Under the pieces are notes generated by a model that ran no database searches, was not told the origin of the DNA, and was given only the letters and a program-made list of their open reading frames with translations. This document shows, in pieces, positions 1 through 64,000 of a DNA stretch of 64,000 bases (positions are counted from its first letter, which is position 1; every line of letters starts with the position of its first letter). The DNA is taken from IMG/VR virus record IMGVR_UViG_3300045972_000219; one strand, written 5' to 3'. Source of the DNA: a virus. Its lineage: Duplodnaviria; Heunggongvirae; Uroviricota; Caudoviricetes. Made by a program: the position numbers and the translations under genes.

Positions 1-90
1 CATGGTATTTTTATATCTATCTTACCTATTAATTCTTCGAGGGCTAACGAGATTGTTAGCTCTTTAAAACAATATGGACACATCATAATC

Positions 91-516
91 TTATCCTTCT
101 ATGTAATCATCCAAGTTAATATCTATTAATTGTAAAATAGCTCCAAATCTAGACATCATAAATGAAGTGCTTCCATATTCTGCAATGATACCATTGACAC
201 TACACCATATCCTTGTCATATAACCACTACCAGATCCAGCAGTATTCATATACAGATTAAGTTCTTTTTCAATAACACTTAAATGTGACATGTTAAATAA
301 TGGATTAAAGATATTTAACTTTTCTTTAGTTTTATTCTTTGCGATAATATATCTATCGTCTAATGGAGATAGTGTCTTATTATCAGATACTATAAGTATT
401 CCATCCTTGCTAAAATATAGTCCATTTATAACTTGCCATTCTAAATGATCTTCTATTATTTTATACAATTTTTCTCTATTTTCTTTACTGATTGGTATTC
501 CGTTTACATTGTCCAT
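91..516 (-). CDS. hypothetical protein (probable early gene)
   Basis: 141 aa ORF with AGGAG RBS and an upstream CATATTATATAAT motif on the minus strand; no recognisable domain. Confidence 0.7.
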   Translation of the reverse strand: MDNVNGIPISKENREKLYKIIEDHLEWQVINGLYFSKDGILIVSDNKTLSPLDDRYIIAKNKTKEKLNIFNPLFNMSHLSVIEKELNLYMNTAGSGSGYMTRIWCSVNGIIAEYGSTSFMMSRFGAILQLIDINLDDYIEG

Positions 517-570
517 ATACTTTCTCCTTTTAATTAGATTTTAACAATTATATAATATGAGTTAAAAAAG

Positions 571-582
571 AACATTGAATTA
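571..582 (+). promoter_or_regulatory. AR9-type late promoter motif AACA-N6-T(A/G) (representative copy)
   Basis: AACA-TTGAAT-TA upstream of the spike gene; further copies are listed in the findings. Confidence 0.65.
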
Positions 583-606
583 ATCCGAAATTATGTGAGG
601 TATCAA

Positions 607-1617
607 ATGTCTACATCTAGCCTAGCTATGGGTCTTTTAAGGAATTCAATAACCGATAAAGATAAAACAGATAACGTTAGAGAAGTTGGTTTAGATGGTA
701 TAATGAGAGCTAAGGTCATTAAGATAGATGATCCTAAAGCTGAAGGTAGAATAGGGTGTATTATACCAAGACTAATGTTTAAATTCGATCATTCTATACA
801 AGAAGTTGAATCTATGGAGTATGAGGTAGACTCAAGTAAATGGGATGAGTCATCTGAGATACAAGTTGAAGAAACATTAGATACAGTTAACTATATATGG
901 ATGCGCCCATCGTGGTTTGTATTTAATGGTCCACAAGAGAATAATGTAGGTGGCTCTTATCGTGTACCAAGAATAGGTACATGGGTATTTGTATTCTTCG
1001 AAGATGAAGATCCTCAGAAGGGATACTACTTTCCATTCGGTCCAACTAATGATGGAGAAGTAATTAATAATGAAAAGAATGAATCACCATACATAGGTGA
1101 TGTTGAGATGAACCCTCAAGTAGATATCATTAGAGAATACCCTAATGGTACTATTATATATACTGACTTTAATGAAGATCGTAATGAAGTAGTTATTAAA
1201 TTTAGAAATAACCATGTCATGCGTATAACTGATCGTGAAGATAGTAATGGAATTGAATTCCATACACATAATAAGAATTATATTAAAATAGATGACCTTA
1301 ATAACGATATAACTGTTAAAGCTAATAGAGATATTAAAGTTGATGCTGGAAGAGATGTAAGTATTAAAGCAGGTAGAAACATGCAGATTGAATCTCTTAA
1401 AGGATTTATGTCTGTTGCTTCTAAATCTCAGATTAATCTACAAACATCTGAGAGTTCAATTACTCTTAAGTCAGGTAAGGATCTTACTGTTGAAGTAGCT
1501 GCAATAACTAGTCTTAAGTCAACTGGTGCGGTTAGTATTACATCTACTACAAGTGAGATTAGAGAAAGAGCTGCAACTGAACATAAAACTATGGCAAGTA
1601 AAATAAGTCATAACTAA
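607..1617 (+). CDS. baseplate central spike, T4 gp5/VgrG-like OB-fold plus beta-helix (no lysozyme domain)
   Basis: RAKVIKIDDPKAEGRIGCIIP and GGSYRVPRIGTWVFVFFEDEDP match the gp5 OB-fold; the C-terminal half has 8-residue beta-helix repeats (DITVKANRDIKVDAGRDVSIKAGR); a PAAR gene lies downstream; ATG 607 follows GTGAGG. Confidence 0.8.
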   Translation: MSTSSLAMGLLRNSITDKDKTDNVREVGLDGIMRAKVIKIDDPKAEGRIGCIIPRLMFKFDHSIQEVESMEYEVDSSKWDESSEIQVEETLDTVNYIWMRPSWFVFNGPQENNVGGSYRVPRIGTWVFVFFEDEDPQKGYYFPFGPTNDGEVINNEKNESPYIGDVEMNPQVDIIREYPNGTIIYTDFNEDRNEVVIKFRNNHVMRITDREDSNGIEFHTHNKNYIKIDDLNNDITVKANRDIKVDAGRDVSIKAGRNMQIESLKGFMSVASKSQINLQTSESSITLKSGKDLTVEVAAITSLKSTGAVSITSTTSEIRERAATEHKTMASKISHN

Positions 1618-1626
1618 GGATATAAT

Positions 1627-2736
1627 ATGGAATTACCTAAAGTACCTAGACTACCTAACACATCTCTTTTAGGTGATGTACCTAAACTATCTATACCTGA
1701 TACCACTGTATCAGCGTTGAACCCATTACCACCAGTGACTCCACCTGCAGGAGTTACATTATTAGAATTACCACTTAAGGTAGATCTTTTAAGTGGTATA
1801 GGGGTATATAGTCCTACTGCTGCAATAGGTAAGATAGCGGATTCTATACCTAAGATACCATCTATTGCTGCAGCTAAAGATAGTATCAATTATAGTATAC
1901 CTCCATTACCTAAACCACCAGCAATAGATATGACTCCAATTAAAGATTTACAAAATACAGTTAATGGTATAAAAGCTCAAGGCGCAGCCATGATGACTAG
2001 TGTTATGGCTCAAGCTGCAATAGCTATGAAGGCAGTTAAAGATGCAGCTAATGGAGCTAAGACAGCTGCAACAGGGGTATTTAATGATGCAGTATCAGCT
2101 GCAACTACTGCAGCTAACGATGCAACTAAAGCAGCAGCAGACTATGCATCATCATTGACAGACCCTACTGTAACTCCTGAACAGTTACAGGGTTTAAAAG
2201 ATGCTAAAGATGCTGCAGACGCAGCTAAAACTGCCGCAGATCAAGCTAAAGTTGATGCTCAAACAGCATTAGATGCTAAGACTGCAGAGGCTACAAAAGC
2301 AACTACAGATGCTGCAGCTGCAGAGGCTAAAAAGGTTGATGCTGAAAAGAATGAAGAAGATCAGGCTGATGCAATGGATACTGAAAGTGAAGAGGATGAT
2401 GCTGCAGATGAAGCTGCATCTGGTTTGAGTGCATGTGAACAGAAGTTCATATCATTAGTTAAAGAAATAAATGGAAAAATTGATGTATGGCAAGCCGCAT
2501 TTGATAAAAATCTTGCATATGCTGCAAAAGCTAATGATAGCCTTTTTGGTCCAAGTGATCAGGAAAGATTAAATTATTATACTGAAAAAGAAAGACTTGA
2601 TCTAATGGTAGAAGAAGTTAGGTCTCTTAAATTAACATTAAGAGGTCTAGCTGATTGTGCTGGATGGGTAAATGAAGGTCCAAATAAAACTAAAGCTTCA
2701 TTCAGAGCTAAACAATTGGAGGAATCACAACAATGA
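1627..2736 (+). CDS. hypothetical Pro-rich/Ala-rich coiled-coil protein in the baseplate cluster
   Basis: 369 aa ORF between the spike and PAAR genes; Pro-rich N-terminus, DAA/KAA heptad region, acidic linker. Confidence 0.6.
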   Translation: MELPKVPRLPNTSLLGDVPKLSIPDTTVSALNPLPPVTPPAGVTLLELPLKVDLLSGIGVYSPTAAIGKIADSIPKIPSIAAAKDSINYSIPPLPKPPAIDMTPIKDLQNTVNGIKAQGAAMMTSVMAQAAIAMKAVKDAANGAKTAATGVFNDAVSAATTAANDATKAAADYASSLTDPTVTPEQLQGLKDAKDAADAAKTAADQAKVDAQTALDAKTAEATKATTDAAAAEAKKVDAEKNEEDQADAMDTESEEDDAADEAASGLSACEQKFISLVKEINGKIDVWQAAFDKNLAYAAKANDSLFGPSDQERLNYYTEKERLDLMVEEVRSLKLTLRGLADCAGWVNEGPNKTKASFRAKQLEESQQ

Positions 2737-3044
2737 GTTTCTCTAGAGGTCTTGTAAGAGTAGGTGATCTTTGTGAGGGAGAGTGTAATCAGCACCCCCC
2801 TAGAGCATGGGTATCCACTAAAGGTAAAGTAATTGAAGGATCGTCTGATATAATTGCAGATGGTTTAGCTCATGCTAGAATTGGAGATAGGGTTAAGAGT
2901 GATTGTGGACACTATGGTACAATCAATAGTGGATCAGCAAATGTATTCTCTAATGGTAGAGCTATGGCTAGAGTAAATGACACATTTGATGGTAATTTCA
3001 GAGGTGTGATAGTAGGTAGTAGTGGAGATACTGGTACTGAATAG
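2733..3044 (+). CDS. PAAR-repeat spike-tip protein (T4 gp5.4-like)
   Basis: Three PAAR-type repeats (LVRVGD, HARIGD, MARVND), GSSDIIADG/GSANVFSNG, Cys/His residues (CEGECNQH, DCGH). Confidence 0.9.
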   Translation: MSFSRGLVRVGDLCEGECNQHPPRAWVSTKGKVIEGSSDIIADGLAHARIGDRVKSDCGHYGTINSGSANVFSNGRAMARVNDTFDGNFRGVIVGSSGDTGTE

Positions 3045-3053
3045 GAGTATATA

Positions 3054-3662
3054 ATGTATGAAATTAAGAAAACTGTTGAGTATAGAGCTAGAGATAAATA
3101 TATCATACTAGTTACTCTTAAAAGCTTTATTGAAAAGAATTCCTTCATAGACCCAGAGATCCTTCTTGGTTCATATAAGTTTATGTGGGGAAAAGTAATG
3201 AGTTATTTCTTTGATCAGTTACAGTGTGGCCTGAGAAGAGAAAGAGACGGATTACCATTTCATTATGGAGTAGAACTTATCGATAAAGATTATTGTATAT
3301 TAACTGGTCAGCCAGTCACTAATGGTAGCTATTGGATGCGAAAGCTTGCTGAAAAGTCAGTAATACCTTATGAATATAAAGACTCAGTAGTGATATGTAT
3401 GTTTGAAGATTTTACAGTAGACAATCCAGATATTAGAATGATTGAGCATATGGCTCATCAATTAATAACTCCTATGATGAATTATTTAGATATACCACGT
3501 AGTAGAGTTAAAATGATTGATGAAATAGTTGATTGGGATTTATTGAATCAGCTAGTTAGAAATGATGAAATATTGTATAATCGTTTAACTCCATCAACAT
3601 GGTGGGATAGTTCTGTTCTTCAATTCAAGCTAAGTGAGTTCAAAAAAAGAGGTAATCACTAA
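3054..3662 (+). CDS. hypothetical protein
   Basis: 202 aa ORF with GGAG RBS, co-transcribed with baseplate genes. Confidence 0.65.
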   Translation: MYEIKKTVEYRARDKYIILVTLKSFIEKNSFIDPEILLGSYKFMWGKVMSYFFDQLQCGLRRERDGLPFHYGVELIDKDYCILTGQPVTNGSYWMRKLAEKSVIPYEYKDSVVICMFEDFTVDNPDIRMIEHMAHQLITPMMNYLDIPRSRVKMIDEIVDWDLLNQLVRNDEILYNRLTPSTWWDSSVLQFKLSEFKKRGNH

Positions 3663-4102
3663 TGTATAAACAGTATAATAGTTCAGCTAATGCTGAAATG
3701 AGTAAATGTATAGCTGCATCTAAGTCTAATCCTATAACTATAGCTAATCTTTCAGAGCTATACATATATGATAATATTGCAGTATATGCGCCTGAATCAG
3801 TAGTAGAAGATTATATGCCACATATAGAAGAAAATCTTATAGAGATGACTCTACCTGAATCATTACATTTTAGACCTGAAGCATTATCTGAATCTCTATA
3901 TGGTACACCAGACTTATTTTATGTGTTAATGCTAGTCAACGGATGTTCATCTGTAACTAACTTTAATATGGAAAAAGTAAAAGTACTAAATCCAACTTCT
4001 AAGATTATAGGTTCAATTGCTGCAGCTAGAATGAAAGGTTTGAATAAACAAAGAAGTAAACCATATATAGTTAATGATCTTACTTTAAAGGAGATTATGT
4101 AA
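3662..4102 (+). CDS. baseplate wedge protein, T4 gp53/LysM-like
   Basis: FRPEALSESLYGTPDLFYVLMLVNG matches the RPD..S..LYG....W.I...N signature of gp53/LysM baseplate proteins. Confidence 0.75.
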   Translation: MYKQYNSSANAEMSKCIAASKSNPITIANLSELYIYDNIAVYAPESVVEDYMPHIEENLIEMTLPESLHFRPEALSESLYGTPDLFYVLMLVNGCSSVTNFNMEKVKVLNPTSKIIGSIAAARMKGLNKQRSKPYIVNDLTLKEIM

Positions 4103-4127
4103 TGGATCCTACAGAAGAATAAATTAC

Positions 4128-4190
4128 TCCCCATATCCCTATAAAGGATATGGGGAAAAGTCCCCCGTTATCCCTCGGAGGATAACGGGG
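4128..4190 (+). terminator. two tandem GC-rich hairpins ending the baseplate operon
   Basis: TCCCCATATCC-N7-GGATATGGGGA (4128-4156) and CCCCGTTATCC-N6-GGATAACGGGG (4163-4190). Confidence 0.7.
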
Positions 4191-4358
4191 AATAACAAGG
4201 AGAGAGAACCATGGGCATAGGGGTAATTACAATGCCACGATCTCTAATGTGCTGTTTTTTTTAGTTAAAACTGCCTCTAATGTTTAATGGTAGGTCAAGT
4301 ACTTTTTGAATTAGATATTATATAAATGTTATATATCAAATAAAAAGGAGATAGTGAA

Positions 4359-5270
4359 ATGTCATTCTACTACGAATTAATCGATGTACAGGGTAACAGA
4401 TTAGTTATAAGAACAAAAAGCTATTTTAAAGATTTATCAAGTGCAGTTATCAAGCAACTGATAATTCATAAAGATGAAAGAATTAGTCTTTTTATGTATA
4501 AAGAGAAAGTAGACCCATTTTATACATATGCTAAAGGTGGTGAAAAAGAGGCAAATCCTATAGACCTTAAAGCAGTATATTACACTGATGGAACTTTTGT
4601 TACTGATATAATTAAAGTAATTTTCGATAACAATCAAAATAATAAACCTGCAGCTAAAGAAGAAATAATATTATCTCAGTTAACACGTTTTGAGAATAGA
4701 TTGGTTAAGTTTGATGGTAGAGACTATTACATCAATCAGCTAGCTAAATGTGCTGACTGTGAGAAGATGAACATTCATCTTAAGAAACCTTTAGCTATTT
4801 ATAAAGGTAAAGTTAAAACAATGACTATGATTGTACTTAAAGGTGCTGTACGTCTTTATAAAAATCGTAATATTTACCTATGTTCTAAATGTAATGCAGT
4901 CCATATCATGGGTTTGAAAGATATTAAAGATCTTAAGAAGAATCTTAAGAAAACTAAAAATGAATCTAACACTAAGGAGAATAAAATGGGAATGTTCAAA
5001 AAGAAAAAGACAGAAGTTATTTCACACAATGAAGAGATCGAAGCTTACAACCCTCCGATCAAAAAACCTACTAAAAAGAAAAAAGATAATTCTATTGAAC
5101 AATTATCACTTGGAATGGATGCAATCTGTCCAAAGGTAGATCCTACGATTGATAAAATTAGAGAATATTTAATTAAAACATTAGGTGAAGTATCAACAGC
5201 CTCTAACTCAGATGTAATTAAAGGTTATCTCATGGCGTTTAACGACTTTGAGAAGGCTAGAAAGAACTAA
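4359..5270 (+). CDS. hypothetical protein with possible Zn-binding Cys pairs and a Lys-rich C-terminal half
   Basis: 303 aa ORF, AAGGAG RBS, CADC and CSKC motifs; preceded by GATATTATATAAAT. Confidence 0.65.
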   Translation: MSFYYELIDVQGNRLVIRTKSYFKDLSSAVIKQLIIHKDERISLFMYKEKVDPFYTYAKGGEKEANPIDLKAVYYTDGTFVTDIIKVIFDNNQNNKPAAKEEIILSQLTRFENRLVKFDGRDYYINQLAKCADCEKMNIHLKKPLAIYKGKVKTMTMIVLKGAVRLYKNRNIYLCSKCNAVHIMGLKDIKDLKKNLKKTKNESNTKENKMGMFKKKKTEVISHNEEIEAYNPPIKKPTKKKKDNSIEQLSLGMDAICPKVDPTIDKIREYLIKTLGEVSTASNSDVIKGYLMAFNDFEKARKN

Positions 5271-5346
5271 GTATTTTAGTCTCTAAATAGTAGTATAACA
5301 TGATATTGCTACGTTGTGTTATACTACTATTAAGGAGATTGAACAA

Positions 5347-6009
5347 ATGGCACTAAACTTAATGTCAGCAATCAGGGATGACTTTACTAAAAAGAAACTA
5401 GGTGGCTTTGTAGAATCATATAATATTTCTACTGGCTTTCAGATGATTGATTTTATGGGTGCAGGTCGTGATGCTGAATCCAATGAAATCGATTATGGTA
5501 TGCCATTTGGTAAACAGATTCTTATCATCGGTAAATCAGGTACAGGTAAAACTACTCTAGCTATTCAGATAGGGTGGAATATTGTTGAGCCATTTGAAAA
5601 TGGATCTATTGTCCATCTCGACTTTGAGCGTTCTTCTAAGCGTAATCGTATTAGAACTATTCTCGGTATTGATGAAGCAACATTCAATGAGCGTTACTTA
5701 CACCTCAATGATAGTGACCTCTGTGCAGAAGTTCTGTATGAGCAGGTAAAAGCTATTGCTAAACTAAAACTTGACAATAGAGATAAACTTCTTGTAGATT
5801 ATGAGACACCTTTAGGTGAGACTATCCAGATTCTTCCCCCTACTGTAATTATCGTTGACTCAGTTGCAACAATGATGTCTAAGAATATTACAGATGAAGA
5901 TGAGTTAAGTGGACAAATGTCTGGTTCCGCACAAGCTAGACAAAATAACTCGATCTATAAAAGAATACCTGGAGATTTACTCGAAGCAAATATAATTCTC
6001 ATCAGCATT
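5347..6009 (+). CDS. recA: RecA/UvsX-like recombinase, exon 1 of join(5347..6009,7133..7597), 375 aa spliced
   Basis: Walker A GKSGTGKTT, HLDFERS, Walker B IIVDSVA, MSGSAQAR; splicing restores ILISI|NHITTKI (RecA IFINQIRMKI equivalent). Confidence 0.9.
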
Positions 6010-7132
6010 TAATTTTAGATGCCTTAGAGAAGTAATTCTCTATGAAAAATTGCGTGAATTGCTGGAAACCCCTTAGAGTCATTTAAACTACAACGTGATC
6101 TGTAAAGATGAGCGTGAATGTTTGAAAATTAAATGAATTGGGCAATCAGCAGCGAAGCGTCCTGTATAAATATAACCTCATATCACAATAACAATTAATT
6201 AGAATTTAATTTTATTGGAGGTTATTATGGCTGGAAGACCTGGAATGGTTGTTAAGCATACTCTAGAGAGTGTAAAACAAGAGATATATCAGATGGTTGG
6301 TGATGAGTATACTATACTTTCTGATAAGTATCCTGGATATCATGTTAAAATGGACATAGTTCATAATGTATGTGGACATAAATATGGTATTTCTATGAAT
6401 AATTTTAGACTAGGAAGTAGATGTTACCCATGTCAACAGAGAAAAAATGGTAACAATGCTCTTATTGCTAGAAAAAAAGGATATGATCTAGAGTGGGCTA
6501 AAAAAATGGTTCTTGACAGAGGTGAAGGTGATTATGAGCTTTTAGATACTGAGTATATTAATGTTCATACTAATATGGAATTTAAACATATTGAGTGCGG
6601 GCAAATTTATACTGCAACACTAAATAATTTTCGTCAAGGAACAAGATGTCCTTATTGTAAACGAGAATCTACAGGTGAGTTGCATACAGAACTAGCTCTT
6701 AAACATCTTAAATTAAAGTATGAAAAACAAAAGACCTTTCCTAAACTAAAAGGAATTAGATCTTTAAGATTCGATTTTTATCTTCCAGATTTAAATACTG
6801 CAATTGAATATGATGGATTACAGCATTTAGCAGAATCTCATAAATGGCATGGTAATAGAACCATTGTTAATGATGAGATAAAAAATAAATTCTGTGAAGA
6901 TAATAATATTACTTTAATAAGAATTCCTCATACAAAAAGAACAATTCAGGCAATAGCTAAATTTATACAAGATGAACGTTCAACGACTACCTCTTAGGAG
7001 GGTACACTCAAGCGAGTGGAAGTGCGCAACACCCTAATCGAAAGATGGGTGAAGATATAGTCTGCTCTATATAGAAATATATAGCTGTCGAAAGACGGGA
7101 TAGATACTAGCGAATCTATCTGAACATACAGG
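6010..7132 (+). mobile_element. group I intron in recA
   Basis: The 5' exon ends in U and the intron ends in G; core elements AATTGCTGGAAA (P), AATCAGCAGCG (Q), GTTCAACGACTAC (R), AAGATATAGTC (S); IGS GAUGC pairs with exon GCAUU; removal keeps the frame. Confidence 0.92.
6227..6997 (+). CDS. intron-encoded homing endonuclease, Zn-ribbon repeats plus Vsr/DUF559-like PD-(D/E)XK nuclease
   Basis: Two H..CG......NF..G.RC..C repeats; RFDFYLPDLNTAIEYDGLQH...KNKFCEDNNITLIRIPH; GGAGG RBS before ATG 6227. Confidence 0.8.
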   Translation: MAGRPGMVVKHTLESVKQEIYQMVGDEYTILSDKYPGYHVKMDIVHNVCGHKYGISMNNFRLGSRCYPCQQRKNGNNALIARKKGYDLEWAKKMVLDRGEGDYELLDTEYINVHTNMEFKHIECGQIYTATLNNFRQGTRCPYCKRESTGELHTELALKHLKLKYEKQKTFPKLKGIRSLRFDFYLPDLNTAIEYDGLQHLAESHKWHGNRTIVNDEIKNKFCEDNNITLIRIPHTKRTIQAIAKFIQDERSTTTS

Positions 7133-7597
7133 AATCATATTACCACTAAAATAAGTATCAATCCAATGCAAAAGGTTGCGGCAGATATCAATTTCTTAAA
7201 GCAAGATGAGAGTCTTACAGGTGGTAGTGCTCATTATTACCTTGCCGATACACTCCTCAAGATTGTTACTCGTGGCAAACTTGATCCAGATAAAGAGTTT
7301 GGCATTAAAGGCTTCTATGCTGAAGTAGTCTTTGTTAAGTCAAGATCTTCTGCTGCAGGACGACCATTCACTATGGTTTATGACCAGACATATGGATTCA
7401 ATAATGTCTATACTAACTTTAACTTCCTTAAAGATTGTAAGAAAGTTAGTGGTGGAGGCAAGGGATACTATCTTGAGGGTGCTGAAGATGTCAAGTTCAC
7501 CCAAAAAGAGTTTGAAGAAAAGCTTGATGGAAGTAAAAAACTAGATAAAGCTTACTGGAATTTACTGGAAGGTGCATTTGAAAACTTAGTACCTTAA
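7133..7597 (+). CDS. recA: RecA/UvsX-like recombinase, exon 2
   Basis: NHITTKI...LTGGSAHYYLADTLLKI and VFVKSRSSAAG correspond to RecA TGGNALKFYASVRL and VKNK..P. Confidence 0.88.
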   Translation, partial: NHITTKISINPMQKVAADINFLKQDESLTGGSAHYYLADTLLKIVTRGKLDPDKEFGIKGFYAEVVFVKSRSSAAGRPFTMVYDQTYGFNNVYTNFNFLKDCKKVSGGGKGYYLEGAEDVKFTQKEFEEKLDGSKKLDKAYWNLLEGAFENLVP

Positions 7598-7603
7598 TAT
7601 TTA

Positions 7604-7639
7604 ATGCACTGCGTATAGCTAACCCTATACGCAGTGTAT
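7604..7639 (+). terminator. hairpin after recA
   Basis: 15-bp stem ATGCACTGCGTATAG/CTATACGCAGTGTAT. Confidence 0.65.
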
Positions 7640-7687
7640 CTACATATTAATTTTAAGTATTGAAATTCTATGTAAGGAGAAATTTAC

Positions 7688-8812
7688 ATGCCATATCTTA
7701 AAGGAGTAGATTTAGAAGCAAGGAATCATAGTTTCCTCAGCGAGGAGTTATTATGCCCTAACGTATCAAAGACTGACTTATCTCGTGCTAATATGTTCTG
7801 CAACCATGTGGTACAGACTGTAGTTCCAACGTATGGAGATACTCCGCAGGTGTTTACGGGATTTGAGAATCAGGTAGGAGACTATTCTCATTCGATGGTT
7901 AAATTCGATAAGAAAGTTAAATTGATTCATATCATTAAGAAAAACGAATGTAATGGAATGTATGTATTCCAAGAGGTAAAATCGAAGAAGATACATGTGG
8001 TTGAGAATAAGACTCATGGTAGAATTACAGAATACTATGGCTATCAATTGAATAACGATAAAATACATGGTATGACTGTAGGTGAAACCATTGATGAGGG
8101 AGAGATTGTAGTACATTCAACATCTCATGATGATATTGGCAATCTTAGGTATGGAGTTAATCTTAATACTATCTACTCAACTATAGATGGACTGAACTAC
8201 GAGGATGCTGTTGTAATTTCCGAGTCAGCTCAAAAGAAGATGGCTTATGAAAACGTAGAAGAAGTAGTTGTCACTATAAATAATAATGATATCTTAGTTA
8301 ATTATTATGGTGACAATCATAAATTTAAATCGTTTCCAGACATTGGAGAAGCTACTAGAGATGGTATATTATGTGCTAGAAGACGAGTGAATTATGAATC
8401 TGCATTTGTTGAGCTATCCAATAGATCACTTAAATCAATAAACTTTACTAACGATAATATCTTCTATAGTAAAGGTAAAGTTGTAGACATTCAAGTCTAT
8501 ACAAATATCGATGAGAGTATTCTAGAGTCACATGTGTATAATAATCAAATCCTTAGATACCATAAAGAAGAACAAGAATACCACAATAAAGTGGGTGAGA
8601 TTCTTGGTGGACTTATTAAAGGTAAGACATGTGATAAACACTTTACACCTGATGTATCTTACATCTATAGCCGTAGCAAGGCTATGATAGGTAAAAAGAA
8701 ATGGACTTATGAGAAGTCCGAGTTCGATGGAGTAGTTATTAAGTTTACAGTAGCATATACTGAGAATGTATCTATTGGAAGTAAGATATCTAATAGGTAT
8801 GGTGGAAAGGGT
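7688..8812 (+). CDS. rpoB: jumbo-phage multisubunit RNA polymerase beta C-terminal subunit, exon 1 of join(7688..8812,9806..10396,11379..11606), 647 aa spliced
   Basis: SRANMFCNHVVQ, GLNYEDAVVISES (GYNFEDS motif), IGSKISNRYGGKG (GDK..GRHGNKG motif); probably the non-virion enzyme (phiKZ gp71-73/AR9-type), by inference from size. Confidence 0.88.
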
Positions 8813-9805
8813 AAATTAAATGCCCCTTGTAGTAGTAATGCTACAATGTAATTCTTCTAATTGTCTGGAAACCCCTAACATGTAATGATGAGGGCAATCA
8901 GCAGCGAAGTTATCACTCATATAGCATCCGATAAAGGAGGTTATATGGAATATGAATGGTCTGGTTTGAATATACTCTTTTTAAAAGAAAATTATCTTAA
9001 AATGACTAATATCGAACTAGGTCAAAAAATAGGTCGTAGTGAATGTGCTGTAGAACACAAGTTAGCTAGACTTGGATTGCGACGTAGAGAATTCAGCCAA
9101 ATTGCTGAAACTGTGGATGGTGAAGTATGGAAAAAGATTAAAAGTATGGATTATGCAATTAGTAATCATGGTCGAGTTAAGAATACTGAATCTCAGTACT
9201 TAATGAAACCTAAACTAGACAAATATGGATATATGAAAGTTAAATTGATTGTAGCTCCAAATGATCAGAGAGACTTTCAAATTCATCGTCTAGTTGCTAT
9301 ACTTTTTATATCTAATCCAGATAATCTTCCAACAGTTAATCATATTGATGGAAACAAAACTAACAATATGAAAAATAATCTAGAGTGGAATACATATCAA
9401 GCTAATAAACTGCATGCATTTGATACAGGTATAACAATAAAACCGATAATTTCGAATAGAAGATTTATTCCACAATATTCGGATGATATTGTTCACCAGA
9501 TATGTGAATTACTTATGAAAAATAAGCCAGATAACAAGATATCTGAGATTGTTGGATGTCAATCTAAATATGTTCAGGATATCAGAAGGCGTAGAATTCG
9601 TAAAGACATATCAGATCTATATGAGTGGTAAAACGTTCAACGACTAGAGCGAAAGCTCGTACACTGCAAGCCAATGGTAGTGGAAATGGAGAACATCCTA
9701 ATCATTTTATGATGGATGAAGATATAGTCTAATCTCATATGAAAATATGAGCTGCATAGAGAGTATATGCGGGTTTAGTTTTGCGAACTAAACTGAATAC
9801 AAATG
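8813..9805 (+). mobile_element. group I intron 1 in the RNAP beta gene
   Basis: Exon ends GGT(U) and intron ends G; P/Q/R/S elements AATTGTCTGGAAA, AATCAGCAGCG, GTTCAACGACTAG, AAGATATAGTC; splicing gives RYGGKG|VISKILPDKDMP. Confidence 0.92.
8945..9631 (+). CDS. intron-encoded HNH homing endonuclease (N-terminal Myb-like HTH, NUMOD4, HNH_3; I-HmuI-like)
   Basis: YAISNHGRVKN, IHRLVAILFISNPDNLPTVNHIDGNKTNNMKNNLEW; AAAGGAGG RBS before ATG 8945. Confidence 0.9.
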   Translation: MEYEWSGLNILFLKENYLKMTNIELGQKIGRSECAVEHKLARLGLRRREFSQIAETVDGEVWKKIKSMDYAISNHGRVKNTESQYLMKPKLDKYGYMKVKLIVAPNDQRDFQIHRLVAILFISNPDNLPTVNHIDGNKTNNMKNNLEWNTYQANKLHAFDTGITIKPIISNRRFIPQYSDDIVHQICELLMKNKPDNKISEIVGCQSKYVQDIRRRRIRKDISDLYEW

Positions 9806-10396
9806 GTAATTTCAAAAATTCTACCTGATAAGGATATGCCTACAACAGTTGAAGGTATTAATGCAGATGTTGTGTTATCGTGTCTAGGTATTATTAACAG
9901 ACTTAATCCTGCATCTTTGTATGAGCTAGAATTATCTTTTATGGCAAGAAAAGTTTCAGAGAGAGCTAGTACATTAAATAGTACTACTGAAGCATCTGAG
10001 TACATTCTAGACTTCATAAATAGAATAAATCCTACTCAAGCAGAATCATTTAAAGAAATGCTAGAGTCATTAGAACCAGAGGTATTTGATAAAGCAATTA
10101 TGGAGATGATAGAGAGTGGAATACCTATTCATCAACCTCCATTCTTTGGTAATATGACTCTTGATCAGTTACATAGTATGTATAAATATTATGGATTTGA
10201 ACCTGATCATTTTAAGAATATCGAGACTCCAATGATATTAGGTAAGATGTACTTCCTAATCTTAAAGCATAATAGCTCAAGTAAGTTCAGTGCAAGGTCT
10301 GCAAGATACATTAACATGAAAGAAACTCCATCTAAAAATACGAGAGATTATAAAGCAGGTCAAGCTCTATACTCGACTACTCCTGTAAGATTGGGT
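9806..10396 (+). CDS. rpoB: RNAP beta C-terminal subunit, exon 2
   Basis: VISKILPDKDMP...ADVVLSCLGIINRLN (D...NPLG..SRMN), ILGKMYFLILKH..SKFSARS, TPVRLG. Confidence 0.9.
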
Positions 10397-11378
10397 AAAC
10401 TATTGCCCCTTTAAACAGTAATGTTTAAATGTAAATTCCTTTAATTGCTGGAAAATCCTAATAGGATAATCAGCAGCGAAGCACTATCATAATCAGAGGA
10501 AAGGAACAATTTATGTTCAAACCCTTTGATTGGACTGAAACAGATGAATTGTATTTAAGAAAATACCGTAGTAAAATGACACCTAACCAGATTGCAAAAG
10601 TTTTAAATGCGAACATTTATCAGATTAAAAGTCATTTAGTAGAATTAAGTTTAAGTGACAAACAATACTCTATATCTTTACCAAATGAAATTTGGAAAAA
10701 GATAAATGGATTTGACTATGCAGTTTCAAATTTTGGTAGAGTTAAATGTTTAACTGATGATTGCTATGGTCGTGATTTAAAATCATGGATAAGTTCAAGC
10801 CACGGTTATATACAAATTATACTTGTTAAAGATGGTCAGAAAATAAATAAGCGAGTACATCGTCTTGTAGCTGAAGCATTCATAGTGAATCCAAATAATA
10901 AAGATCAAGTGAATCATAAGGATGGAGATAAGACAAATAATCACTTAGACAATCTAGAATGGATGAATCAAAGTGAAAATCAACTCCATGCTTTTGAAAA
11001 TGGTCTACAAATTGGAAAGCGTACTCATTCAAAGGTGGATGAAAATTTAGTACATAAAATATGTAAACTAATTGAAAATGATATTGATAATAAAACAATT
11101 ATCAAACAATTAGAGCTAGATACATATTTATCATCACCTAGAAGTTTACTATCTAGAATTAAGCTCAAGAGAGAATGGACTACAATTAGTAAAAATTATA
11201 ATTTCTGATTATGATAGTGAACGTTCAACGACTAGTGCATAGCACGTACACTACAAGCTAATGGTAGTGGAAATGGGGAACATCCTAATGGGATGAAGAT
11301 ATAGTCTGGTCTGCATGGTAACATGCAGCTGCAGGTAATGCTGCGGGTATAATCTTGCGAATTATATTGAACACAACG
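10397..11378 (+). mobile_element. group I intron 2 in the RNAP beta gene
   Basis: Exon ends GGT and intron ends G; P/Q/R/S elements present; splicing restores RLG|EQE (RFGEME motif). Confidence 0.92.
10513..11208 (+). CDS. intron-encoded HNH homing endonuclease (Myb-like HTH, NUMOD4, HNH_3)
   Basis: DWTETDELYL, YAVSNFGRVK, VHRLVAEAFIVNPNNKDQVNHKDGDKTNNHLDNLEW. Confidence 0.9.
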   Translation: MFKPFDWTETDELYLRKYRSKMTPNQIAKVLNANIYQIKSHLVELSLSDKQYSISLPNEIWKKINGFDYAVSNFGRVKCLTDDCYGRDLKSWISSSHGYIQIILVKDGQKINKRVHRLVAEAFIVNPNNKDQVNHKDGDKTNNHLDNLEWMNQSENQLHAFENGLQIGKRTHSKVDENLVHKICKLIENDIDNKTIIKQLELDTYLSSPRSLLSRIKLKREWTTISKNYNF

Positions 11379-11606
11379 GAGCAAGAACTTATATGTCTAA
11401 TGCTTCTTCAAGATCCAAATGAACTATCAAGATTCATAAGGCAAACATCATCTAATCGTGATGATAGAGAAGCTTTGATAAGAACTCTATTAACTGATGA
11501 TGTTTATAACATGGAAAAGATTGAAATAAGTGATGATACTGAATCACATACTATGTCTATCCTAAACTCATACTTAACAGCTATAGGTTTGAAGTTAAGT
11601 ATCTAA
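11379..11606 (+). CDS. rpoB: RNAP beta C-terminal subunit, exon 3
   Basis: EQELICLM...ILNSYLTAIGLKL matches the beta C-terminus (EME..AL ... L..EL..LG). Confidence 0.85.
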   Translation, partial: EQELICLMLLQDPNELSRFIRQTSSNRDDREALIRTLLTDDVYNMEKIEISDDTESHTMSILNSYLTAIGLKLSI

Positions 11607-11609
11607 ATT

Positions 11610-11650
11610 AATTACTCTATACCCGTTAAGGTATAGAGTAATTTTTTTTA
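11610..11650 (+). terminator. rho-independent terminator after the RNAP beta gene
   Basis: 14-bp stem AATTACTCTATACC/GGTATAGAGTAATT followed by a T-run. Confidence 0.8.
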
Positions 11651-11656
11651 TATTCA

Positions 11657-11668
11657 CATATTATATCT
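11657..11668 (+). promoter_or_regulatory. putative early-type phage promoter in front of the ubiquitin-like operon
   Basis: CATATTATATCT; the same (C/G)ATATTATAT core occurs at 547-559(-), 4314-4327(+) and 53584-53596(-), each about 30-40 nt or less upstream of a gene start. Confidence 0.5.
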
Positions 11669-11699
11669 AAGTCATATAAACTAAATTAAGGAGGATATA

Positions 11700-12593
11700 A
11701 TGATTCACCGAATTGATACGTTGTACGATAGACAAGACAGGCTAGTGGATTTACATCCACCAGAAAAGTTATTAATCTTTGTATGTGAGGATACACTAGA
11801 GTTATCAAATTTTGATACAACGATGTACGAGTTGGTAGAGGGATTAATCCTAATAGGGGCTACAGAAATTAGTATAGTTATGAGTAATGGACTAGTAGCT
11901 TCGTTAACAAACAGGAGTCATTTTAGTGATTGGATTAACAAAACCCACCAACTTATAAAGAACTGTAGACCCTATGTAAAATTAGATTTAATTAATGTAG
12001 ATTATGCAATAGCTAATTCTGAAAAGCTAGACATTGATGATATTATTATCATTCATGCAGGTAGCCCTACTGATGCTGAAAAAGAATTCTTAGAGCTTAC
12101 AGAAGATGTATATGTAATGAATAAGAGAGACTTCTCACTAGGTAGATACACTAATGTATTGACTGATTTAAAAACAGCTGATGTAGAGCCAATTAATGCA
12201 GTAATAGTTGATATGGTTCACTCTATGCAAATACTTCTTCTTATAAACATTTTATCTAAACCAAGCATTTATAAGAAATCTGAAATGTCATTTACTGCAG
12301 TTGACTTTGTAGAGATGATAATGGAAAATGTAGTTGATGAGTTAAGACTCCAACGTAATCTTAGTAGAGAGATAAGTGATGATGCTGTTAATGTCTTTTC
12401 TGTCTTTTCTGGACCATCTGAATCTGAAATAGGAGAATATTTAAACAGATATAATGTTAAGAATCTTACTGAGCTAGCAAAGCTTAAAGGAATTATCCCT
12501 GCTACCCTCAGAACAAGATTAAAGCTTGGATGGGATATAGAAACAGCGCTAAATACCCCAAGTAAGGAGAGACAGTATGGAACTGAGTTTTAA
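11700..12593 (+). CDS. hypothetical protein with C-terminal HTH, first gene of the Ubl operon
   Basis: C-terminal LTELAKLKGIIPATLRTRLKLGWDIETALNTP is a typical phage HTH; N-terminal alpha/beta region unassigned. Confidence 0.6.
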   Translation: MIHRIDTLYDRQDRLVDLHPPEKLLIFVCEDTLELSNFDTTMYELVEGLILIGATEISIVMSNGLVASLTNRSHFSDWINKTHQLIKNCRPYVKLDLINVDYAIANSEKLDIDDIIIIHAGSPTDAEKEFLELTEDVYVMNKRDFSLGRYTNVLTDLKTADVEPINAVIVDMVHSMQILLLINILSKPSIYKKSEMSFTAVDFVEMIMENVVDELRLQRNLSREISDDAVNVFSVFSGPSESEIGEYLNRYNVKNLTELAKLKGIIPATLRTRLKLGWDIETALNTPSKERQYGTEF

Positions 12594-13560
12594 CACGTAT
12601 GACTTTACTGAATTAAATAAAAATAGAACCGTTATTCTTGATGAAATGAGTAAGATTAATACTCATGAGCTTAGAGATCTATTATTTGCAGCTCTACCGG
12701 AATATGTCATTCCAACATATTATGGATCTATTTCAACAGTAATTCTTGATAGAAAATTTAGATTCTTACTTGCCTTCTCACCGGAATTAATTTACCATCT
12801 GAACGTTAAGTATGAGGGAAATACGTTAGCTGATCTTCATGGAATGAGTTTAGATCAAGTAGAAAAATTATGTGCGAAGTTTCAAAAGTATATAGACCAG
12901 TCATTAAATATAACTAGGAATATATATGATGATGTTATGGCAGAGACAGATGATATCTGTGCTCATATATATAATCATAAGATAGGATCATTTGATGCAA
13001 CTATATTTAATTCAATAGTTGAAATAATTAATCCTAAAATTAATATGATTAATGCAACAAAAGGTAGTAGTTTTTCATCATTTGATTTTCAATCTATCAG
13101 ACTACCTGAAGATTCACCGATTGAGTACATTCAACCAATTGATGCTAAGAAAATTAAAATGGTGTTAAAGAAATTTCATCAGCCACGATTGATCAAGAAA
13201 TCAAAGCATATATTCCTGATTGAGAGAACAGACCTTAATAATATTGGATTTCAAAGTATGTATCTAGCATTTAGAGATGAGTCTACATTTCCTAGTGTGC
13301 ATGCATACTCTGATAAGGAATGTGTAACTCCGGCTAGACATCCTAATATTAACGGTGGATCTGTATGTCTTGGTGACTTAAGAACCAATCATGCTAATCC
13401 TACTATTATGGATTTCCTAAAGATGATGGAAATGATGAATTTTGATTCCGCTTATTTCGGAAGGAATGAGGTAAGTAAGATATTCAAAAATGCATCTGCT
13501 GGTGAGACAGATTGGTTTAAAGTAACTGGTCTTAAACTACTTACAGGAGGAGGACTATGA
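12577..13560 (+). CDS. prokaryotic E2 (ubiquitin-conjugating)-like protein with N-terminal helical extension
   Basis: RHPNINGGSVCLG matches the UBC HPN-x-C active-site signature (canonical HPNI..NG.ICL); adjacent to E1 and JAB genes. Confidence 0.7.
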   Translation: MELSFNTYDFTELNKNRTVILDEMSKINTHELRDLLFAALPEYVIPTYYGSISTVILDRKFRFLLAFSPELIYHLNVKYEGNTLADLHGMSLDQVEKLCAKFQKYIDQSLNITRNIYDDVMAETDDICAHIYNHKIGSFDATIFNSIVEIINPKINMINATKGSSFSSFDFQSIRLPEDSPIEYIQPIDAKKIKMVLKKFHQPRLIKKSKHIFLIERTDLNNIGFQSMYLAFRDESTFPSVHAYSDKECVTPARHPNINGGSVCLGDLRTNHANPTIMDFLKMMEMMNFDSAYFGRNEVSKIFKNASAGETDWFKVTGLKLLTGGGL

Positions 13561-14237
13561 AATACATGAATAGACTTACCTTCTTAGGTAAGGTAAGAAA
13601 ACCAATGTGTATTCTCGGTACTGGCGGAATTGGAAGTAATGTTGTTCGATATTTAGATAAAGGAGCAAAGCTATCTTCATATCAATGTATTAATCTCTAT
13701 GAAATGGATACTGTGGAATTATCTAATCTAAATAGATCTTCACTATTTAGAGTAGATGACATTGGTAAACCTAAAGTGTATGCAGTTAATAGTAATAGGG
13801 AAGATTTACCAGATATAGAAAATTTAAATATATATGCATATACCATTAGGATAAACTCCACTAGTCTATTAGAAGGTCTGATAGTCGATTGTAGAGACAC
13901 AATTGATCCTAATCTTCTTCCTCCAGCTACATGGATTAAAGCGTCATATAATGGTGGAAGTTCTATGTCATGGCACTTTCTTCCTAGTGTTACTAATCAT
14001 GCTATATGGCGGTCAGATGGTGGTGATAACTCATATGAAGTTACACCAAGTTTCTATGTTCCTGCAGCAATGTCAGGTCTGATTACTAAAATGTTTAGTA
14101 CTATCAAACAGTTTACTAATCTTGACCCTGAAAAGCATAGTCGAATTGTTAGATTTAATATCGATCACGCTATAAAGCAAATACTTGAGAGGAAGGAGGA
14201 AGAATCTAATGAAGATAAGTCAGGAGAGGATTCGTGA
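13557..14237 (+). CDS. ThiF/MoeB/E1-like adenylyltransferase
   Basis: ILGTGGIGS nucleotide-binding loop, YEMDTVELSNLNR, DDIGKPKV, LIVDCRD. Confidence 0.92.
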   Translation: MKYMNRLTFLGKVRKPMCILGTGGIGSNVVRYLDKGAKLSSYQCINLYEMDTVELSNLNRSSLFRVDDIGKPKVYAVNSNREDLPDIENLNIYAYTIRINSTSLLEGLIVDCRDTIDPNLLPPATWIKASYNGGSSMSWHFLPSVTNHAIWRSDGGDNSYEVTPSFYVPAAMSGLITKMFSTIKQFTNLDPEKHSRIVRFNIDHAIKQILERKEEESNEDKSGEDS

Positions 14238-15117
14238 ATTCCTTCCAGTAAATGGTACAAATACTGCATGGGCAACAAACGTTAGTTATGTAATCAAGAG
14301 TATGGTGACGACTACTGGATTCTTTAATGATCCTATACTTGATGAGAATCATATTAACAATTTTTGTACTGCATTCAGAGGTTATTTCAATCTAATTTCA
14401 GTTAGTGGTCTTAAATCATTCATTATGGAGAAACTTTTACATAAAATTAACAACAAAATGAATATTAATATATACGATGATATAACTAATATGCTAATTG
14501 ATTTTTGTGCAGTAAATTCTATTGAGAATATGATGGGGTTCAATGATCTGCCAGATAACATTGAAGAGTTATCTCCATTAGATTTTAAAGACATAATTGT
14601 TGACTGCATATCTAGAATATATGTATGTAATGATAGTGCAATGAAAACTACCATGAAGAATATGCTATTCAGTGAGATTATTCCTAACATGATGACTTAC
14701 ATCATGGATCAAATGACATTCTTAGAGGAGTTGGAGGATGAAGAATTTAATGCTTTATTTGATGAGATAGATGAATTGGGATATTTGATAATTACTGCAT
14801 CTAAGTTAATTCAGTCTATACTCAATACAAGTAGAGGATTAGATGATATGAGTCCAACAAAGATTGGATGCAGTATTGATTCAGAATATTCAGCGTTTAT
14901 TAAATATGTATATGAAGGTAGTATGTCACCATGGACATTCTTTATGACACCTGAAGATTTTGATTCAAATCTTGATAATCTTATTAAAACAAATCCTAAA
15001 GCAGTATTATCCTCAATGATAGAATGGAAGGTAAATTTCAAAGAAGTAAGTCTTGTAAAGGAGGTATCAAATGAAAATATCCTAGCTGTAAAAAGATTTC
15101 TATGTATTGAAGATTAA
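14209..15117 (+). CDS. hypothetical helical protein in the Ubl operon
   Basis: AAGGAGG RBS before ATG 14209, overlapping the E1 gene end. Confidence 0.6.
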   Translation: MKISQERIREFLPVNGTNTAWATNVSYVIKSMVTTTGFFNDPILDENHINNFCTAFRGYFNLISVSGLKSFIMEKLLHKINNKMNINIYDDITNMLIDFCAVNSIENMMGFNDLPDNIEELSPLDFKDIIVDCISRIYVCNDSAMKTTMKNMLFSEIIPNMMTYIMDQMTFLEELEDEEFNALFDEIDELGYLIITASKLIQSILNTSRGLDDMSPTKIGCSIDSEYSAFIKYVYEGSMSPWTFFMTPEDFDSNLDNLIKTNPKAVLSSMIEWKVNFKEVSLVKEVSNENILAVKRFLCIED

Positions 15118-15144
15118 CTGATATATAATAAAAGGGATGATGTT

Positions 15145-15621
15145 ATGGTTAAATGGATAATTTGTGCAGTACCAAACGATTCAGAACGTATTGATGTAGA
15201 GAGTCTTGTTGATGAGATATCTACTCCGTTCGGGTTCGCTGATGAAGTGTTAGATGTAACCTTCTATAGCAGTGATCCATCCTCTTTCATGCATATACTT
15301 AAACTTATGAAAAGGAGAAAGACTGAGCTAGTGATACAGCAGTATGAGATGGTTGCCGATATATTCGAATCATCTGCCCTGCCTGATAAAATTGGCACAG
15401 TAATATTTACTAACCTCATGAAAAATATACCTGATGAAAGGCTTCATACATTGAGCACACTCATCAATAATACTCTGGGGCAGGCAAATAAAGAATCTGT
15501 GGTATACAATGATATTGAGAAATCCTCTAACATCCCAAATAAAGATTTAATTAAAGATCTAAAGAGTCAAAACATAGAAATATGTTTAGTGAAAGCAAAA
15601 TTTAAAAAGAAAAGGGGCTAA
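15145..15621 (+). CDS. hypothetical protein in the Ubl operon
   Basis: 158 aa ORF, AAGGG RBS. Confidence 0.55.
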   Translation: MVKWIICAVPNDSERIDVESLVDEISTPFGFADEVLDVTFYSSDPSSFMHILKLMKRRKTELVIQQYEMVADIFESSALPDKIGTVIFTNLMKNIPDERLHTLSTLINNTLGQANKESVVYNDIEKSSNIPNKDLIKDLKSQNIEICLVKAKFKKKRG

Positions 15622-15623
15622 TC

Positions 15624-16175
15624 ATGCCAAAAACAGCAAGCGAGTTGAGCAACACAGACGTATTCCATTTCTATAATAATCCAGAGCTGTCTAACGCTCA
15701 GGTAGTTGAGGCACTGGATACTACATGGGCTGATCTTAAGACTAAGGTTAGGGTTAATAAGACTTTAGCTTCATCTCTTACTATGGTAAGAGAGGGTGGA
15801 ACTGATGGTGCATACTTCCCACTTATGAATGCTCAAGTAGCAACTATTGAAGATGCAGAAATTGTTGAAGTTATGACAGATGAAGCCGAAGCTAATGTTA
15901 CTACAATTATTATGGAACGTCCTGCAGATAACCTTCCATCAATCAGCACTGAATTCCATTGCACATTATTAATTCAGACTAACAGTGGTGATCAGAGACG
16001 TGAAATCCCAGGTCCGACAAGGCAGGATGCTGAGCGTCAAATCAAGGATGCAATTGCAGAAATTAAGATTGCACAATACACTGTACAGGATGAAGCTGGA
16101 GATTACGTAACCTCCATCAACAATATCCGTACAGGTCAAACAATCAAACTGCGCAGTGTAGATGCTGCAGCTTAA
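15624..16175 (+). CDS. probable ubiquitin-like (beta-grasp) protein with N-terminal extension, C-terminus RSVDAAA
   Basis: The last ~72 aa read as beta-beta-alpha-beta-beta (CTLLIQT, RREIP, RQDAERQIKDAIAEI, YTVQDEAG, IRTGQTIKL) with a small-residue tail; located immediately before the JAB gene. Confidence 0.55.
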   Translation: MPKTASELSNTDVFHFYNNPELSNAQVVEALDTTWADLKTKVRVNKTLASSLTMVREGGTDGAYFPLMNAQVATIEDAEIVEVMTDEAEANVTTIIMERPADNLPSISTEFHCTLLIQTNSGDQRREIPGPTRQDAERQIKDAIAEIKIAQYTVQDEAGDYVTSINNIRTGQTIKLRSVDAAA

Positions 16176-16184
16176 GGAGAAATA

Positions 16185-16778
16185 ATGAATCCTTTTGGAG
16201 AAGTTATGAAGATTCATACTACTGGTAAAGTGGTGATTCCTCAAGAGATAGTTGGATTGCTTAACGATATCCATCGAAATTTACCTAATAAAAATGTAGA
16301 GTTTGGGATCTACTGTAATTCGGTACTTGATTTAGAGACGTTTACTGTAACTATAGAGCTTAATAAGAGCTTCATACCAAAACAGATAGTATCTAGTGTG
16401 ACTATTGAGTTTATTGAAGGTAAATCGTTTGTAGGTGATGACTTCAATACTGTAATACATCGTCATCCTGAAGGAGTTAATACTTTTTCCAATACAGATA
16501 AAGAGAGTATTAATAAAAATTGGGATGTATCGATACTATTTATACCGCCCTATAAATTTCCACAGGCTATTATAAATATTGACATCACTCCTACAAGTAG
16601 ATTGCAAATTCAAGCATCTGTTGAAATTGCACCTTCAGAGGAGGATGAGAATCTAATCAATGTTATAAACAGTAAGATAGGTACTGGAAAAGCTAATAAC
16701 ATCCATGAAGATGATATTGATTATCCTGATCCTCCCAAGATAGCTAAGAAACCATTTATACCAAAGTCTTGTAGTTAA
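16185..16778 (+). CDS. JAB/JAMM (MPN+) metalloprotease
   Basis: N-terminal catalytic Glu (NVEFGIY) and an exact H-x-H-x7-S-x2-D motif (HRHPEGVNTFSNTD). Confidence 0.85.
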   Translation: MNPFGEVMKIHTTGKVVIPQEIVGLLNDIHRNLPNKNVEFGIYCNSVLDLETFTVTIELNKSFIPKQIVSSVTIEFIEGKSFVGDDFNTVIHRHPEGVNTFSNTDKESINKNWDVSILFIPPYKFPQAIINIDITPTSRLQIQASVEIAPSEEDENLINVINSKIGTGKANNIHEDDIDYPDPPKIAKKPFIPKSCS

Positions 16779-16818
16779 CATACCATTAGGTATTAAATAC
16801 AACTACAGAGAGCCAAAT

Positions 16819-17130
16819 ATGAAACAGAGACTACTGCACAATGGTTCTAAAGTATTTAAGGTATCTGATAAAGAACTAGAAGAGTTCAAGATACTAATGA
16901 ATAAAAAAGAGTCCTTAGATAGTGTAATAAAAACAGTAGTGACTGAGTTAATGAAATTAAAACAAGAGACTAGACTTGAAGAACAGGAGTTTTGGACTAA
17001 TATCTTTAATAAGTTTGAAGTTGATCCAAGATGTGTTGTCAAGCTAGACCCTAAAAATCAAGAGTTGGAAGTAATAGGTATTCCTGATGGAATAAGTCTT
17101 AATGAATTTGAGTCAGATGTAATACATTAA
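16819..17130 (+). CDS. hypothetical coiled-coil protein, last gene of the Ubl operon
   Basis: 103 aa ORF followed by a terminator hairpin. Confidence 0.6.
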   Translation: MKQRLLHNGSKVFKVSDKELEEFKILMNKKESLDSVIKTVVTELMKLKQETRLEEQEFWTNIFNKFEVDPRCVVKLDPKNQELEVIGIPDGISLNEFESDVIH

Positions 17131-17133
17131 ATA

Positions 17134-17165
17134 ATAGCTGATACCCCTAAAAAGGTATCAGCTAT
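17134..17165 (+). terminator. hairpin closing the Ubl operon
   Basis: 12-bp stem ATAGCTGATACC/GGTATCAGCTAT. Confidence 0.7.
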
Positions 17166-17235
17166 ACTAACTGCAACTAAAAAATATCTAAAAACATTTA
17201 TTTGTCTTATACTATAATAACTAGGAGATGAAGAT

Positions 17236-17409
17236 ATGCCAATGGGAAGATCAATAAAACCTGGAAATCCTGAATTTGAAGAAATTGCAAAGCAGATTAC
17301 TCCCATTGAGAGGGTTAGTAAGAAAAATTATAAGGGTACATATATCAGTGCAGATATGACACCAATTAAATATCGTAAAAGTTCAAAGGAAATAAATAAA
17401 TTGAGGTGA
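17236..17409 (+). CDS. small basic hypothetical protein (57 aa, absent from the ORF track)
   Basis: MPMGRSIKPGNPEFEEIAKQITP...; AGGAG RBS; stop overlaps the ligase RBS. Confidence 0.55.
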   Translation: MPMGRSIKPGNPEFEEIAKQITPIERVSKKNYKGTYISADMTPIKYRKSSKEINKLR

Positions 17410-17411
17410 TT

Positions 17412-19418
17412 ATGGATTTTCTATATGTATTTATAAAGAGTGGTATTAAGAGTGACGAAGAAGCTAAGATTGCTAAAGGTATGCTTGAGGATGCCTGTAA
17501 CCATTACTATCTTCTAGACAAAAAAATAATGTCTGATAATGATTATGACCTATTAAATGAAGTATACGAAAAGTACACAGGTGAAATTGTATCAGGTGTA
17601 AAAGGTACTACATCAATGAGTCATGGGTATGATGATATGATGAATACCTTAAAGAAATCAAAGAATCTCGAAGAATTTTATGAGTGGTTAGTAGCTACTA
17701 TAAAAGAAGTATATGGTAGAACCTTTAAATTTGATAAGCATACTATTTCATTAGCTATCTCAAATAAGATGGATGGTAATTCTATTCTTATCGAATATGT
17801 TGATGGATGGGCACAAAAAGCTGTAACTCGTGGCAAGGATGGTCTCGGAGTTGATGTGACTGAAATCTTTAGAGGAAGGAGTCTAAAGAAGAAATATACT
17901 TGTGGAGTCAAATATGAAGCTATGGTTGCGAATAGTCGAATGGACGCAGTTTCTAAGTTCCGTGGCAAAGAACTTGTTGATTCTCGCAGTGCTATCAGTG
18001 GTATTCTTGGTAGGGATAACGGTTATATGTATAATCAGTTTATTGACCTCTTTCCGATTGATGTTTCTTTCAAAGGAAGATCAGACAACAGAGAATCAGT
18101 AATAGAACTAATTGATACACTTCATGATAATTCCAATAATTGCGGATTTCAAGTTATTCATGGTAATGTCCAACAGATAATGAGTCAAATCAGTGCAATC
18201 TATACTAAAAACACTGAAGAAAGAATCACTTGGGATTACTGTGCCGATGGTCTAGTTATTGAATTCATTGATGAAGATGTAGTTCATAAATTAGGATGGC
18301 ATAAAGGTACTTCAGTATATCCAAAATATGCCAGAGCTCTTAAGTATCCTGCATATGAAATGAATTGTGAAGCATTACGTATAGAATTTGACATTGGTCC
18401 AACTGGAAGGATTACTCCATGTGTAGTATTTACCCCCGTAGTTATTAATGGGCGAACATATCAACGTACATCCATTGCTAACTATAAAAGATTTAATGAA
18501 ATGAAGATAGGTAAAGGAACTAAACTTCTTTTTAGCCTTAGCCATGACGTCCTTGGATATTTGGATACGCTAGATGTACCTGAGAACAAAGGTATCAAAC
18601 CTTTTAGTTTTATAGAAGAATGCCCTGAGTGCGGTGGAGATTTATTCGTTACTGCAAATGATGTATTTGTATACTGTGATAACGGAGAATGTCCTGCATT
18701 AATAGCTGGACAACTATTAACATGGGTTAAAAAATTAGGATTAAAAGGTATAGCTGATTCAACTCTTCGTAAGCTTGTTGATGAAGAGATCATTAAAGAC
18801 ATTCCTAATCTCTATAACTTTGACATTAATAAAGCTTACAAAATAGCTGGATTAGGTAAAGTATCTATTGATAATTTTGTTAAGATTATTAATAGTAAGC
18901 TAGTAGTTAATGACTATGAGGCTTTAGCTGTAGCCTGTCCAGAAGGTATAGGACGGACCACTCTTAAACCAGTATGTAAATCTATATCATTATATGATAT
19001 GATTACTCAAGCTAAGAAAAATTCAAATCCACTTATATCTGCATTAACTCAGATTGAAGGTATCCAAGAAATTAATGCAAAGAAGATTGTTATTGGTCTG
19101 AAATCAAATCTTATAGATTGGGCTGTAAATAATGATTATATTACTATTAAAGAAACATATTCTGATAAGAAGGAGGCATCTAATCCTATGGGAAAGAAAG
19201 TCTGCGTAACAGGTAAGTTACATCTTGGTACAAGAGATTCATTTGTGACTATGCTTGAAAAAGCAGGGCACACATTTCATGATGACGTTAAGAAAGACAC
19301 TGAAATTTTAGTAACCAACGATCCAAACTCTGGCTCTTCTAAAAATAAGAAAGCCGTTAAAAATGACATTCCTATCTGGAGCGAAGAAGAATGTGTTAAG
19401 AACCTATCACTGAAGTAA
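17412..19418 (+). CDS. ligA: NAD-dependent DNA ligase
   Basis: N-terminal YYLLDKKIMSDNDYD (NAD-binding Ia), KMDG active site, AVTRGKDG, DGLVI, CPECGG Zn finger, HhH repeats, C-terminal BRCT (VCVTGKL). Confidence 0.95.
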   Translation: MDFLYVFIKSGIKSDEEAKIAKGMLEDACNHYYLLDKKIMSDNDYDLLNEVYEKYTGEIVSGVKGTTSMSHGYDDMMNTLKKSKNLEEFYEWLVATIKEVYGRTFKFDKHTISLAISNKMDGNSILIEYVDGWAQKAVTRGKDGLGVDVTEIFRGRSLKKKYTCGVKYEAMVANSRMDAVSKFRGKELVDSRSAISGILGRDNGYMYNQFIDLFPIDVSFKGRSDNRESVIELIDTLHDNSNNCGFQVIHGNVQQIMSQISAIYTKNTEERITWDYCADGLVIEFIDEDVVHKLGWHKGTSVYPKYARALKYPAYEMNCEALRIEFDIGPTGRITPCVVFTPVVINGRTYQRTSIANYKRFNEMKIGKGTKLLFSLSHDVLGYLDTLDVPENKGIKPFSFIEECPECGGDLFVTANDVFVYCDNGECPALIAGQLLTWVKKLGLKGIADSTLRKLVDEEIIKDIPNLYNFDINKAYKIAGLGKVSIDNFVKIINSKLVVNDYEALAVACPEGIGRTTLKPVCKSISLYDMITQAKKNSNPLISALTQIEGIQEINAKKIVIGLKSNLIDWAVNNDYITIKETYSDKKEASNPMGKKVCVTGKLHLGTRDSFVTMLEKAGHTFHDDVKKDTEILVTNDPNSGSSKNKKAVKNDIPIWSEEECVKNLSLK

Positions 19419-19422
19419 TTAT

Positions 19423-19461
19423 AAAAAGACATTCTCCTCTTCGGGAGATGTCTTTTTTTTT
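19423..19461 (+). terminator. rho-independent terminator after the ligase gene
   Basis: AAAAAGACATTCTCC-N-GGAGATGTCTTTTTTTTT. Confidence 0.75.
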
Positions 19462-19511
19462 CTACAATTGTCTATCAACAAACATTTGTAACTACAATAA
19501 TGGAGGATTTT

Positions 19512-19955
19512 ATGGATATCATGAATATTGCTGTAAATGTCAAAGAAGATGATGTAATGCAAATCAATGAAGTATTTCTTGTTGAATGGCAAGAAGCTCC
19601 ACCTGTTCGTCAGATTGTAGCTGTTGATGATAAACCGTTTGAAGCATTTGGCTTAAAACCAAATAGAATCATTGACATTAATCATAATGTAGTATGTCAA
19701 TACAATGCTGATGAAGACACTATATCATTTGCTCCACTTGAGAAAAAAGAAGGATCTTTTCTAGTATCAGTATCTGCACCTAGTTCTGAAGTTGCAGACT
19801 TCCATTGGTATTGTCAGCGTCTAGGTGCATTCATTGATGATAAAAATATTCATCTAGTATTTGGTCGTATATGTACCGATGAAGAATCAGAATACTTGAA
19901 TAACATGTTTCCTGAGTGGTTAAATCAACTAAGAAAGCTAGGAGTAGGAGAATAA
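19512..19955 (+). CDS. hypothetical protein
   Basis: GGAGG RBS before ATG 19512; late-type promoter at 19477. Confidence 0.65.
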   Translation: MDIMNIAVNVKEDDVMQINEVFLVEWQEAPPVRQIVAVDDKPFEAFGLKPNRIIDINHNVVCQYNADEDTISFAPLEKKEGSFLVSVSAPSSEVADFHWYCQRLGAFIDDKNIHLVFGRICTDEESEYLNNMFPEWLNQLRKLGVGE

Positions 19956-19956
19956 A

Positions 19957-20175
19957 ATGCAAGATATAAATATAGGTGATGTAGTACGTATCAAACCAAG
20001 TGGTAATTCTTCTAGAGACGTTATGTTCTCTGGATTTAGAGCGAGAGTTATGGAATTAGGTCATAATAATGAAGCATATTTGCAGTCACACTTGAATGAT
20101 GCCGTTATGTTTAAAGTCTGGTGGAACAAAACTCTATTAGAAGTCATCCATGATGAAGATAAGAGGCGAAGATGA
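19957..20175 (+). CDS. small SH3/KOW-like hypothetical protein
   Basis: INIGDVVRIK...ARVMEL pattern typical of KOW/YorP-like phage proteins. Confidence 0.55.
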   Translation: MQDINIGDVVRIKPSGNSSRDVMFSGFRARVMELGHNNEAYLQSHLNDAVMFKVWWNKTLLEVIHDEDKRRR

Positions 20176-20492
20176 GTATTAAATTAGATTGGACTCCTTT
20201 ACAGCATGTTGCAATATCTGTATTAGCTCAGGCTATAACTTGGATATCTATCGTTAAATACTGTACAATTGGATGGTGGATAGGCGCTGTTATAGGTAGT
20301 CTTATATTCATTGTACGTGAACATACTCAGGCTGAGTATAGATGGATTGAAAACTATGGTGAAAGATGTAGAGCTAATCTACCTTGGTGGGGATGGGCTG
20401 ATAAACGTATTTGGGATTTAGGTAGTATATTAGATGTAGCTTGCCCACTTATCGTATGTTTCATTATTGCAATTATCACAACTTATATTTAG
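20172..20492 (+). CDS. hypothetical membrane protein
   Basis: Hydrophobic segments; REHTQAEYRWI and WDLGSILDVACP resemble a widespread phage membrane family. Confidence 0.6.
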   Translation: MSIKLDWTPLQHVAISVLAQAITWISIVKYCTIGWWIGAVIGSLIFIVREHTQAEYRWIENYGERCRANLPWWGWADKRIWDLGSILDVACPLIVCFIIAIITTYI

Positions 20493-20500
20493 GAGACATA

Positions 20501-22546
20501 ATGCAAGACTTAACTGCTGAAATACTTAAAAGTAAATATCTCATTGCTGAAATGGGTGAAGAGACTATATTTGATAATTATAAACGTATAGCTAGTACGC
20601 TTGCAAAAGTTGAGGTTGCAACTAATCCTGAATGTTCTAATGTAGAAATGTCTTCAATCAGTGGTTCTATTACTGTCGGTACTGAAGAATATATTAAGTG
20701 GCAAGGTATATTTTATCAGACATTTGTAGATGGTGGTATAGGTGGTGGACGTATTATGTCCAATGCAGGTGCTACTGATAAACGTGGTCAAGTATCACTC
20801 ATTAATTGCATAGGATTACCTGATATTGAAGATAGTATGGATTCAATCTTTAAAGTTTTACATGAAAATGCTATGCTCCTTAAGTATGGATGTGGAACTG
20901 GTGGATGTTGGTCTTACCTGAGACCTAATGGTGCGTCAGTAGCAGGAGCAGGAGCATCTACTAGTGGACCGCTTTCATTCGCTGATGTTTATGATGCAGC
21001 ATGTAAAACTGTATCATCAGCTGGTGGTAGACGTGGTGCACAAATGTTGACATTCCTTGTATCTCACCCTGATATCTTTGATGTTATCAATGCTAAGCGC
21101 AAAGATGGAAGACTTCGTACATTTAATATTTCTATTCTAATTACTGATAAGTTTATGACTGCAGTGCGTCTTGATCAAGATTGGGAGTTAGTATTCAATG
21201 GTAAAGTATACAGAACTGTAAAAGCAAGAGAGATTTGGGATGCAATCATGGATTCCAATTACGATTTTGCAGAGCCAGGAATTATATTCATTGATAGAAT
21301 TAATGAGATGAATAACCTATGGTTCATAGAATACTTGGATAGAACAAACCCTTGTGGTGAACAACCTTTACCTTCAAGGGGTTCGTGCCTTTTGGCAGCT
21401 ATTGATGCATCTAGGATGGTAATTGATCCATTCACTAGAAATGCTAGAATTGATTATGATAAACTGTCTCAAGTAACTAGAGATTTAACTCGTATGGCAG
21501 ATAATGTTGTTGAGATAGCTAATCTTCCAATTGAAGGATATGCTGAAGAACTTAGACGTAAACGTAGACATGGTTTAGGTATTACTGGTCTTGGTACTGC
21601 ATTAGTCATGCTTGGTGTCAAGTATGGTAGTCTAAAAGCACGAGAAATCATTAGTAAGATAATGGAAGAGATTGCTCTCACTAGTTATGATGAAGGTGCA
21701 AACCTTGCTGAACTTAAGGGTGAAGCTCCTATTCTTAAAGAAAGATTTATTGTAACTGAAGATATGGTAAGGTTAAGACCTAATAAAATATCAGTAGGTG
21801 ATGATCTTTCTGGTAGACAATTGTGGCTAATGTCTAAGTATTTTGATATATTTGAATCATCTGTAAGAGGTCAGAAAGTTCTTGATAAGTTAGCTAACCT
21901 AGGTTGTCGTTTTACTCATGCTATTACTATTGCACCTACAGGAACAATCTCTATTGCTTTCTGCGATAACACAAGTAATGGTGTTGAGTCATCGTATGAG
22001 CACATGTACTATCGCAATCTTACAGTTGAGGGTAAAATTAGTCGTGAGAGTCGTCCAGTATTCTCTAAAGAATATATTGAGTGGAAGAAGATTCTTGAGA
22101 GTCGTGGTTCAGATGCTGGTAATCTTGATGGTTTGATTGCAACTATGCACAATGATGAACTCGGGTGTATACCTGAAGCTATGATAGGTACTAACGATGT
22201 GTCTATTGAAGGTCATGTAATGATGCAAGCGTCTGCTCAGAAATGGGTAGATTCATCTATATCTAAGACTATTAATGTTCCTACAGATATTACTAGAGAA
22301 GATTTTAAAAATGTATATATGTTAGCATGGGAGAATGGTCTTAAAGGTTGTACCACTTTTAGATTTAATCCTAACTTCTCTCAAGGTATTCTCATTCGTG
22401 AAGAAGATCTTAAAGGAATGAAATATACATTCACACTTAATGATGGAACTTCTGTTGAACTTCTTGGTAATGATAAGATACATTACATGGGAGAAGAACA
22501 CACTGTAGCCAATCTATATGAAGCTATAAAAGAAGGGAAAATCTAA
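20501..22546 (+). CDS. nrdJ: class II (B12-dependent) ribonucleotide reductase, large subunit NrdJa
   Basis: GGRIMSNAG, SLINC, GGRRGAQM, TNPCGEQPL, TIAPTGTIS, QKWVDSSISKTINVP; AGGAG RBS; no ATP cone. Confidence 0.93.
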   Translation: MQDLTAEILKSKYLIAEMGEETIFDNYKRIASTLAKVEVATNPECSNVEMSSISGSITVGTEEYIKWQGIFYQTFVDGGIGGGRIMSNAGATDKRGQVSLINCIGLPDIEDSMDSIFKVLHENAMLLKYGCGTGGCWSYLRPNGASVAGAGASTSGPLSFADVYDAACKTVSSAGGRRGAQMLTFLVSHPDIFDVINAKRKDGRLRTFNISILITDKFMTAVRLDQDWELVFNGKVYRTVKAREIWDAIMDSNYDFAEPGIIFIDRINEMNNLWFIEYLDRTNPCGEQPLPSRGSCLLAAIDASRMVIDPFTRNARIDYDKLSQVTRDLTRMADNVVEIANLPIEGYAEELRRKRRHGLGITGLGTALVMLGVKYGSLKAREIISKIMEEIALTSYDEGANLAELKGEAPILKERFIVTEDMVRLRPNKISVGDDLSGRQLWLMSKYFDIFESSVRGQKVLDKLANLGCRFTHAITIAPTGTISIAFCDNTSNGVESSYEHMYYRNLTVEGKISRESRPVFSKEYIEWKKILESRGSDAGNLDGLIATMHNDELGCIPEAMIGTNDVSIEGHVMMQASAQKWVDSSISKTINVPTDITREDFKNVYMLAWENGLKGCTTFRFNPNFSQGILIREEDLKGMKYTFTLNDGTSVELLGNDKIHYMGEEHTVANLYEAIKEGKI

Positions 22547-22782
22547 TGGAACCATTACTATATGATAAAGCTGTATTAGATGGAAATATTATTACTATTA
22601 GTGATGGCTCTTTTGAACAAAGTGCAACTCTTAGTGTCAGAAAGCTTAGAGCAGATGAGATATCTATTACTGGTGGATCAACTGATGTTCAGCAGACAAT
22701 AGATGTAATGCAAGAACAAATAAATATTTTAACAAAGATGGTTAATGAACTTTATTATCCATATAGAGGTAATCATGTCTGA
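22546..22782 (+). CDS. small hypothetical protein between nrdJa and nrdJb
   Basis: 78 aa; its start overlaps the nrdJa stop (TAATG) and its end overlaps the nrdJb start. Confidence 0.55.
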   Translation: MEPLLYDKAVLDGNIITISDGSFEQSATLSVRKLRADEISITGGSTDVQQTIDVMQEQINILTKMVNELYYPYRGNHV

Positions 22783-23491
22783 GTTATTTATAGTTCCTGA
22801 AGGAAAGAAGATTATTGGATTCTCTTGTGAGAAAGTAAATAGTGAAGATATTGAAATATCAGACATTGACCCAAGAACAAGAACACCTAAAAGATCTAGC
22901 AGACTTGATGATGAACCCATACAGGGATTTACTTATAAAGTAAAGTGGCCACATCATAAAAGATCTACATACATGACATGTAACTATATCATTCAGAATG
23001 GATATAAGATTCCATTTGAACTCTTTTTTAATGGTGGTGACACTGAAATACATGATACTGTCAAAGCAATCGGCAGGATGGTGTCCAGTGTCTTCCAGAG
23101 GGGAGGAGATATACGCTACATTATAAAAGATTTTGTAAAAGAAACCTCTCCCCTTGGTGCATTCGCAAAACCTACAGGATTTAGTAAACCTTTTATGGTT
23201 GAGTCCTTTGTTGCACTGATAGGATATAATCTATTAGATTTCTTCTATCGTTGCGACTTTCCTGGAATGAAAGAGCTTTGCTCAGAACTCAAGATAGTTA
23301 ATCATTCTGGTATAGGAAATCCATTTAAACAAGAAGAACCTGAAGATGATGTTACAAATGAGTATACTAAGGCATTAGTTGCAAATATTATATCTGGTGG
23401 AATGGATCAATGTCCAGAATGTAAAGAATATAGTATGGATAATAGTGCATGCCCTGTATGTCGCAGCTGTGGCCATTCTAAATGTGGATAA
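22775..23491 (+). CDS. nrdJ: class II RNR C-terminal subunit NrdJb (TSCPD domain plus Zn ribbon)
   Basis: IQGFTYKVKWP..YMTCN..PFELFFN..AIGRMVSSVFQRGG; C-terminal CPEC..ACPVCRSCGHSKCG. Confidence 0.88.
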   Translation: MSELFIVPEGKKIIGFSCEKVNSEDIEISDIDPRTRTPKRSSRLDDEPIQGFTYKVKWPHHKRSTYMTCNYIIQNGYKIPFELFFNGGDTEIHDTVKAIGRMVSSVFQRGGDIRYIIKDFVKETSPLGAFAKPTGFSKPFMVESFVALIGYNLLDFFYRCDFPGMKELCSELKIVNHSGIGNPFKQEEPEDDVTNEYTKALVANIISGGMDQCPECKEYSMDNSACPVCRSCGHSKCG

Positions 23492-23496
23492 AAGTA

Positions 23497-23523
23497 ACCC
23501 CTATACCGTAATGGTATAGGGGT
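23497..23523. terminator. hairpin between convergent nrdJb and lipoprotein genes
   Basis: ACCCCTATACC-GTAAT-GGTATAGGGGT. Confidence 0.7.
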
Positions 23524-23545
23524 ATTCTTTCCTCAGAAAGAACGA

Positions 23546-23683
23546 TTACTTTTTAGCAGAAGACATAACTTTCTGAGCAGAAGAAACAGGCTTCTGAACA
23601 GCTTCTTTAGTCTCTACAGTCTTTTTCTTGCAAGCAGCACATGCAAGAGCAGCAATAGCTGCAATGATTATAAGCTTTTTCAT
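23546..23683 (-). CDS. 45-aa lipoprotein (absent from the ORF track)
   Basis: MKKLIIIAAIAALACAACKKKTVETKEAVQKPVSSAQKVMSSAKK; AAAGGAG RBS; lipobox-like LA-C/AA-C; own late-type promoter at 23718-23729. Confidence 0.75.
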   Translation of the reverse strand: MKKLIIIAAIAALACAACKKKTVETKEAVQKPVSSAQKVMSSAKK

Positions 23684-23779
23684 TGAAAATCTCCTTTCGT
23701 AAGCTAGTAAAACATAGCAATTATATGTTCAAGCACATATTAAAAAATAGTAGATAAACTAAATTTTAAGGAGTAATAA

Positions 23780-24154
23780 ATGAAACCGAATTTTATCTGG
23801 ACGAACAAGCATATCAAAGAAACTAAGCTTCCTAAGACGATCAAAGAAATATTACTTAAGATGAATAAGCATGTGGAAAAAAGTCACAACATACCTAACC
23901 CAGACAGGAATCCACTGGAAACAGATGGTGGATATATTCTCATCTATGATCAAATTGAACAGATTGTCGAACTAGTAAAGGAACTACCTGGACTGGAAGA
24001 TGGACTAAGAGAATATGAAGACGAACAGGGGTGGCAGTGGTTTATCGGTATCAAGATTGTAAATAATGAGACTAGTATTATATATGTGGTGTCTGAAGAA
24101 GCATGGAAAGAATTCAATATGAATTTTACTCATTGGCTGAATGTAAATATGTAG
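23780..24154 (+). CDS. hypothetical protein
   Basis: 124 aa ORF with AAGGAG RBS, own CATATTAA motif and terminator. Confidence 0.65.
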   Translation: MKPNFIWTNKHIKETKLPKTIKEILLKMNKHVEKSHNIPNPDRNPLETDGGYILIYDQIEQIVELVKELPGLEDGLREYEDEQGWQWFIGIKIVNNETSIIYVVSEEAWKEFNMNFTHWLNVNM

Positions 24155-24199
24155 AAAAGAAGCGTATACCCTAAAAAGGTATACGCTTCTTTTTTTTTT
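24155..24199. terminator. bidirectional terminator
   Basis: 16-bp stem AAAAGAAGCGTATACC/GGTATACGCTTCTTTT plus T-run between convergent genes. Confidence 0.8.
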
Positions 24200-25625
24200 A
24201 GTATGATCCACCATCAATAGTTGAAGATGATGTCAATCCACCACTCAGAGATATTGTATCTACTACATCTTGAACAAATTTAGTAGTAGCAATAGTATTA
24301 TCCATACTATTAGCAGGTGGATTTGGTGCTGTCGGACTACCAGTTAATATTGTATCGTTAAATTTACTATTAACTTCATTTTTATTGTAATAATTATTTA
24401 ATGCAAGAGCAGATACATATTTAGATGATAAGTCAGGTATATCAGTTACTTCTAACTTAACTCCAGCCCCTGCATATACTAGATTTCCAATTGTACCAAA
24501 ATCATTACGTGTATAAAAATTATAATCAATTTCAGACTTAGTATAGTAGTTTCCTCTTTCAGTTACAGACATATATATTGTATTTAAAGGAGGAATATCT
24601 GCTATTGCAATAGTATCTCCTTTATATACAATATCTGCAACACTACCAGAGAAATCAGATTTTTTATAGAAGCTACTATCTATCTGAATTTTACTATAAT
24701 AGTTACTGCCTAAACTACTAGTTGTGACATAATTACCAATATTACTGATAAGAAAGTAACGTTGATCTAAATCAGTTAGTGGTAATTCAGATACAGTTAT
24801 ATTGAGATTAGATGTTCTATATACAAGATCTTGTATATTTTGGAAATCACTTTTCTTATATATACTAGAGTCTATTTCAGATTTAGTATATATATTGGAA
24901 TGAATATGCTTATCTGGATCTACAGTTACACTTGCAGTTGCATCTCCACTACAATCAATAGAGAAGAACTCTCCAGTAACGTCACCACCTAGTATTAAAT
25001 TGAATGGTGTTTTAATTCTAGCCGCTGCAAGATCAGTGTTATTAATAGTAACTGGAAGCTGTACATCTTTAGATCCATCAAAATCAACATATCCACTGGC
25101 ATGTTTTGACAAAGTTATCCTACGTGGAGTAGTTAATCTAGGTACAGTTAGTTGTGATTCATTAATTAAATATGAAGGTATATGTCCAGTTTCATCAATA
25201 ACAACAGCTGTACCTGCTCTTCCACCTTCAGCTAATAATTTATCAAACGTTGTATTGGCAAACAGTTGTACAATACTTAATACACCGTTTGTTAAATTAG
25301 CAGTGAGGACAAGCATATCCTCACTGCTAATATTCTTAAGAAAGAAATCATTAGCACTAAATCTATTTGGATTGTATTTAGTATCATCAACTCTTACAAG
25401 ATAAAAATTACAGACAGCATTTGGAGAGAATTGATTAATATTATCACCATTTAATGTAAATCGTAGATGATAATCTCCATCTGCACCACCGATAATCAGT
25501 CTTGATGTTAAGTTATCAGTGTTTAATAATACATCTCTTATATAGAATTCAACATCAGGTGGAATAACTAGTGATAGACCATCCACTGTTACATCCATTA
25601 TATGATCATGAGTAAGTATATCCAT
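24198..25625 (-). CDS. virion fibre/adaptor-type structural protein, C-terminus IDGGSY
   Basis: Fibre motifs (PRRITLSKHASGYVDFDGS, YTKSEID repeats, LTGSPTAPNP...IATTKFV); N-terminal domain paralogous to 31180..31983. Confidence 0.65.
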   Translation of the reverse strand: MDILTHDHIMDVTVDGLSLVIPPDVEFYIRDVLLNTDNLTSRLIIGGADGDYHLRFTLNGDNINQFSPNAVCNFYLVRVDDTKYNPNRFSANDFFLKNISSEDMLVLTANLTNGVLSIVQLFANTTFDKLLAEGGRAGTAVVIDETGHIPSYLINESQLTVPRLTTPRRITLSKHASGYVDFDGSKDVQLPVTINNTDLAAARIKTPFNLILGGDVTGEFFSIDCSGDATASVTVDPDKHIHSNIYTKSEIDSSIYKKSDFQNIQDLVYRTSNLNITVSELPLTDLDQRYFLISNIGNYVTTSSLGSNYYSKIQIDSSFYKKSDFSGSVADIVYKGDTIAIADIPPLNTIYMSVTERGNYYTKSEIDYNFYTRNDFGTIGNLVYAGAGVKLEVTDIPDLSSKYVSALALNNYYNKNEVNSKFNDTILTGSPTAPNPPANSMDNTIATTKFVQDVVDTISLSGGLTSSSTIDGGSY

Positions 25626-25644
25626 GTTAGTTATCCCTCTTTAT

Positions 25645-28600
25645 TTAAAAATACTCTCCATCCAGACTGCCTAAGCCAACTACAATAGTCTTTTCTATAC
25701 TATCAATTTTTTGTTGTAGTTTATTGTCCTCATCAGTACGGATAATAATCTCGTCTTGCAAATCTACATCGTAATTAGCATTGTACTGGTAAGGTATGAC
25801 TGCTGGTACACCATCAGTAACTACTAATTTCCATGCTTTACTTGGGTTGACTGAGTCCGGAAGTATATGATGACCGTATAAACTATGCTCTCTATCAATA
25901 GCTGATTGAAGACCTGTTGGTTGAACATCATCTGGAGTGTAAGGAACTAAACTAAGGATACCATCTGCAACAATGAATCTGTAACGAGCATTTGGATTTC
26001 TAGTGTCTTGGAAGACATGTCTACCAACAGTATCATGCTCATTATATAGTCTCATCATATTATCAAATGACTTATCTACATAACCATATTTTTCTTCAAA
26101 TTCTAATATATCGCCTGGATTTATAGGATTGAGTAAACGAATTGTAGTTGGATTTAACTCAATATAATCACCAGTACCCCCATTAATACTAGGTATCCAC
26201 TTATATCCTGTTTTATCATTACGAGTATAGTATACCTCAAGGCTTTTATTATTAACTGTATAATTTATACCTTTAGGTAACACTAGTGTACTTCCAGCAG
26301 GATATCCTTGACGTACTTCAAAATACTCTCTGAATTTTAAATCAGATACATATGAGTTATTTTGTGATTTGTATAATACGCCATATGAATAAAATCTACC
26401 ACTTCCATTCCAAGTGAATTTAAAATAGAGTTTGTCAAATCCTTCAGCACGATTGACTATTCCGCTAGTAATAGATCCTTCACTACATACACTAGTATCA
26501 CATCTATACCATGTGACAGTATCAAATGAATACTCAGTCTCTATTTGGGAGGACGCATCACACTCAGCATGGAGATAAAATGCTCTAAACACTTTATCTA
26601 TATCTTGTAATTCATTATCTTGAGTAACATCTTGTGTTATTAATACGGATCCCTTCTTACCCTGCCAGTAACTACCCATAGAGAAGAATGAAGGTATTGG
26701 ATCACCCTCTGCAGTTACTTCATGGTCTTCAGTATTAAAACAATCAAAATAACACATTCCAAATGAAGATGAATTGAGAAGAGTCATATATGAAAATTCT
26801 TCAGTACTACCACCATTACCATTATCTACTGAATTCGCAGCCCAATAGTCTGCAAGATATTCAGCAGGTATTCTACCATGCTCATTTAGTACTGGATACT
26901 TTTGAAAGTCGCTCCAACCTGTACCAGATGTCTGAAGGGAGTCATATACTATATCTCCAACTACATTTAATGAACTAATAGTTACGCTAGTAAGTTTATT
27001 ACGTCTATTAAATGCTAATAATTCAATTTTCAGATCTTCAGTTGAAGCATTAGATATAATTTCTGAAAATTCACTTCCATCATTTACCTGAAATGTAATA
27101 TTACCATTAATTCTTTTTATTACAAAAGAGCAATTATTAGCTACTCTCGGTACTGAAATAGATTCTGCATTAGGTCTAGATAACTCTATTTGTCTTAATG
27201 CAGGTTTACCAGTTACTAATGCTTTAAGAGTGTAGTAATTATCTTTATTATCTGATAATCTTACTCCATATCCAGCATCATATTCATCATTCACAACAGA
27301 AGAATCACTTACATTAACCTGTAATACAAAATCTCCACAAAGTTTAAACTTCGTTCCACAAGTAATTTCTCCAGATTTAGTACCTACTAGATCGTTAGAT
27401 ATTACTAGGTTTGGAATGTTATTTATTACTTTTGGAGATGCTATAAATCCATCACTAGTTATAGCCCCATCAGATACAGAAGACCAATATTTAGTATTAA
27501 GTTTGTTAAACCCATCTTCATAATAATTAAAAGTTTCATTTATACCTTGGGTAAAGACAACCTTATCAACTGATCTGAATTTGAAATCATCAATATCAAT
27601 TGAGAAAGACCCAACTGAACTCTTACCATGAATCCAAACAGTTGCAGGATAGTTGTTAAATTTATCAGTAGTGCAGAGATGTATAAATGATACTTTTGTA
27701 GAGTTATAGTAAAATAATGATACTAAACCATTAACTCGTTTAATCTTAAATCTACCATCTTTAAGATCATCAGTTAAGAATATTTCAGCTATCTGATTAT
27801 CATCTAAAACTACTCTGTACGCTTTACCAAAAGGATTTTGAGGTAGTGATTTTATATTAGAGTCAGATACAAACCTTATATCTAATACTTGATCACCAGC
27901 TTTAACTCCAAATATAAAAGTATTATTATAAGTCTTAATTGGTTGACCGATATTATCGAGAGTTTCAAGAGGAGTTTGACTATGATTTAAGAAATCTATC
28001 TCTTGCTCAAAATCACCAATAAATTCAAACTGTGATAATGTTTCCGCACTAGTAAAGCCGAGATCTAATGATTCATCTGTATAGATGTGACCCTTATTTG
28101 ATCTAACTAATATCTGTCTTGTTGAGGTGTTAGTATGTTTCCAATATTCAGAATTAAGTGGAGAATCATCTACACCAGTAAAATCATAGGGAGCAATACT
28201 ATATGGTCCAGTCCATACCCTAGTAGCTAATCCATTAGGAGTACCTACTAACTGTAGAGCATGGTGTGAATCATTTTTATGTGTAGCTACTAGAACTGCA
28301 TCTTCAGGCCAGTCAGTGTCAATAATTAAATTTGACATCATCGTGGTTCCTAATGGATAATCTAGTCCATTAGTATGAGACGAAACCAGTGTACCTTCAG
28401 GCACATTAGTCTGGTAGTCTTCCAATAGCACTTCAAATGTCCTTGTGGAGAATGGATCTAATGGATCCATTGGACCAACAACTAGATCATATTTACCATT
28501 TGGAGCGTAAAAGTCTACTAGACCATCATAGTCCGTAAAGATTGGCTGAGGTATAGGATTACCGTCTCTATCATAAATATCAGCTTCTACAAGTTCTTCA

Positions 28601-28701
28601 CTATCATTAGTATAATTCCATTTATTAGTTTTTACAACAACTTTAGCTTGATATAAAGCTTGACCTTCTGTATTTTGTAAAGTCGTGAAGAATCTTTGCA
28701 T
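25645..28701 (-). CDS. large virion structural protein with N-terminal head-binding-like domain and lectin/ConA-like domains
   Basis: NPIPQPIFTDYDGLVDFYAPNGKYDLVV resembles tailspike attachment domains; two GDF.(Q)... beta-sandwich repeats; C-terminus LDGEYF. Confidence 0.55.
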   Translation of the reverse strand: MQRFFTTLQNTEGQALYQAKVVVKTNKWNYTNDSEELVEADIYDRDGNPIPQPIFTDYDGLVDFYAPNGKYDLVVGPMDPLDPFSTRTFEVLLEDYQTNVPEGTLVSSHTNGLDYPLGTTMMSNLIIDTDWPEDAVLVATHKNDSHHALQLVGTPNGLATRVWTGPYSIAPYDFTGVDDSPLNSEYWKHTNTSTRQILVRSNKGHIYTDESLDLGFTSAETLSQFEFIGDFEQEIDFLNHSQTPLETLDNIGQPIKTYNNTFIFGVKAGDQVLDIRFVSDSNIKSLPQNPFGKAYRVVLDDNQIAEIFLTDDLKDGRFKIKRVNGLVSLFYYNSTKVSFIHLCTTDKFNNYPATVWIHGKSSVGSFSIDIDDFKFRSVDKVVFTQGINETFNYYEDGFNKLNTKYWSSVSDGAITSDGFIASPKVINNIPNLVISNDLVGTKSGEITCGTKFKLCGDFVLQVNVSDSSVVNDEYDAGYGVRLSDNKDNYYTLKALVTGKPALRQIELSRPNAESISVPRVANNCSFVIKRINGNITFQVNDGSEFSEIISNASTEDLKIELLAFNRRNKLTSVTISSLNVVGDIVYDSLQTSGTGWSDFQKYPVLNEHGRIPAEYLADYWAANSVDNGNGGSTEEFSYMTLLNSSSFGMCYFDCFNTEDHEVTAEGDPIPSFFSMGSYWQGKKGSVLITQDVTQDNELQDIDKVFRAFYLHAECDASSQIETEYSFDTVTWYRCDTSVCSEGSITSGIVNRAEGFDKLYFKFTWNGSGRFYSYGVLYKSQNNSYVSDLKFREYFEVRQGYPAGSTLVLPKGINYTVNNKSLEVYYTRNDKTGYKWIPSINGGTGDYIELNPTTIRLLNPINPGDILEFEEKYGYVDKSFDNMMRLYNEHDTVGRHVFQDTRNPNARYRFIVADGILSLVPYTPDDVQPTGLQSAIDREHSLYGHHILPDSVNPSKAWKLVVTDGVPAVIPYQYNANYDVDLQDEIIIRTDEDNKLQQKIDSIEKTIVVGLGSLDGEYF

Positions 28702-28719
28702 AATATACACCTTCCATAT

Positions 28720-29208
28720 TTAAAATAGGGCAATTCCTAGTGCTATTGATAATACAACTTGAAGAGACGTACTCTTCACGTTATCCCAAAAACGTGCATT
28801 TTTTTCTTCTTCCATCATTTCTTTCTGATCTTCAATTCTTTGTATCAAAAAATTAGCATACCCTTCAGTAGCTTTTCCAAGATGAATAATAGAACGACTT
28901 CTACTTTGTGAATCATTGAATGATTCATTACATACTTTACCCCATTCAGATGACGCTAAAACATATTCTTTCATTTTTTCATAACGCTTCATATCATCTT
29001 CACTCTGAAAAGTGATGTATGATTTACCATCTTTATCTACAACCTTTGCAAAGGCTGGAAATTTATCTGGTTGTGGCATTACAGTTAGTTTTTCTTCTAT
29101 AACTGGAAGTTTATCGAATGCTTCCATTTTTTGTAAAACTCTAGGAGTTTTAGATGCGCAGCCACTAACGACTATTGCGAGAAAGAAAATCATCAATAGA
29201 TTTTTCAC
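28720..29208 (-). CDS. outer-membrane spanin (o-spanin, Rz1-like lipoprotein)
   Basis: GGAGG RBS then GTG gives MKNLLMIFFLAIVVSG-C lipobox; start lies inside the 3' end of the upstream TM/coiled-coil gene. Confidence 0.6.
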   Translation of the reverse strand: MKNLLMIFFLAIVVSGCASKTPRVLQKMEAFDKLPVIEEKLTVMPQPDKFPAFAKVVDKDGKSYITFQSEDDMKRYEKMKEYVLASSEWGKVCNESFNDSQSRSRSIIHLGKATEGYANFLIQRIEDQKEMMEEEKNARFWDNVKSTSLQVVLSIALGIALF

Positions 29209-29515
29209 GGTCAGCCTCCTGTACACGGTCTATGGCTGTAATTTTACTATTATAGTCTTCAACAATTTTTTCAGTTTCAGCTACGTCTTCCTTAATGTCC
29301 GTAGTAGCTTTTTCAATTTCTTTTACAGCCTCACCTGCATCTTTATTATATTCTTCATTAGCTTTGATTGTTTCTTTATCTTGATTCTTTTGATTTTCTT
29401 CAATAGCACCATCAATTTTTTTAGACTTACCAAAAGCATATAAAGCTATTGCTGCAAAGAAAGCAACAACAATGCCAGCAACTATCTGCCAATACTGTTT
29501 AATTTTATCCCACAT
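29165..29515 (-). CDS. inner-membrane spanin (i-spanin, Rz-like)
   Basis: Single N-terminal TM (WQIVAGIVVAFFAAIALYAF) followed by a charged coiled coil; overlaps the lipoprotein gene. Confidence 0.6.
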   Translation of the reverse strand: MWDKIKQYWQIVAGIVVAFFAAIALYAFGKSKKIDGAIEENQKNQDKETIKANEEYNKDAGEAVKEIEKATTDIKEDVAETEKIVEDYNSKITAIDRVQEADREKSIDDFLSRNSR

Positions 29516-29524
29516 AGTTATCTC

Positions 29525-30871
29525 CTATAGCTGACTTATATTTTGTTTTTCTTTCAGTTTTACTAATTGAGTTGCATCAATTACTGGCTGTGCAAACTCT
29601 TTTACTTTTAACAGATTGACATATATTCCAAAGTAATATATCTGTTTTGGTAGAAGTTCATTTGCAACTATCTGCATATTTTTATAGTCTACAGTATATT
29701 TAGTACTATCAACTAATCCTTCTGAATTCCATAATAATATTCTAACTTCAGATGTAGACGGTTTTTTAGCCTCATTTTTAATAAAGTCAGTATATACTCT
29801 AGGTATAGCATCTATAAAATCTAAAACATCATCACCTGTATCAGTTATGAATTTAGTAGTATCAACTAGAGTTAAGTCTCCAAGATGTTGAGGAGGTCTA
29901 GTTGATAACTGAACATTAAGATACTTATAGTTAGATATTTCTAAGCTCAAACTGTTAGTGAATGATTCACTAATTACATCAAATGTAGATAATGCAAATG
30001 TATCAGGTAGATTAAATTCACAAGATATATTATTAGTTATAATGGTTTTTTCTTGAGATTTTCCTATCAATCCTTTTTCATATGAAAAATCACCATCAAC
30101 CTTAAATAATAAATTAGTTATATAATCAAATGCAATACCCTCATTACCAGTTGCAGGGTTTCTATATTTATAAAAAGTATTCTGTTTACTATATTTATTC
30201 AGAATATCAACCAGAGTATTAGACTGCACAGTATCAGTTAAATCTAAATTTAATTCTTTTGCTAAAACTAATGTGATGAGATTTGGTAGTTCAATAGGTA
30301 ATCTTTGATTATTTATATAGAAATAATAATTTGAGTGTAATCTTCTTCTAAGAATAGTAACTATATCCCACGCCTTAATCTCAGTACCTAATCGTATAGC
30401 CATATCAAATGATAGTTTAACTCTAGATATGTTATAAAATATTTCATTACCACTTGTCTCATGATAGAATAATTTTTTTAGATATTTCTCCCAATCCTTA
30501 ACTGGTGGAGGCATACCATTAGTCCAGTTCAACATAGTATATACTGGTTGATTCTCAAATAAAGAATCTTGAGGTACATATGTAGGTATTAGTGCTAGTG
30601 ATGGAGAAAGTTTTCTAAATGTAGATAAATCAGATTTACCTTTAGTTTCAGCCACACTATTTAATGCAGTACCTACATATACATGCTTAAAAAAATTATT
30701 AGGAAATATACGAATCATATACTCTTTTGTTACTTCTACAACTTTTCCTAATGGTAGATGAGCAGATCTTAGATGTTTCATTACAAATAAATTCTTAGTC
30801 TCTCTAGGAAGTGTTGGAAGAGAATCGTCTAGATTGACCTTTTTATTATCAAACGATATGATAGTTGGCAT
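29525..30871 (-). CDS. conserved-looking jumbo-phage protein, probably a virion neck/tail component
   Basis: 448 aa intact ORF heading the minus-strand structural operon; no diagnostic motif. Confidence 0.45.
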   Translation of the reverse strand: MPTIISFDNKKVNLDDSLPTLPRETKNLFVMKHLRSAHLPLGKVVEVTKEYMIRIFPNNFFKHVYVGTALNSVAETKGKSDLSTFRKLSPSLALIPTYVPQDSLFENQPVYTMLNWTNGMPPPVKDWEKYLKKLFYHETSGNEIFYNISRVKLSFDMAIRLGTEIKAWDIVTILRRRLHSNYYFYINNQRLPIELPNLITLVLAKELNLDLTDTVQSNTLVDILNKYSKQNTFYKYRNPATGNEGIAFDYITNLLFKVDGDFSYEKGLIGKSQEKTIITNNISCEFNLPDTFALSTFDVISESFTNSLSLEISNYKYLNVQLSTRPPQHLGDLTLVDTTKFITDTGDDVLDFIDAIPRVYTDFIKNEAKKPSTSEVRILLWNSEGLVDSTKYTVDYKNMQIVANELLPKQIYYFGIYVNLLKVKEFAQPVIDATQLVKLKEKQNISQL

Positions 30872-30949
30872 ATAATTGCTCCTATTTATTATTCACAATA
30901 TATTAGTTCATACAAAAAAAGAAGCCCCTAATACAAAAGGGGCATTCTC

Positions 30950-31051
30950 TTAGAACAGGTTCTTCAGGTCTCTTTTAAAATCCTGAATAAACCATGTTCC
31001 TGTTACATATACCACATAACCAAAGCCAATTGTCATCGATACTTCAAACAT
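30950..31051 (-). CDS. 33-aa putative membrane peptide (absent from the ORF track)
   Basis: MFEVSMTIGFGYGVYVTGTWFIQDFKRDLKNLF; GGGGG RBS; terminator GCCCCT/AGGGGC with A-run at 30914-30943. Confidence 0.5.
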   Translation of the reverse strand: MFEVSMTIGFGYVVYVTGTWFIQDFKRDLKNLF

Positions 31052-31179
31052 GATACACCCCCACAAAAGAATTTTTTAATTACTAAAAAAATAATATTTA
31101 CATATATTAGGTGCGATTACGGTATTTCATATCTGAACATTCTATTGGTTTAATTTGATAAATAACAAGGAGAAAGATT

Positions 31180-31983
31180 ATGGCTGTTAGACCTCATATT
31201 GATAACAGTACGCATCTTTTATCATTTGCAAGCGGAATTGATCCCGATGGGATGATTACAGTCACGATCAATCCAAATCAAATTTTGATAGTTGAAAATG
31301 TGCGTATCGATATATCTAGATTCAATGAAAATAGGCGATCTTTTGCAATATCAGAAAAGAAGTTGTATCATATAAGATTTAGTTTGAATGGAAAAACATT
31401 CAATAATTATAATCCACCTAGTAGAGTTTCATTTTATTTGATAGAAGCAGATAATATGCAGTATAATCCATACAATATAGATGGAATGTCTTCATTTAGA
31501 TTTAAAGAAATAATTGATGATGATGCCATTCTTGCAGTTATTGATAACCGAGATAGTCTAATAAAAATAATTCCTGTATTTAATGATAGAGAAGGAGGAG
31601 TTGGCGGGGGAAGTGGACCAGTAGGACAGATAGTTGACTCAGATGTAGTCATAATGCAACCTGTAGATGATATTCAATCAACTACAGTACATGACGCTCT
31701 CATAGAGATAAGTGCTGAACATTCAGCATTAGATCATGTGCATCCAAGTTTAGTAGTTATTAATGAACAGTTGAATGGAGTTAATGGTCAGAATACCGAA
31801 TTTATTCTGAAAAATAGTTTCATGGCAGGGTCTAGCTCAGTATATTTAAATGGAGTAAGGTTAAGGAATGGTGAGATGTATGATTATTATGAAAATCCAA
31901 CCTTTAACTCTATTATATTTAATGATATACCTTGGCAGGGAGACATCGTTCTAGTAGATTATATCAAAAGTCTAAGTGTTTAA
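31180..31983 (+). CDS. virion structural protein (fibre adaptor)
   Basis: C-terminal NGQNTEF.L.....GSSSVYLNGVRL...DY domain shared with 32014..35430; N-terminal domain shared with 24198..25625. Confidence 0.65.
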   Translation: MAVRPHIDNSTHLLSFASGIDPDGMITVTINPNQILIVENVRIDISRFNENRRSFAISEKKLYHIRFSLNGKTFNNYNPPSRVSFYLIEADNMQYNPYNIDGMSSFRFKEIIDDDAILAVIDNRDSLIKIIPVFNDREGGVGGGSGPVGQIVDSDVVIMQPVDDIQSTTVHDALIEISAEHSALDHVHPSLVVINEQLNGVNGQNTEFILKNSFMAGSSSVYLNGVRLRNGEMYDYYENPTFNSIIFNDIPWQGDIVLVDYIKSLSV

Positions 31984-32013
31984 CTTAGACACTAACTTAA
32001 AGGAGATACAAAA

Positions 32014-35000
32014 ATGGCAATTACCACTAAGATTCGTGCCAGACAGATTGCTGATGCTCTTGTTAATGATGGATTAAGTAATATCCACATTATTAATGGT
32101 GCAGCAATCGACCAATCAAAGATCGCTGGTCTTCCTAGCGACCTTGCAGCAATCAATGCAGCTGCTGTAGCTGAAGTTAATGCTCGTACTTCCGCTGATG
32201 CAACGTTAACTACTAATCTTGCAGCTGAGGTTACTAACCGTACTAATGCAATTAGTGCTGAAGTTACTGCTCGTTCAAATGCAGATACGGGTCTTCAGAA
32301 TAGTATTAATATCCTTAATACTGCTCTGATTTCAGAAATTTCTAATCGTACATCAGAAGATGGAACGCTTCAGAGTAATATAAATGCTGAAGCAGCTGCT
32401 CGTACTACAGCTGATTCAACATTAACCACCAATCTTGCAACTGAAGTAACTAGTCGTACTAATGCAGATACAACTCTTCAGACCAACATTAACACTGTTA
32501 CTTCTAGTTTATCAACTGAAGTTACTGCAAGAGAAGCAGCTGATACAGCTCTTCAAAATACTATTAATACCACAATCACTAGTGTATCAACTGAAACTAC
32601 TGCTCGTATTGCTGCAGATGCAACCCTTCAAGATAATATTGATACTGAAGCATCTACTCGTTCTACTGCAGTTGCTGCAACTAATACAGCATTAGCTACA
32701 ACCAATACCAACTTAGGTACTGAAACTGCTGCACGTATTTCATCTGATAATACTCTTAGTACCAATATCTCTACAGTAGCCACTAACTTGGCAACTGAAT
32801 TGGTTAATCGTGAATCTGCAGACTTAGCTCTTGCTGCTGACATTGCAAGTGAAGTTTCTAACCGTCAGAGTGCTATCACTTCTGTACGTAGTGACTTAGC
32901 TGTTGAAACTTCTTCACGTTTAGGTATGACTCTTCAGGATATCTATCATCAGTCCAATGCAGCTAATGGTTTTACTAACATTAAGCTTGAAACTGGTAAA
33001 GATTTCCGTATTACAGACGACACCGATAATGCTATTTACTTCCAAGTAGATGCAGAAACTGGTGGATGTTCCATGACTGGTCCAGTTAGTATCTCTGGTG
33101 ACTTATATGTTACTGGTGAAACTACTGAAATCAGCTCAACTGTTACTAACTCTGATCACCTTCGTCTACTTCCACAGGGTAATGCTATTTCCCTTCAGGT
33201 TCTTCCTAAAATTGGAACTCCAGGTAATGCAGTTATCGTTGAAATGCGTGGTAACTACCTTGATGGACCAACTGCATTTAAGATTGATGCATCCAATGAT
33301 GTATGGATGGACTCTCGTGCTCGCATTACTTCTATCTACAATCCTGCATTTAATGCAAATGCAACTGATGGTCTTAAATTGAAAGCAGATCTTGATGCAG
33401 CTAACCAGTACATCAAAAATGTACCTAATGCTGTTTCCGCTGATCAAGCTATAAATCTTGGTCAGTTAACTACGGAAAAAGATCGTGCTGAAGCTGCAGA
33501 ATTAGTATTAACTAATAATCTTGCTTCTGAGGTTACGAATCGTACTGCTGCAGATTCATTGATTGTTTCTAACCTTGCTTCTACTGCAACTGGCAAGGGT
33601 GCAAGTACTATTGGTGTTTATGACGTTGCTGGTAACTTTGTTGGTGATGATGTTGAAGAAGTACTTGCTGAACTTCAGGCAACTATCAATGGTCTTGGTA
33701 GTGGAAATGCATCTAGTCTTGCATCAGAAGTTGCTGCACGTATTGCAGGTGATAATACCCTTCAAACTAACATTAATAATGAAGCATCAACTCGTTCAAG
33801 TGCTGATGCAACATTAACAGCTGATCTTGCTGCTGAAGTAACAAATCGTTCTAATGCGATTACTACTGAAGCTGCAGCTCGTGCTGCTGCAGATGCCACA
33901 TTAACTACTAATCTAGCTAATGAAACTTCTGCACGTATTGCAGGTGATACAACTCTTCAGACTAATCTTGATAATGAAGAAACTGCTCGTCTTGCAGCAG
34001 ATACAACTCTTCAGAATAATCTTAATACTGAAGCTGCTACTCGTACAACCAACGATACAACTCTTCAGAATAATATCAATGCAGAGGCTACTGCTCGTAC
34101 TTCTGCAGATACAACTGAAACTAATGCACGTATCTCTGCAGTTAATACTTTAACTACCAATCTTGCTGCAGAAGCCACTACTCGTGCAACCAATGATACT
34201 ACTCTTCAGAATAATATCACTGCTGAAATTGCTAACCGCATTGCTGCTATCGATTCATTGGCAACTGGTAGTCAGGATGCTCTTGATGCTGAAATCGCTA
34301 ATCGTACTGCAGCAGATACTACCTTAACTACTAATCTTGCTGCTGAAGTTATTAACCGTACTGCTGCAGATACTACTTTAACTACCAACCTTGCTGCTGA
34401 AGTAACTAATCGTACTGCTGCAGTATTAGCTGAGAAAACTCGTGCTGAAGCTGCTGAGTTAGTATTAACTAATGATCTTGCCGCTGAAGCTACTACTCGT
34501 TCAGCTAATGACACAGTTCTTCAGAACAACATCAACACTGAAGCATCTGCTCGTGCTACTGCTGTTTCTACACTTGCAGCTAATGTTTATACTAAAGCTC
34601 AGACTGATCAGTACTTTACTGATCTTTTGAATGCTGCTCCTGCTGCACTTGATACTCTTGGAGAGATTGCAACTGCTCTTCAGAATAATACTTCTCTTGA
34701 TGCTGCATTAACTAATGCTGTTTCAAACGAAGTAACTCGTGCAACTACTGCTGAAGCAGGTCTTCAGAATAATATTGACGCATTGACAGGTAACAAAGGT
34801 ATTACTCGTTCAGGTAGTGCTTTTGGTCTTACTGATGCAGTTGCACACAATGCAATTGTAATCGTAAACGGTGTTATTTCTACTGTTCTTGCAACTAATT
34901 CTGGTCTACAGATTGTTGCTAATGAACTTCTTACCAAAGTAGATGCTTCTTCCATCGAAGTTGATGGTACTGGTGCTCTTTCTGTTAAAGCACTTGGAAT

Positions 35001-35430
35001 TACTGCTGCTGAATTGGCTACAGACTCTGTTGTTAATGCTAAGATTCAGAATGGCGCTGTTTCCATTTCTAAATTGAATGCTGACGTAGTTGGTAATGGT
35101 CTACAGGGTGGTGCTGGTACTGCTCTTAATATTAAACTTGCAGCTAACTCTGGACTTGTTGTTGATGCTTCAGGTCTACGTACTGCTACTACAACTGTTA
35201 CTGCAGAGCGTGTTGTTGTACGTGATGCTACTAACGGTGTACCTGATGGAATTCTGACTGATTTCGATCTTACTCAGACTCCTTTCCTCAACAGTGAGGA
35301 AGTATTCCTTAATGGTATTCTTCAGGAGCCTGGAATTGGTAATGATTATACCATTTCTGGTGCTACAATTACTTTCTCCAATGCACCTTTTGCTGGTGAT
35401 AGAGTTCGTGTTAAATACATCATTGGTTAA
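32014..35430 (+). CDS. long coiled-coil whisker/fibre protein
   Basis: Numerous AEVTNRTAADTTLTTNL repeats, KNV.NA...D.AINLGQL motif, LDTLGEIATAL, terminal FLNGILQEPG.GNDY domain. Confidence 0.8.
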   Translation: MAITTKIRARQIADALVNDGLSNIHIINGAAIDQSKIAGLPSDLAAINAAAVAEVNARTSADATLTTNLAAEVTNRTNAISAEVTARSNADTGLQNSINILNTALISEISNRTSEDGTLQSNINAEAAARTTADSTLTTNLATEVTSRTNADTTLQTNINTVTSSLSTEVTAREAADTALQNTINTTITSVSTETTARIAADATLQDNIDTEASTRSTAVAATNTALATTNTNLGTETAARISSDNTLSTNISTVATNLATELVNRESADLALAADIASEVSNRQSAITSVRSDLAVETSSRLGMTLQDIYHQSNAANGFTNIKLETGKDFRITDDTDNAIYFQVDAETGGCSMTGPVSISGDLYVTGETTEISSTVTNSDHLRLLPQGNAISLQVLPKIGTPGNAVIVEMRGNYLDGPTAFKIDASNDVWMDSRARITSIYNPAFNANATDGLKLKADLDAANQYIKNVPNAVSADQAINLGQLTTEKDRAEAAELVLTNNLASEVTNRTAADSLIVSNLASTATGKGASTIGVYDVAGNFVGDDVEEVLAELQATINGLGSGNASSLASEVAARIAGDNTLQTNINNEASTRSSADATLTADLAAEVTNRSNAITTEAAARAAADATLTTNLANETSARIAGDTTLQTNLDNEETARLAADTTLQNNLNTEAATRTTNDTTLQNNINAEATARTSADTTETNARISAVNTLTTNLAAEATTRATNDTTLQNNITAEIANRIAAIDSLATGSQDALDAEIANRTAADTTLTTNLAAEVINRTAADTTLTTNLAAEVTNRTAAVLAEKTRAEAAELVLTNDLAAEATTRSANDTVLQNNINTEASARATAVSTLAANVYTKAQTDQYFTDLLNAAPAALDTLGEIATALQNNTSLDAALTNAVSNEVTRATTAEAGLQNNIDALTGNKGITRSGSAFGLTDAVAHNAIVIVNGVISTVLATNSGLQIVANELLTKVDASSIEVDGTGALSVKALGITAAELATDSVVNAKIQNGAVSISKLNADVVGNGLQGGAGTALNIKLAANSGLVVDASGLRTATTTVTAERVVVRDATNGVPDGILTDFDLTQTPFLNSEEVFLNGILQEPGIGNDYTISGATITFSNAPFAGDRVRVKYIIG

Positions 35431-35438
35431 TTAAACTG

Positions 35439-35474
35439 ATAGTGCAGGGTAAGATAATTCTTACCCTGCACTAT
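35439..35474 (+). terminator. 16-bp perfect hairpin
   Basis: ATAGTGCAGGGTAAGA-TAAT-TCTTACCCTGCACTAT. Confidence 0.65.
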
Positions 35475-35488
35475 GAAAGGAAAAATGT

Positions 35489-35893
35489 ATGCCATATCGT
35501 GAAGATGGGCATCCCTCTTTTCTATCACAGTTAGCTATCACTACTAATGATGTAAACATTGTACATATTGATGCAGGGTCTCCTTATGAGACTACCGAAT
35601 TAATTGATACAGTGGTTATCACTCATGATGTTGAACCAATAGCATCGCTACCAGTGATTGAAGTGAACGGGATTGAAGTAACTCCAGGAGCTATCGGATC
35701 AGGTCAAGAATTTGAAATGAAACGTTTGGCTTTTACACAAACGGTTATAAAAATAAAGACTCCTGGCATTTATAATATCAAGATTGCCAGATTTACCTTT
35801 TTAACTGTAAAACCAATAGTACCTACTGCTATTGGTGAAATGATCATTGGCTCTAATTTTGTCATTGGTTCTAATTTTGTCATTGGTAGCTAA
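35489..35893 (+). CDS. hypothetical virion protein
   Basis: 134 aa beta-rich ORF ending in the duplicated IGSNFVIGS motif. Confidence 0.6.
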   Translation: MPYREDGHPSFLSQLAITTNDVNIVHIDAGSPYETTELIDTVVITHDVEPIASLPVIEVNGIEVTPGAIGSGQEFEMKRLAFTQTVIKIKTPGIYNIKIARFTFLTVKPIVPTAIGEMIIGSNFVIGSNFVIGS

Positions 35894-35923
35894 TCTCAAC
35901 ACATCTTATGAAGGGATAAAAAC

Positions 35924-36184
35924 ATGGCTATTGTAGATTTTAATAATCTTAAGTCTAGATTTGAGAATGGTGATGCTCCAGTTGCCCAAGATTTTGTTGA
36001 CTTAGTCGATACTCTTGGTAATAACGCCAATTGGGGTAACATTTTCGGTAATCTAACATCTAATACTGATTTAAATAATGCATTGCTTACTAAAATGGAT
36101 GCAACCCGTACTTACACAAAAGATGAAGTAACCGCATTGTTAGCTGATCTTAAAACCGATGTAACTGATGCAGGATACTTCTAA
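35924..36184 (+). CDS. small fibre-associated protein, C-terminus TDAGYF
   Basis: LKSRFENGDAPVAQDFVDLVD is a common fibre N-terminal motif; YTKDEV motif. Confidence 0.65.
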   Translation: MAIVDFNNLKSRFENGDAPVAQDFVDLVDTLGNNANWGNIFGNLTSNTDLNNALLTKMDATRTYTKDEVTALLADLKTDVTDAGYF

Positions 36185-36205
36185 TAATTTAAAGGAGAAA
36201 TACAC

Positions 36206-38245
36206 ATGTCCGTAATTCAAATTAAAAGATCCACTGTAACAGCTACTCCTGCATCTCTTGCAGTTGGTGAGTTAGCTTATTCGTCTGTATCGAATAGCTT
36301 ATTCATTGGTGAAGCTGGTAATGTTGTTACTAAGATCGGTGGTAAGTCCGTTGTTGATGGTCTTGCAAACTCCGTTAGTGCCGCAATCACAGTTCTTAGT
36401 GGAGATGTAGCTGCTGCAGGTCCAGGTTCTGTTACAGCAACTATTCAGCCTAAAGCTGTTACTCTCGCTAAGATGGCTGATGTAGCTACTGCATCTATTC
36501 TTGGTAGAAATACTGCTGGAAATGGTGTTGTTGAAGTATTAAATAAAACGCAAGTAAGAGCTATGCTTGATATCACTAATGTAGATAATACAACTGACCT
36601 TAACAAGCCTATCTCTACAGCTGCACAAGGTGCTCTTAATGCTAAAGCTCCTATTAATAACCCTGTATTCACTGGCACTGTTGGTGGTATTGATAAAACT
36701 ATGGTTGGTCTTACCAATGTAGATAATACTACTGACCTTCTTAAACCTATCTCTACAGCTACACAGACCGCTATTAGTGCTAAAGCACCTATCAATAATC
36801 CTACATTTACTGGTACTGTTGGTGGTATTACTAAGGCAATGGTTGGTCTTACTAATGTGGACGATACAACTGATGCTAATAAGCCTCTTTCAACTGCAGC
36901 AGTTTCCGCACTTGCAGCTAAAGCTCCTTTAGCTTCTCCTACATTTACTGGTACTGTTGGTGGTATTACTAAATCTATGGTTGGTCTTACCAATGTAGAT
37001 GATACATCTGACATTAACAAGCCTATTTCTACAGCTACACAGAATGCTCTCAACGCTAAGGCTCCATTAGCTAACCCTACATTTACTGGTACTGTTAATG
37101 GTATTAATAAGGCAATGGTTGGTCTTGCTAATGTAGATGATACGACTGATGCTAACAAGCCTATCTCTATACCAGCACAAAATGCTCTTAATCTTAAGGC
37201 ACCAATTGCAAGTCCAGTATTTACTGGTACAGTAACACTTCCTGCAGATCCAACTCTACCAATGCACGCAGTTACTAAGCAGTATGCAGATAGTATTGCT
37301 GCTGGTTTTACTCCTAAACAAGCTTGCCGTGTAGCTACTACAGCTAATATCACTCTGTCTGGTCTTCAGACTATTGATACTATTTCTGTTATTGCTGGTG
37401 ACCGTGTTCTTGTTAAGACTCAGACTACTGCTACACAAAACGGTATTTATATTGCTGCTGCTGGTGCTTGGACGAGGGCATCTGACTTTGATGGTACTCC
37501 TGCTGCTGAAGTTGTTCAGGGTGCATTTACATTTGCATCTGAAGGTGCTGCTAACGGTGGAAACGGCTTCATTATGATTACCGCTTCTCCTGTTCTTGGT
37601 ACTTCAAACATTAACTGGACACAGTTCTCTGGTGCTGGTGAGATCACATCTACTGATTCGACTGTTACTGTTCAGGGTAATAATATTGATCTTCCTGCTA
37701 AATTTGCAGGTAGCAATACATTCCGTTCAGTTACAGTAAACAAGTGGGGCGTTATCACTGCAGGTACTAATCCCACTACTATTGCAGAATACGCTATTAG
37801 TGATGCATATACTAAAACTGAAGTAGGTGTACAAATTTCTTCAGCTCTTGGATCGTATACCACTACTTCAGGTATGAATAGTGCTATTACTACTGCACTT
37901 GGACCATATGCTCTTTCAACTGCTTTAAATGGCTACTCATTGACATCACATGTTCACGCATTCAGTACTCTTACATCACTTCCTGCTACTGTCGCTGCTC
38001 ATGGTATCAATGATGTTTACACTAAAACTGAAATTGCTACTCAAATTAGTAGTGCTCTTAGCACTTACACTAATACTTCAGGTATGAATGGCGCTATTAC
38101 TACTGCTTTAGGTTCCTACACTAATACTACAGGTATGAATGGTGCAATTAGTACTGCTCTTGCATCTTATTCTACAACTGCAGTAATGAACACTGCTATT
38201 ACTAATGCAATCGCAGCAGCAACCATCGATGGTGGTTCATTCTAA
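36206..38245 (+). CDS. repeat-rich tail fibre, N-terminal KRS..GE module, C-terminus IDGGSF
   Basis: Five VDNTTD.NKPISTA..ALNAKAP..NP.FTG repeats; ACRVATTANITLSGLQTID..GDRVLVK.Q..ATQNGIY domain. Confidence 0.8.
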   Translation: MSVIQIKRSTVTATPASLAVGELAYSSVSNSLFIGEAGNVVTKIGGKSVVDGLANSVSAAITVLSGDVAAAGPGSVTATIQPKAVTLAKMADVATASILGRNTAGNGVVEVLNKTQVRAMLDITNVDNTTDLNKPISTAAQGALNAKAPINNPVFTGTVGGIDKTMVGLTNVDNTTDLLKPISTATQTAISAKAPINNPTFTGTVGGITKAMVGLTNVDDTTDANKPLSTAAVSALAAKAPLASPTFTGTVGGITKSMVGLTNVDDTSDINKPISTATQNALNAKAPLANPTFTGTVNGINKAMVGLANVDDTTDANKPISIPAQNALNLKAPIASPVFTGTVTLPADPTLPMHAVTKQYADSIAAGFTPKQACRVATTANITLSGLQTIDTISVIAGDRVLVKTQTTATQNGIYIAAAGAWTRASDFDGTPAAEVVQGAFTFASEGAANGGNGFIMITASPVLGTSNINWTQFSGAGEITSTDSTVTVQGNNIDLPAKFAGSNTFRSVTVNKWGVITAGTNPTTIAEYAISDAYTKTEVGVQISSALGSYTTTSGMNSAITTALGPYALSTALNGYSLTSHVHAFSTLTSLPATVAAHGINDVYTKTEIATQISSALSTYTNTSGMNGAITTALGSYTNTTGMNGAISTALASYSTTAVMNTAITNAIAAATIDGGSF

Positions 38246-38285
38246 ATGTCTATATGACGATACCTATTTACTGTCTATGATTGTG

Positions 38286-38322
38286 AGGCATGTAACTTCT
38301 GTATATACAGAGTTACATGCCT
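38286..38322 (+). terminator. hairpin immediately followed by a late-type promoter
   Basis: AGGCATGTAACT...AGTTACATGCCT; AACA-AATCAT-TG at 38327-38338. Confidence 0.6.
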
Positions 38323-38367
38323 TATTAACAAATCATTGAATTAAACTAAATAGGGAAAGGATAATAA

Positions 38368-41300
38368 ATGTCAATCGTTAAAATTAAAAGATCGACTACA
38401 ACTTTAACACCTGCAACACTAGTTGATGGTGAATTAGCGTACTCTCATTTATCTGGTAATTTATTTATTGGTAACGGAGCTAGTGTTGTTAAAATTGGTG
38501 GTGCAACTTCAACTGCAAGAGTAGACGCTATAGCTGCAGTTATAGGTTTAGTAAAAAGTAATGGGTCTGGATCGTTTTCAGCTGCAGTTGCAGGAACGGA
38601 TTTTGAAGCTGCAGGTGCTGTAGCTGCACATAATTCTGCATATTCACACGTTAATATTCATACACATACTAATTTTACTGCATTAAATGCTGTATCAGGT
38701 ACTAATACTGGCGACCAAACTAATATCACTGGTAACGCAGGTACTGCAACTAAACTTCAAACTGCAAGAACTATTAATGGTGTTGCATTTGATGGTACTG
38801 CAAATATTACTATTACTGCAGGTGGTACTGGTCACACTCTTGATGACTCCGAATATAATTGGTTCTTTGGAAACCTTCCTGGACAATCTGCGCCAATACC
38901 ATATACTATCAATAGATATTTATCTGTTTCATCTACAGGACCGTACGGTACTAAAACTGTAGGCATACTAGATGCATTATTAACGGTTACAGGTAATATA
39001 GGTGGATGGGGTTCTCCAGTATGTTATATTAATGGAAATAGCTTTGATTGGAGTTTTGGAGATAGGTTAAAGATTTTAGTAACTGACGGTCAACCTATGT
39101 TAATAAAATCATCTATGCCATTACAAACTCCGGGAACTCCTATTATTGAGATAGCTAGTATGGCTGGTATTTCAACAGTAGGATCATATCATAATTCTGG
39201 TGATGGATCTTACTACTTAGCATTGTACTGTTATCAGAATGACTATATTGAAATTATTAGCACTGATACAGGCTTCGTTGTATGTGGGCAAAACTTTATT
39301 GAATACATGGGTGGAAAAATTAGTTGGGATAAGATTTCTAATCCGTATGGAACTCCTTACACCCAAAATCTTCCAACTAATGCAACCTTAGATCGTAGTT
39401 ACCTTGGTAGAACCATGAATATTACTGGTAATGGTACTACTATCAATCTTCCTTCAAGTGCATCATCATCTGATGGTGATACATACACGTTTGTAGATTT
39501 AGGTGCAATTAGCTGTACTATTGCTACTGATGCATCAATTGTCTATAATGGAAGATCAATGACAAGCATGACATTTGGTGGTAAAATAGGAATATGTGGT
39601 ATAACACTGTCATGGAATCCATCTGGCGCTTGGATGGTAAAATCACACTCTGTTAAAGAGAGTACTAGTACCATATATCCTATCCAAACTGATGGATATG
39701 TTAGATTAAAAAATGCTTCCTTTTTTACATTAGAAGTAACTTATTGGCCTATAACATTATTAATGTTAGATCCATCAGCTGAGTGTATGCAATCAATTAT
39801 GATTGAAATCACTAATGGCGGATTGCAAACTGTAACATGGCCTACAGGCACTAAGTGGGTTGGTGGAACTCCGCCAACACTGACTACTGCAGGACAAGAT
39901 GTTATCAGTATGTATACCCATGATGCTGGCGTTACTTGGAATGCATTTCTAGTGGGGACAGATAGCGGTATATTGGAAATTACTGGTGCTGCTAATACTG
40001 AAAAGGCACTCCGTATTGCTAATTATACTCAATCAGTTTCCAATGTAAATCAAAACTACATTAAATCTGAAAGTGGTAAATTAACTATTGGTACTCAGAT
40101 GAATGATAGTATTCATTTAGTCCCTAGTGGAACTGGTCGTATTTATTGTAAAAATGAAACATATATAACTGCAGGAGTACATATACAGAAAGCTAGTGCC
40201 ACTGAAGGTGGTCAGATAAACATTTATCGTGGCTCAGATGATACAGTAGACTGGATTATAGACGATCAGGGGTCACAGGCAAGTACAAGTTCAGCTAATC
40301 TACGTATCATCGATAGGCAATCTTTAGTTGCTCTACAGATTGAAGGAACGAATCGAAATGTGTGTGTAGGTAATGGTTCTACTGTAGATGCACGATTCTC
40401 TGTATGGGGAACAGTTACAGGCGCTGCTACAGCATATGGTTGTAACGTAGCTGTTAACGTTGATAATAATGTCGTTACATCAACTGCATTTCTTAATCAG
40501 GCTTCTTCAAGCGTAGTAGGTGCAGGTAGTCTTATTCAGCTTATCAATTACCATGCATCACAAGGAAATCATACTGGTACTGTACAAAATCAGTATGGCT
40601 TCTTGGCATCTGTTGGCTTAGTTGGCGCTACTAATATGAATGCCGGTTTCCACGGCGCTGTGGGTAATGGAAGTGCAGCTATTACATTTGTATCTCTTAC
40701 TTCCAATGTAGTTACGCTAGAAATGGCATCACATTCATTTCTTGTTGGAAATAGAGTTCAGGTTTCAATGGTAACAACTCCAAGTGTTAATGGTACATAT
40801 ACTGTAACAGCAAAAACAGCAACATCTATATCTTATGCTCTTACTGCTGCAAATATAGCAAGAATTGCAGAAAGTGGTGGAGTTGCTTATAATGAATCTA
40901 GGCGTAATATCAGTATGGGTGGTGCTGCTAACAATTATATGGCAGGAAATCTACTTATCGGCTATACAGAGAATAGAAATGCTCCTGGTACTGTAATCGG
41001 TGTTACTGACTATGGTCGCCAAAATTTACAGGTTAACGGAACTGGTTACTTTAGTAGTAATCTTTTTGCTGGATCATTAGTACTTACCCAAACCCCAACT
41101 GGTGTTATTGAGATGGGTAACAATGTTGGTGGTGCATCTTATATTGATATTAAGACTGATACTACATACACTGACTTTGGTTTAAGAATCATCCGTAATG
41201 CAGGTACAGCTAATGCAGTGAGTGAAATTATCGCAAGAGGTACTGGTGGTTTTGGTACTACATGTTCAGACGGTGGAGCTATATGGTGGAAGATTAATAC

Positions 41301-41703
41301 TACTGAAGTATGTAGATTAACATCAACGTATAATCTTCTTGTAGGATCACCTACAGATCGTACCACGACTAATGAAAAAGTTCAGATTACAGGTACTCTT
41401 TGGGCGCAGAACTTTGCAACCAATAGAACTGGTGTTGCAGCTGCAACATATACTGTCCTTGCATCAGACTCAGTTATGTACGCTAGTGTTAATACCACAT
41501 TGACACTTCCTGCAGCAGCAGGTGCTAATGGTCGTATGCTTATCATTAAGAACGTAGGTGCTTTCTCCGTAGTATCTGCTTCTGCTAACGTTATACCGCA
41601 GATAGGTGGTGTTGCTGTTACAGCCATCCTTCCTGCAACAGCTGGAAAATGGGCTATGATTCAGTCCAATGGATCTAACTGGGAAATTATGATGTCTAAC
41701 TAA
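38368..41703 (+). CDS. tail fibre / receptor-binding protein
   Basis: N-terminal IKRSTT..P..L.DGELAY module, TARTINGVAFDGTANITI repeat, WPTGTKWVGGTPPTLTTAG domain, terminal TLTLPAAAG..GRMLIIKN domain. Confidence 0.8.
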   Translation: MSIVKIKRSTTTLTPATLVDGELAYSHLSGNLFIGNGASVVKIGGATSTARVDAIAAVIGLVKSNGSGSFSAAVAGTDFEAAGAVAAHNSAYSHVNIHTHTNFTALNAVSGTNTGDQTNITGNAGTATKLQTARTINGVAFDGTANITITAGGTGHTLDDSEYNWFFGNLPGQSAPIPYTINRYLSVSSTGPYGTKTVGILDALLTVTGNIGGWGSPVCYINGNSFDWSFGDRLKILVTDGQPMLIKSSMPLQTPGTPIIEIASMAGISTVGSYHNSGDGSYYLALYCYQNDYIEIISTDTGFVVCGQNFIEYMGGKISWDKISNPYGTPYTQNLPTNATLDRSYLGRTMNITGNGTTINLPSSASSSDGDTYTFVDLGAISCTIATDASIVYNGRSMTSMTFGGKIGICGITLSWNPSGAWMVKSHSVKESTSTIYPIQTDGYVRLKNASFFTLEVTYWPITLLMLDPSAECMQSIMIEITNGGLQTVTWPTGTKWVGGTPPTLTTAGQDVISMYTHDAGVTWNAFLVGTDSGILEITGAANTEKALRIANYTQSVSNVNQNYIKSESGKLTIGTQMNDSIHLVPSGTGRIYCKNETYITAGVHIQKASATEGGQINIYRGSDDTVDWIIDDQGSQASTSSANLRIIDRQSLVALQIEGTNRNVCVGNGSTVDARFSVWGTVTGAATAYGCNVAVNVDNNVVTSTAFLNQASSSVVGAGSLIQLINYHASQGNHTGTVQNQYGFLASVGLVGATNMNAGFHGAVGNGSAAITFVSLTSNVVTLEMASHSFLVGNRVQVSMVTTPSVNGTYTVTAKTATSISYALTAANIARIAESGGVAYNESRRNISMGGAANNYMAGNLLIGYTENRNAPGTVIGVTDYGRQNLQVNGTGYFSSNLFAGSLVLTQTPTGVIEMGNNVGGASYIDIKTDTTYTDFGLRIIRNAGTANAVSEIIARGTGGFGTTCSDGGAIWWKINTTEVCRLTSTYNLLVGSPTDRTTTNEKVQITGTLWAQNFATNRTGVAAATYTVLASDSVMYASVNTTLTLPAAAGANGRMLIIKNVGAFSVVSASANVIPQIGGVAVTAILPATAGKWAMIQSNGSNWEIMMSN

Positions 41704-41740
41704 CAAATAATCCCCATCAATGTAGGGATGCATAAAATTG

Positions 41741-41774
41741 ACACTGCAGATCTCTAAATAGAGATCTGCAGTGT
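41741..41774 (+). terminator. 15-bp perfect hairpin followed by a late-type promoter
   Basis: ACACTGCAGATCTCT-AAAT-AGAGATCTGCAGTGT; AACA-TTTAAT-TG at 41777-41788. Confidence 0.65.
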
Positions 41775-41820
41775 TAAACATTTAATTGATAAAGCTGTAT
41801 AAATACAAGGGGGCATATAT

Positions 41821-44580
41821 ATGTCTAATCCGATTTTATTAAAACGAAGCTCTGTGACAGGGAAAGTTCCATCTTTGTCTGATTTACAGTTAGGGGAGAT
41901 AGCAGTTAATACTACTGACGGTAAAATGTATATACGAAAAGGGACAAATGTTCCCTCCGATCAGATTATCCAAGTGGGTTCTAATGCAACTACTCTAGAT
42001 GGATATGGTATTACTGATGGTGCAAAGATAGATGGATCTAATGTAACAGCAGGTTCAATATGGAATATTCATATAACGGGTTCTTCAGCGTCATGTAGTA
42101 ATGCAGATAATGCATATAATTCAAATACGGTAAGTGTAGCAGACACGCCTAATATAAATGCATCAGTATATCCAGCTTTTGTATCAGCTACAAATTTTAA
42201 TACACAAGTACTCACTGCATCAACCAAATATACTTTTAGACCAAATACAGGTGCATTAACAATAACAGGTAATATGGTTGCAGGTAGCTATACTACTATG
42301 GGTAATATATCTGTGAGTGCAGGTGCAAATGTAACGAATAATGATGGATCAACTCTTCAATTAAATATTGTAGGTACAGGCGCTGCAGGTGCAAATATAG
42401 GAATATTAGGTAATGGTTCTACTACACCTAAAAAATGGATTAGAGTTATAGGTGGCATTCTACAGTTTATGAATAGTGGTTACACTGCATCAATAATGTC
42501 ATTAACAGATATTGGTGATCTAAATGTAAACTCAGTCAATGGCATTACAGGTATTGCAACTGCTTTACCATCTAATAATGACGGAGTAGCATTCTTAGGT
42601 AACTCAGGTAAAGCAGCTAAAGAAGATCATAAGCATGCCGCTCCAGCTAGTGATGCTTCAAAAGCTCCAATTAATAACCCATCATTCACTGGACAAGTAA
42701 TAGTACCTGAAGGTACAGTTAGTGTACCAGGTTTAGCATTTGCTAATGATGGAGCACCAGATACAGGCTTATATCATATAAGTGATGGTAGTTTCGGAGT
42801 AACTTGCAATACTATTCAAACAATGGTATTTTCATCTATAACAGGTGTTACTGCTAAGAAAATTACAACATCTAACTCAATAGGTCAAGTTCTCAATAAT
42901 ACAGTGTATCCTTCAGTGGTTCAGGTTGTAGCTGATAGCAATAATCAATATATTAATATAGGTGGAATAAGAGATGCTGCTGGAACAGGCTGGTTTGGAA
43001 CACAGTTAAGAATTCAGCAGCTTGTTGATTCATCTTATATGGGATATATTGGATTTTCTGGTACTGGTAATTCAAATGGAATATCTTTTGGTACTGGATC
43101 TGGAAGTTCTCCAGAACTTATATCTGAGAGAATGCGTATTACATCCGTAGGAAATATTCTTATTAATTCCAAAACCGCTGGTGGGCAAAAGTTTCAAATT
43201 AATGATGATATACCTAGTATGGCTTATCCTACTGCATCAGCTTTTACTGCAGATGGAGTTAAATTCAACTATAAAAGTACAAACATAGGTGCTAATAGTT
43301 TAGCATTTCACTCTATGGCATCATATAATCCAGGGATGGCATCATCTTATGGTATTTATGGTGGAGTTACTGAAGCATTAGTTCCAGCTTTGTTAGCTGA
43401 TAACATTACTGCTAATACATTTGCTTTAGGAAATGCAGTAGGTTTAGCTACGCAAGCAAAGCATTATGGTTCTGGACTTGCGCAGAATATATACGGTGCA
43501 GTAATTAGTGGGGTTAATGCTACTGTAACAACAACTGCAACTGCTAATGCTACAAATGTATATGGTGCAACTATTAGTGGAACTCATGCTGGAAACGGTA
43601 TAAGTACTTATGTATATGGATGTAATGTATCTGCAAATATATCGGCAGGAGCACTTAATGCATTACCTGTAACGTGTTTAGTTGGTTTAAGAGCAACTGC
43701 AACTAATAATGCAGGTAATAACCTCACTTCAGTTGTAACTGCTAAAGTTGATACAGCTATAGCATTAAACCTCAGTACAACTATTGCATCACAGATGGCA
43801 ACTAATGCAGGAAAAATAACTAATGCATATGGTATTGCTATATCTAATAACACTGCAGTACCATTGGGTGGCACAGCAATAGGTTTAGGTAGTGCATATG
43901 GGTCTATTGATAATGCTTATGGTATATATGTAGGTAAGATAAATGGATCCGTTCTACAATATGGACTATATATAGATACTTTAGTAGGTTCGTCAACTAG
44001 TAAATATTCAATTTATACAGCAGATACATCTGCTCCATGTTTCTTTGGTGGTGGTTTATCTAATGGTACTGTATTTAGAGCTAGCGGTGGTAATGAAGGT
44101 GGAGAATTACGTCTAGAAAAAGCTCCTAATGGAACTATCGCTGGAACTGCAATAGTAGTTGATGCATATATAGATACTCTTAGAATTTTTGAAAGCGGTA
44201 GTCCTAATCGTGGTGTATTCCTTAATTTTAATAATTGTGGAAGTCAAAGTGAATTAGTCCATACAGGAAATGCTGCATCTCTAGGTATAGGTAGTATGAC
44301 TAAATCTATACAAGCAGTGAATTTTACTGCTAACAAGAGTAATCATTATTTCGTTAATACTAATGGTGGAGCATTAACTGTAACTCTCCCTGCAGCTCCT
44401 GCACAGTTTGATACTGTTAAAATTACTGATTATCATGGTAGTTTTACAACAAATAATCTAACTATTGCAAGAAACGGTAGTCTGATTATGGAACTTGCAG
44501 AAAATCTCATTGTATCAACAAATAATGTGACTATTGAATTAGTATATTTAGATGCTACAATTGGATGGAAGATAATTTAA
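41821..44580 (+). CDS. tail fibre / receptor-binding protein
   Basis: N-terminal LKRSS..GKVP....L.LGEIAVNTTDGKMY module, PGLAF..D..PDTGLY, terminal YFVNT.GGALTVTLPAAP..D.V.I.D...F..NNLTI.RNGS.I domain. Confidence 0.82.
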   Translation: MSNPILLKRSSVTGKVPSLSDLQLGEIAVNTTDGKMYIRKGTNVPSDQIIQVGSNATTLDGYGITDGAKIDGSNVTAGSIWNIHITGSSASCSNADNAYNSNTVSVADTPNINASVYPAFVSATNFNTQVLTASTKYTFRPNTGALTITGNMVAGSYTTMGNISVSAGANVTNNDGSTLQLNIVGTGAAGANIGILGNGSTTPKKWIRVIGGILQFMNSGYTASIMSLTDIGDLNVNSVNGITGIATALPSNNDGVAFLGNSGKAAKEDHKHAAPASDASKAPINNPSFTGQVIVPEGTVSVPGLAFANDGAPDTGLYHISDGSFGVTCNTIQTMVFSSITGVTAKKITTSNSIGQVLNNTVYPSVVQVVADSNNQYINIGGIRDAAGTGWFGTQLRIQQLVDSSYMGYIGFSGTGNSNGISFGTGSGSSPELISERMRITSVGNILINSKTAGGQKFQINDDIPSMAYPTASAFTADGVKFNYKSTNIGANSLAFHSMASYNPGMASSYGIYGGVTEALVPALLADNITANTFALGNAVGLATQAKHYGSGLAQNIYGAVISGVNATVTTTATANATNVYGATISGTHAGNGISTYVYGCNVSANISAGALNALPVTCLVGLRATATNNAGNNLTSVVTAKVDTAIALNLSTTIASQMATNAGKITNAYGIAISNNTAVPLGGTAIGLGSAYGSIDNAYGIYVGKINGSVLQYGLYIDTLVGSSTSKYSIYTADTSAPCFFGGGLSNGTVFRASGGNEGGELRLEKAPNGTIAGTAIVVDAYIDTLRIFESGSPNRGVFLNFNNCGSQSELVHTGNAASLGIGSMTKSIQAVNFTANKSNHYFVNTNGGALTVTLPAAPAQFDTVKITDYHGSFTTNNLTIARNGSLIMELAENLIVSTNNVTIELVYLDATIGWKII

Positions 44581-44589
44581 AAAAAAAAT

Positions 44590-44623
44590 GATAGTGAGAT
44601 ATCTTATTAGATATCTCACTATC
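44590..44623 (+). terminator. 15-bp perfect hairpin
   Basis: GATAGTGAGATATCT-TATT-AGATATCTCACTATC. Confidence 0.65.
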
Positions 44624-44678
44624 AAATTATATTAACTATATATTAATTATATTAATAATTCAATATAAAGGATCAATT

Positions 44679-45803
44679 ATGAGTAATCTAAACCAATTTG
44701 AACCATCAGCATTACCATTAGGTTCTATTATAAAAATTGGAGATATTCCAAATGATGGTCAATTTGCACCTGTAAATAGTTCTATTTCAAGAGCATTATA
44801 TCCTGCATTGAGTGAAATGTTTCCATCTCCAAAATGCGATAATATATCATGGACTACACAAAAAATAGGCGCATCATATCAGGTGTTAGCATATGGAAAT
44901 AGTATTTTTATAATACATTCTATATCTTTAGCTACATGGTATACGACAACTGATGGAATAACTTTAACTGCAATGGCAACTCCTCCAGGATTTAATCCAA
45001 CTGGAAATATTGCTTGTGGTGCATATGGTAATTCAACTTTTGTCTTAATACAAGGGAATGTTATTGGAGTTAATGTATGTTATACATCATCAAATGGAAC
45101 TACTTGGACTGCTAGAACTCTCCCATCTACTGAAACATATAGATGTTTAAGATGTATAAATAATACATTTTTCCTGTTTGTATCTAATAAAGCATATTGC
45201 TATACATCTTCAGATGGAATTACATGGACACAAAGAACACTACCAGTTATACCATCTATGACTGGTTGTTTTATTGATGTCGCATATGGTAATGGTAAGT
45301 ATGTTATGGTTGGAGGACCGGAAATAGCAATATCTACTGATATAATTACATGGTCTAGATATACATTTCCTTCAGAGTCAATATATTATAGTAACTCATT
45401 TAGTTTAAATTATGCTGGAAGTATTGCATTTGGAAATGGTATATTTGTGGTTGAACATGGATGGTGGGCTAAAGCAGTTTCAACAGACGGTATTAATTGG
45501 AAAGGAAGTGATCTTAATACAAGTGGATCATCTTCCAGTCCAAATGTAATATTTTTTAACGGTTATTTCTTTTCAACACATCGGTCAGGTAATAAGTATA
45601 TATCTACAGATGGTATTATTTGGGAACCACTAACTTTAGATGCAATTTGGTGGGCAGATACAATGGTTGCTGGTGGAAATCGAATTATTATAGCAGATTC
45701 TCATGTTAATTCTACAGGTATAAGAGTAGGCTTGATAGATTCCACTTTAATGAAAATAGGTACATTCCCATCCATAGCTAATACTTATGTAAAAGTAAAT
45801 TAA
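44679..45803 (+). CDS. tail-collar-like protein with inserted BNR/Asp-box-like beta-propeller (paralogue 1)
   Basis: N-terminal LPLGSIIK..SRALYPALSEMFP, repeats of YGN..FV....S.DG.TWT.RTLP. Confidence 0.75.
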   Translation: MSNLNQFEPSALPLGSIIKIGDIPNDGQFAPVNSSISRALYPALSEMFPSPKCDNISWTTQKIGASYQVLAYGNSIFIIHSISLATWYTTTDGITLTAMATPPGFNPTGNIACGAYGNSTFVLIQGNVIGVNVCYTSSNGTTWTARTLPSTETYRCLRCINNTFFLFVSNKAYCYTSSDGITWTQRTLPVIPSMTGCFIDVAYGNGKYVMVGGPEIAISTDIITWSRYTFPSESIYYSNSFSLNYAGSIAFGNGIFVVEHGWWAKAVSTDGINWKGSDLNTSGSSSSPNVIFFNGYFFSTHRSGNKYISTDGIIWEPLTLDAIWWADTMVAGGNRIIIADSHVNSTGIRVGLIDSTLMKIGTFPSIANTYVKVN

Positions 45804-45833
45804 AAAAGGAGATCTGTAAGATTATAAGATCTT

Positions 45834-46910
45834 ATGGTAAATAATATGAGTATATCTTCAACATATGGAATTGATTCTCATAGACTTGGACAAATAATTA
45901 AAATGACCGATACTCCTATAAGTGGTGAGTTTTTACCTACAGGAAGTATTGTATCAAGAGCATCATATCCTGATCTAAGTGCAGCATTCCCTCATCCTAA
46001 GATGGCTGTAATAGATGGTGATACATGGACAGTAAGAACTTTATCCGAATTGCAAAATTGGTACTCAGGATGTTATGGAAATAATTTATTTGTAGTAGTA
46101 GGTTCAGGTGGTAGAAATTTAACTTCCCCTGATGGTATTACATGGACTTTAAGAACTTCACCTGTATTATCATCTCAAATATCAGTTTGCTATGGAAATG
46201 GATTATTTGTTTTAGTAGCGACTAGTATAGCAACTGCTTTCACATCACCTGATGGTATTACATGGACAAGTAGAACATTATCACAATATGGTGATTGGCA
46301 GCAAGTATTTTATGGAAATGGAATGTTTGTAGCAGTAGCTAGAACATCTAACTATGTAGCAACTTCGCCTGACGGTATTACATGGACACAAAGAACATTA
46401 CCTTTTACATCTACTTGGGAAACAGGGTGTTATGGAAATGGTATATATGTAGTAATAGCATCTAGTATCAGACTAGTATATTCTACTGATGGAATAAATT
46501 GGTATCCGGGAACAATACCTTTTAAATCATGGCATTCGGTATGTTATGGAAATGGTATATTTGTAGCGGTGGGTACAAATACTGATATCTGTATGACATC
46601 TACAGATGGTATTATTTGGACTGAAAGAACTTTACCATTATTAGAATATTGGTATTCAGTGGGTTATGGAAACGGTATGTTTATAGCAACATGTATTACT
46701 AATAGTAATATATGTCTTACCTCACCTGATGGTATTACATGGACTTTAAGAACATTACCTATTACAGCTAATTGGTTTTCAATATATTATGGAAATAACA
46801 TATTTGTAATGCTATCTAGTATAGATAAAATATTAACATCTGGATCTTCTGATACGAATATTATGAAGTTATCAGAACCAGTTAGTGGTAATTATATAAA
46901 GGTCAAGTAG
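45834..46910 (+). CDS. tail-collar-like beta-propeller protein (paralogue 2)
   Basis: SRASYPDLSAAFPHPK, seven ~41-aa CYGNG.FV.V...SPDGITWT.RTLP repeats, C-terminal IMKL..YIKVK. Confidence 0.8.
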   Translation: MVNNMSISSTYGIDSHRLGQIIKMTDTPISGEFLPTGSIVSRASYPDLSAAFPHPKMAVIDGDTWTVRTLSELQNWYSGCYGNNLFVVVGSGGRNLTSPDGITWTLRTSPVLSSQISVCYGNGLFVLVATSIATAFTSPDGITWTSRTLSQYGDWQQVFYGNGMFVAVARTSNYVATSPDGITWTQRTLPFTSTWETGCYGNGIYVVIASSIRLVYSTDGINWYPGTIPFKSWHSVCYGNGIFVAVGTNTDICMTSTDGIIWTERTLPLLEYWYSVGYGNGMFIATCITNSNICLTSPDGITWTLRTLPITANWFSIYYGNNIFVMLSSIDKILTSGSSDTNIMKLSEPVSGNYIKVK

Positions 46911-46925
46911 CAAAAGGAGTATATC

Positions 46926-47159
46926 ATGAGTGAATTAAAGAGATTATTATCAGGAGATATATATCCCCTAGGAGCTATTATTGAATTTCAAAGTCCTCCA
47001 ACTAATGGAAAATATTTGCTTACTGGAACTTTAGTATCTAGAGCATCATATCCTGAACTAAGTATAGCATTTCCTCACCCTAAACTATCTAATGCTGGTG
47101 ATGTAAATATAATGAAATTAGGTAGTGAATCTACTACTGAATATATGAGGGTAAAATAA
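46926..47159 (+). CDS. propeller-less paralogue (collar halves only)
   Basis: LGAIIEF..VSRASYPELSIAFPHPK joined directly to NIMKLGS...YMRVK; AAGGAG RBS. Confidence 0.75.
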   Translation: MSELKRLLSGDIYPLGAIIEFQSPPTNGKYLLTGTLVSRASYPELSIAFPHPKLSNAGDVNIMKLGSESTTEYMRVK

Positions 47160-48238
47160 TGTCAAATCTTAATAGTTTTATCCCTAGTGACATACCAATA
47201 GGTACAATTTTAGATATGATAAATATTCCATCTGATGGAAAGTATTTACATGTAGGATCATTAGTGTCTAGAGCATCATATCCTGAGTTGAGTACAGCAT
47301 TTCCTCATCCTAAGATGAGTGGTCCTGGAGGTGGTTCTGATGTATGGATACAAAGAACAACGCCTTTAGCAGCTAACTGGTTTGTATGCTATGGTAATGG
47401 ATTATTTGTAGCTGCAGGCGGCAGTAGTAATAACATAGCGATTACTTCACCTGACGGTATTACATGGACACAAAGGACATTACCTGCAACAGCTAACTGG
47501 AGTTGTGTAAATTATGGTAACGGAATATTTGTTGCATTAGCTTATTCATCAGCAAATATAGCAACTTCAACTGATGGTATTACATGGACACAGAGAACAT
47601 TACCTACACTATATACAACAGCTAACTATTCAGTATGTTATGGTAATGGGTTATTTGTAGCTATGGGTAGTTCATTTAATAGTCAATATGCAACTTCACC
47701 TGATGGTATTACATGGACTGCAAGAACGATGCCATCAAATGCTAATTGGGCTACCGTGGTTTATGGTAATGGATTATTTATAGCAATTGGAGGTAGTTCT
47801 AGTATTGCAACTTCAACTGATGGTATTACTTGGACTCAAAGATCGTTGCCTGTAAGCGCTATTTGGATTTCATTATGTTATGGTAATGGATTATTTGTAG
47901 CTATAAGTAATAATAATACTATATCAATTACTTCACCTGATGGTATTACATGGACACAAGGAACATTACCTGTAAGTGCGGGATGGCGTAGTGTAAGCTA
48001 TGGTAATGGATTATTTGTAGCTGTAGCATCTAACACTAATATAGCAGTTACCTCAACTGATGGTATTACATGGATACAAAGAACATTACCAGTAACTACA
48101 TTTTGGTATTCTATATGCTACGGAAATAAATTATTTGTAACATTAGATAATACTACTATTAGTGCAACTATGTCTGTAGGTGATTCTACAGTTATGAAAT
48201 TAGGTTCAGGTTCAGGATATATGAAAGTTAAAAATTAA
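47159..48238 (+). CDS. tail-collar-like beta-propeller protein (paralogue 3)
   Basis: SRASYPELSTAFPHPK, seven propeller repeats, C-terminal VMKLGSGSGYMKVK. Confidence 0.8.
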   Translation: MSNLNSFIPSDIPIGTILDMINIPSDGKYLHVGSLVSRASYPELSTAFPHPKMSGPGGGSDVWIQRTTPLAANWFVCYGNGLFVAAGGSSNNIAITSPDGITWTQRTLPATANWSCVNYGNGIFVALAYSSANIATSTDGITWTQRTLPTLYTTANYSVCYGNGLFVAMGSSFNSQYATSPDGITWTARTMPSNANWATVVYGNGLFIAIGGSSSIATSTDGITWTQRSLPVSAIWISLCYGNGLFVAISNNNTISITSPDGITWTQGTLPVSAGWRSVSYGNGLFVAVASNTNIAVTSTDGITWIQRTLPVTTFWYSICYGNKLFVTLDNTTISATMSVGDSTVMKLGSGSGYMKVKN

Positions 48239-48250
48239 AGGAGATTATAT

Positions 48251-48700
48251 ATGCAACTTCATGAATTTGATGTTTTAGGGCTATATGTTGGTAGTACAGA
48301 TGAAGGAATTTTACCTCATGCTCGTTTTTCATCTATTTACGTACCAGAGTATGATGCATTAACTGAGATTCCACTTTTTACACACACTGAATGGAAAATA
48401 ATCCCACTAACTGAAGCTAATGAAATGAGAGATGCTTATCAAACATCATTAAGTAATGTAGTTCAATCTAAACCTACGCAGTATTCTAAAGTTGATTTTA
48501 TGTCATTGTTTACACCTACTGAAATGGTAGCTATATATACTGCTGCAAAAACTGATGTAGAAGTAGAAATATTTCTAGATTTTATGAAAGCTTCAGATTA
48601 TATTAATACTATGGATCAAAGAACTAAAGACTCAGTTGCAGCTTTAGAAACTAAAGCATTGATTGCAGATGGTCGTACTGCCGAAATCTTAGGTCAATAA
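48251..48700 (+). CDS. tail fibre assembly chaperone-like protein
   Basis: Tfa-like N-terminus (GLYVG..P..S..VP...F...EW); DFMSLFTPTE..A..TDVEV...D...GR..EIL typical of fibre-adjacent chaperones. Confidence 0.6.
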   Translation: MQLHEFDVLGLYVGSTDEGILPHARFSSIYVPEYDALTEIPLFTHTEWKIIPLTEANEMRDAYQTSLSNVVQSKPTQYSKVDFMSLFTPTEMVAIYTAAKTDVEVEIFLDFMKASDYINTMDQRTKDSVAALETKALIADGRTAEILGQ

Positions 48701-48706
48701 TTATTC

Positions 48707-48745
48707 AATAGCGTGCATCCTCTCATATGGAGGATGCACGCTATT
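48707..48745 (+). terminator. 16-bp hairpin followed by a late-type promoter
   Basis: AATAGCGTGCATCCTC/GAGGATGCACGCTATT; AACA-ATTCAT-TA at 48749-48760. Confidence 0.65.
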
Positions 48746-48786
48746 TTAAACAATTCATTAGTAAATTAATGAAGTAGGGGTATCTT

Positions 48787-51700
48787 ATGAGAACTCAAGT
48801 TAGAGGTGGTCAGGTATTAAATGCTTCTATACAAAAAGAGGATTTAGATGTTTCAACTAGTGGTAGTGCAGTTATCACTAAAGTAATTGCAGGTACAGGC
48901 ATTACCTTATCCAGTACGGGAATTGACGTTGGAACTGGTGATGTGACTATAAATGTTCCTAATGTTCATACTCATACTAATCTTGCAGCACTAGCACTAG
49001 TATCTGGTGTGAATACTGGCGATTATATACATCCTGCAACTCATCCTCCATCAGTAATTGCAGATGATCCTGATAATCGTTTTGTCACAGATGCAGATAA
49101 GCAAGCATGGTATGGTAAAGAAACTGCAGGTACAGCAGTTGCTATTAATGGAGCACATATTGCTATGTTTAATCATAGTGATATTGCACATGTAAATAGA
49201 TCTGCATTAGATTTGGTATCAGGTACTAATACTGGTGATCAAACAGATATTACTGGTAATGCAGGGTCTGCAACTATTCTGCAAAATGCAAGAAATATTA
49301 ACAATGTATCTTTTAATGGGTCTGCAAATATTACAATATATGATAATACTAAAGAGCCGATACTTACCGCAGGTACAGCTACACAATATTATCGTGGTGA
49401 TAAGACTTGGCAAACCTTGAATGCTACTGCTGTTGGTTTAAACTTAGTAAACAATACTGCAGATGCTAGTAAGAACGTATTATCTGCAACTAAATTTACT
49501 ACTGCTAGAACTATTAATGGTGTTTCATTCAATGGTACAGCCAATATAACTATTGCTGATGCAACCAAAGAGCCAGTATTAACTGCAGGTGTTGCAGCAC
49601 AGTATTATCGTGGTGATAAAACTTGGCGTACATTAGATAAGATTGCAGTTGGATTGGCTAATGTTGATAATACTGCTGATGTGAATAAAAGTGTAGCATC
49701 TGCAGCACAACTAACTACAGCTAGAACTATTAATGGAGTTCCATTTGATGGAACAGCTAATATAACTCTTAATGCAGTAGATAGTGTTACACCTAGAATT
49801 GCATCATCTTTAATGGGCGTAGCTAATGGTGTTGCGACTCTTGATGCTTCAGGTGCCATTCCTTCATCTCAATTACCTTCATTTGTAGATGATGTGTTAG
49901 AGTTTGCAGATTTAGCATCATTACCTACTACTGGTGAAGCTGGTAAGATATATATTGCGTTAGATACTAATAAAGCATATAGATGGTCAGGAACCACATA
50001 TGTATATATTACTTCAGGAGCAGTAGACTCTGTTGCAGGTAAGACAGGAATTATTATTTTAGATAAAACAGATGTTGGATTGTCTAATGTTAATAATACT
50101 GCTGATGTAAATAAAGTAGTATTGTCTGCATCTAAGCTAACTGCAGCTAGAAATATAAATGGTATTCCTTTTGATGGAACATCTAATATTACTATAGCTG
50201 ATAATACAAAAGAGATGTTTGTTAACTCAGGGTTATCATCTCAATATTATCGTGGTGATAAGACTTGGCAGACATTAGATAAATCAGTAGTAGGATTATC
50301 TAATGTTGACAATACTGCAGATTCTGCAAAGAATGTATTGTCTGCAACTAAATTTACTACTGCACGTAATATAAATGGAGTATCATTTAATGGTACGGCT
50401 GATATTACAATTATAGATGCAACAAAAGAACCAGCTATCTCTCTAGGTATAAATAATCAATATTATCGTGGTGATAAGACTTGGCAGACATTAGATAAAT
50501 CAGTAGTAGGATTATCTAATGTTGACAATACTGCAGATGTAAGTAAATTAGTTCTTTCTGCATCCAAATTAACTACTCCAAGATCCATTAATGGAATATC
50601 GTTTGATGGTACAGCTAACATCACTATATCTGATAGTACCAAAGAACCAGCTATCAGCATTGGAACCGCAGGACAATATTATCGTGGTGATAAGACTTGG
50701 GCTACTTATGACAAGGCATCGATAGGATTATCTAATGTTGATAATATAGCTGATGTGAATAAAGCAGTTTTGTCTGCAACTAAATTAGCTACAGTTAGAA
50801 CTATCAACGGAGTTTCATTTGATGGTACAGCTAATATCACTATTAATGCAGTAGACTCTTCACCAAGAGTACCTTGGACTTCTGTAGGTGCTCCTAATGG
50901 TGTAGCATCATTAGATGCAACAGGTCTAATTCCATCTTCACAACTTCCATCATTTGTAGATGATGTATTAGAATATGCTAATTTAGCTACATTTCCAGCT
51001 ACAGGATCTAATGGTAAGATATATGTTGCAATAGACACTAATAAGACATATAGGTGGTCAGGCAGTGCATATGTATATATTACTTCAGGTGCAGTAGATT
51101 CTGTTGCAGGTAAAACAGGAATTGTTACTCTTGTCAAAGCAGATGTAGGTCTAGGTAGTGTAGATAATACTGCAGATGCTAGTAAGAACGTATTATCTGC
51201 AACTAAATTGACTACTGCTAGAACTATTAATGGTGTTTCATTTGATGGTTCGATAAATATTACAATTGCTGATTCAACAAAGGAACCATCAATTACTGTA
51301 GGATTATCTACACAGTATTGGAGGGGTGATAAGACTTGGCAGACACTAGATAAGAATACTATAGCTCTTAATAACGTTGATAATACTGCAGATAATGTTA
51401 AAAGTGTTATGTCTGCAGGTAAGTTAACTACAGCTAGAACTATCAATGGAATTTCATTTGACGGTACAGCCAATATAGTTATTAATGCTGTAGATTCAAC
51501 ATCTCGTGAACCATCAATTGCTGCAGGTTTATCTACGCAATATTGGAGGGGTGATAAGACTTGGCAGACATTAGATAAAGGGACTATAGGACTATCTAAT
51601 GTTGATAATATATCTGATGTAGATAAACCAATATCTACACTTGTTCAAACTGAATTAGATCTTAAATCTGCAACAGGACATAAACATGTAGTATCAGATA

Positions 51701-52107
51701 TTACAGACACTATAGCTCTAAAGTATACTAAGTCTACAACACAAGCATTATCTTCAAATACTGCAACTAAATTAACATTCCCTACAGTAGTTCATAACTT
51801 TGGAAATTGCTGGACTACGACTGCCCCTATAGATAGATTTATACCACCTGTAGCTATTTCAGTAGGTATTTATCGTGTAGCATGCCAAATAAGGTTTACT
51901 TCAACTGCAACTGGATGGTTGGCTATTTATAAAAATGGAGTGTTGCATCAAAAACTAGATGATCGTGGTATCAATATGACTATGTTTTCAGGATATACTG
52001 ATATAAATCTAGTTGCAACCGACTATTTAGAGATATATGCACAAACAACAGCAGCGAGAACAATACAGGTTATAGATTCTTATATTCAAATTTCAAGTAT
52101 ATACTAA
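48787..52107 (+). CDS. repeat-rich tail fibre protein
   Basis: Repeated ~72-aa units (TARTING.SF.G.ANITI..KEP....QYYRGDKTWQTLDK..VGL.NVDNTAD) and two SQLPSFVDDVLE..GKIY.A.DTNK.YRWSG modules. Confidence 0.85.
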   Translation: MRTQVRGGQVLNASIQKEDLDVSTSGSAVITKVIAGTGITLSSTGIDVGTGDVTINVPNVHTHTNLAALALVSGVNTGDYIHPATHPPSVIADDPDNRFVTDADKQAWYGKETAGTAVAINGAHIAMFNHSDIAHVNRSALDLVSGTNTGDQTDITGNAGSATILQNARNINNVSFNGSANITIYDNTKEPILTAGTATQYYRGDKTWQTLNATAVGLNLVNNTADASKNVLSATKFTTARTINGVSFNGTANITIADATKEPVLTAGVAAQYYRGDKTWRTLDKIAVGLANVDNTADVNKSVASAAQLTTARTINGVPFDGTANITLNAVDSVTPRIASSLMGVANGVATLDASGAIPSSQLPSFVDDVLEFADLASLPTTGEAGKIYIALDTNKAYRWSGTTYVYITSGAVDSVAGKTGIIILDKTDVGLSNVNNTADVNKVVLSASKLTAARNINGIPFDGTSNITIADNTKEMFVNSGLSSQYYRGDKTWQTLDKSVVGLSNVDNTADSAKNVLSATKFTTARNINGVSFNGTADITIIDATKEPAISLGINNQYYRGDKTWQTLDKSVVGLSNVDNTADVSKLVLSASKLTTPRSINGISFDGTANITISDSTKEPAISIGTAGQYYRGDKTWATYDKASIGLSNVDNIADVNKAVLSATKLATVRTINGVSFDGTANITINAVDSSPRVPWTSVGAPNGVASLDATGLIPSSQLPSFVDDVLEYANLATFPATGSNGKIYVAIDTNKTYRWSGSAYVYITSGAVDSVAGKTGIVTLVKADVGLGSVDNTADASKNVLSATKLTTARTINGVSFDGSINITIADSTKEPSITVGLSTQYWRGDKTWQTLDKNTIALNNVDNTADNVKSVMSAGKLTTARTINGISFDGTANIVINAVDSTSREPSIAAGLSTQYWRGDKTWQTLDKGTIGLSNVDNISDVDKPISTLVQTELDLKSATGHKHVVSDITDTIALKYTKSTTQALSSNTATKLTFPTVVHNFGNCWTTTAPIDRFIPPVAISVGIYRVACQIRFTSTATGWLAIYKNGVLHQKLDDRGINMTMFSGYTDINLVATDYLEIYAQTTAARTIQVIDSYIQISSIY
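50241..50538 (+). repeat. 82-bp perfect direct repeat (50241-50322 and 50457-50538) within the fibre gene
   Basis: TCAATATTATCGTGGTGATAAGACTTGGCAGACATTAGATAAATCAGTAGTAGGATTATCTAATGTTGACAATACTGCAGAT occurs twice, 216 nt apart. Confidence 0.9.
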
Positions 52108-52120
52108 CTAGGGGATGCTT

Positions 52121-52705
52121 ATGCAAAATGTAGATTATTCAGGATGTATACTCAAAGCTTACCCAGCTGCAACTATTCGGGACTTTGAACTTGTAGATAT
52201 AGATGGAATTATATCTATATCTTATTGGAACTTAGATAAATTAGGAGCACAACCAAGCTTAGAAGATTTAGAGTTACATCAATGGCTTGGAGTGGTAAAA
52301 AAAGTAGCACTTAATGATATTAAAGAGGTTAGACAGTTAGGTCTTGATAGAGTGGCTAGAAGTTCCGGTATTCTATCTGTTTATCAGGCTAATTATGAGG
52401 CTTCAATTAATGTTATTAATGGTCAAGGTACAATTTTAACTAAGACAGGTATGACTAGTCATGACTACTGTTTAGGATTTGCAAAAAATCTAGGTATGAC
52501 AGTAGAGCAATTTGCACAGTATATAGTAAATGAGAATGTAAGAATGGGTCCAACTGCATATCAGATAGAAAGACGTTATTTAGCATTAACATATGGTGGT
52601 GATTCCGAACTTGGTATTACTCCAATTAATATGATAGATAGTGTGGATCATGTACAAACTGCAGCTAGTACTTATAGAAAATTCTGTCTAGGAGATGAAG
52701 CATGA
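52121..52705 (+). CDS. XkdW-like fibre-associated chaperone
   Basis: N-terminal ILKAYP....DFEL.D.DG..I..WN..L..QPS.E.L pattern; follows a fibre gene. Confidence 0.55.
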   Translation: MQNVDYSGCILKAYPAATIRDFELVDIDGIISISYWNLDKLGAQPSLEDLELHQWLGVVKKVALNDIKEVRQLGLDRVARSSGILSVYQANYEASINVINGQGTILTKTGMTSHDYCLGFAKNLGMTVEQFAQYIVNENVRMGPTAYQIERRYLALTYGGDSELGITPINMIDSVDHVQTAASTYRKFCLGDEA

Positions 52706-53217
52706 TAAGACTACAGCCATTTGATGTAGTGGTAGTTGATGGACTTTGGTATATGCCTCATCATTGGATGATTAAGTGGAGATCTTTAGAGAATGCATCT
52801 CATTGTGCAACTATACGTACTCCACAGGGAGAGATATATAATCCTGTATTTGAAAAAGTGAAAATGGAAAATATATCTCATTATTTTGGTAGGGTAGTAT
52901 CTATTCATAGGTACAACCAACCATTCGACTATGAAAAATTAGTTGCATGGGGAGATAACAAAGTTAAAACACAGGCAGGATATGACTTTTGGAATCAATG
53001 GATTTTCGGTTTCGTATTAGGTGTTACTGATAGTATTGCTGATTGTGAAGATAGATGGACATGTGCTGAATTTCCATATTGGGCGTTTCAGGATAATAGT
53101 CTTAAACTTACATCTAAAGATGAGAGATGTCCACTACCTAGATTATTTAGGTATAATGATGACTTTACACTCTTATTCAATGGTCTATTAACAGAAAAGG
53201 TTGTTGATCTATCTTAA
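52702..53217 (+). CDS. permuted papain-like NlpC/P60 (YiiX/YaeF-type) enzyme
   Basis: QPFDVVV, SHCA (His first), GYDF, RWTCAEF (Cys later): the circularly permuted catalytic order. Confidence 0.8.
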   Translation: MIRLQPFDVVVVDGLWYMPHHWMIKWRSLENASHCATIRTPQGEIYNPVFEKVKMENISHYFGRVVSIHRYNQPFDYEKLVAWGDNKVKTQAGYDFWNQWIFGFVLGVTDSIADCEDRWTCAEFPYWAFQDNSLKLTSKDERCPLPRLFRYNDDFTLLFNGLLTEKVVDLS

Positions 53218-53225
53218 AAAAAAAA

Positions 53226-53257
53226 AGACGCTACACTCTTAATTGAGTGTAGCGTCT
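53226..53257. terminator. bidirectional hairpin between convergent genes
   Basis: AGACGCTACACTC-TTAATT-GAGTGTAGCGTCT with an upstream A-run. Confidence 0.75.
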
Positions 53258-53259
53258 GT

Positions 53260-53571
53260 TTAATCTAGAATGTACCCGATATTCTCACCAGTAAGTATGA
53301 AATGTGCAAAACAACGTGGGTTGCACCTCATACTCATCCTGAGAATTGTTTTCTCAGAATTTAGGAAATATTTTGTCTTATACGGTGGGTTCGTTAGATC
53401 TAGGTAGTGATTTCCTGTCAAACTTAGATGATTAATATAATCAGTCTTACTCAATATACATACATAACTAATGTCCTCAAATTCTCCTCTATCAATAATA
53501 TTTTGAACTACACTCTGGATTGCTTCGTTTTTAACATTCTTAATGTCTCGTTTATTATTTAGTATTTTCAT
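53260..53571 (-). CDS. hypothetical protein (probable early gene)
   Basis: GGAGG RBS, GATATTATATAAT motif at 53584-53596, own terminator. Confidence 0.65.
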   Translation of the reverse strand: MKILNNKRDIKNVKNEAIQSVVQNIIDRGEFEDISYVCILSKTDYINHLSLTGNHYLDLTNPPYKTKYFLNSEKTILRMSMRCNPRCFAHFILTGENIGYILD

Positions 53572-53603
53572 AACTCCTCCTTAATTATATAATATCTAAA
53601 TGA

Positions 53604-53633
53604 AACCCATACCTCAATTAAGAGGTATGGGTT
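53604..53633 (-). terminator. hairpin after the holin-like gene
   Basis: AACCCATACCTC-AATTAA-GAGGTATGGGTT. Confidence 0.7.
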
Positions 53634-53637
53634 ATTT

Positions 53638-53934
53638 TCATTTAATTATAGAATCAACAACAGTTGGATTTTTCAATGCCCATTTTACTATAGCAATTGC
53701 CCATCCAATAATAGGTGGTATGACTGTAGCAGCAACAATACCAATAGTTACAAACAAACCAAATTTAACTTTAAGTGTATTAGACTCTAGCTGCATTTTT
53801 ACTAATTTATCTTGAATACTTTGGAGCATTACACCATGCTCTCTCAGCTTTTCTAGTACAAATTTAGCAGATGAAGACCACTTATAATCTTCATTTACTT
53901 CGGGAATTTCCTCATCTTCATTACGTCTACTCAT
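53638..53934 (-). CDS. holin-like/XhlA-like small membrane protein
   Basis: WSSSAKFVLEKL, coiled coil, then one C-terminal TM (FGLFVTIGIVAATVIPPIIGWAIAIV). Confidence 0.5.
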   Translation of the reverse strand: MSRRNEDEEIPEVNEDYKWSSSAKFVLEKLREHGVMLQSIQDKLVKMQLESNTLKVKFGLFVTIGIVAATVIPPIIGWAIAIVKWALKNPTVVDSIIK

Positions 53935-55316
53935 TGGATAACATCCCCCTTGAATTGGCGTTGGAGGATTTCTGGTAGTCTTCCATCCATTGAATAATTT
54001 TTCATTAAATAATTCAATAATCTTTCTTCAGCAGGTACTAAGATATCCTTACAATTTTGACTCTCACATCTAAGTTTATTAGTATCACTCAATGCTTTAA
54101 GTACTGAACAAATTTCTTGTAAAAAATCTAAGTTAGAGTAACCAAAGGTAACTGTTCCCACAAAGTATTCATCATGATCAAGTAAGGGAGCCATAATGAC
54201 TCGGATAGAAGTGTAGTCATTATATAATATACCATCCTCTATAAAAATTGAAGGCTGAAGAGTTTCTATTATCTTACGTTTAGCAATAACGCAATTATTA
54301 CCAAATGAACCACATACACCTCTATCAGAGTTCATTTCAATAATTTCTTCCATAGTCATACCAATAGCTTTATGTCTATTGACTTTTAAGAAATTAGCAG
54401 CATATTGATTAAGAAGTGTGATTTTATCTTCAGCATCTCGTATGATAATAATATTAGGTATAGTATTTATAATTCTACTTAATAATGAACTAGTTTCTTT
54501 ATGATCATGATCAATATGCATTATTTCAATTTCTTTTTCAGTTAGAAGTTCTTGATATCTAGATAATTCTTCCTGAGTGTGAGATAGACCGTGGAATATT
54601 TCTTTTATTTCATCTATCTTATCATCAGGATTCTTAAAGAATTTAATATCTGCAACTTTAATAGTTATGTATATAAGAACTATAAATATTGCTATTATAA
54701 GTCCCATATAAATATACTGAAATTTAAATAATATTGAAAACTCTTTCATTGCATCGGCTTCAGAAATTGATTGAATCAGAACTACTTTATAACGTGTATT
54801 ATCAGTTGTATTGATATAATTTGAAACAGTAGATGGTATTACTTTCCATTCAACCCATCTTTTTCCATCATAACCCAACCAACTTAAATTCTGCTCTGAA
54901 TCATTACCAGACATTATAGAGTTGATAAGTAATTCATGATTAATATTGTATTCTTTTAATACACTAGATAACGATTTACCTTCATATTGAGGGGAGTTAT
55001 TGGAGTCATGTATAATTTTACCAGTTGTATCAAGTAACACAGCAAACATTATACTTGAATTACCCGAAGTTTTTTGTAAGGCAGTATGATTGAGAATTTT
55101 TGATAAATCACTATAACTAATTGTAGTGTCATTACCATGATACTCTTTTATTTCTTCTTGAATAATATTTGCTGCAGTGACTAAATTTATTTTAGCTTGG
55201 TTTCTAGCACTATATTCTACTGAAGTAGATAGTATTTGGTTGAATAGATTCTCAGTGAATAATATGACTACACATACGGATAAGTATGCCAGTATTTGAA
55301 ATATTCGATAATTCAT
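53931..55316 (-). CDS. membrane sensor: TM, Cache-like domain, TM, coiled coil, PAS; no output domain
   Basis: TM1 near the N-terminus, FAVLLDTTGKIIHDS, TM2 (YMGLIIAIFIVLIYITI), PAS (IINTIPNIIIIRDAEDKITLLNQYA...IG.T.EEI; APLLDHDEYFVGTVTF); only ~55 aa follow the PAS. Confidence 0.8.
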   Translation of the reverse strand: MNYRIFQILAYLSVCVVILFTENLFNQILSTSVEYSARNQAKINLVTAANIIQEEIKEYHGNDTTISYSDLSKILNHTALQKTSGNSSIMFAVLLDTTGKIIHDSNNSPQYEGKSLSSVLKEYNINHELLINSIMSGNDSEQNLSWLGYDGKRWVEWKVIPSTVSNYINTTDNTRYKVVLIQSISEADAMKEFSILFKFQYIYMGLIIAIFIVLIYITIKVADIKFFKNPDDKIDEIKEIFHGLSHTQEELSRYQELLTEKEIEIMHIDHDHKETSSLLSRIINTIPNIIIIRDAEDKITLLNQYAANFLKVNRHKAIGMTMEEIIEMNSDRGVCGSFGNNCVIAKRKIIETLQPSIFIEDGILYNDYTSIRVIMAPLLDHDEYFVGTVTFGYSNLDFLQEICSVLKALSDTNKLRCESQNCKDILVPAEERLLNYLMKNYSMDGRLPEILQRQFKGDVIQ

Positions 55317-55354
55317 GTTAAACCTCCTAATAAACTGTTACACTTATATATAAT

Positions 55355-55390
55355 AAAGAATCCACTACCATAGTTGGTAGTGGATTCTTT
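55355..55390 (-). terminator. 16-bp hairpin
   Basis: AAAGAATCCACTACCA-TAGT-TGGTAGTGGATTCTTT. Confidence 0.7.
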
Positions 55391-55391
55391 A

Positions 55392-55700
55392 TTATTGCGG
55401 TTTATGAATTATGTAATGACTTGCTTTTGATTCTAGTTTTTCCAAATCACTAATGTACTTATTCATACCCTTCATAGCTACAGCTCGCTGTTCTGGATCT
55501 TTGAAATATTCACTAGGACTTTCTTTAACTCTTTGAGCAGTACCTAACTCAAGCTTTATAGTAGTTACTAGTCTATTACGATCATTTTCATTTCTTACAT
55601 TTTCAAGTCTGTGATATAATGACTGAATATGATCGTTATATGATGTCATTTGTTTTACATGTTCTAGTTCACTTGTATGATTTTCAAATGCAGGTAGCAT
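55392..55700 (-). CDS. hypothetical helical protein
   Basis: 102 aa ORF. Confidence 0.5.
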   Translation of the reverse strand: MLPAFENHTSELEHVKQMTSYNDHIQSLYHRLENVRNENDRNRLVTTIKLELGTAQRVKESPSEYFKDPEQRAVAMKGMNKYISDLEKLESKASHYIIHKPQ

Positions 55701-55771
55701 AGATTTTACCCTACGTACAATAGCATCTGTTAAACTGTAATTATCATGACCAAGAGCATTTATTTCTTCAC

Positions 55772-56938
55772 TCAGGAGAGTTCCAATCTTTTTTTTTTCG
55801 CTTCCTCAACGAGGCCAGACATATATCTAATTTGATTTAAGGTCTTTTCCCTTATCTCGTCTCTCTGAGTTGCATCTGCTTTCTCAGAGTTATTAGTAGG
55901 TCTATCAACTTCAGTAACTTCCTGATGAACGGTACCCAATATATCAATGCATTTCTGTGCATCATTTACAAATACATCAGCTTCTGCAGCAGTACTGATT
56001 TTATTAAACTTATTATACCATACAACTTTTTGAACTTCTAAACCACCTTCAAGTGCCATACCTCCAACAACATCATGAAGTTCAGTAGTTGCAAATTCTT
56101 TTTTATAAAGATTATATTTACGCTTACCAAACATAGCTTCAACTAATACATTTTCAGTAATAGTTTTTCTAGTTGCATCAGGCTGAGATACGGATAATTT
56201 CTCATCAGTAGTACGTAATTTGTCAATAAATGTATGAAGATTAGACAATAGTTTAGGACGCTCACTGTTAGTAAAAGATGTTGCACTTCTAATAAGATTT
56301 TCAGCTTCAATCATCTTATCTCTTACTTCTTTTTGAAGTTCATCTTTTTCAGTATCAGTATTTACTTTAGATGCCCTTTGACTTAAAGAGACAGCTACTT
56401 TATCTAATGCATTGTCTTCTGCAGCTTGTTTAACAGATTTGATGACTTTACCAGTTAGTGAGTCTAGTGGAAGCTCTGGTTCATGTGGAGAACCCATTGA
56501 TACGGGAGGTTTAGCTACAGTATTATAATTAGCTACCGTCTGATTACTTACTGGCATATTGTAGTTGCGGACATACACGGTTGCTGCAGATACTGGTGTG
56601 AGTCCAGAGGACATATCTTCAGTCATAACGGACTCCTGATAGTTATTATCTAATGGTTGATAGTCAAAATGTATATTTTTAGCTTTTGAAAGAACTATAT
56701 TAAGCTCAGTTAAATGAGACTTTAGTGATGATACTTCACTAGATGTGAATTTAGGATTTGTTATATGCTTCTCAGTTGTCTGTATACTTGATTGTACCTC
56801 ATCTATAAGTCTCTGTTTTTTAGTAGGTGTGTTTGCAAGCATTATTTTATGATGAAATTCATCTAGCTCATCGATATCTCTACCGTTTAATGTTTTCTTT
56901 ATAGAACTGACGAATCCAGTTTCATTTAGTTTATTCAT
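55772..56938 (-). CDS. hypothetical helical protein (possible internal virion protein)
   Basis: GGGG RBS before ATG 56938; internal helical repeats (KQRLIDEVQS / DELQKEVRDK) with LxE sites. Confidence 0.55.
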   Translation of the reverse strand: MNKLNETGFVSSIKKTLNGRDIDELDEFHHKIMLANTPTKKQRLIDEVQSSIQTTEKHITNPKFTSSEVSSLKSHLTELNIVLSKAKNIHFDYQPLDNNYQESVMTEDMSSGLTPVSAATVYVRNYNMPVSNQTVANYNTVAKPPVSMGSPHEPELPLDSLTGKVIKSVKQAAEDNALDKVAVSLSQRASKVNTDTEKDELQKEVRDKMIEAENLIRSATSFTNSERPKLLSNLHTFIDKLRTTDEKLSVSQPDATRKTITENVLVEAMFGKRKYNLYKKEFATTELHDVVGGMALEGGLEVQKVVWYNKFNKISTAAEADVFVNDAQKCIDILGTVHQEVTEVDRPTNNSEKADATQRDEIREKTLNQIRYMSGLVEEAKKKRLELS

Positions 56939-56948
56939 ACTATCCCCT

Positions 56949-57374
56949 TCAGGATGCTTCTTCATTTACAATAGCACCCAATCTTTGTCTTCTAATTTTC
57001 TTTATGTTAGCTTCAATACCTAACTCTAAGATTTTAGAGTAGGTTATGTCGATTATTAATGTATCTAGCATTTCTTTCTTAACATACTTACCTAGTGTAT
57101 TAATATATCGTTCACTAAGAAGTCCAATTATTTCAGTGGCCATATCAACCACATATGAATTTATCATCTCATCATTAATTGGAATGGCTCTATCGTTATT
57201 CTCCAACTTAGGTTTTACAACAAGTTGAGAGAAGTCATTAACTTTCTTGTCAATGATCCACATAAGAAAGCCAGTATCATTATTCCAATCACACTTGACA
57301 TCTAGTGGAATTAATTCCTTTGATGATTTGTTCTTATTAAACCAGCTCATAATAATATCCTTTATATTATCCAT
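56949..57374 (-). CDS. hypothetical protein
   Basis: ORF in the minus-strand operon. Confidence 0.6.
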   Translation of the reverse strand: MDNIKDIIMSWFNKNKSSKELIPLDVKCDWNNDTGFLMWIIDKKVNDFSQLVVKPKLENNDRAIPINDEMINSYVVDMATEIIGLLSERYINTLGKYVKKEMLDTLIIDITYSKILELGIEANIKKIRRQRLGAIVNEEAS

Positions 57375-57375
57375 A

Positions 57376-57969
57376 TTAATCCACATCCTTTAAGAATATT
57401 GTCATATCTGAAAGAGACTTCTTAGCTAAATCAGGTTTAATCTTAATTTCACCATTGAGAAACTTTTCAAAGTCAATATGAAATCTAACTATAATTTTTC
57501 TAGTCTTATTACTAAATCTCATTCTACGGTTATTAGCTTTCCAAAACGCAGCAATACCATTTCCATTATATGCTTTAGATGCAGCCCACCAATCAGCTAA
57601 CATTTCTTCTATATCTTTTAATGGCATATCTAAAACTTCTATAGCGTGTCCAGCACCGTCTAACGTCCTATTCCTTGCAACACAATGGTACTGCCAATGA
57701 TGCGATGAAGAATGACAATGATGTTTCCATGCTTCTTTCATATTATCATCATCCAATGGTTCATAGAAACCTGATGAATCTCTACCTGCATTTATACCAT
57801 CTTTAGTTCCAAATTTTTTGACATATGCTCTAAATTCAATTGGATGGAGTTTACATATATCGTGAACTATACCTCTCCAATATAATCCACATTTAAAACA
57901 TGCAATAAGCACATAAAATTTATGTATAATTAATGATTTTAGATATTTTACAATTGGTTTTAACTCCAT
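57376..57969 (-). CDS. HD-superfamily phosphohydrolase (DUF5662-like)
   Basis: HKFYV...GIVHDICK.HP.EF, AWKHH...HHWQYH, EMLADWWAAS. Confidence 0.8.
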   Translation of the reverse strand: MELKPIVKYLKSLIIHKFYVLIACFKCGLYWRGIVHDICKLHPIEFRAYVKKFGTKDGINAGRDSSGFYEPLDDDNMKEAWKHHCHSSSHHWQYHCVARNRTLDGAGHAIEVLDMPLKDIEEMLADWWAASKAYNGNGIAAFWKANNRRMRFSNKTRKIIVRFHIDFEKFLNGEIKIKPDLAKKSLSDMTIFLKDVD

Positions 57970-58091
57970 ACTATTTTCTCCATCCATTATAAAGTTTATT
58001 AGAAAGTTTTAGTATATTCTCCGTTAATTCATAAAAAATATATGTATATTATTATAATAGAAATTAAATCTATTTGAATAAGGGGTGAATT

Positions 58092-58169
58092 ATGTTAGAT
58101 CCACTTTTAACTACTGACCAGCTAGCAGTTTTGATGGAACTTTTGACATCTTGCTTATCAACTAACTAG
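58092..58169 (+). CDS. 25-aa micro-ORF
   Basis: MLDPLLTTDQLAVLMELLTSCLSTN; AAGGGG RBS. Confidence 0.4.
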   Translation: MLDPLLTTDQLAVLMELLTSCLSTN

Positions 58170-58177
58170 GAGGGAAC

Positions 58178-58270
58178 ATGAGCATCACATATGACAAAAA
58201 AGCAGTATTTCTAGCAGTCGTATCAATGATGTTCTTTTGCTTTTCTATAACTTTTTACCAACATTTTTAA
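58178..58270 (+). CDS. 30-aa membrane peptide
   Basis: MSITYDKKAVFLAVVSMMFFCFSITFYQHF; GGAGG RBS; single TM. Confidence 0.5.
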   Translation: MSITYDKKAVFLAVVSMMFFCFSITFYQHF

Positions 58271-58284
58271 AAAGGAGAAATACT

Positions 58285-58476
58285 ATGCAAGAGTCAAGAC
58301 AGTGGTATATTATTAAAATGATTGGTGTTGCAATTCAAATCGATAATCCAAAAAGTAGGAAAGCTCTTATGAGACTTATGAAACAGTATGTGGCTTCAAC
58401 AGACATCATAACAAAAGAAATTGATGCAGTACTTGATGCAACTGTTATTAGTATGATTAAATTTAAAGAGATATAG
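58285..58476 (+). CDS. 63-aa hypothetical protein
   Basis: AAGGAG RBS before ATG 58285 (the ORF-track start at 58237 is an upstream extension). Confidence 0.6.
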   Translation: MQESRQWYIIKMIGVAIQIDNPKSRKALMRLMKQYVASTDIITKEIDAVLDATVISMIKFKEI

Positions 58477-58510
58477 AAAATAAGGGAGATTTCTCTCCCT
58501 TATTTTTTTT
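58477..58510. terminator. bidirectional terminator
   Basis: AAAATAAGGGAGA-TTTC-TCTCCCTTATTTT plus T-run between convergent genes. Confidence 0.75.
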
Positions 58511-59160
58511 TAGTCATCCATTTCAATAAAGTTCTTAATAGTACCTTCACCTGAGATAGTTTTAAGTTCAGTTCTTAACTTTAATATATCACGATTATTA
58601 GTTTCAGCCTTATTTTCATTTGCAACTTTAACCATTCTTCGGACTTTAGCCGCTAAACGTTTATCTAGGTACTTTGTATACTCAATAGCAAATTGTCTAA
58701 TATCTCCAAAGACTGAACGGATATCTATTTCTAGTTTCTCATTGTGATACAGTTCATGCATAGTAGTTGATAAAGGAACTAGACCTATTAAGTTACGATA
58801 GTGAAGCTCTACTACTTCTTTACATATAGCCATTTGAGATAGAGATAGTCCTTCTTTCTCATGTTTTCTATGAACCGCATCTACTATATCATATAAAGTA
58901 AATGGAAAATGATGTAGCTCAATAGTTGACCATTCACCTGATTTTACCTCTTGCAATATAGCACAAGTAGACATATCCATTTCTTTCTTAAGAAACTGGA
59001 TGTAATTCTTCATCTCTAAAGAACCACGTATAAGAACCTCTAATTTTCGATAGTATTTAGTTCTAGTGTCGTCATCTTCAAGCCAATCTATTATTAGATC
59101 GACTCCACCATAACCAGTTAACTGAGGAAGATTATTTATATCTATAGATGTATTTGACAT
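58510..59160 (-). CDS. HNH-like (beta-beta-alpha-metal) protein, paralogue A
   Basis: CAIL..IELHHFPFTLYDIV...GLVPLSTTMHELYH. Confidence 0.55.
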   Translation of the reverse strand: MSNTSIDINNLPQLTGYGGVDLIIDWLEDDDTRTKYYRKLEVLIRGSLEMKNYIQFLKKEMDMSTCAILQEVKSGEWSTIELHHFPFTLYDIVDAVHRKHEKEGLSLSQMAICKEVVELHYRNLIGLVPLSTTMHELYHNEKLEIDIRSVFGDIRQFAIEYTKYLDKRLAAKVRRMVKVANENKAETNNRDILKLRTELKTISGEGTIKNFIEMDD

Positions 59161-59213
59161 AACCGTAGATTTATCCTTTAACAGTAGATTAATATATTTT
59201 ATAAGGAGTTTAT

Positions 59214-59576
59214 ATGACTTACAATTTTACATCGATTCTAACTGAAATGGAAGAGGAACATAGCAAAATTACTACTATGATATCTAATTTAAATGACTCT
59301 AGTTCTTTTTTAGATATGATGCATTATATGATGAAACATTTTGATCATGAAGAATTGGTGATGTCCGATATAAAGTATGATCTATTACTACATCATAGGA
59401 ATGAGCATAGTAAAATATTAAAAGAATTTTGGAATAAACATGATATGAATGATTATGAAAAACTTAGAGTATGGTCTGCTAATCAAATAAAATTACATAT
59501 CACAATGAATGACTATTATCTAGTTAAATTTATAAAAGATAAGATAGAATCTAATCAGCCTCTTCTTCATCAGTAA
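59214..59576 (+). CDS. hemerythrin (bacteriohemerythrin-like di-iron protein)
   Basis: Complete ligand pattern H...HxxxE...HxxxH...HxxxxD: EEHSK, HFDHEE, HHRNEH, HITMND. Confidence 0.9.
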   Translation: MTYNFTSILTEMEEEHSKITTMISNLNDSSSFLDMMHYMMKHFDHEELVMSDIKYDLLLHHRNEHSKILKEFWNKHDMNDYEKLRVWSANQIKLHITMNDYYLVKFIKDKIESNQPLLHQ

Positions 59577-60282
59577 ATATCTCATCATCTGGAATATTTG
59601 GGTTGAGAAGTATTATACCATTAGAGTCTGCAGATAATTCAAACTCACTGAATTGCGGTATATTGAGTCTTAGCTTTTGAGTTGTAGGTCTAAGAATATC
59701 ATTAGCTGAATATGGTTTATTTTCTTTAGCATGAGTTATTAGTGCCTCAATTTTAGCTATATGATCCTCAGTAAAGCCGTCTTCATACTCTTCCACAAAT
59801 TCAGCTACTTTACCAAATACTCTATCAATGTTGATATGTACCTCTCCTTGATGAGCTAGTTCATGGACTGTTTTAGATAAAGGGATTACTCCTACCTTTC
59901 TCTCCCAATGTAGTCTAAGAACTTCATCAGCTACATCGAATGTAGTGATAGGTACACCTTCTCCAAATTTTTTTTCTGCAACTATCTCTACAATTTCATA
60001 TAGAGTTAATGGATGATGATGTATTTCTATAGTTGCTTCTTCAGTAGTAATATTTTCAAAGAAGGCACATGTCTTTAAATGAGATAAAATATATGATACG
60101 AACTCTTTATATTCTATAGATGTACGTACTAATCTCTCAGTAGACTTAATGAATCTCTTAAAATATTTATCATCAAGTGTTTCTTTTATAGTATTCATCA
60201 ACTGAGTACCATATCCGTTTCCAGATAGTTCTACTCCTTCATTCGTTTCTTCAGAAACTATGTGATCTAATCCTGTACTCAT
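59551..60282 (-). CDS. HNH-like protein, paralogue B
   Basis: CAFF..IEIHHHPLTLYEIV...GVIPLSKTVHELAH. Confidence 0.55.
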   Translation of the reverse strand: MSTGLDHIVSEETNEGVELSGNGYGTQLMNTIKETLDDKYFKRFIKSTERLVRTSIEYKEFVSYILSHLKTCAFFENITTEEATIEIHHHPLTLYEIVEIVAEKKFGEGVPITTFDVADEVLRLHWERKVGVIPLSKTVHELAHQGEVHINIDRVFGKVAEFVEEYEDGFTEDHIAKIEALITHAKENKPYSANDILRPTTQKLRLNIPQFSEFELSADSNGIILLNPNIPDDEIFTDEEEAD

Positions 60283-60339
60283 GGCGACCTCTCTATATGT
60301 GAACTAATTTATTGTACAGTAAATACCTAAGAGGTAAAT

Positions 60340-61074
60340 ATGATAAATTCTAATCAACGAAAACAGATTGAAGGACTAGTATTGACTACAATGGATAAGT
60401 TAGATCCAACTGGATACAATACTAAACAGTATAAAGAAATGTTTACAGGTATGTCAAATGAAGCATTCTCTAAATATATTGAGAGTATTGCTACAGATGA
60501 GGATAGTAACTTCTACTTATCAATCCTTCCTTGGGAAAATGAACCTTCTCTTATAGATATTAAAAGTGCTGCAGATTTCTTAAAAATAGATCTTGATGAA
60601 TATGTATACTTCCCTGATCAAAGTACTACTGACGGTAAGTCAATAAGGACACCTAAACCTGTACCTGTTGGATACCTGTATATGAGAAGGTTACAGCAAG
60701 TTTTAATGAAGAAAAACTCACAGTCTATAGATACTAAACAGAGAAATCCAATTACAGGTCAGGTATCTGGTGATAGTAAAGTAGCAAGAGATTCCGATAG
60801 TGAAAACTATGCTCTCACAACTATTGGAGCTGATGAGATTCTTAGAGAATTACATGGTCCAAGAGCAGATAATATTGGTGCTATGAATGATATGTATCGT
60901 GATATATCTATGCAAGGATATGTTCGTAATGCAGATCTGACACAAGATATAGGAAAGAAAACAACTCTTAATACATTTGATATTTATATTATGGGTGCAG
61001 GTCTTAAGTCAGACCTTCTTACCACTGGTGATAAAATGTATTGGACTAAGCGTAAAGAAGCTGAACAAAAATAA
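60340..61074 (+). CDS. second RNA polymerase beta C-terminal fragment (probably the virion RNAP; phiKZ gp149-like)
   Basis: PVPVGYLYMRRLQQVLMKK..RNPITGQ..ARDSDSE..L.E matches the beta VG..Y..KL.H...K..AR..Q..GQRFGEME region; distinct from 7688..11606. Confidence 0.75.
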   Translation: MINSNQRKQIEGLVLTTMDKLDPTGYNTKQYKEMFTGMSNEAFSKYIESIATDEDSNFYLSILPWENEPSLIDIKSAADFLKIDLDEYVYFPDQSTTDGKSIRTPKPVPVGYLYMRRLQQVLMKKNSQSIDTKQRNPITGQVSGDSKVARDSDSENYALTTIGADEILRELHGPRADNIGAMNDMYRDISMQGYVRNADLTQDIGKKTTLNTFDIYIMGAGLKSDLLTTGDKMYWTKRKEAEQK

Positions 61075-61090
61075 ATCAAGAGGGAATAGT

Positions 61091-61390
61091 ATGTCAAACA
61101 TGTTAAATAACTGGATTCATAAGGCTATGTGGACTTGTAGTAGTTGCGGTATAATATATGATAATTCAGTTGAAAAATGTCATACATGCCCTCCAAAAGA
61201 AGAAGAAGAAGTTCAAGAAGTAGAAGATATTAGATCTAGACAAGTGGTAGCTCTAATTTTTGTTGTGATTGTAGCTATATATGGTTATGTTGCATTTATA
61301 TTTTATAGTGTATCTCAAGAGGTTAATCGTTTACAAGAAAATGTATCTATACTCAAAAAAGAAATAGATAATTTTAAAATTAAAAAATAA
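61091..61390 (+). CDS. Zn-ribbon/TM/coiled-coil membrane protein
   Basis: WTCSSCG...CHTC, TM (VVALIFVVIVAIYGYVAFIFY), C-terminal coiled coil. Confidence 0.65.
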   Translation: MSNMLNNWIHKAMWTCSSCGIIYDNSVEKCHTCPPKEEEEVQEVEDIRSRQVVALIFVVIVAIYGYVAFIFYSVSQEVNRLQENVSILKKEIDNFKIKK

Positions 61391-61392
61391 GT

Positions 61393-61424
61393 TTTCCCCT
61401 ATACCCATAAAGGTATAGGGGAAA
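61393..61424. terminator. bidirectional terminator
   Basis: TTTCCCCTATACC-CATAAA-GGTATAGGGGAAA between convergent genes. Confidence 0.75.
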
Positions 61425-61426
61425 TT

Positions 61427-62251
61427 TTATACACCATCGTCTATTTCTTCCATTATATCATCTGCGGCTTGTTCTAAAGCTGATGGACCATTATCTCTTC
61501 TTCGTCTTTGACCGCTACTACCTGAAGTAGTTGGATCAAATTGCAGTCCATCTCCTAAACTAGTCAACGATGTAGCATGAGATAAATTGATATCTTCATC
61601 TAGAAGCATTCCATTATCTTTTACAAATGGATGTGCAATATACTCTACTTCTGATTTCTTTCTACCACGAGATTTAACTCGTTTAGAAGTAAGATATACT
61701 TTACCAGTAGATGCCTGTGTCTCAATAAAGTTAATAAATACATAGTCTGCATTCTCAATCATTAGCTTAGACTCACCAGTATGACTAATACCAAGCTTTT
61801 GTCCAATATTATTCTTTTTAGATTCTAATGCTTGCTCAATAGCTTTAGATGCATCACGATTAAGCTGAGAAGCAGAAACAAAAGGAATCTGTCTTTTCTT
61901 TGCAATAGTTGAAAATTCATCAACTACTGTACCTAAGTCGATACGGATATCACCAGTATACTCAACTGGCATAATACGTTTAATATAATCGTGAACAACC
62001 ATTCTAACTTCATAACCTTCAAGTTTAAGGTCATCAATCATATTATCTATATCTGCAGTATTTATACTACGAGATGGTCTATATCTAAAGAAAGCAGTCA
62101 TACGAGTAGGATCGTCATGAACCCAATTAGATTCTCCAAAACGTTCCATTACTCTTGTGGAACCTTCTAGGTCTTTTAGTTCAGCAGGATCATCCTCGCC
62201 CTTAATTATAGACCAGATTCTTTCATTAGTTTCATTGACATCATTCTCTTG
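61427..62251 (-). CDS. dnaB: DnaB-like replicative helicase, exon 2
   Basis: QENDVNETNERIW, MVVHDYIKRI (H2), IPFVSASQLNR (H3), IENADYV, KRVKSRG (H4/Arg finger). Confidence 0.9.
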   Translation of the reverse strand, partial: QENDVNETNERIWSIIKGEDDPAELKDLEGSTRVMERFGESNWVHDDPTRMTAFFRYRPSRSINTADIDNMIDDLKLEGYEVRMVVHDYIKRIMPVEYTGDIRIDLGTVVDEFSTIAKKRQIPFVSASQLNRDASKAIEQALESKKNNIGQKLGISHTGESKLMIENADYVFINFIETQASTGKVYLTSKRVKSRGRKKSEVEYIAHPFVKDNGMLLDEDINLSHATSLTSLGDGLQFDPTTSGSSGQRRRRDNGPSALEQAADDIMEEIDDGV

Positions 62252-63178
62252 CAGTTATGTTCATATAGATTCGTTAGATCTATACCGCACCATTATGTGC
62301 AGCTATGACTTTCATCATAGACCAGACTATATCTTCATCTCAGAGAGATGCTCTCCATTTCCCCTCACTTGAGGGTACTCCCATTATAGGATAGTCGTTG
62401 AACGTCCTACAAACTGTTTTACATTTCTCTTACGTGTCCAGTGATCATCACCTTTAGGCATATTTATTAAACCATTATCATGGGCATGTTGCATATTATA
62501 ACTACTCGATACCCATTCTAAATTCTCCCAATAATTATTAAGCTTATTACCATCTTCATGGTTAACTTCTGGCTCATTATTAGGATTGTCTATAAATTCT
62601 AGTGCTAAAAGACGGTGAATATTTCTGTTCAGCGTTTTAGTTCCAAGCTTAAACTCTATCTTATAATATCCGTTTTTGTCAACTCTACTTCTAAGAATAT
62701 TACCTCTTTTTTTATTACGAACTTCACCATGATCACTAACTTCATAATCTGGAAGCTCTGTAACAGTACGCCATTCTCTATCTTCAAGAGTAATATTCTG
62801 TAGTCGATTTAGTTTCTTTCTAACTTTTAGTTGACATATTGCATCAGCGGTACTACCAAGATGTTTAGCGAGTTCAGCATTAGATAAATGTAAATTATCC
62901 TTAATAAACAAAATATCTTTTTCTGTCCATTTAGTTACAGCCATTTTCCATTTAGTTGAAATATCCATTTATATTCTCCTTAATTATTTGTTATAAAATA
63001 AGGAGAAAGGAAAATGACATACAGTTGTAGATTCGCTGCTGATTGCCCAATTCTTATAATTTTTAACATTCACGCTCACTATCACTAGTCACGTTGTAGT
63101 TTATAAGACTCTAAGGGGATTCCAGCAATTAGAAGAGTTTTCATATATGTATCACTACATATAGCACCCAAGTTATTA
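62252..63178 (-). mobile_element. group I intron in dnaB
   Basis: Exon ends ACU and intron ends G; P/Q/R/S elements on the minus strand; splicing restores VLYVT|QEN (H1a motif) in frame. Confidence 0.9.
62384..62968 (-). CDS. intron-encoded HNH homing endonuclease (Myb-like HTH, NUMOD4, HNH_3)
   Basis: KWTEKDILFI, YEVSDHGEVRN, IHRLLALEFIDNPNNEPEVNHEDGNKLNNYWENLEW. Confidence 0.9.
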   Translation of the reverse strand: MDISTKWKMAVTKWTEKDILFIKDNLHLSNAELAKHLGSTADAICQLKVRKKLNRLQNITLEDREWRTVTELPDYEVSDHGEVRNKKRGNILRSRVDKNGYYKIEFKLGTKTLNRNIHRLLALEFIDNPNNEPEVNHEDGNKLNNYWENLEWVSSSYNMQHAHDNGLINMPKGDDHWTRKRNVKQFVGRSTTIL

Positions 63179-64000
63179 AGTGACATAAAGTACGCAAGGC
63201 TTACAAGTTGGATCGTCACAAATTATTCCTTCGTTATGCTCAACAGCCCACTTGACTACATTCAATAGAAAGCCAGATTTCCAGCCGCCAGTATCTCCAA
63301 GGATTAGATATGTTCTTGCAGATTGAAAGCCACCATTAAGCATTTCATTTAGTTTATGAATACCAGTCTTAATGATATTGGATGGTTTCTTTAGATCTGT
63401 AATAGATGTAGAGAAAGCAGTATCTAAACTCTCCGCACTGGTTGAGAAATCGTGTGCGGCATGTTTGTTCATCAGTGTAAGAGATGACATTTCTTTATAA
63501 ATAGTACCTATAAGACTCTTAAATCCTTCGCAATATGATCTAAGGTTATCATAGTTACTAGTGCGTAAATCCTGCACGTATGTTTCTAATGCATCTTGAT
63601 GAAAGAATATAAAAGAATAGTTCAATCTATCAGCGGTATATTCTTCAATGAACATTACCTGACTATTAGATAATTCTTCTTCTTCTTGCAATTCAACTAT
63701 ATCGTGAAGTATAGCTTCACCTTCTTCTCCAAATCTACCTTCTCTGATCTTCTGATAAATGATACTGAGTTCATCAATCCTATGATCAATTAAACTCTTA
63801 AGTAGAATCTCTAGTACGTGGATTCTAGCTCTAATCTCTCTATCAGTCTCATATGCAGTAACATCAATAATTTCTATAAGTTTTTTAAGATCTCTTAGTT
63901 TCTTAAATGTGATCATTGAGTTATCAGATACACAGTATCTAATCATAAAATCCAATACACTAACAGATAAATCTATTTGAATCTTTGTTACTTCCCTCTT
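63179..64000 (-). CDS. dnaB: DnaB-like replicative helicase, exon 1 (5' end runs off the window)
   Basis: IKTGIHKLNEMLNGGF, Walker A-like GDTGGWKSGFL; the frame stays open to position 64000. Confidence 0.88.

Follow-up and report, generated by a model that had tools for sequence, protein, structure and literature searches.

The 64-kb stretch of DNA analysed here (the window, 37% of a 171-kb contig) belongs to a jumbo phage, so far uncultivated, from the group of AR9/PBS1, phiR1-37 and S6, and a compact box repeated upstream of its genes, AACA-N4-ATT(A/G), is most likely a late promoter read by the phage's own AR9-like non-virion RNA polymerase (nvRNAP). Overall, the observations are with high probability best explained by an AR9-group jumbo phage that employs two phage RNA polymerases together with this late box and a second, early-type box. 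In AR9-type transcription, studied in a small number of cultured phages, most of them infecting Firmicutes, promoters are recognised on the template strand by a sigma-like subunit with a strict need for uracil. The late promoters of AR9 are read by the nvRNAP holoenzyme with gp226 (PMC5312081; PMC5449584; PMC9209446). The preliminary description of this DNA had started from an AR9 consensus AACA-N6-TA/G and a requirement for deoxyuridine (dU) at template-strand positions -11 and -10, both in agreement with the literature, where AACA-(6N)-TA/G was validated and its last base is the transcription start site (PMC5312081; PMC9209446).

A late-type box at gene starts

The 13 matches to AACA-N6-T(A/G) listed in the preliminary description, ten on the plus and three on the minus strand, were all recovered. 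Each lies on the same strand as the next gene, with the start codon 12-39 nt past the last base of the 12-mer. T is found at position -2 in 13/13 and A at position -3 in 11/13 of these sites, neither base being demanded by the search pattern. The common bases define a tighter consensus, AACA-N4-ATT(A/G), with 14 exact copies in the 128 kb of two-strand sequence, 13 of which are followed by a same-strand start codon within 80 nt. A and G occur at roughly equal frequency at the presumed +1. Read on the non-template strand, AACA followed by six bases, T and A/G is present at the 13 listed sites and at 16777 and 25715.

On the plus strand, late-type boxes precede a baseplate-like gene (AACA-N4-ATTA at 571-582; gene 607-1617, with a PHROG baseplate match), exon 1 of a UvsX-like recombinase (box 5297-5308; exon 5347-6009) and, inside the UvsX group I intron, an HNH endonuclease ORF (box 6190-6201; ORF 6227-6997). 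A box absent from the earlier list, at 16777-16788, is located before the gene 16819-17130. The TTTG variant occurs at 17193-17204, after a 12-bp hairpin and before a 57-aa ORF (17236-17409, itself followed by an NAD-dependent ligase gene, 17412-19418), and at 19477-19488, after a terminator with a T-run and before the ribonucleotide reductase operon. Further downstream, the box at 31136-31147 heads the structural operon 31180-38245, and three boxes stand close behind hairpins: 38327-38338 immediately after one and before a 1111-aa tail fibre gene, 41777-41788 abutting a 17-bp hairpin before a 919-aa tail protein gene, and 48749-48760, 3 nt past a 17-bp hairpin and before a 1106-aa tail fibre gene. 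The box at 59180-59191 precedes the gene 59214-59576. On the minus strand, boxes were found at 23718-23729, before a 45-aa lipoprotein-like ORF (23546-23683), at 55328-55339, 10 nt past a 21-bp hairpin and before the gene 53931-55316, and at 62981-62992, before an HNH endonuclease ORF (62384-62968) that splits a DnaB-like helicase gene. A candidate internal box on this strand (25704-25715), likewise absent from the earlier list, is situated in the 3' end of the gene 25645-28710, 79 nt ahead of the tail-fibre gene 24198-25625, and is the sole exact tight match within coding sequence. One exact tight copy (4245-4256, minus strand) is an orphan, situated in a 256-nt intergenic region where a convincing downstream gene is absent. 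Altogether, hairpins precede at least six late-type boxes.

The preliminary expectation that AACA-N6-T(A/G) is enriched held for gene-upstream DNA (3.7 kb), with 12 copies against 2.4 expected (5.0-fold, p=8e-6), and did not hold across the whole window, where 82 matches compare with 130.6 +/- 10.8 in dinucleotide shuffles. This overall shortage of the loose pattern is nonspecific, being seen with control permutations too, and for the same reason the idea that coding DNA specifically avoids the loose motif was rejected. The tight form AACA-N4-ATTR reached 11 copies in the upstream set against 0.41 expected (p=1e-12; 24-fold upstream enrichment in the control pipeline) and is rarer within coding sequence (1 copy against 8.1 expected in codon shuffles), and its one-mismatch variants showed no enrichment (7 against 5.6 expected). 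When 147,456 gapped dyads were compared without prior bias, AACA-N4-ATT ranked first (p=8e-12), with Shine-Dalgarno words ranking below it.

The loose consensus was run through the identical pipeline in other genomes and was enriched upstream 5.6-fold in AR9 (p=2e-9), similar in size to the window, and 5.9-fold in phiR1-37 (p=1e-5); in phiKZ the 1.4-fold value was not significant. A metagenome scan for relatives returned 62, and 53 metagenomic relatives pooled in the same pipeline gave a 3.7-fold enrichment (p=8e-32). In dyad scans run in the same unbiased way on phiR1-37 and the relatives, words of the TATATTAT type and AACA-N5/6-T were among the strongest signals.

Comparison with the late promoters of AR9 and phiKZ

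The spacing of the window box is identical to that of AR9, where AACA occupies -11 to -8, T stands at -1 and A/G at +1 (the presumed +1 here). In both phages the box lacks a -35 element, is found after terminators and ahead of structural genes and genes of the continuously expressed type, and is accompanied by an orthologous nvRNAP beta-C subunit, although the two proteins are only ~39% identical. There are also differences. In the upstream set of the window, A is found at -3 in 10/12 and T at -2 in 11/12 sites, while AR9, with 10/20 and 8/20, has merely A/T there; the +1 base is mostly A in AR9, whereas A and G are about equal here. The window box thus holds ~14-15 bits of information compared to ~11 in AR9, about 3 bits more. 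With these two positions almost invariant, sequence analysis by itself suffices to locate the box. The late promoters of the phiKZ nvRNAP (TATG, gp68) likewise belong to a jumbo phage whose two multisubunit RNA polymerases are split and are very short start-site elements, but differ in motif and specificity subunit from the AR9 type.

An early-type box

A second box, (C/G)ATATTA-N7-G, or (C/G)ATATTA(T/A)-N6-G in its fuller form, occurs in 9 copies, of which 5 precede a gene with a distance of 43-45 nt to the start codon (p=9e-6); its consensus is rough, being built on five or six window copies. CATATTA-N7-G is found at 545-559 (minus strand), 43 nt before the gene 91-516, and at 7643-7657 (plus strand), after a 15-bp hairpin and 45 nt before the nvRNAP beta-C gene, and GATATTA-N7-G at 4314-4328 (plus strand), 45 nt before the gene 4359-5270. 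Two further plus-strand copies lie at 11657-11671, after a terminator and 43 nt before an operon starting at 11700, and at 23736-23750, 44 nt before the gene 23780-24154. The annotated early promoters of AR9 (AAATATATATTAT-(6N)-G) and phiR1-37, which are used by the virion RNA polymerase (vRNAP), share with the window the core ATATTA(T/A), the six bases and the G as well as the location after terminators. Their AT run is longer, while the window box is shorter and begins with C or G. In phiR1-37 an early promoter is located ahead of the nvRNAP beta-C gene g261, the same arrangement as in the window. Late and early boxes also dominate the upstream regions of phiR1-37 and of the 53 metagenomic relatives, but not those of phiKZ.

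RNA polymerase genes and placement of the phage

The window codes for an intron-split nvRNAP beta-C subunit with its best match in AR9/PBS1. Exon 1 (7688-8812, plus strand) covers AR9 residues 7-374 and exon 2 (9806-10402, plus strand) residues 375-577, and the two align to AR9 gap-free and collinear over the introns. A probable exon 3 (11355-11606, plus strand) is suggested by its fitting position and size; a significant match was not obtained. Identity amounts to 38.8% with AR9/PBS1 (E=1e-70), 35.5% with phiR1-37, 33% with S6-like phages and only ~24% with phiKZ-like phages. These beta-C exons represent the AR9-type nvRNAP core, the other three core subunits not being found within the 64-kb window. 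A piece of a vRNAP beta subunit is encoded at 60340-61074 (plus strand; phrog_3233, E=1.7e-43), with best matches in the AR9-like Bacillus phage vB_BsuM-Goe21 (49%) and in LPJP1 (43%), and 37% to g203 of phiR1-37 (structural protein/RNAP beta). Each of the two split polymerase sets, virion and non-virion, is therefore represented by one subunit in the window. Rfam gave no matches at the gathering threshold, group I introns appearing below it only, and viral contigs gave no match to beta-C, either with the protein or with an alignment of it as query.

In a beta-C tree the window falls inside a 55-row group, and an SH-aLRT value of 100% splits this group from the RSL2/FLC9 outgroup; the backbone does not fix the position relative to AR9 and phiR1-37, so that the lineage is set neither within nor beyond the range of the known dU phages. 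phiKZ gp74 was dropped as outgroup because of its very long branch. The proteins encoded at 29525-30871 and 58510-59160 (both minus strand) have homologues only in 21 phage records, all of which also hold gp226 and which correspond to the known AR9/PBS1, S6-like, LPJP1 and phiR1-37 genomes. Together with these signature genes, the order UvsX, beta-C, ligase, which is that of AR9 and phiR1-37, places the phage in the group. A megablast of 21 kb did not find a close phage, and hints of a diderm host (an Rz-like spanin, E ~4e-4, and the lipoprotein-like ORF mentioned above) are weak. The phage adds a distant, uncultivated lineage to a type that is already known. Because beta-C, the vRNAP beta piece, the signature genes, the gene order and the early box all point in the same direction, the AR9 promoter logic proposed earlier from the motif now has independent support.

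A proposed model of transcription by two phage polymerases

By analogy with AR9, two phage-encoded multisubunit RNA polymerases would transcribe the phage genes. The virion polymerase, injected with the DNA, would read (C/G)ATATTA(T/A)-N6-G and thereby drive the nvRNAP gene among others. The non-virion polymerase, equipped with a gp226-like specificity subunit, would then read the complement of AACA at -11 to -8 of the template strand and start at the final A/G of the late box; with such starts, leaders would measure 12-39 nt and begin just before the ribosome-binding site. Many late boxes stand right after terminator hairpins and could there set off new transcripts for structural, lysis, replication and intron-endonuclease genes. 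We infer the assignment of polymerases to boxes, the start sites and the timing. The label 'late' is borrowed from AR9, since the motif also precedes replication and nucleotide-metabolism genes; in AR9 genes of this type are continuously expressed.

Uracil or thymine DNA

A deoxyuridine genome is plausible and somewhat favoured by the placement of the phage in the AR9/PBS1, phiR1-37 and S6 group, since all cultured members analysed (PBS2, AR9, BpSp, phiR1-37 and S6) have dU DNA (PMC7598289). The 64-kb window, 37% of the 171-kb contig, yielded neither a gp226 homologue (tblastn and two profiles) nor a UDG inhibitor, a deaminase, a dUTPase or a thymidylate synthase. No metagenomic relative has a gp226 homologue within 10 kb of beta-C, and word-index searches for the gp226 of this phage with 7- and 131-sequence alignments returned AR9-like proteins only. 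An exhaustive profile search identified 473 gp226-family clusters at 50% identity.

Alternatively, and less probably, an AR9-type late promoter might operate on a thymine genome, with a specificity subunit that tolerates T and the extra bases at -3/-2 discriminating against host DNA. Indeed, the V206G variant of AR9 gp226 accepts T at -10 (PMC9209446). Among 123 gp226-family representatives whose 2.1bis motif is intact, only 62% carry the valine that specifies uracil (73% have V/I/T), and G/A/S occupy this position in 6% of all 138 motif-bearing sequences. The roughly 3 bits by which the window consensus exceeds that of AR9 would suit this reading, as would the lack of dU-pathway genes in the window, but thymidylate synthase and dUTPase are equally absent there, and it is at odds with the dU DNA of every cultured member listed above. 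A thymine-DNA lineage of the AR9 group, in which the longer AACA-N4-ATT-R box lets start-site bases rather than uracil keep the polymerase off host DNA, is a tentative and still slightly less probable proposal.

T4 gp55 and SPO1 gp34 are sigma factors used with host RNA polymerase, and the window box, compact and single-element, resembles the T4 late promoter. It is nevertheless very improbable that host RNA polymerase reads it with a phage or host sigma factor instead of a phage polymerase: Pfam and PHROGs searches of the scanned ORFs showed no sigma-like protein, the host-type -10/-35 words tested (TATAAT, TTGACA and TATAAATA) are not enriched upstream, and the box matches the element bound by AR9 nvRNAP base for base and in register. 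Across relatives it also co-occurs with nvRNAP genes, and it is unenriched in phiKZ, whose specificity subunit differs. Nearby ribosome-binding sites and AT-rich intergenic DNA could suggest an RNA-level signal (a processing site or leader translation element) or a composition artefact, yet this is highly unlikely given the variable distance to the start codon, the several copies immediately after terminators where an upstream transcript is unexpected, the unenriched one-mismatch variants, the negative phiKZ control and a conserved C at the third position that AT-richness does not explain.

Implications

With a late promoter read by an AR9-like nvRNAP as the most likely reading, the two-promoter, two-polymerase logic of AR9 is now seen in a distant uncultivated lineage. 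A 2020 review considered late promoters of such phages not predictable bioinformatically (PMC7598289); contrary to this, the late box in the window is sharp enough for prediction from sequence, and the boxes provide ready operon maps for annotating such genomes. If the thymine-DNA reading were true, the gp226 system, with its 473 clusters, would include a sizeable uracil-independent branch. Given that the boxes dominate upstream DNA in 53 relatives and that environmental clusters of the specificity subunit run into the hundreds, phages with uracil DNA may be far commoner than one would judge from the few isolates.

The Probable Late-Type Promoter Box

The preliminary description of the window had proposed that the late promoter of Bacillus phage AR9, AACA-N6-T(A/G), recurs upstream of genes, and its 13 matches were all recovered, in position and in strand, every one oriented with its next gene. 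As written, this pattern is weak: on both strands of the whole window it occurs 82 times, fewer than in dinucleotide-preserving shuffles (130.6 ± 10.8), so that the claim depends wholly on position. We therefore collected the non-coding DNA, up to 120 nt, 5′ of the start of each of about 70 called genes (3.7 kb in total), where 2.4 matches would be expected and 12 were counted (5.0-fold, p = 8e-6). The pattern is thus enriched in gene-upstream DNA, but not in the window as a whole.

With the last base of the box numbered +1, the 13 sites share bases that the pattern leaves unspecified, namely T at -2 (13/13) and A at -3 (11/13). The tighter form AACA-N4-ATT(A/G) is present in 14 copies, 12 of them in intergenic DNA, which makes up 6.4% of the window sequence; 11 copies fall into the upstream set (0.41 expected, p = 1e-12), and coding sequence is depleted, with a single copy versus 8.1 expected from codon shuffles. 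When 147,456 gapped dyads, each a 4-mer and a 3-mer with 0-8 bases between them, were enumerated without bias, AACA-N4-ATT ranked first (p = 8e-12), ahead of Shine-Dalgarno words. One-mismatch variants of the tight form were not enriched (7 vs. 5.6).

The last base of the box lies 12-39 nt from the start codon, and at least six boxes sit 3′ of strong hairpins, some at a distance of 0-10 nt. The box at 17193 serves a 57-aa ORF preceding the ligase gene. Two boxes had been missing from the preliminary list, one at 16777 (plus strand) and one at 25715 (minus strand). The latter, the only tight copy in coding sequence, probably acts as an internal promoter for a tail-fibre gene that begins 79 nt further on. 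An orphan copy on the minus strand (4245-4256) shares a gene-free stretch of 256 nt (4103-4358) with a plus-strand early-type box (4314-4328), and the stretch is possibly an antisense or small RNA unit. The minus-strand box at 23729 serves a 45-aa ORF (23546-23683, minus strand) with a signal peptide, a lipobox-like LAC motif and an RBS, which could encode a small lipoprotein, e.g., an outer-membrane spanin component. Together with a weak Rz-like match, this lipoprotein-like ORF is the basis for the suggestion of a diderm host.

Comparison With AR9, phiR1-37, phiKZ and Metagenomic Relatives

In AR9, the late consensus AACA-(6N)-TA/G, the last base of which is the start site, accounts for 94 of the 118 start sites that are not early (PMC5312081). 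The holoenzyme of its non-virion RNA polymerase (nvRNAP) reads template-strand 3′-UUGU-5′ at -11 to -8 and is inactive with T instead of U at -11 or -10 (PMC9209446); the preliminary description states both the consensus and the dU requirement accurately. When 50 kb each of AR9, phiR1-37 and phiKZ were run through the same upstream pipeline, the loose pattern was enriched in AR9 (5.6-fold, p = 2e-9) and phiR1-37 (5.9-fold, p = 1e-5) and not in phiKZ (1.4-fold, p = 0.33), for which the unbiased dyad scan also returned no AACA-type word of this sort. Pooling 53 metagenomic relatives of the gene for the nvRNAP beta-C subunit (beta-C) gave a 3.7-fold enrichment of the loose form (p = 8e-32) and 11.7-fold of the tight form, and the highest-ranking words of their dyad scan included AACA-N5-TTA and AACA-N6-TAA. 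At 150-200 kb of phiR1-37, AACA-N6-TAG is among the strongest upstream dyads (9/15 copies, p = 2e-9); according to the 2017 AR9 paper, the phiR1-37 transcriptome study yielded no late consensus (PMC5312081). The window differs from AR9 in that both A at -3 (10/12 vs. 10/20) and T at -2 (11/12 vs. 8/20) are nearly fixed, so that its consensus is slightly extended.

The Early-Type Box

An early-type box, presumably the promoter of the virion polymerase (vRNAP), contains CATATTATAT and, scored as (C/G)ATATTA-N7-G, has nine copies in the window, five of which are gene-upstream at a near-constant 43-45 nt from the start codon (p = 9e-6). Its core, ATATTA(T/A)-N6-G, is shared with the early promoters annotated in AR9 (AAATATATATTAT-N6-G) and in phiR1-37, and TATATTAT-type words were the strongest upstream signal in the dyad scan of the metagenomic relatives. 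One copy lies between a hairpin (5′) and the nvRNAP beta-C gene (3′), as predicted by the AR9 scheme, in which the virion polymerase would make the non-virion polymerase; phiR1-37 has a comparable early-type box at g261. Host-type hexamers were not enriched upstream of the window's genes.

Polymerase Genes and Phage Affiliation

Megablast of 21 kb found no close relative. The large central ORFs of the window encode tail fibres and other structural proteins. The affiliation of the phage hinges on genes at 7.7-11.6 kb. There, the jumbo-phage "RNA polymerase beta subunit" families are hit by an ORF at 7688-8851 (phrog_3295, E = 1e-70) and another at 9803-10414 (E = 1e-29), which correspond to residues 7-374 and 375-577 of AR9 nvRNAP beta-C with a gapless junction, parted by HNH-endonuclease ORFs within sequence that gives sub-threshold group I intron matches. 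The best tblastn hits of beta-C were AR9/PBS1 (38.8% identity, E = 1e-70), followed by phiR1-37 (35.5%), Staphylococcus S6-like phages and Listeria LPJP1 (~33-35%) and phiKZ-like phages (~24%). In a beta-C tree the window clusters with a pair of proteins from metagenomes (66 and 56% identity) inside a well-supported group with AR9, S6, LPJP1 and phiR1-37, whose internal backbone lacks resolution; RSL2/FLC9 fall outside. The gene order UvsX-like recombinase, beta-C, NAD-dependent ligase is the same in AR9, and phiR1-37 shares the order beta-C to ligase. Given the upstream enrichment, the AR9-like beta-C and the behavior of the controls, the reading of the AACA box as an AR9-type promoter is well supported and very probably correct.

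A piece of the vRNAP beta subunit is encoded at 60340-61074 (phrog_3233, E = 2e-43), with best matches in AR9-like phages (49%) and in the structural protein g203 of phiR1-37 (37%). Homologues of two minus-strand proteins (29525-30871 and 58510-59160) were found in 21 phage records and no others (10 from Staphylococcus, 8 from Bacillus, 2 from Yersinia and 1 from Listeria), a set identical to that holding a homologue of gp226, the AR9 nvRNAP specificity subunit. The proteins at 58510-59160 and 59551-60282 (both minus strand) are neighbouring paralogues of phrog_12252, a family confined to the AR9 group, and the known phages of this group likewise carry two copies each.

Four HNH-bearing insertions (6010-7132, 8813-9805, 10403-11354 and ~62150-63175) split essential genes: one lies in the gene for the UvsX-like recombinase, two in nvRNAP beta-C and one in a DnaB-like helicase gene. 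Rfam matches to group I introns, all below threshold, were obtained for the first three, and a short conserved core (…GGGCAATCAGCAGCGAA…) is common to all four. The HNH ORFs at 6227 and 62968 have their own late-type box, those at 8945 and 10513 do not. In Bacillus phage BpSp, beta-C is annotated to end at 394 aa and is followed by a gap of ~350 nt, near the position of the window's first beta-C intron, and the two may mark a common insertion site.

At 20501-23491, the window encodes a ribonucleotide reductase barrel-domain protein and, next to it, a TSCPD-domain protein of 238 aa as a separate gene product. This part of the nucleotide metabolism is unlike that of AR9, which has a class Ia enzyme together with NrdI.

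A Possible Uracil-DNA Genome

The window covers 37% of the 171,491-nt contig, and within it we found no gp226 homologue (tblastn and two family profiles); genes for a deaminase, a dUTPase, a thymidylate synthase and a recognisable UDG inhibitor are likewise absent from the window. In AR9 gp226, V206 keeps out the thymine methyl group, and a V206G mutant accepts T (PMC9209446). Public metagenomes contain 473 clusters (50% identity) of the gp226 family, in which the helix T-x-Y-S-D-x-V-I-W is well conserved; of 123 motif-bearing representatives, 62% have V at position 206 and 73% have V, I or T there. About one quarter to one third of representatives carry another residue in place of the valine (K, P, A, S, R, G and others), a hint that the family includes members with other base preferences. 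The sharper consensus of the window's lineage leaves room for a uracil-independent variant. Since the cultured members with analysed DNA, i.e., PBS2, AR9, BpSp, phiR1-37 and S6, have dU DNA (2020 review, PMC7598289), a dU genome, as raised in the preliminary description, is a reasonable and somewhat favored expectation for this phage.

Follow-up and report, generated by a model that had tools for sequence, protein, structure and literature searches.

The window analysed here is a 64-kb stretch of DNA that encodes a subunit of an AR9-type non-virion RNA polymerase (nvRNAP; match 7s00_C, E 1.7e-76), and the phage it comes from is a giant, uncultured, AR9-like jumbo phage. Two genes of its minus strand form the subject of this report, and the features described below lie on that strand unless stated otherwise. 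The first encodes a 461-aa kinase-less membrane sensor (53931-55316, coding sequence including the stop; defined from the ORF, Pfam and relatives) and the second a 98-aa orphan membrane protein (53638-53934), whose start overlaps the sensor stop in a 4-nt ATGA. The pair lies directly past the end of the tail-fibre block and is convergent with it. A strong bidirectional terminator (53226-53257; -23.1 kcal/mol, z -9.4, followed by a T11 run) is common to both sides, ending the minus-strand block as well as the convergent tail-fibre block. Immediately 3' of the 98-aa gene is a gene for a soluble 103-aa orphan protein (53260-53571) with its own ATATTATATAA element; it may be co-transcribed with the sensor pair by read-through, and its membership in the module is uncertain. 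Searches of the phage GenBank set, IMG/VR and the metagenome contig set turned up no relatives.

The pair is bounded by hairpins. A stable one with an 18-bp stem, 3' of the upstream 102-aa gene (55353-55392; -26 kcal/mol, z -7.6, with 0/200 shuffles equally stable), sets the pair apart from the upstream genes, and a terminator-like hairpin follows the 98-aa gene (53604-53633; 12-bp stem and weak U tract, -21.6 kcal/mol, z -6.1). Ahead of the sensor, an exact match to the AR9-type late promoter motif AACA-N6-TA (55328-55339) lies 12 nt before the start codon, and the predicted transcription start, the A at 55328, is also the first base of an AGGAGG Shine-Dalgarno sequence (55328-55323). The motif is the experimentally defined late consensus of AR9 (PMC5312081). 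In the 60-nt zones upstream of the window's genes it has 17 same-strand matches against 2.3 expected, and it also precedes the tail-fibre genes at 38368, 41821 and 48787. The exact match, this enrichment before genes, the AR9 consensus and the AR9-type nvRNAP subunit together point to late expression of the pair. An earlier reading of the locus, made from the sequence alone, had credited the pair with a late-type promoter and a terminator of its own, and both are borne out by the motif and the flanking hairpins. Slightly further upstream is an AT-rich element, ATTATATATAAG (55343-55354), a near-variant of the ATATTATATAA motif that stands before three other genes of the window. It is possibly a second, early-like promoter element, since the early consensus of AR9 is likewise an extended AT-rich element (PMC5312081).

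The sensor runs from a transmembrane helix (TM) through a single-Cache-like outer domain, a second TM, a long coiled coil and a PAS domain to a 66-aa helical tail. TM1 (residues 3-22; 55251-55310) was placed by hydropathy, and in the AF2 model its helix runs on into the sensor domain. The extracytoplasmic domain (residues about 25-195; 54732-55244) was modelled at pLDDT 60-83, and Foldseek matched it to TlpB (3ub6; E 8e-4, TMt 0.55) and also to the WalK (4ywz) and CitA (2j80) ectodomains. A long N-terminal helix and a PAS-like alpha/beta domain between two TMs, seen at moderate model confidence, mark it as single-Cache/PDC-like; Pfam Cache models gave no match in this domain, and phmmer detected no cellular relatives of it. 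TM2 (residues about 199-222; 54651-54722), again placed by hydropathy, is followed by the cytoplasmic coiled-coil signalling helix (residues about 228-285; 54462-54635), which AF2 predicts as one long helix (model residues 6-61) with GCN4 coiled-coil matches and no HAMP domain. The layout of TM, outer sensor, TM, coiled coil and PAS that had been proposed from the letters alone is thus upheld by the ORF, hydropathy, AF2, Foldseek and Pfam.

The PAS domain (residues about 286-395; 54132-54461) was recognised by Pfam, AF2, VIA and a subtype HMM, and belongs to what we call the 'FGExC' subtype, a subtype that many cellular kinases and LuxR-type regulators carry as well. The Pfam PAS model, with a gathering score of 22.6, scored 22.3 bits on the full sensor and 23.8 bits on its cytoplasmic part. 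The domain has the five-stranded sheet with flanking helices of the PAS superfamily in addition to this profile match; AF2 pLDDT is above 90 across it, and VIA matched it to many PAS structures (Z 12-13, rmsd 2.0-2.5). An HMM built without the sensor family still matches it (E 7e-28), and the 86 phmmer matches to the sensor all run through the PAS, except those to two members of its own family. The extra cysteines remarked on earlier are where they had been placed, and among them only C342, C417 and C422 are conserved in 3/3 family members; C335 and C403 are not. C342 sits where the F-alpha helix of the PAS begins and is conserved in 22/26 sequences of the wider subtype. In a tree of PAS domains the sensor family occupies a very long branch within a polytomy, so that the tree shows no specific sister relation to the PAS proteins of lysis cassettes discussed below.

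Beyond the PAS the protein ends in a three-helix tail specific to its family (residues 396-461; 53934-54131), which was delimited by alignment and AF2. The tail carries a conserved Cx4C (C417, C422) and closes with 11 invariant residues, MDGRLPEILQR, and this extreme C-terminal motif is the most conserved segment of the sensor family. That family has 3 members, as just two relatives (P0002 and P0003) were found among 1.84 billion representatives; they are 50% and 65% identical to the sensor, keep the full reading frame and end in the same invariant motif. No protein longer than the family and sharing more than the PAS with it was found among the same 1.84 billion representatives. The sequence-only reading had called the sensor output-less, ending ~55 aa after the PAS, and had asked whether relatives retain an intact output domain. 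The length needs correcting to 66 aa, and the absence of an output stands: Pfam found no HisKA, HATPase, GGDEF or MCP domain in the sensor, which ends too soon after its PAS to hold the HATPase_c domain of a histidine kinase, and both relatives end at the same C-terminus. Because of this common end, and because none of the longer proteins among the representatives resembles the family beyond the PAS, we reject the view that the sensor is a truncated kinase or cyclase. The retention of the end and of the C-terminal motif at 50% and 65% identity indicates that the family is under selection.

Several other identities for the C-terminal region were considered and set aside. Read-through of the sensor TGA stop would add just 13 residues before the next stop. 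As a His-less DHp, the tail scored 11.3 by hhalign against 13 H-box regions, inside the shuffled range of 6.8-15, and at the site that by eye resembles an H-box the residue is S, N or K. A degenerate LuxR/GerE helix-turn-helix (HTH), suggested by eye and by a VqmA row among the structural matches, received an hhalign probability below 1%, and Pfam at E<=10 gave no match on the tail, HTH included. Nor was homology detectable between this tail and those of other short PAS proteins. The sensor shares the order and topology of the kinases WalK/VicK, CitA/DcuS and ZraS (TM, single-Cache/PDC, TM, helical linker, cytoplasmic PAS) but lacks HAMP, the phospho-accepting His of a DHp and the ATPase, in place of which stands the 66-aa family-specific helical tail.

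The 98-aa protein consists of a charged, helical N-terminal domain of 57 aa, predicted to be cytoplasmic, a single TM by hydropathy (residues 58-84; 53683-53763) and a 14-aa C-terminal tail. Its gene has a GGGGG Shine-Dalgarno sequence 10 nt upstream of its start and gene-like codon usage, and with the ATGA overlap these features indicate that it is probably translationally coupled to the sensor. The overlap of the sensor stop with the start of a one-TM gene had been noted before and is confirmed. The accompanying label 'XhlA/holin-like' reflects architecture and finds no support in sequence searches: the protein had no match to XhlA, holin, antiholin or defence families in Pfam at E<=10, PHROGs, PADLOC, phage tblastn or a word-index homologue search. 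The XhlA profile itself (PF10779) gave nothing at hmmscan E<=10, and the Atlas feature score against the XhlA cluster was 0.88, under the level that counts. XhlA, from the Bacillus PBSX lysis cassette, resembles the 98-aa protein in being small, with a helical cytoplasmic N-terminal part and a single C-terminal TM, but there is no sequence match, and where XhlA genes stand just before a holin and an endolysin, the next gene here is that of the soluble 103-aa orphan, followed by the terminator. A weak pairwise match to the partner of a triple-PAS protein in contig L089 (E 2e-4) covers a coiled coil and TM and was not counted as homology. The C-terminus of the 98-aa protein had no outstanding match among the proteins of the window.

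The link to lysis comes from other phages. Seven viral contigs (L001 and L082-L087) carry the gene of a LydA-type holin that scores 32-42 bits with PF16083 (gathering score 28.4), and the gene immediately following or overlapping it encodes a membrane PAS protein of the 'FGExC' subtype that has no output domain. An endolysin gene (Hydrolase_2) comes after the PAS gene in L082-L087, and in L001 a phage-lysozyme gene lies ~1 kb downstream, past three small ORFs. In phage P1 this slot after the holin belongs to the antiholin LydB (PMC7692668). An HMM made from the small membrane PAS proteins of these lysis cassettes alone gives the sensor PAS 86 bits (E 7e-28) where the HMM of the cellular clade gives it 65, and a pairwise comparison of the sensor with the L001 PAS protein gave 29% identity over 129 aa (E 4e-15). 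In its N-terminal part and in its tail the sensor differs from the cassette proteins, and the gene order is reversed, running from sensor to small protein here and from holin to PAS protein in the cassettes. A LydA-type holin was not found in the 64-kb window, and a Pfam census of the other 30 window ORFs returned no lysis families, so that neither holin nor endolysin was detected there. The lysis-timing switch that the sequence-only reading had envisaged therefore gains indirect, comparative support from the recurrence of the PAS subtype after LydA-type holins in seven contigs, and loses in that its partner matches no holin or XhlA and its window has no detectable holin or endolysin. A full-text literature search found no description of a PAS-domain antiholin.

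Known systems offer partial parallels. The LydA holin and LydB antiholin of P1 are a small membrane protein and a regulator made from overlapping genes (PMC7692668), an arrangement that the present pair may echo by analogy, and PAS proteins of the same subtype hold the LydB position in the seven contigs. The sensor likewise overlaps a small membrane-protein gene, whose product matches no holin family; in contrast to P1, this partner has one TM and is no LydA-type holin, the order is reversed, there is no adjacent endolysin, and the sensor carries a Cache domain outside the cytoplasm as an extra part. A PHROGs search assigned it to no family.

The RI antiholin of phage T4, which acts on the holin T, is small and works through periplasmic domains. 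The analogy with it would be one of concept alone, a phage membrane protein whose periplasmic domain senses a signal from outside and passes it to the lysis clock. It differs in that the only soluble domain of the partner here is predicted to be cytoplasmic, which would put any contact with the sensor in the cytoplasm or the membrane. The VqmA of phage VP882 is a PAS receptor that triggers phage lysis. VqmA resembles the sensor as a phage-borne PAS receptor without enzymatic output and provides the top VIA row (6kju_B, Z 12.9), although that row is tied with PAS-only matches, and VqmA is soluble with a LuxR-type HTH where the sensor is membrane-bound and has none.

On this evidence we tentatively propose that the pair is a late-expressed, signal-gated membrane switch that acts by protein contact, probably on lysis timing. 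The sensor would be a receptor-like protein, probably a dimer, whose single-Cache domain binds a ligand outside the cytoplasmic membrane. TM2 and the coiled coil of roughly 55 residues would pass the signal to the cytoplasmic 'FGExC' PAS, where the conserved cysteine suggests a separate ligand, cofactor or redox input, and the signal would end at the family-specific helical tail with its MDGRLPEILQR. As the sensor has no kinase, cyclase or DNA-binding part, we infer that its output is protein contact; the most likely target would be the coupled 98-aa protein, anchored N-in by its C-terminal TM, with its helical domain in the cytoplasm. Of the roles considered, control of a late membrane event in response to a signal, namely the timing of holin-type permeabilisation, seems the likeliest, though we put it forward with some doubt; the sensor would then act like an antiholin or lysis regulator, and what it controls may be the small protein or a holin encoded elsewhere.

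Four other explanations of the locus were weighed. The sensor could be a dominant-negative decoy that mimics the TM-Cache-TM-PAS input portion of a host kinase of WalK, ZraS or CitA type. Through dead heterodimers, or by soaking up ligand or accessory proteins, it would silence an envelope or stress response of the host at a late stage of infection. We think this unlikely. In its favour, the sensor has no output domain, its best full-length structural matches are sensor kinases (the WalK model 9a5d and VicK 4i5s), its structural neighbours in the Atlas are HisKA/HATPase kinases of Thermodesulfobacteriota, and its only PDB sequence match is VicK, a weak one (E 0.033). The resemblance to WalK/VicK is, however, generic. 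With any cellular PAS the identity is just about 20-30%, and no cellular relative of the Cache domain was detected, so that specific heterodimers with a host kinase are unlikely. No DHp signal was seen in the tail, and a decoy leaves the dedicated, translationally coupled membrane partner unexplained. Alternatively, the sensor could be a membrane-tethered regulator, comparable to an anti-sigma factor of the membrane or to a one-component system on a tether. Its PAS and tail would keep a soluble factor of phage or host, for instance one of transcription or translation, at the membrane and let it go on a change in Cache or PAS input. In favour of this, the extreme C-terminal motif is so conserved as to suggest a docking site. 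The same PAS subtype is fused to a LuxR-type HTH in cellular proteins, and the top VIA row is VqmA, a PAS and DNA-binding protein also found in phages, if tied with PAS-only rows. Yet neither an HTH nor any other known binding domain was detected in the tail, there is no candidate client, and the coupled partner is itself a membrane protein, so that this explanation too seems improbable.

The position of the pair directly past the tail-fibre block, convergent with it and with a terminator in common, allows for an envelope or superinfection function tied to that module, in which the pair acts on the phage receptor or on an incoming phage, by sensing or by blocking it, for exclusion or for the protection of progeny from re-adsorption. 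We give this little weight, as neither protein is similar to known exclusion proteins and the pair lies on the strand opposite the fibre genes under its own promoter. The clear promoter motif of the pair is of the late type, at odds with the early synthesis that is usual for exclusion factors. That the sensor is a functionless, decaying remnant of a captured host gene might be read from the tiny family of 3 members without an output domain. It is very improbable, because the full frame, the common end and the 11 invariant terminal residues have all been retained in three lineages at 50-65% identity, and because the gene has gene-like codon usage, a dedicated promoter motif, a Shine-Dalgarno sequence and a coupled downstream gene.

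To our knowledge, little is known of how lytic phages read their environment beyond lysis inhibition of the T4 type and a few hijacks of quorum sensing. The pair described here places a phage receptor, with an extracytoplasmic domain of ligand-binding type and no enzyme part, in coupling with a small membrane protein. If the switch that we propose does control lysis, environment reading by a phage becomes directly testable, as ligand against lysis time. A broader suggestion, and a doubtful one, is that membrane PAS proteins form an undescribed class of ligand-gated antiholins or lysis regulators, spread across the LydA-holin cassettes of many uncultured phages and this AR9-like jumbo phage. 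Through such a class, holin-type membrane proteins would answer both to a chemical cue from outside and to a redox or energy cue from within the cell, with an extracellular Cache domain as the addition in this phage. The conserved arrangement of holin, PAS protein and endolysin in several phage lineages, which emerged as a side result, may reach further than the sensor itself.

The window has a G+C content of ~33% and comes from a contig of 171,491 bp; its source is a large phage, with a gene content that includes NAD-dependent ligase, ribonucleotide reductase and many tail-fibre genes. One window protein matches chain C of the AR9 non-virion RNA polymerase (7s00_C; 261 bits, E 1.7e-76). This match, to a beta-like subunit, lies at 7688-8851 (+) and covers only the first 377 of 665 subunit residues, RNA_pol_Rpb2_6 is also present in a second window ORF, and NUMOD4/HNH homing-endonuclease ORFs occur among the same 30 ORFs as the polymerase matches, and hence the gene for this subunit is possibly split or interrupted. 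The 461-aa sensor ORF (53931-55316, (-)) lies just past the end of the tail-fibre block and shares an ATGA overlap with the ORF of the 98-aa small protein (53638-53934, (-)); this locus has no nucleotide or protein match among 50,697 phage records. Directly upstream of the sensor are two helical, charged orphans of 397 and 102 aa (55392-56965, (-)), with a hairpin between, for which no family matches were found. The gene after a 1106-aa repeat-rich fibre protein, at 52115-52705 (+), encodes an XkdW domain (28.2 bits; gathering score 24.6); the fibre genes and the lysis cassette of Bacillus PBSX have xkdW between them.

Hydropathy places two transmembrane (TM) segments in the sensor, at residues ~3-22 and ~199-222. 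The segment between them is modelled with moderate confidence (pLDDT 60-83) and structurally resembles single-Cache/PDC domains (TlpB 3ub6, E 8e-4, TMt 0.55) and the ectodomains of WalK and CitA; it matches no Pfam Cache model and has no phmmer relatives outside the family, that is, the sensor and its relatives P0002 and P0003. The cytoplasmic part, modelled from a 26-sequence alignment (mean pLDDT 83.9), contains one continuous helix at ~230-285 with GCN4-type coiled-coil matches, and a HAMP domain was rejected here in favour of this single helix. The PAS domain at ~286-395 (pLDDT >90) is supported in four ways: its Pfam score is at the gathering threshold, all 84 of 84 phmmer matches outside the family align through it, structural comparison with VIA gives Z 12-13, and an HMM built without family members gives E 7e-28. 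Three helices end the model (396-414, 420-444 and 447-455). This tail has no Pfam family match even at E<=10, and comparison with other short PAS proteins detected no related tail. Two candidates that looked attractive by eye, a LuxR-type HTH minus its recognition helix and a DHp helix pair lacking the histidine, failed profile comparison with shuffled controls.

Only two true relatives of the sensor were found in 1.84 billion representative proteins, P0002 (50% identity) and P0003 (65%), both from short metagenome contigs that cut their N-termini. Both share the sensor's C-terminal end, with an invariant MDGRLPEILQR stretch, and nothing is gained by reading through its TGA stop. Truncation, a possibility raised by the sequence-only reading, is therefore rejected, and the output-less architecture described there is upheld: the sensor is a genuine kinase-less receptor, which must act through protein contacts. 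The extra cysteines picked out in the same reading divide, with C342, C417 and C422 kept in the family, whereas C335 and C403 are not. C342 opens the F-alpha helix, within an FG-x-x-C motif, and is present in 22 of the 26 PAS sequences that represent the wider subtype, which points to a possible pocket residue for ligand, cofactor or redox input.

The small protein has a helical, charged N-terminal part of 57 residues (10 basic, 11 acidic), one TM segment at 58-84 and a 14-residue tail, and its topology is likely N-in, C-out. Its ORF has a codon-usage score of 0.283 per codon, clearly exceeding that of its other frames (the window's confident genes span 0.16-0.62), and a G-rich Shine-Dalgarno lies 10 nt upstream. 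The protein is an orphan, with no matches in word-index, Pfam, PHROGs or PADLOC searches or in phage tblastn at E<=5. An Atlas feature search returned XhlA, DUF1515 and DUF2951 clusters at 0.87-0.88, under the level that counts. The XhlA/holin-like family first suggested for this gene is thus not borne out, and the label describes the protein's shape.

Stable hairpins flank the pair (-26 kcal/mol upstream, -21.6 kcal/mol downstream), and an AACA-N6-TA motif lies at 55339-55328 (-), twelve nt before the sensor start, in line with the late-type promoter and terminator originally proposed. The motif is exactly the experimentally defined late-promoter consensus of AR9 (PMC5312081). It occurs 17 times in 60-nt same-strand zones upstream of window genes, where its genome-wide density would predict 2.3, with three tail-fibre genes among those it precedes. 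Given this enrichment and the AR9-type polymerase subunit, the pair is probably expressed late. A second AT-rich element, ATTATATATAAG at 55354-55343 (-), resembles a motif before three other genes and may be an early-type element. That motif, the conserved AT-rich ATATTATATAA, lies just upstream of genes at 558 (-), 4315 (+) and 53595 (-), with variants at 55354 (-) and 11658 (+); it differs from the late motif AACA-N6-TR and may serve this phage as its early promoter element, read by the virion polymerase. In AR9, genes that carry both kinds of promoter stay expressed throughout infection.

Many of the 86 PAS matches are small proteins of 230-340 aa, in which several TM segments or a coiled coil precede the same PAS subtype (PDxxWxKD ... 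GKT ... FGExC..SD ... KAP..D ... GTxGxGRD) and a short tail without an output domain closes the protein. One of these is P0013, from viral contig L001 (cassette at 109-2633): the stop codon of a LydA-type holin gene there (PF16083, 42.5 bits, gathering score 28.4; phrog_785) overlaps the P0013 start, and a gene for a phage lysozyme is found ~1 kb downstream. Six further viral contigs from at least three lineages (L082:950-2884; L083:4264-5937; L084:4335-6282; also L085-L087) carry adjacent or overlapping genes for a holin, a PAS membrane protein and a SleB-type cell-wall hydrolase (Hydrolase_2). Together these form a conserved phage lysis cassette, in which the LydA-type holin is followed by a multi-TM PAS protein without output, its gene overlapping or abutting that of the holin, and then by an endolysin. 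The PAS protein takes the antiholin position, the same slot as LydB after LydA in phage P1, an argument on which antiholin predictions for Campylobacter phages already rest (PMC7692668). Full-text searches of open-access papers found no description of a PAS-domain antiholin. A DUF5662 protein (57376-57987, (-); 114 bits) is encoded on the sensor's strand, four genes upstream; its homologues lie ~0.8 kb upstream of the cassette in L084-L087 (L084:3004-3531; 31-33% identity, E ~1e-19), which may reflect either chance or a relic of common synteny.

An HMM of small membrane PAS proteins (P0013-type together with L082-L084; 15 sequences, of which only 4 have a confirmed lysis-cassette context) gives the sensor PAS 86 bits, and a cellular-clade HMM gives it 65 bits; pairwise it is 29% identical to the L001 protein (E 4e-15). 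In a maximum-likelihood PAS tree the sensor family forms a very long branch that arises from an unresolved polytomy, and hence the link to the cassette proteins lies at the level of the PAS subtype, short of a sister relation.

The most likely partner of the sensor is the coupled small membrane protein. The best-supported conjecture, which we rate at somewhat below an even chance, is that the pair times a membrane event, for instance lysis. The lysis-timing idea of the sequence-only reading gains indirect support from the same-subtype PAS proteins at the antiholin position, whereas no LydA-type holin was found in the window and a Pfam census of its 30 other ORFs returned no lysis families. Lysis genes of large phages often lie scattered, as reported for Fletchervirus (PMC7692668), so this absence weakens a lysis role without refuting it. 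Three other readings are live alternatives: this kinase-less receptor might be a decoy of a host kinase or a membrane-tethered regulator, or the pair might act in the envelope or in exclusion, in connection with the fibre module beside which it lies.

In three viral contigs (L088:3697-5574; L089:4206-5991; L090 likewise) the gene for a soluble protein of 421-425 aa with three PAS domains is overlapped by that for a coiled-coil protein of 179-199 aa with a single TM segment, a layout resembling the sensor and its small protein and a second kind of phage pairing of a PAS protein with a small membrane partner. The FGExC subtype, to which the sensor PAS belongs, is also widespread in cellular genomes (Desulfobacteraceae, Desulfobulbaceae, Bacteroidales, Veillonellaceae/Sporomusaceae and Campylobacterales; loci L002-L081), where kinases, receiver domains and LuxR-type HTH domains are its fusion partners.
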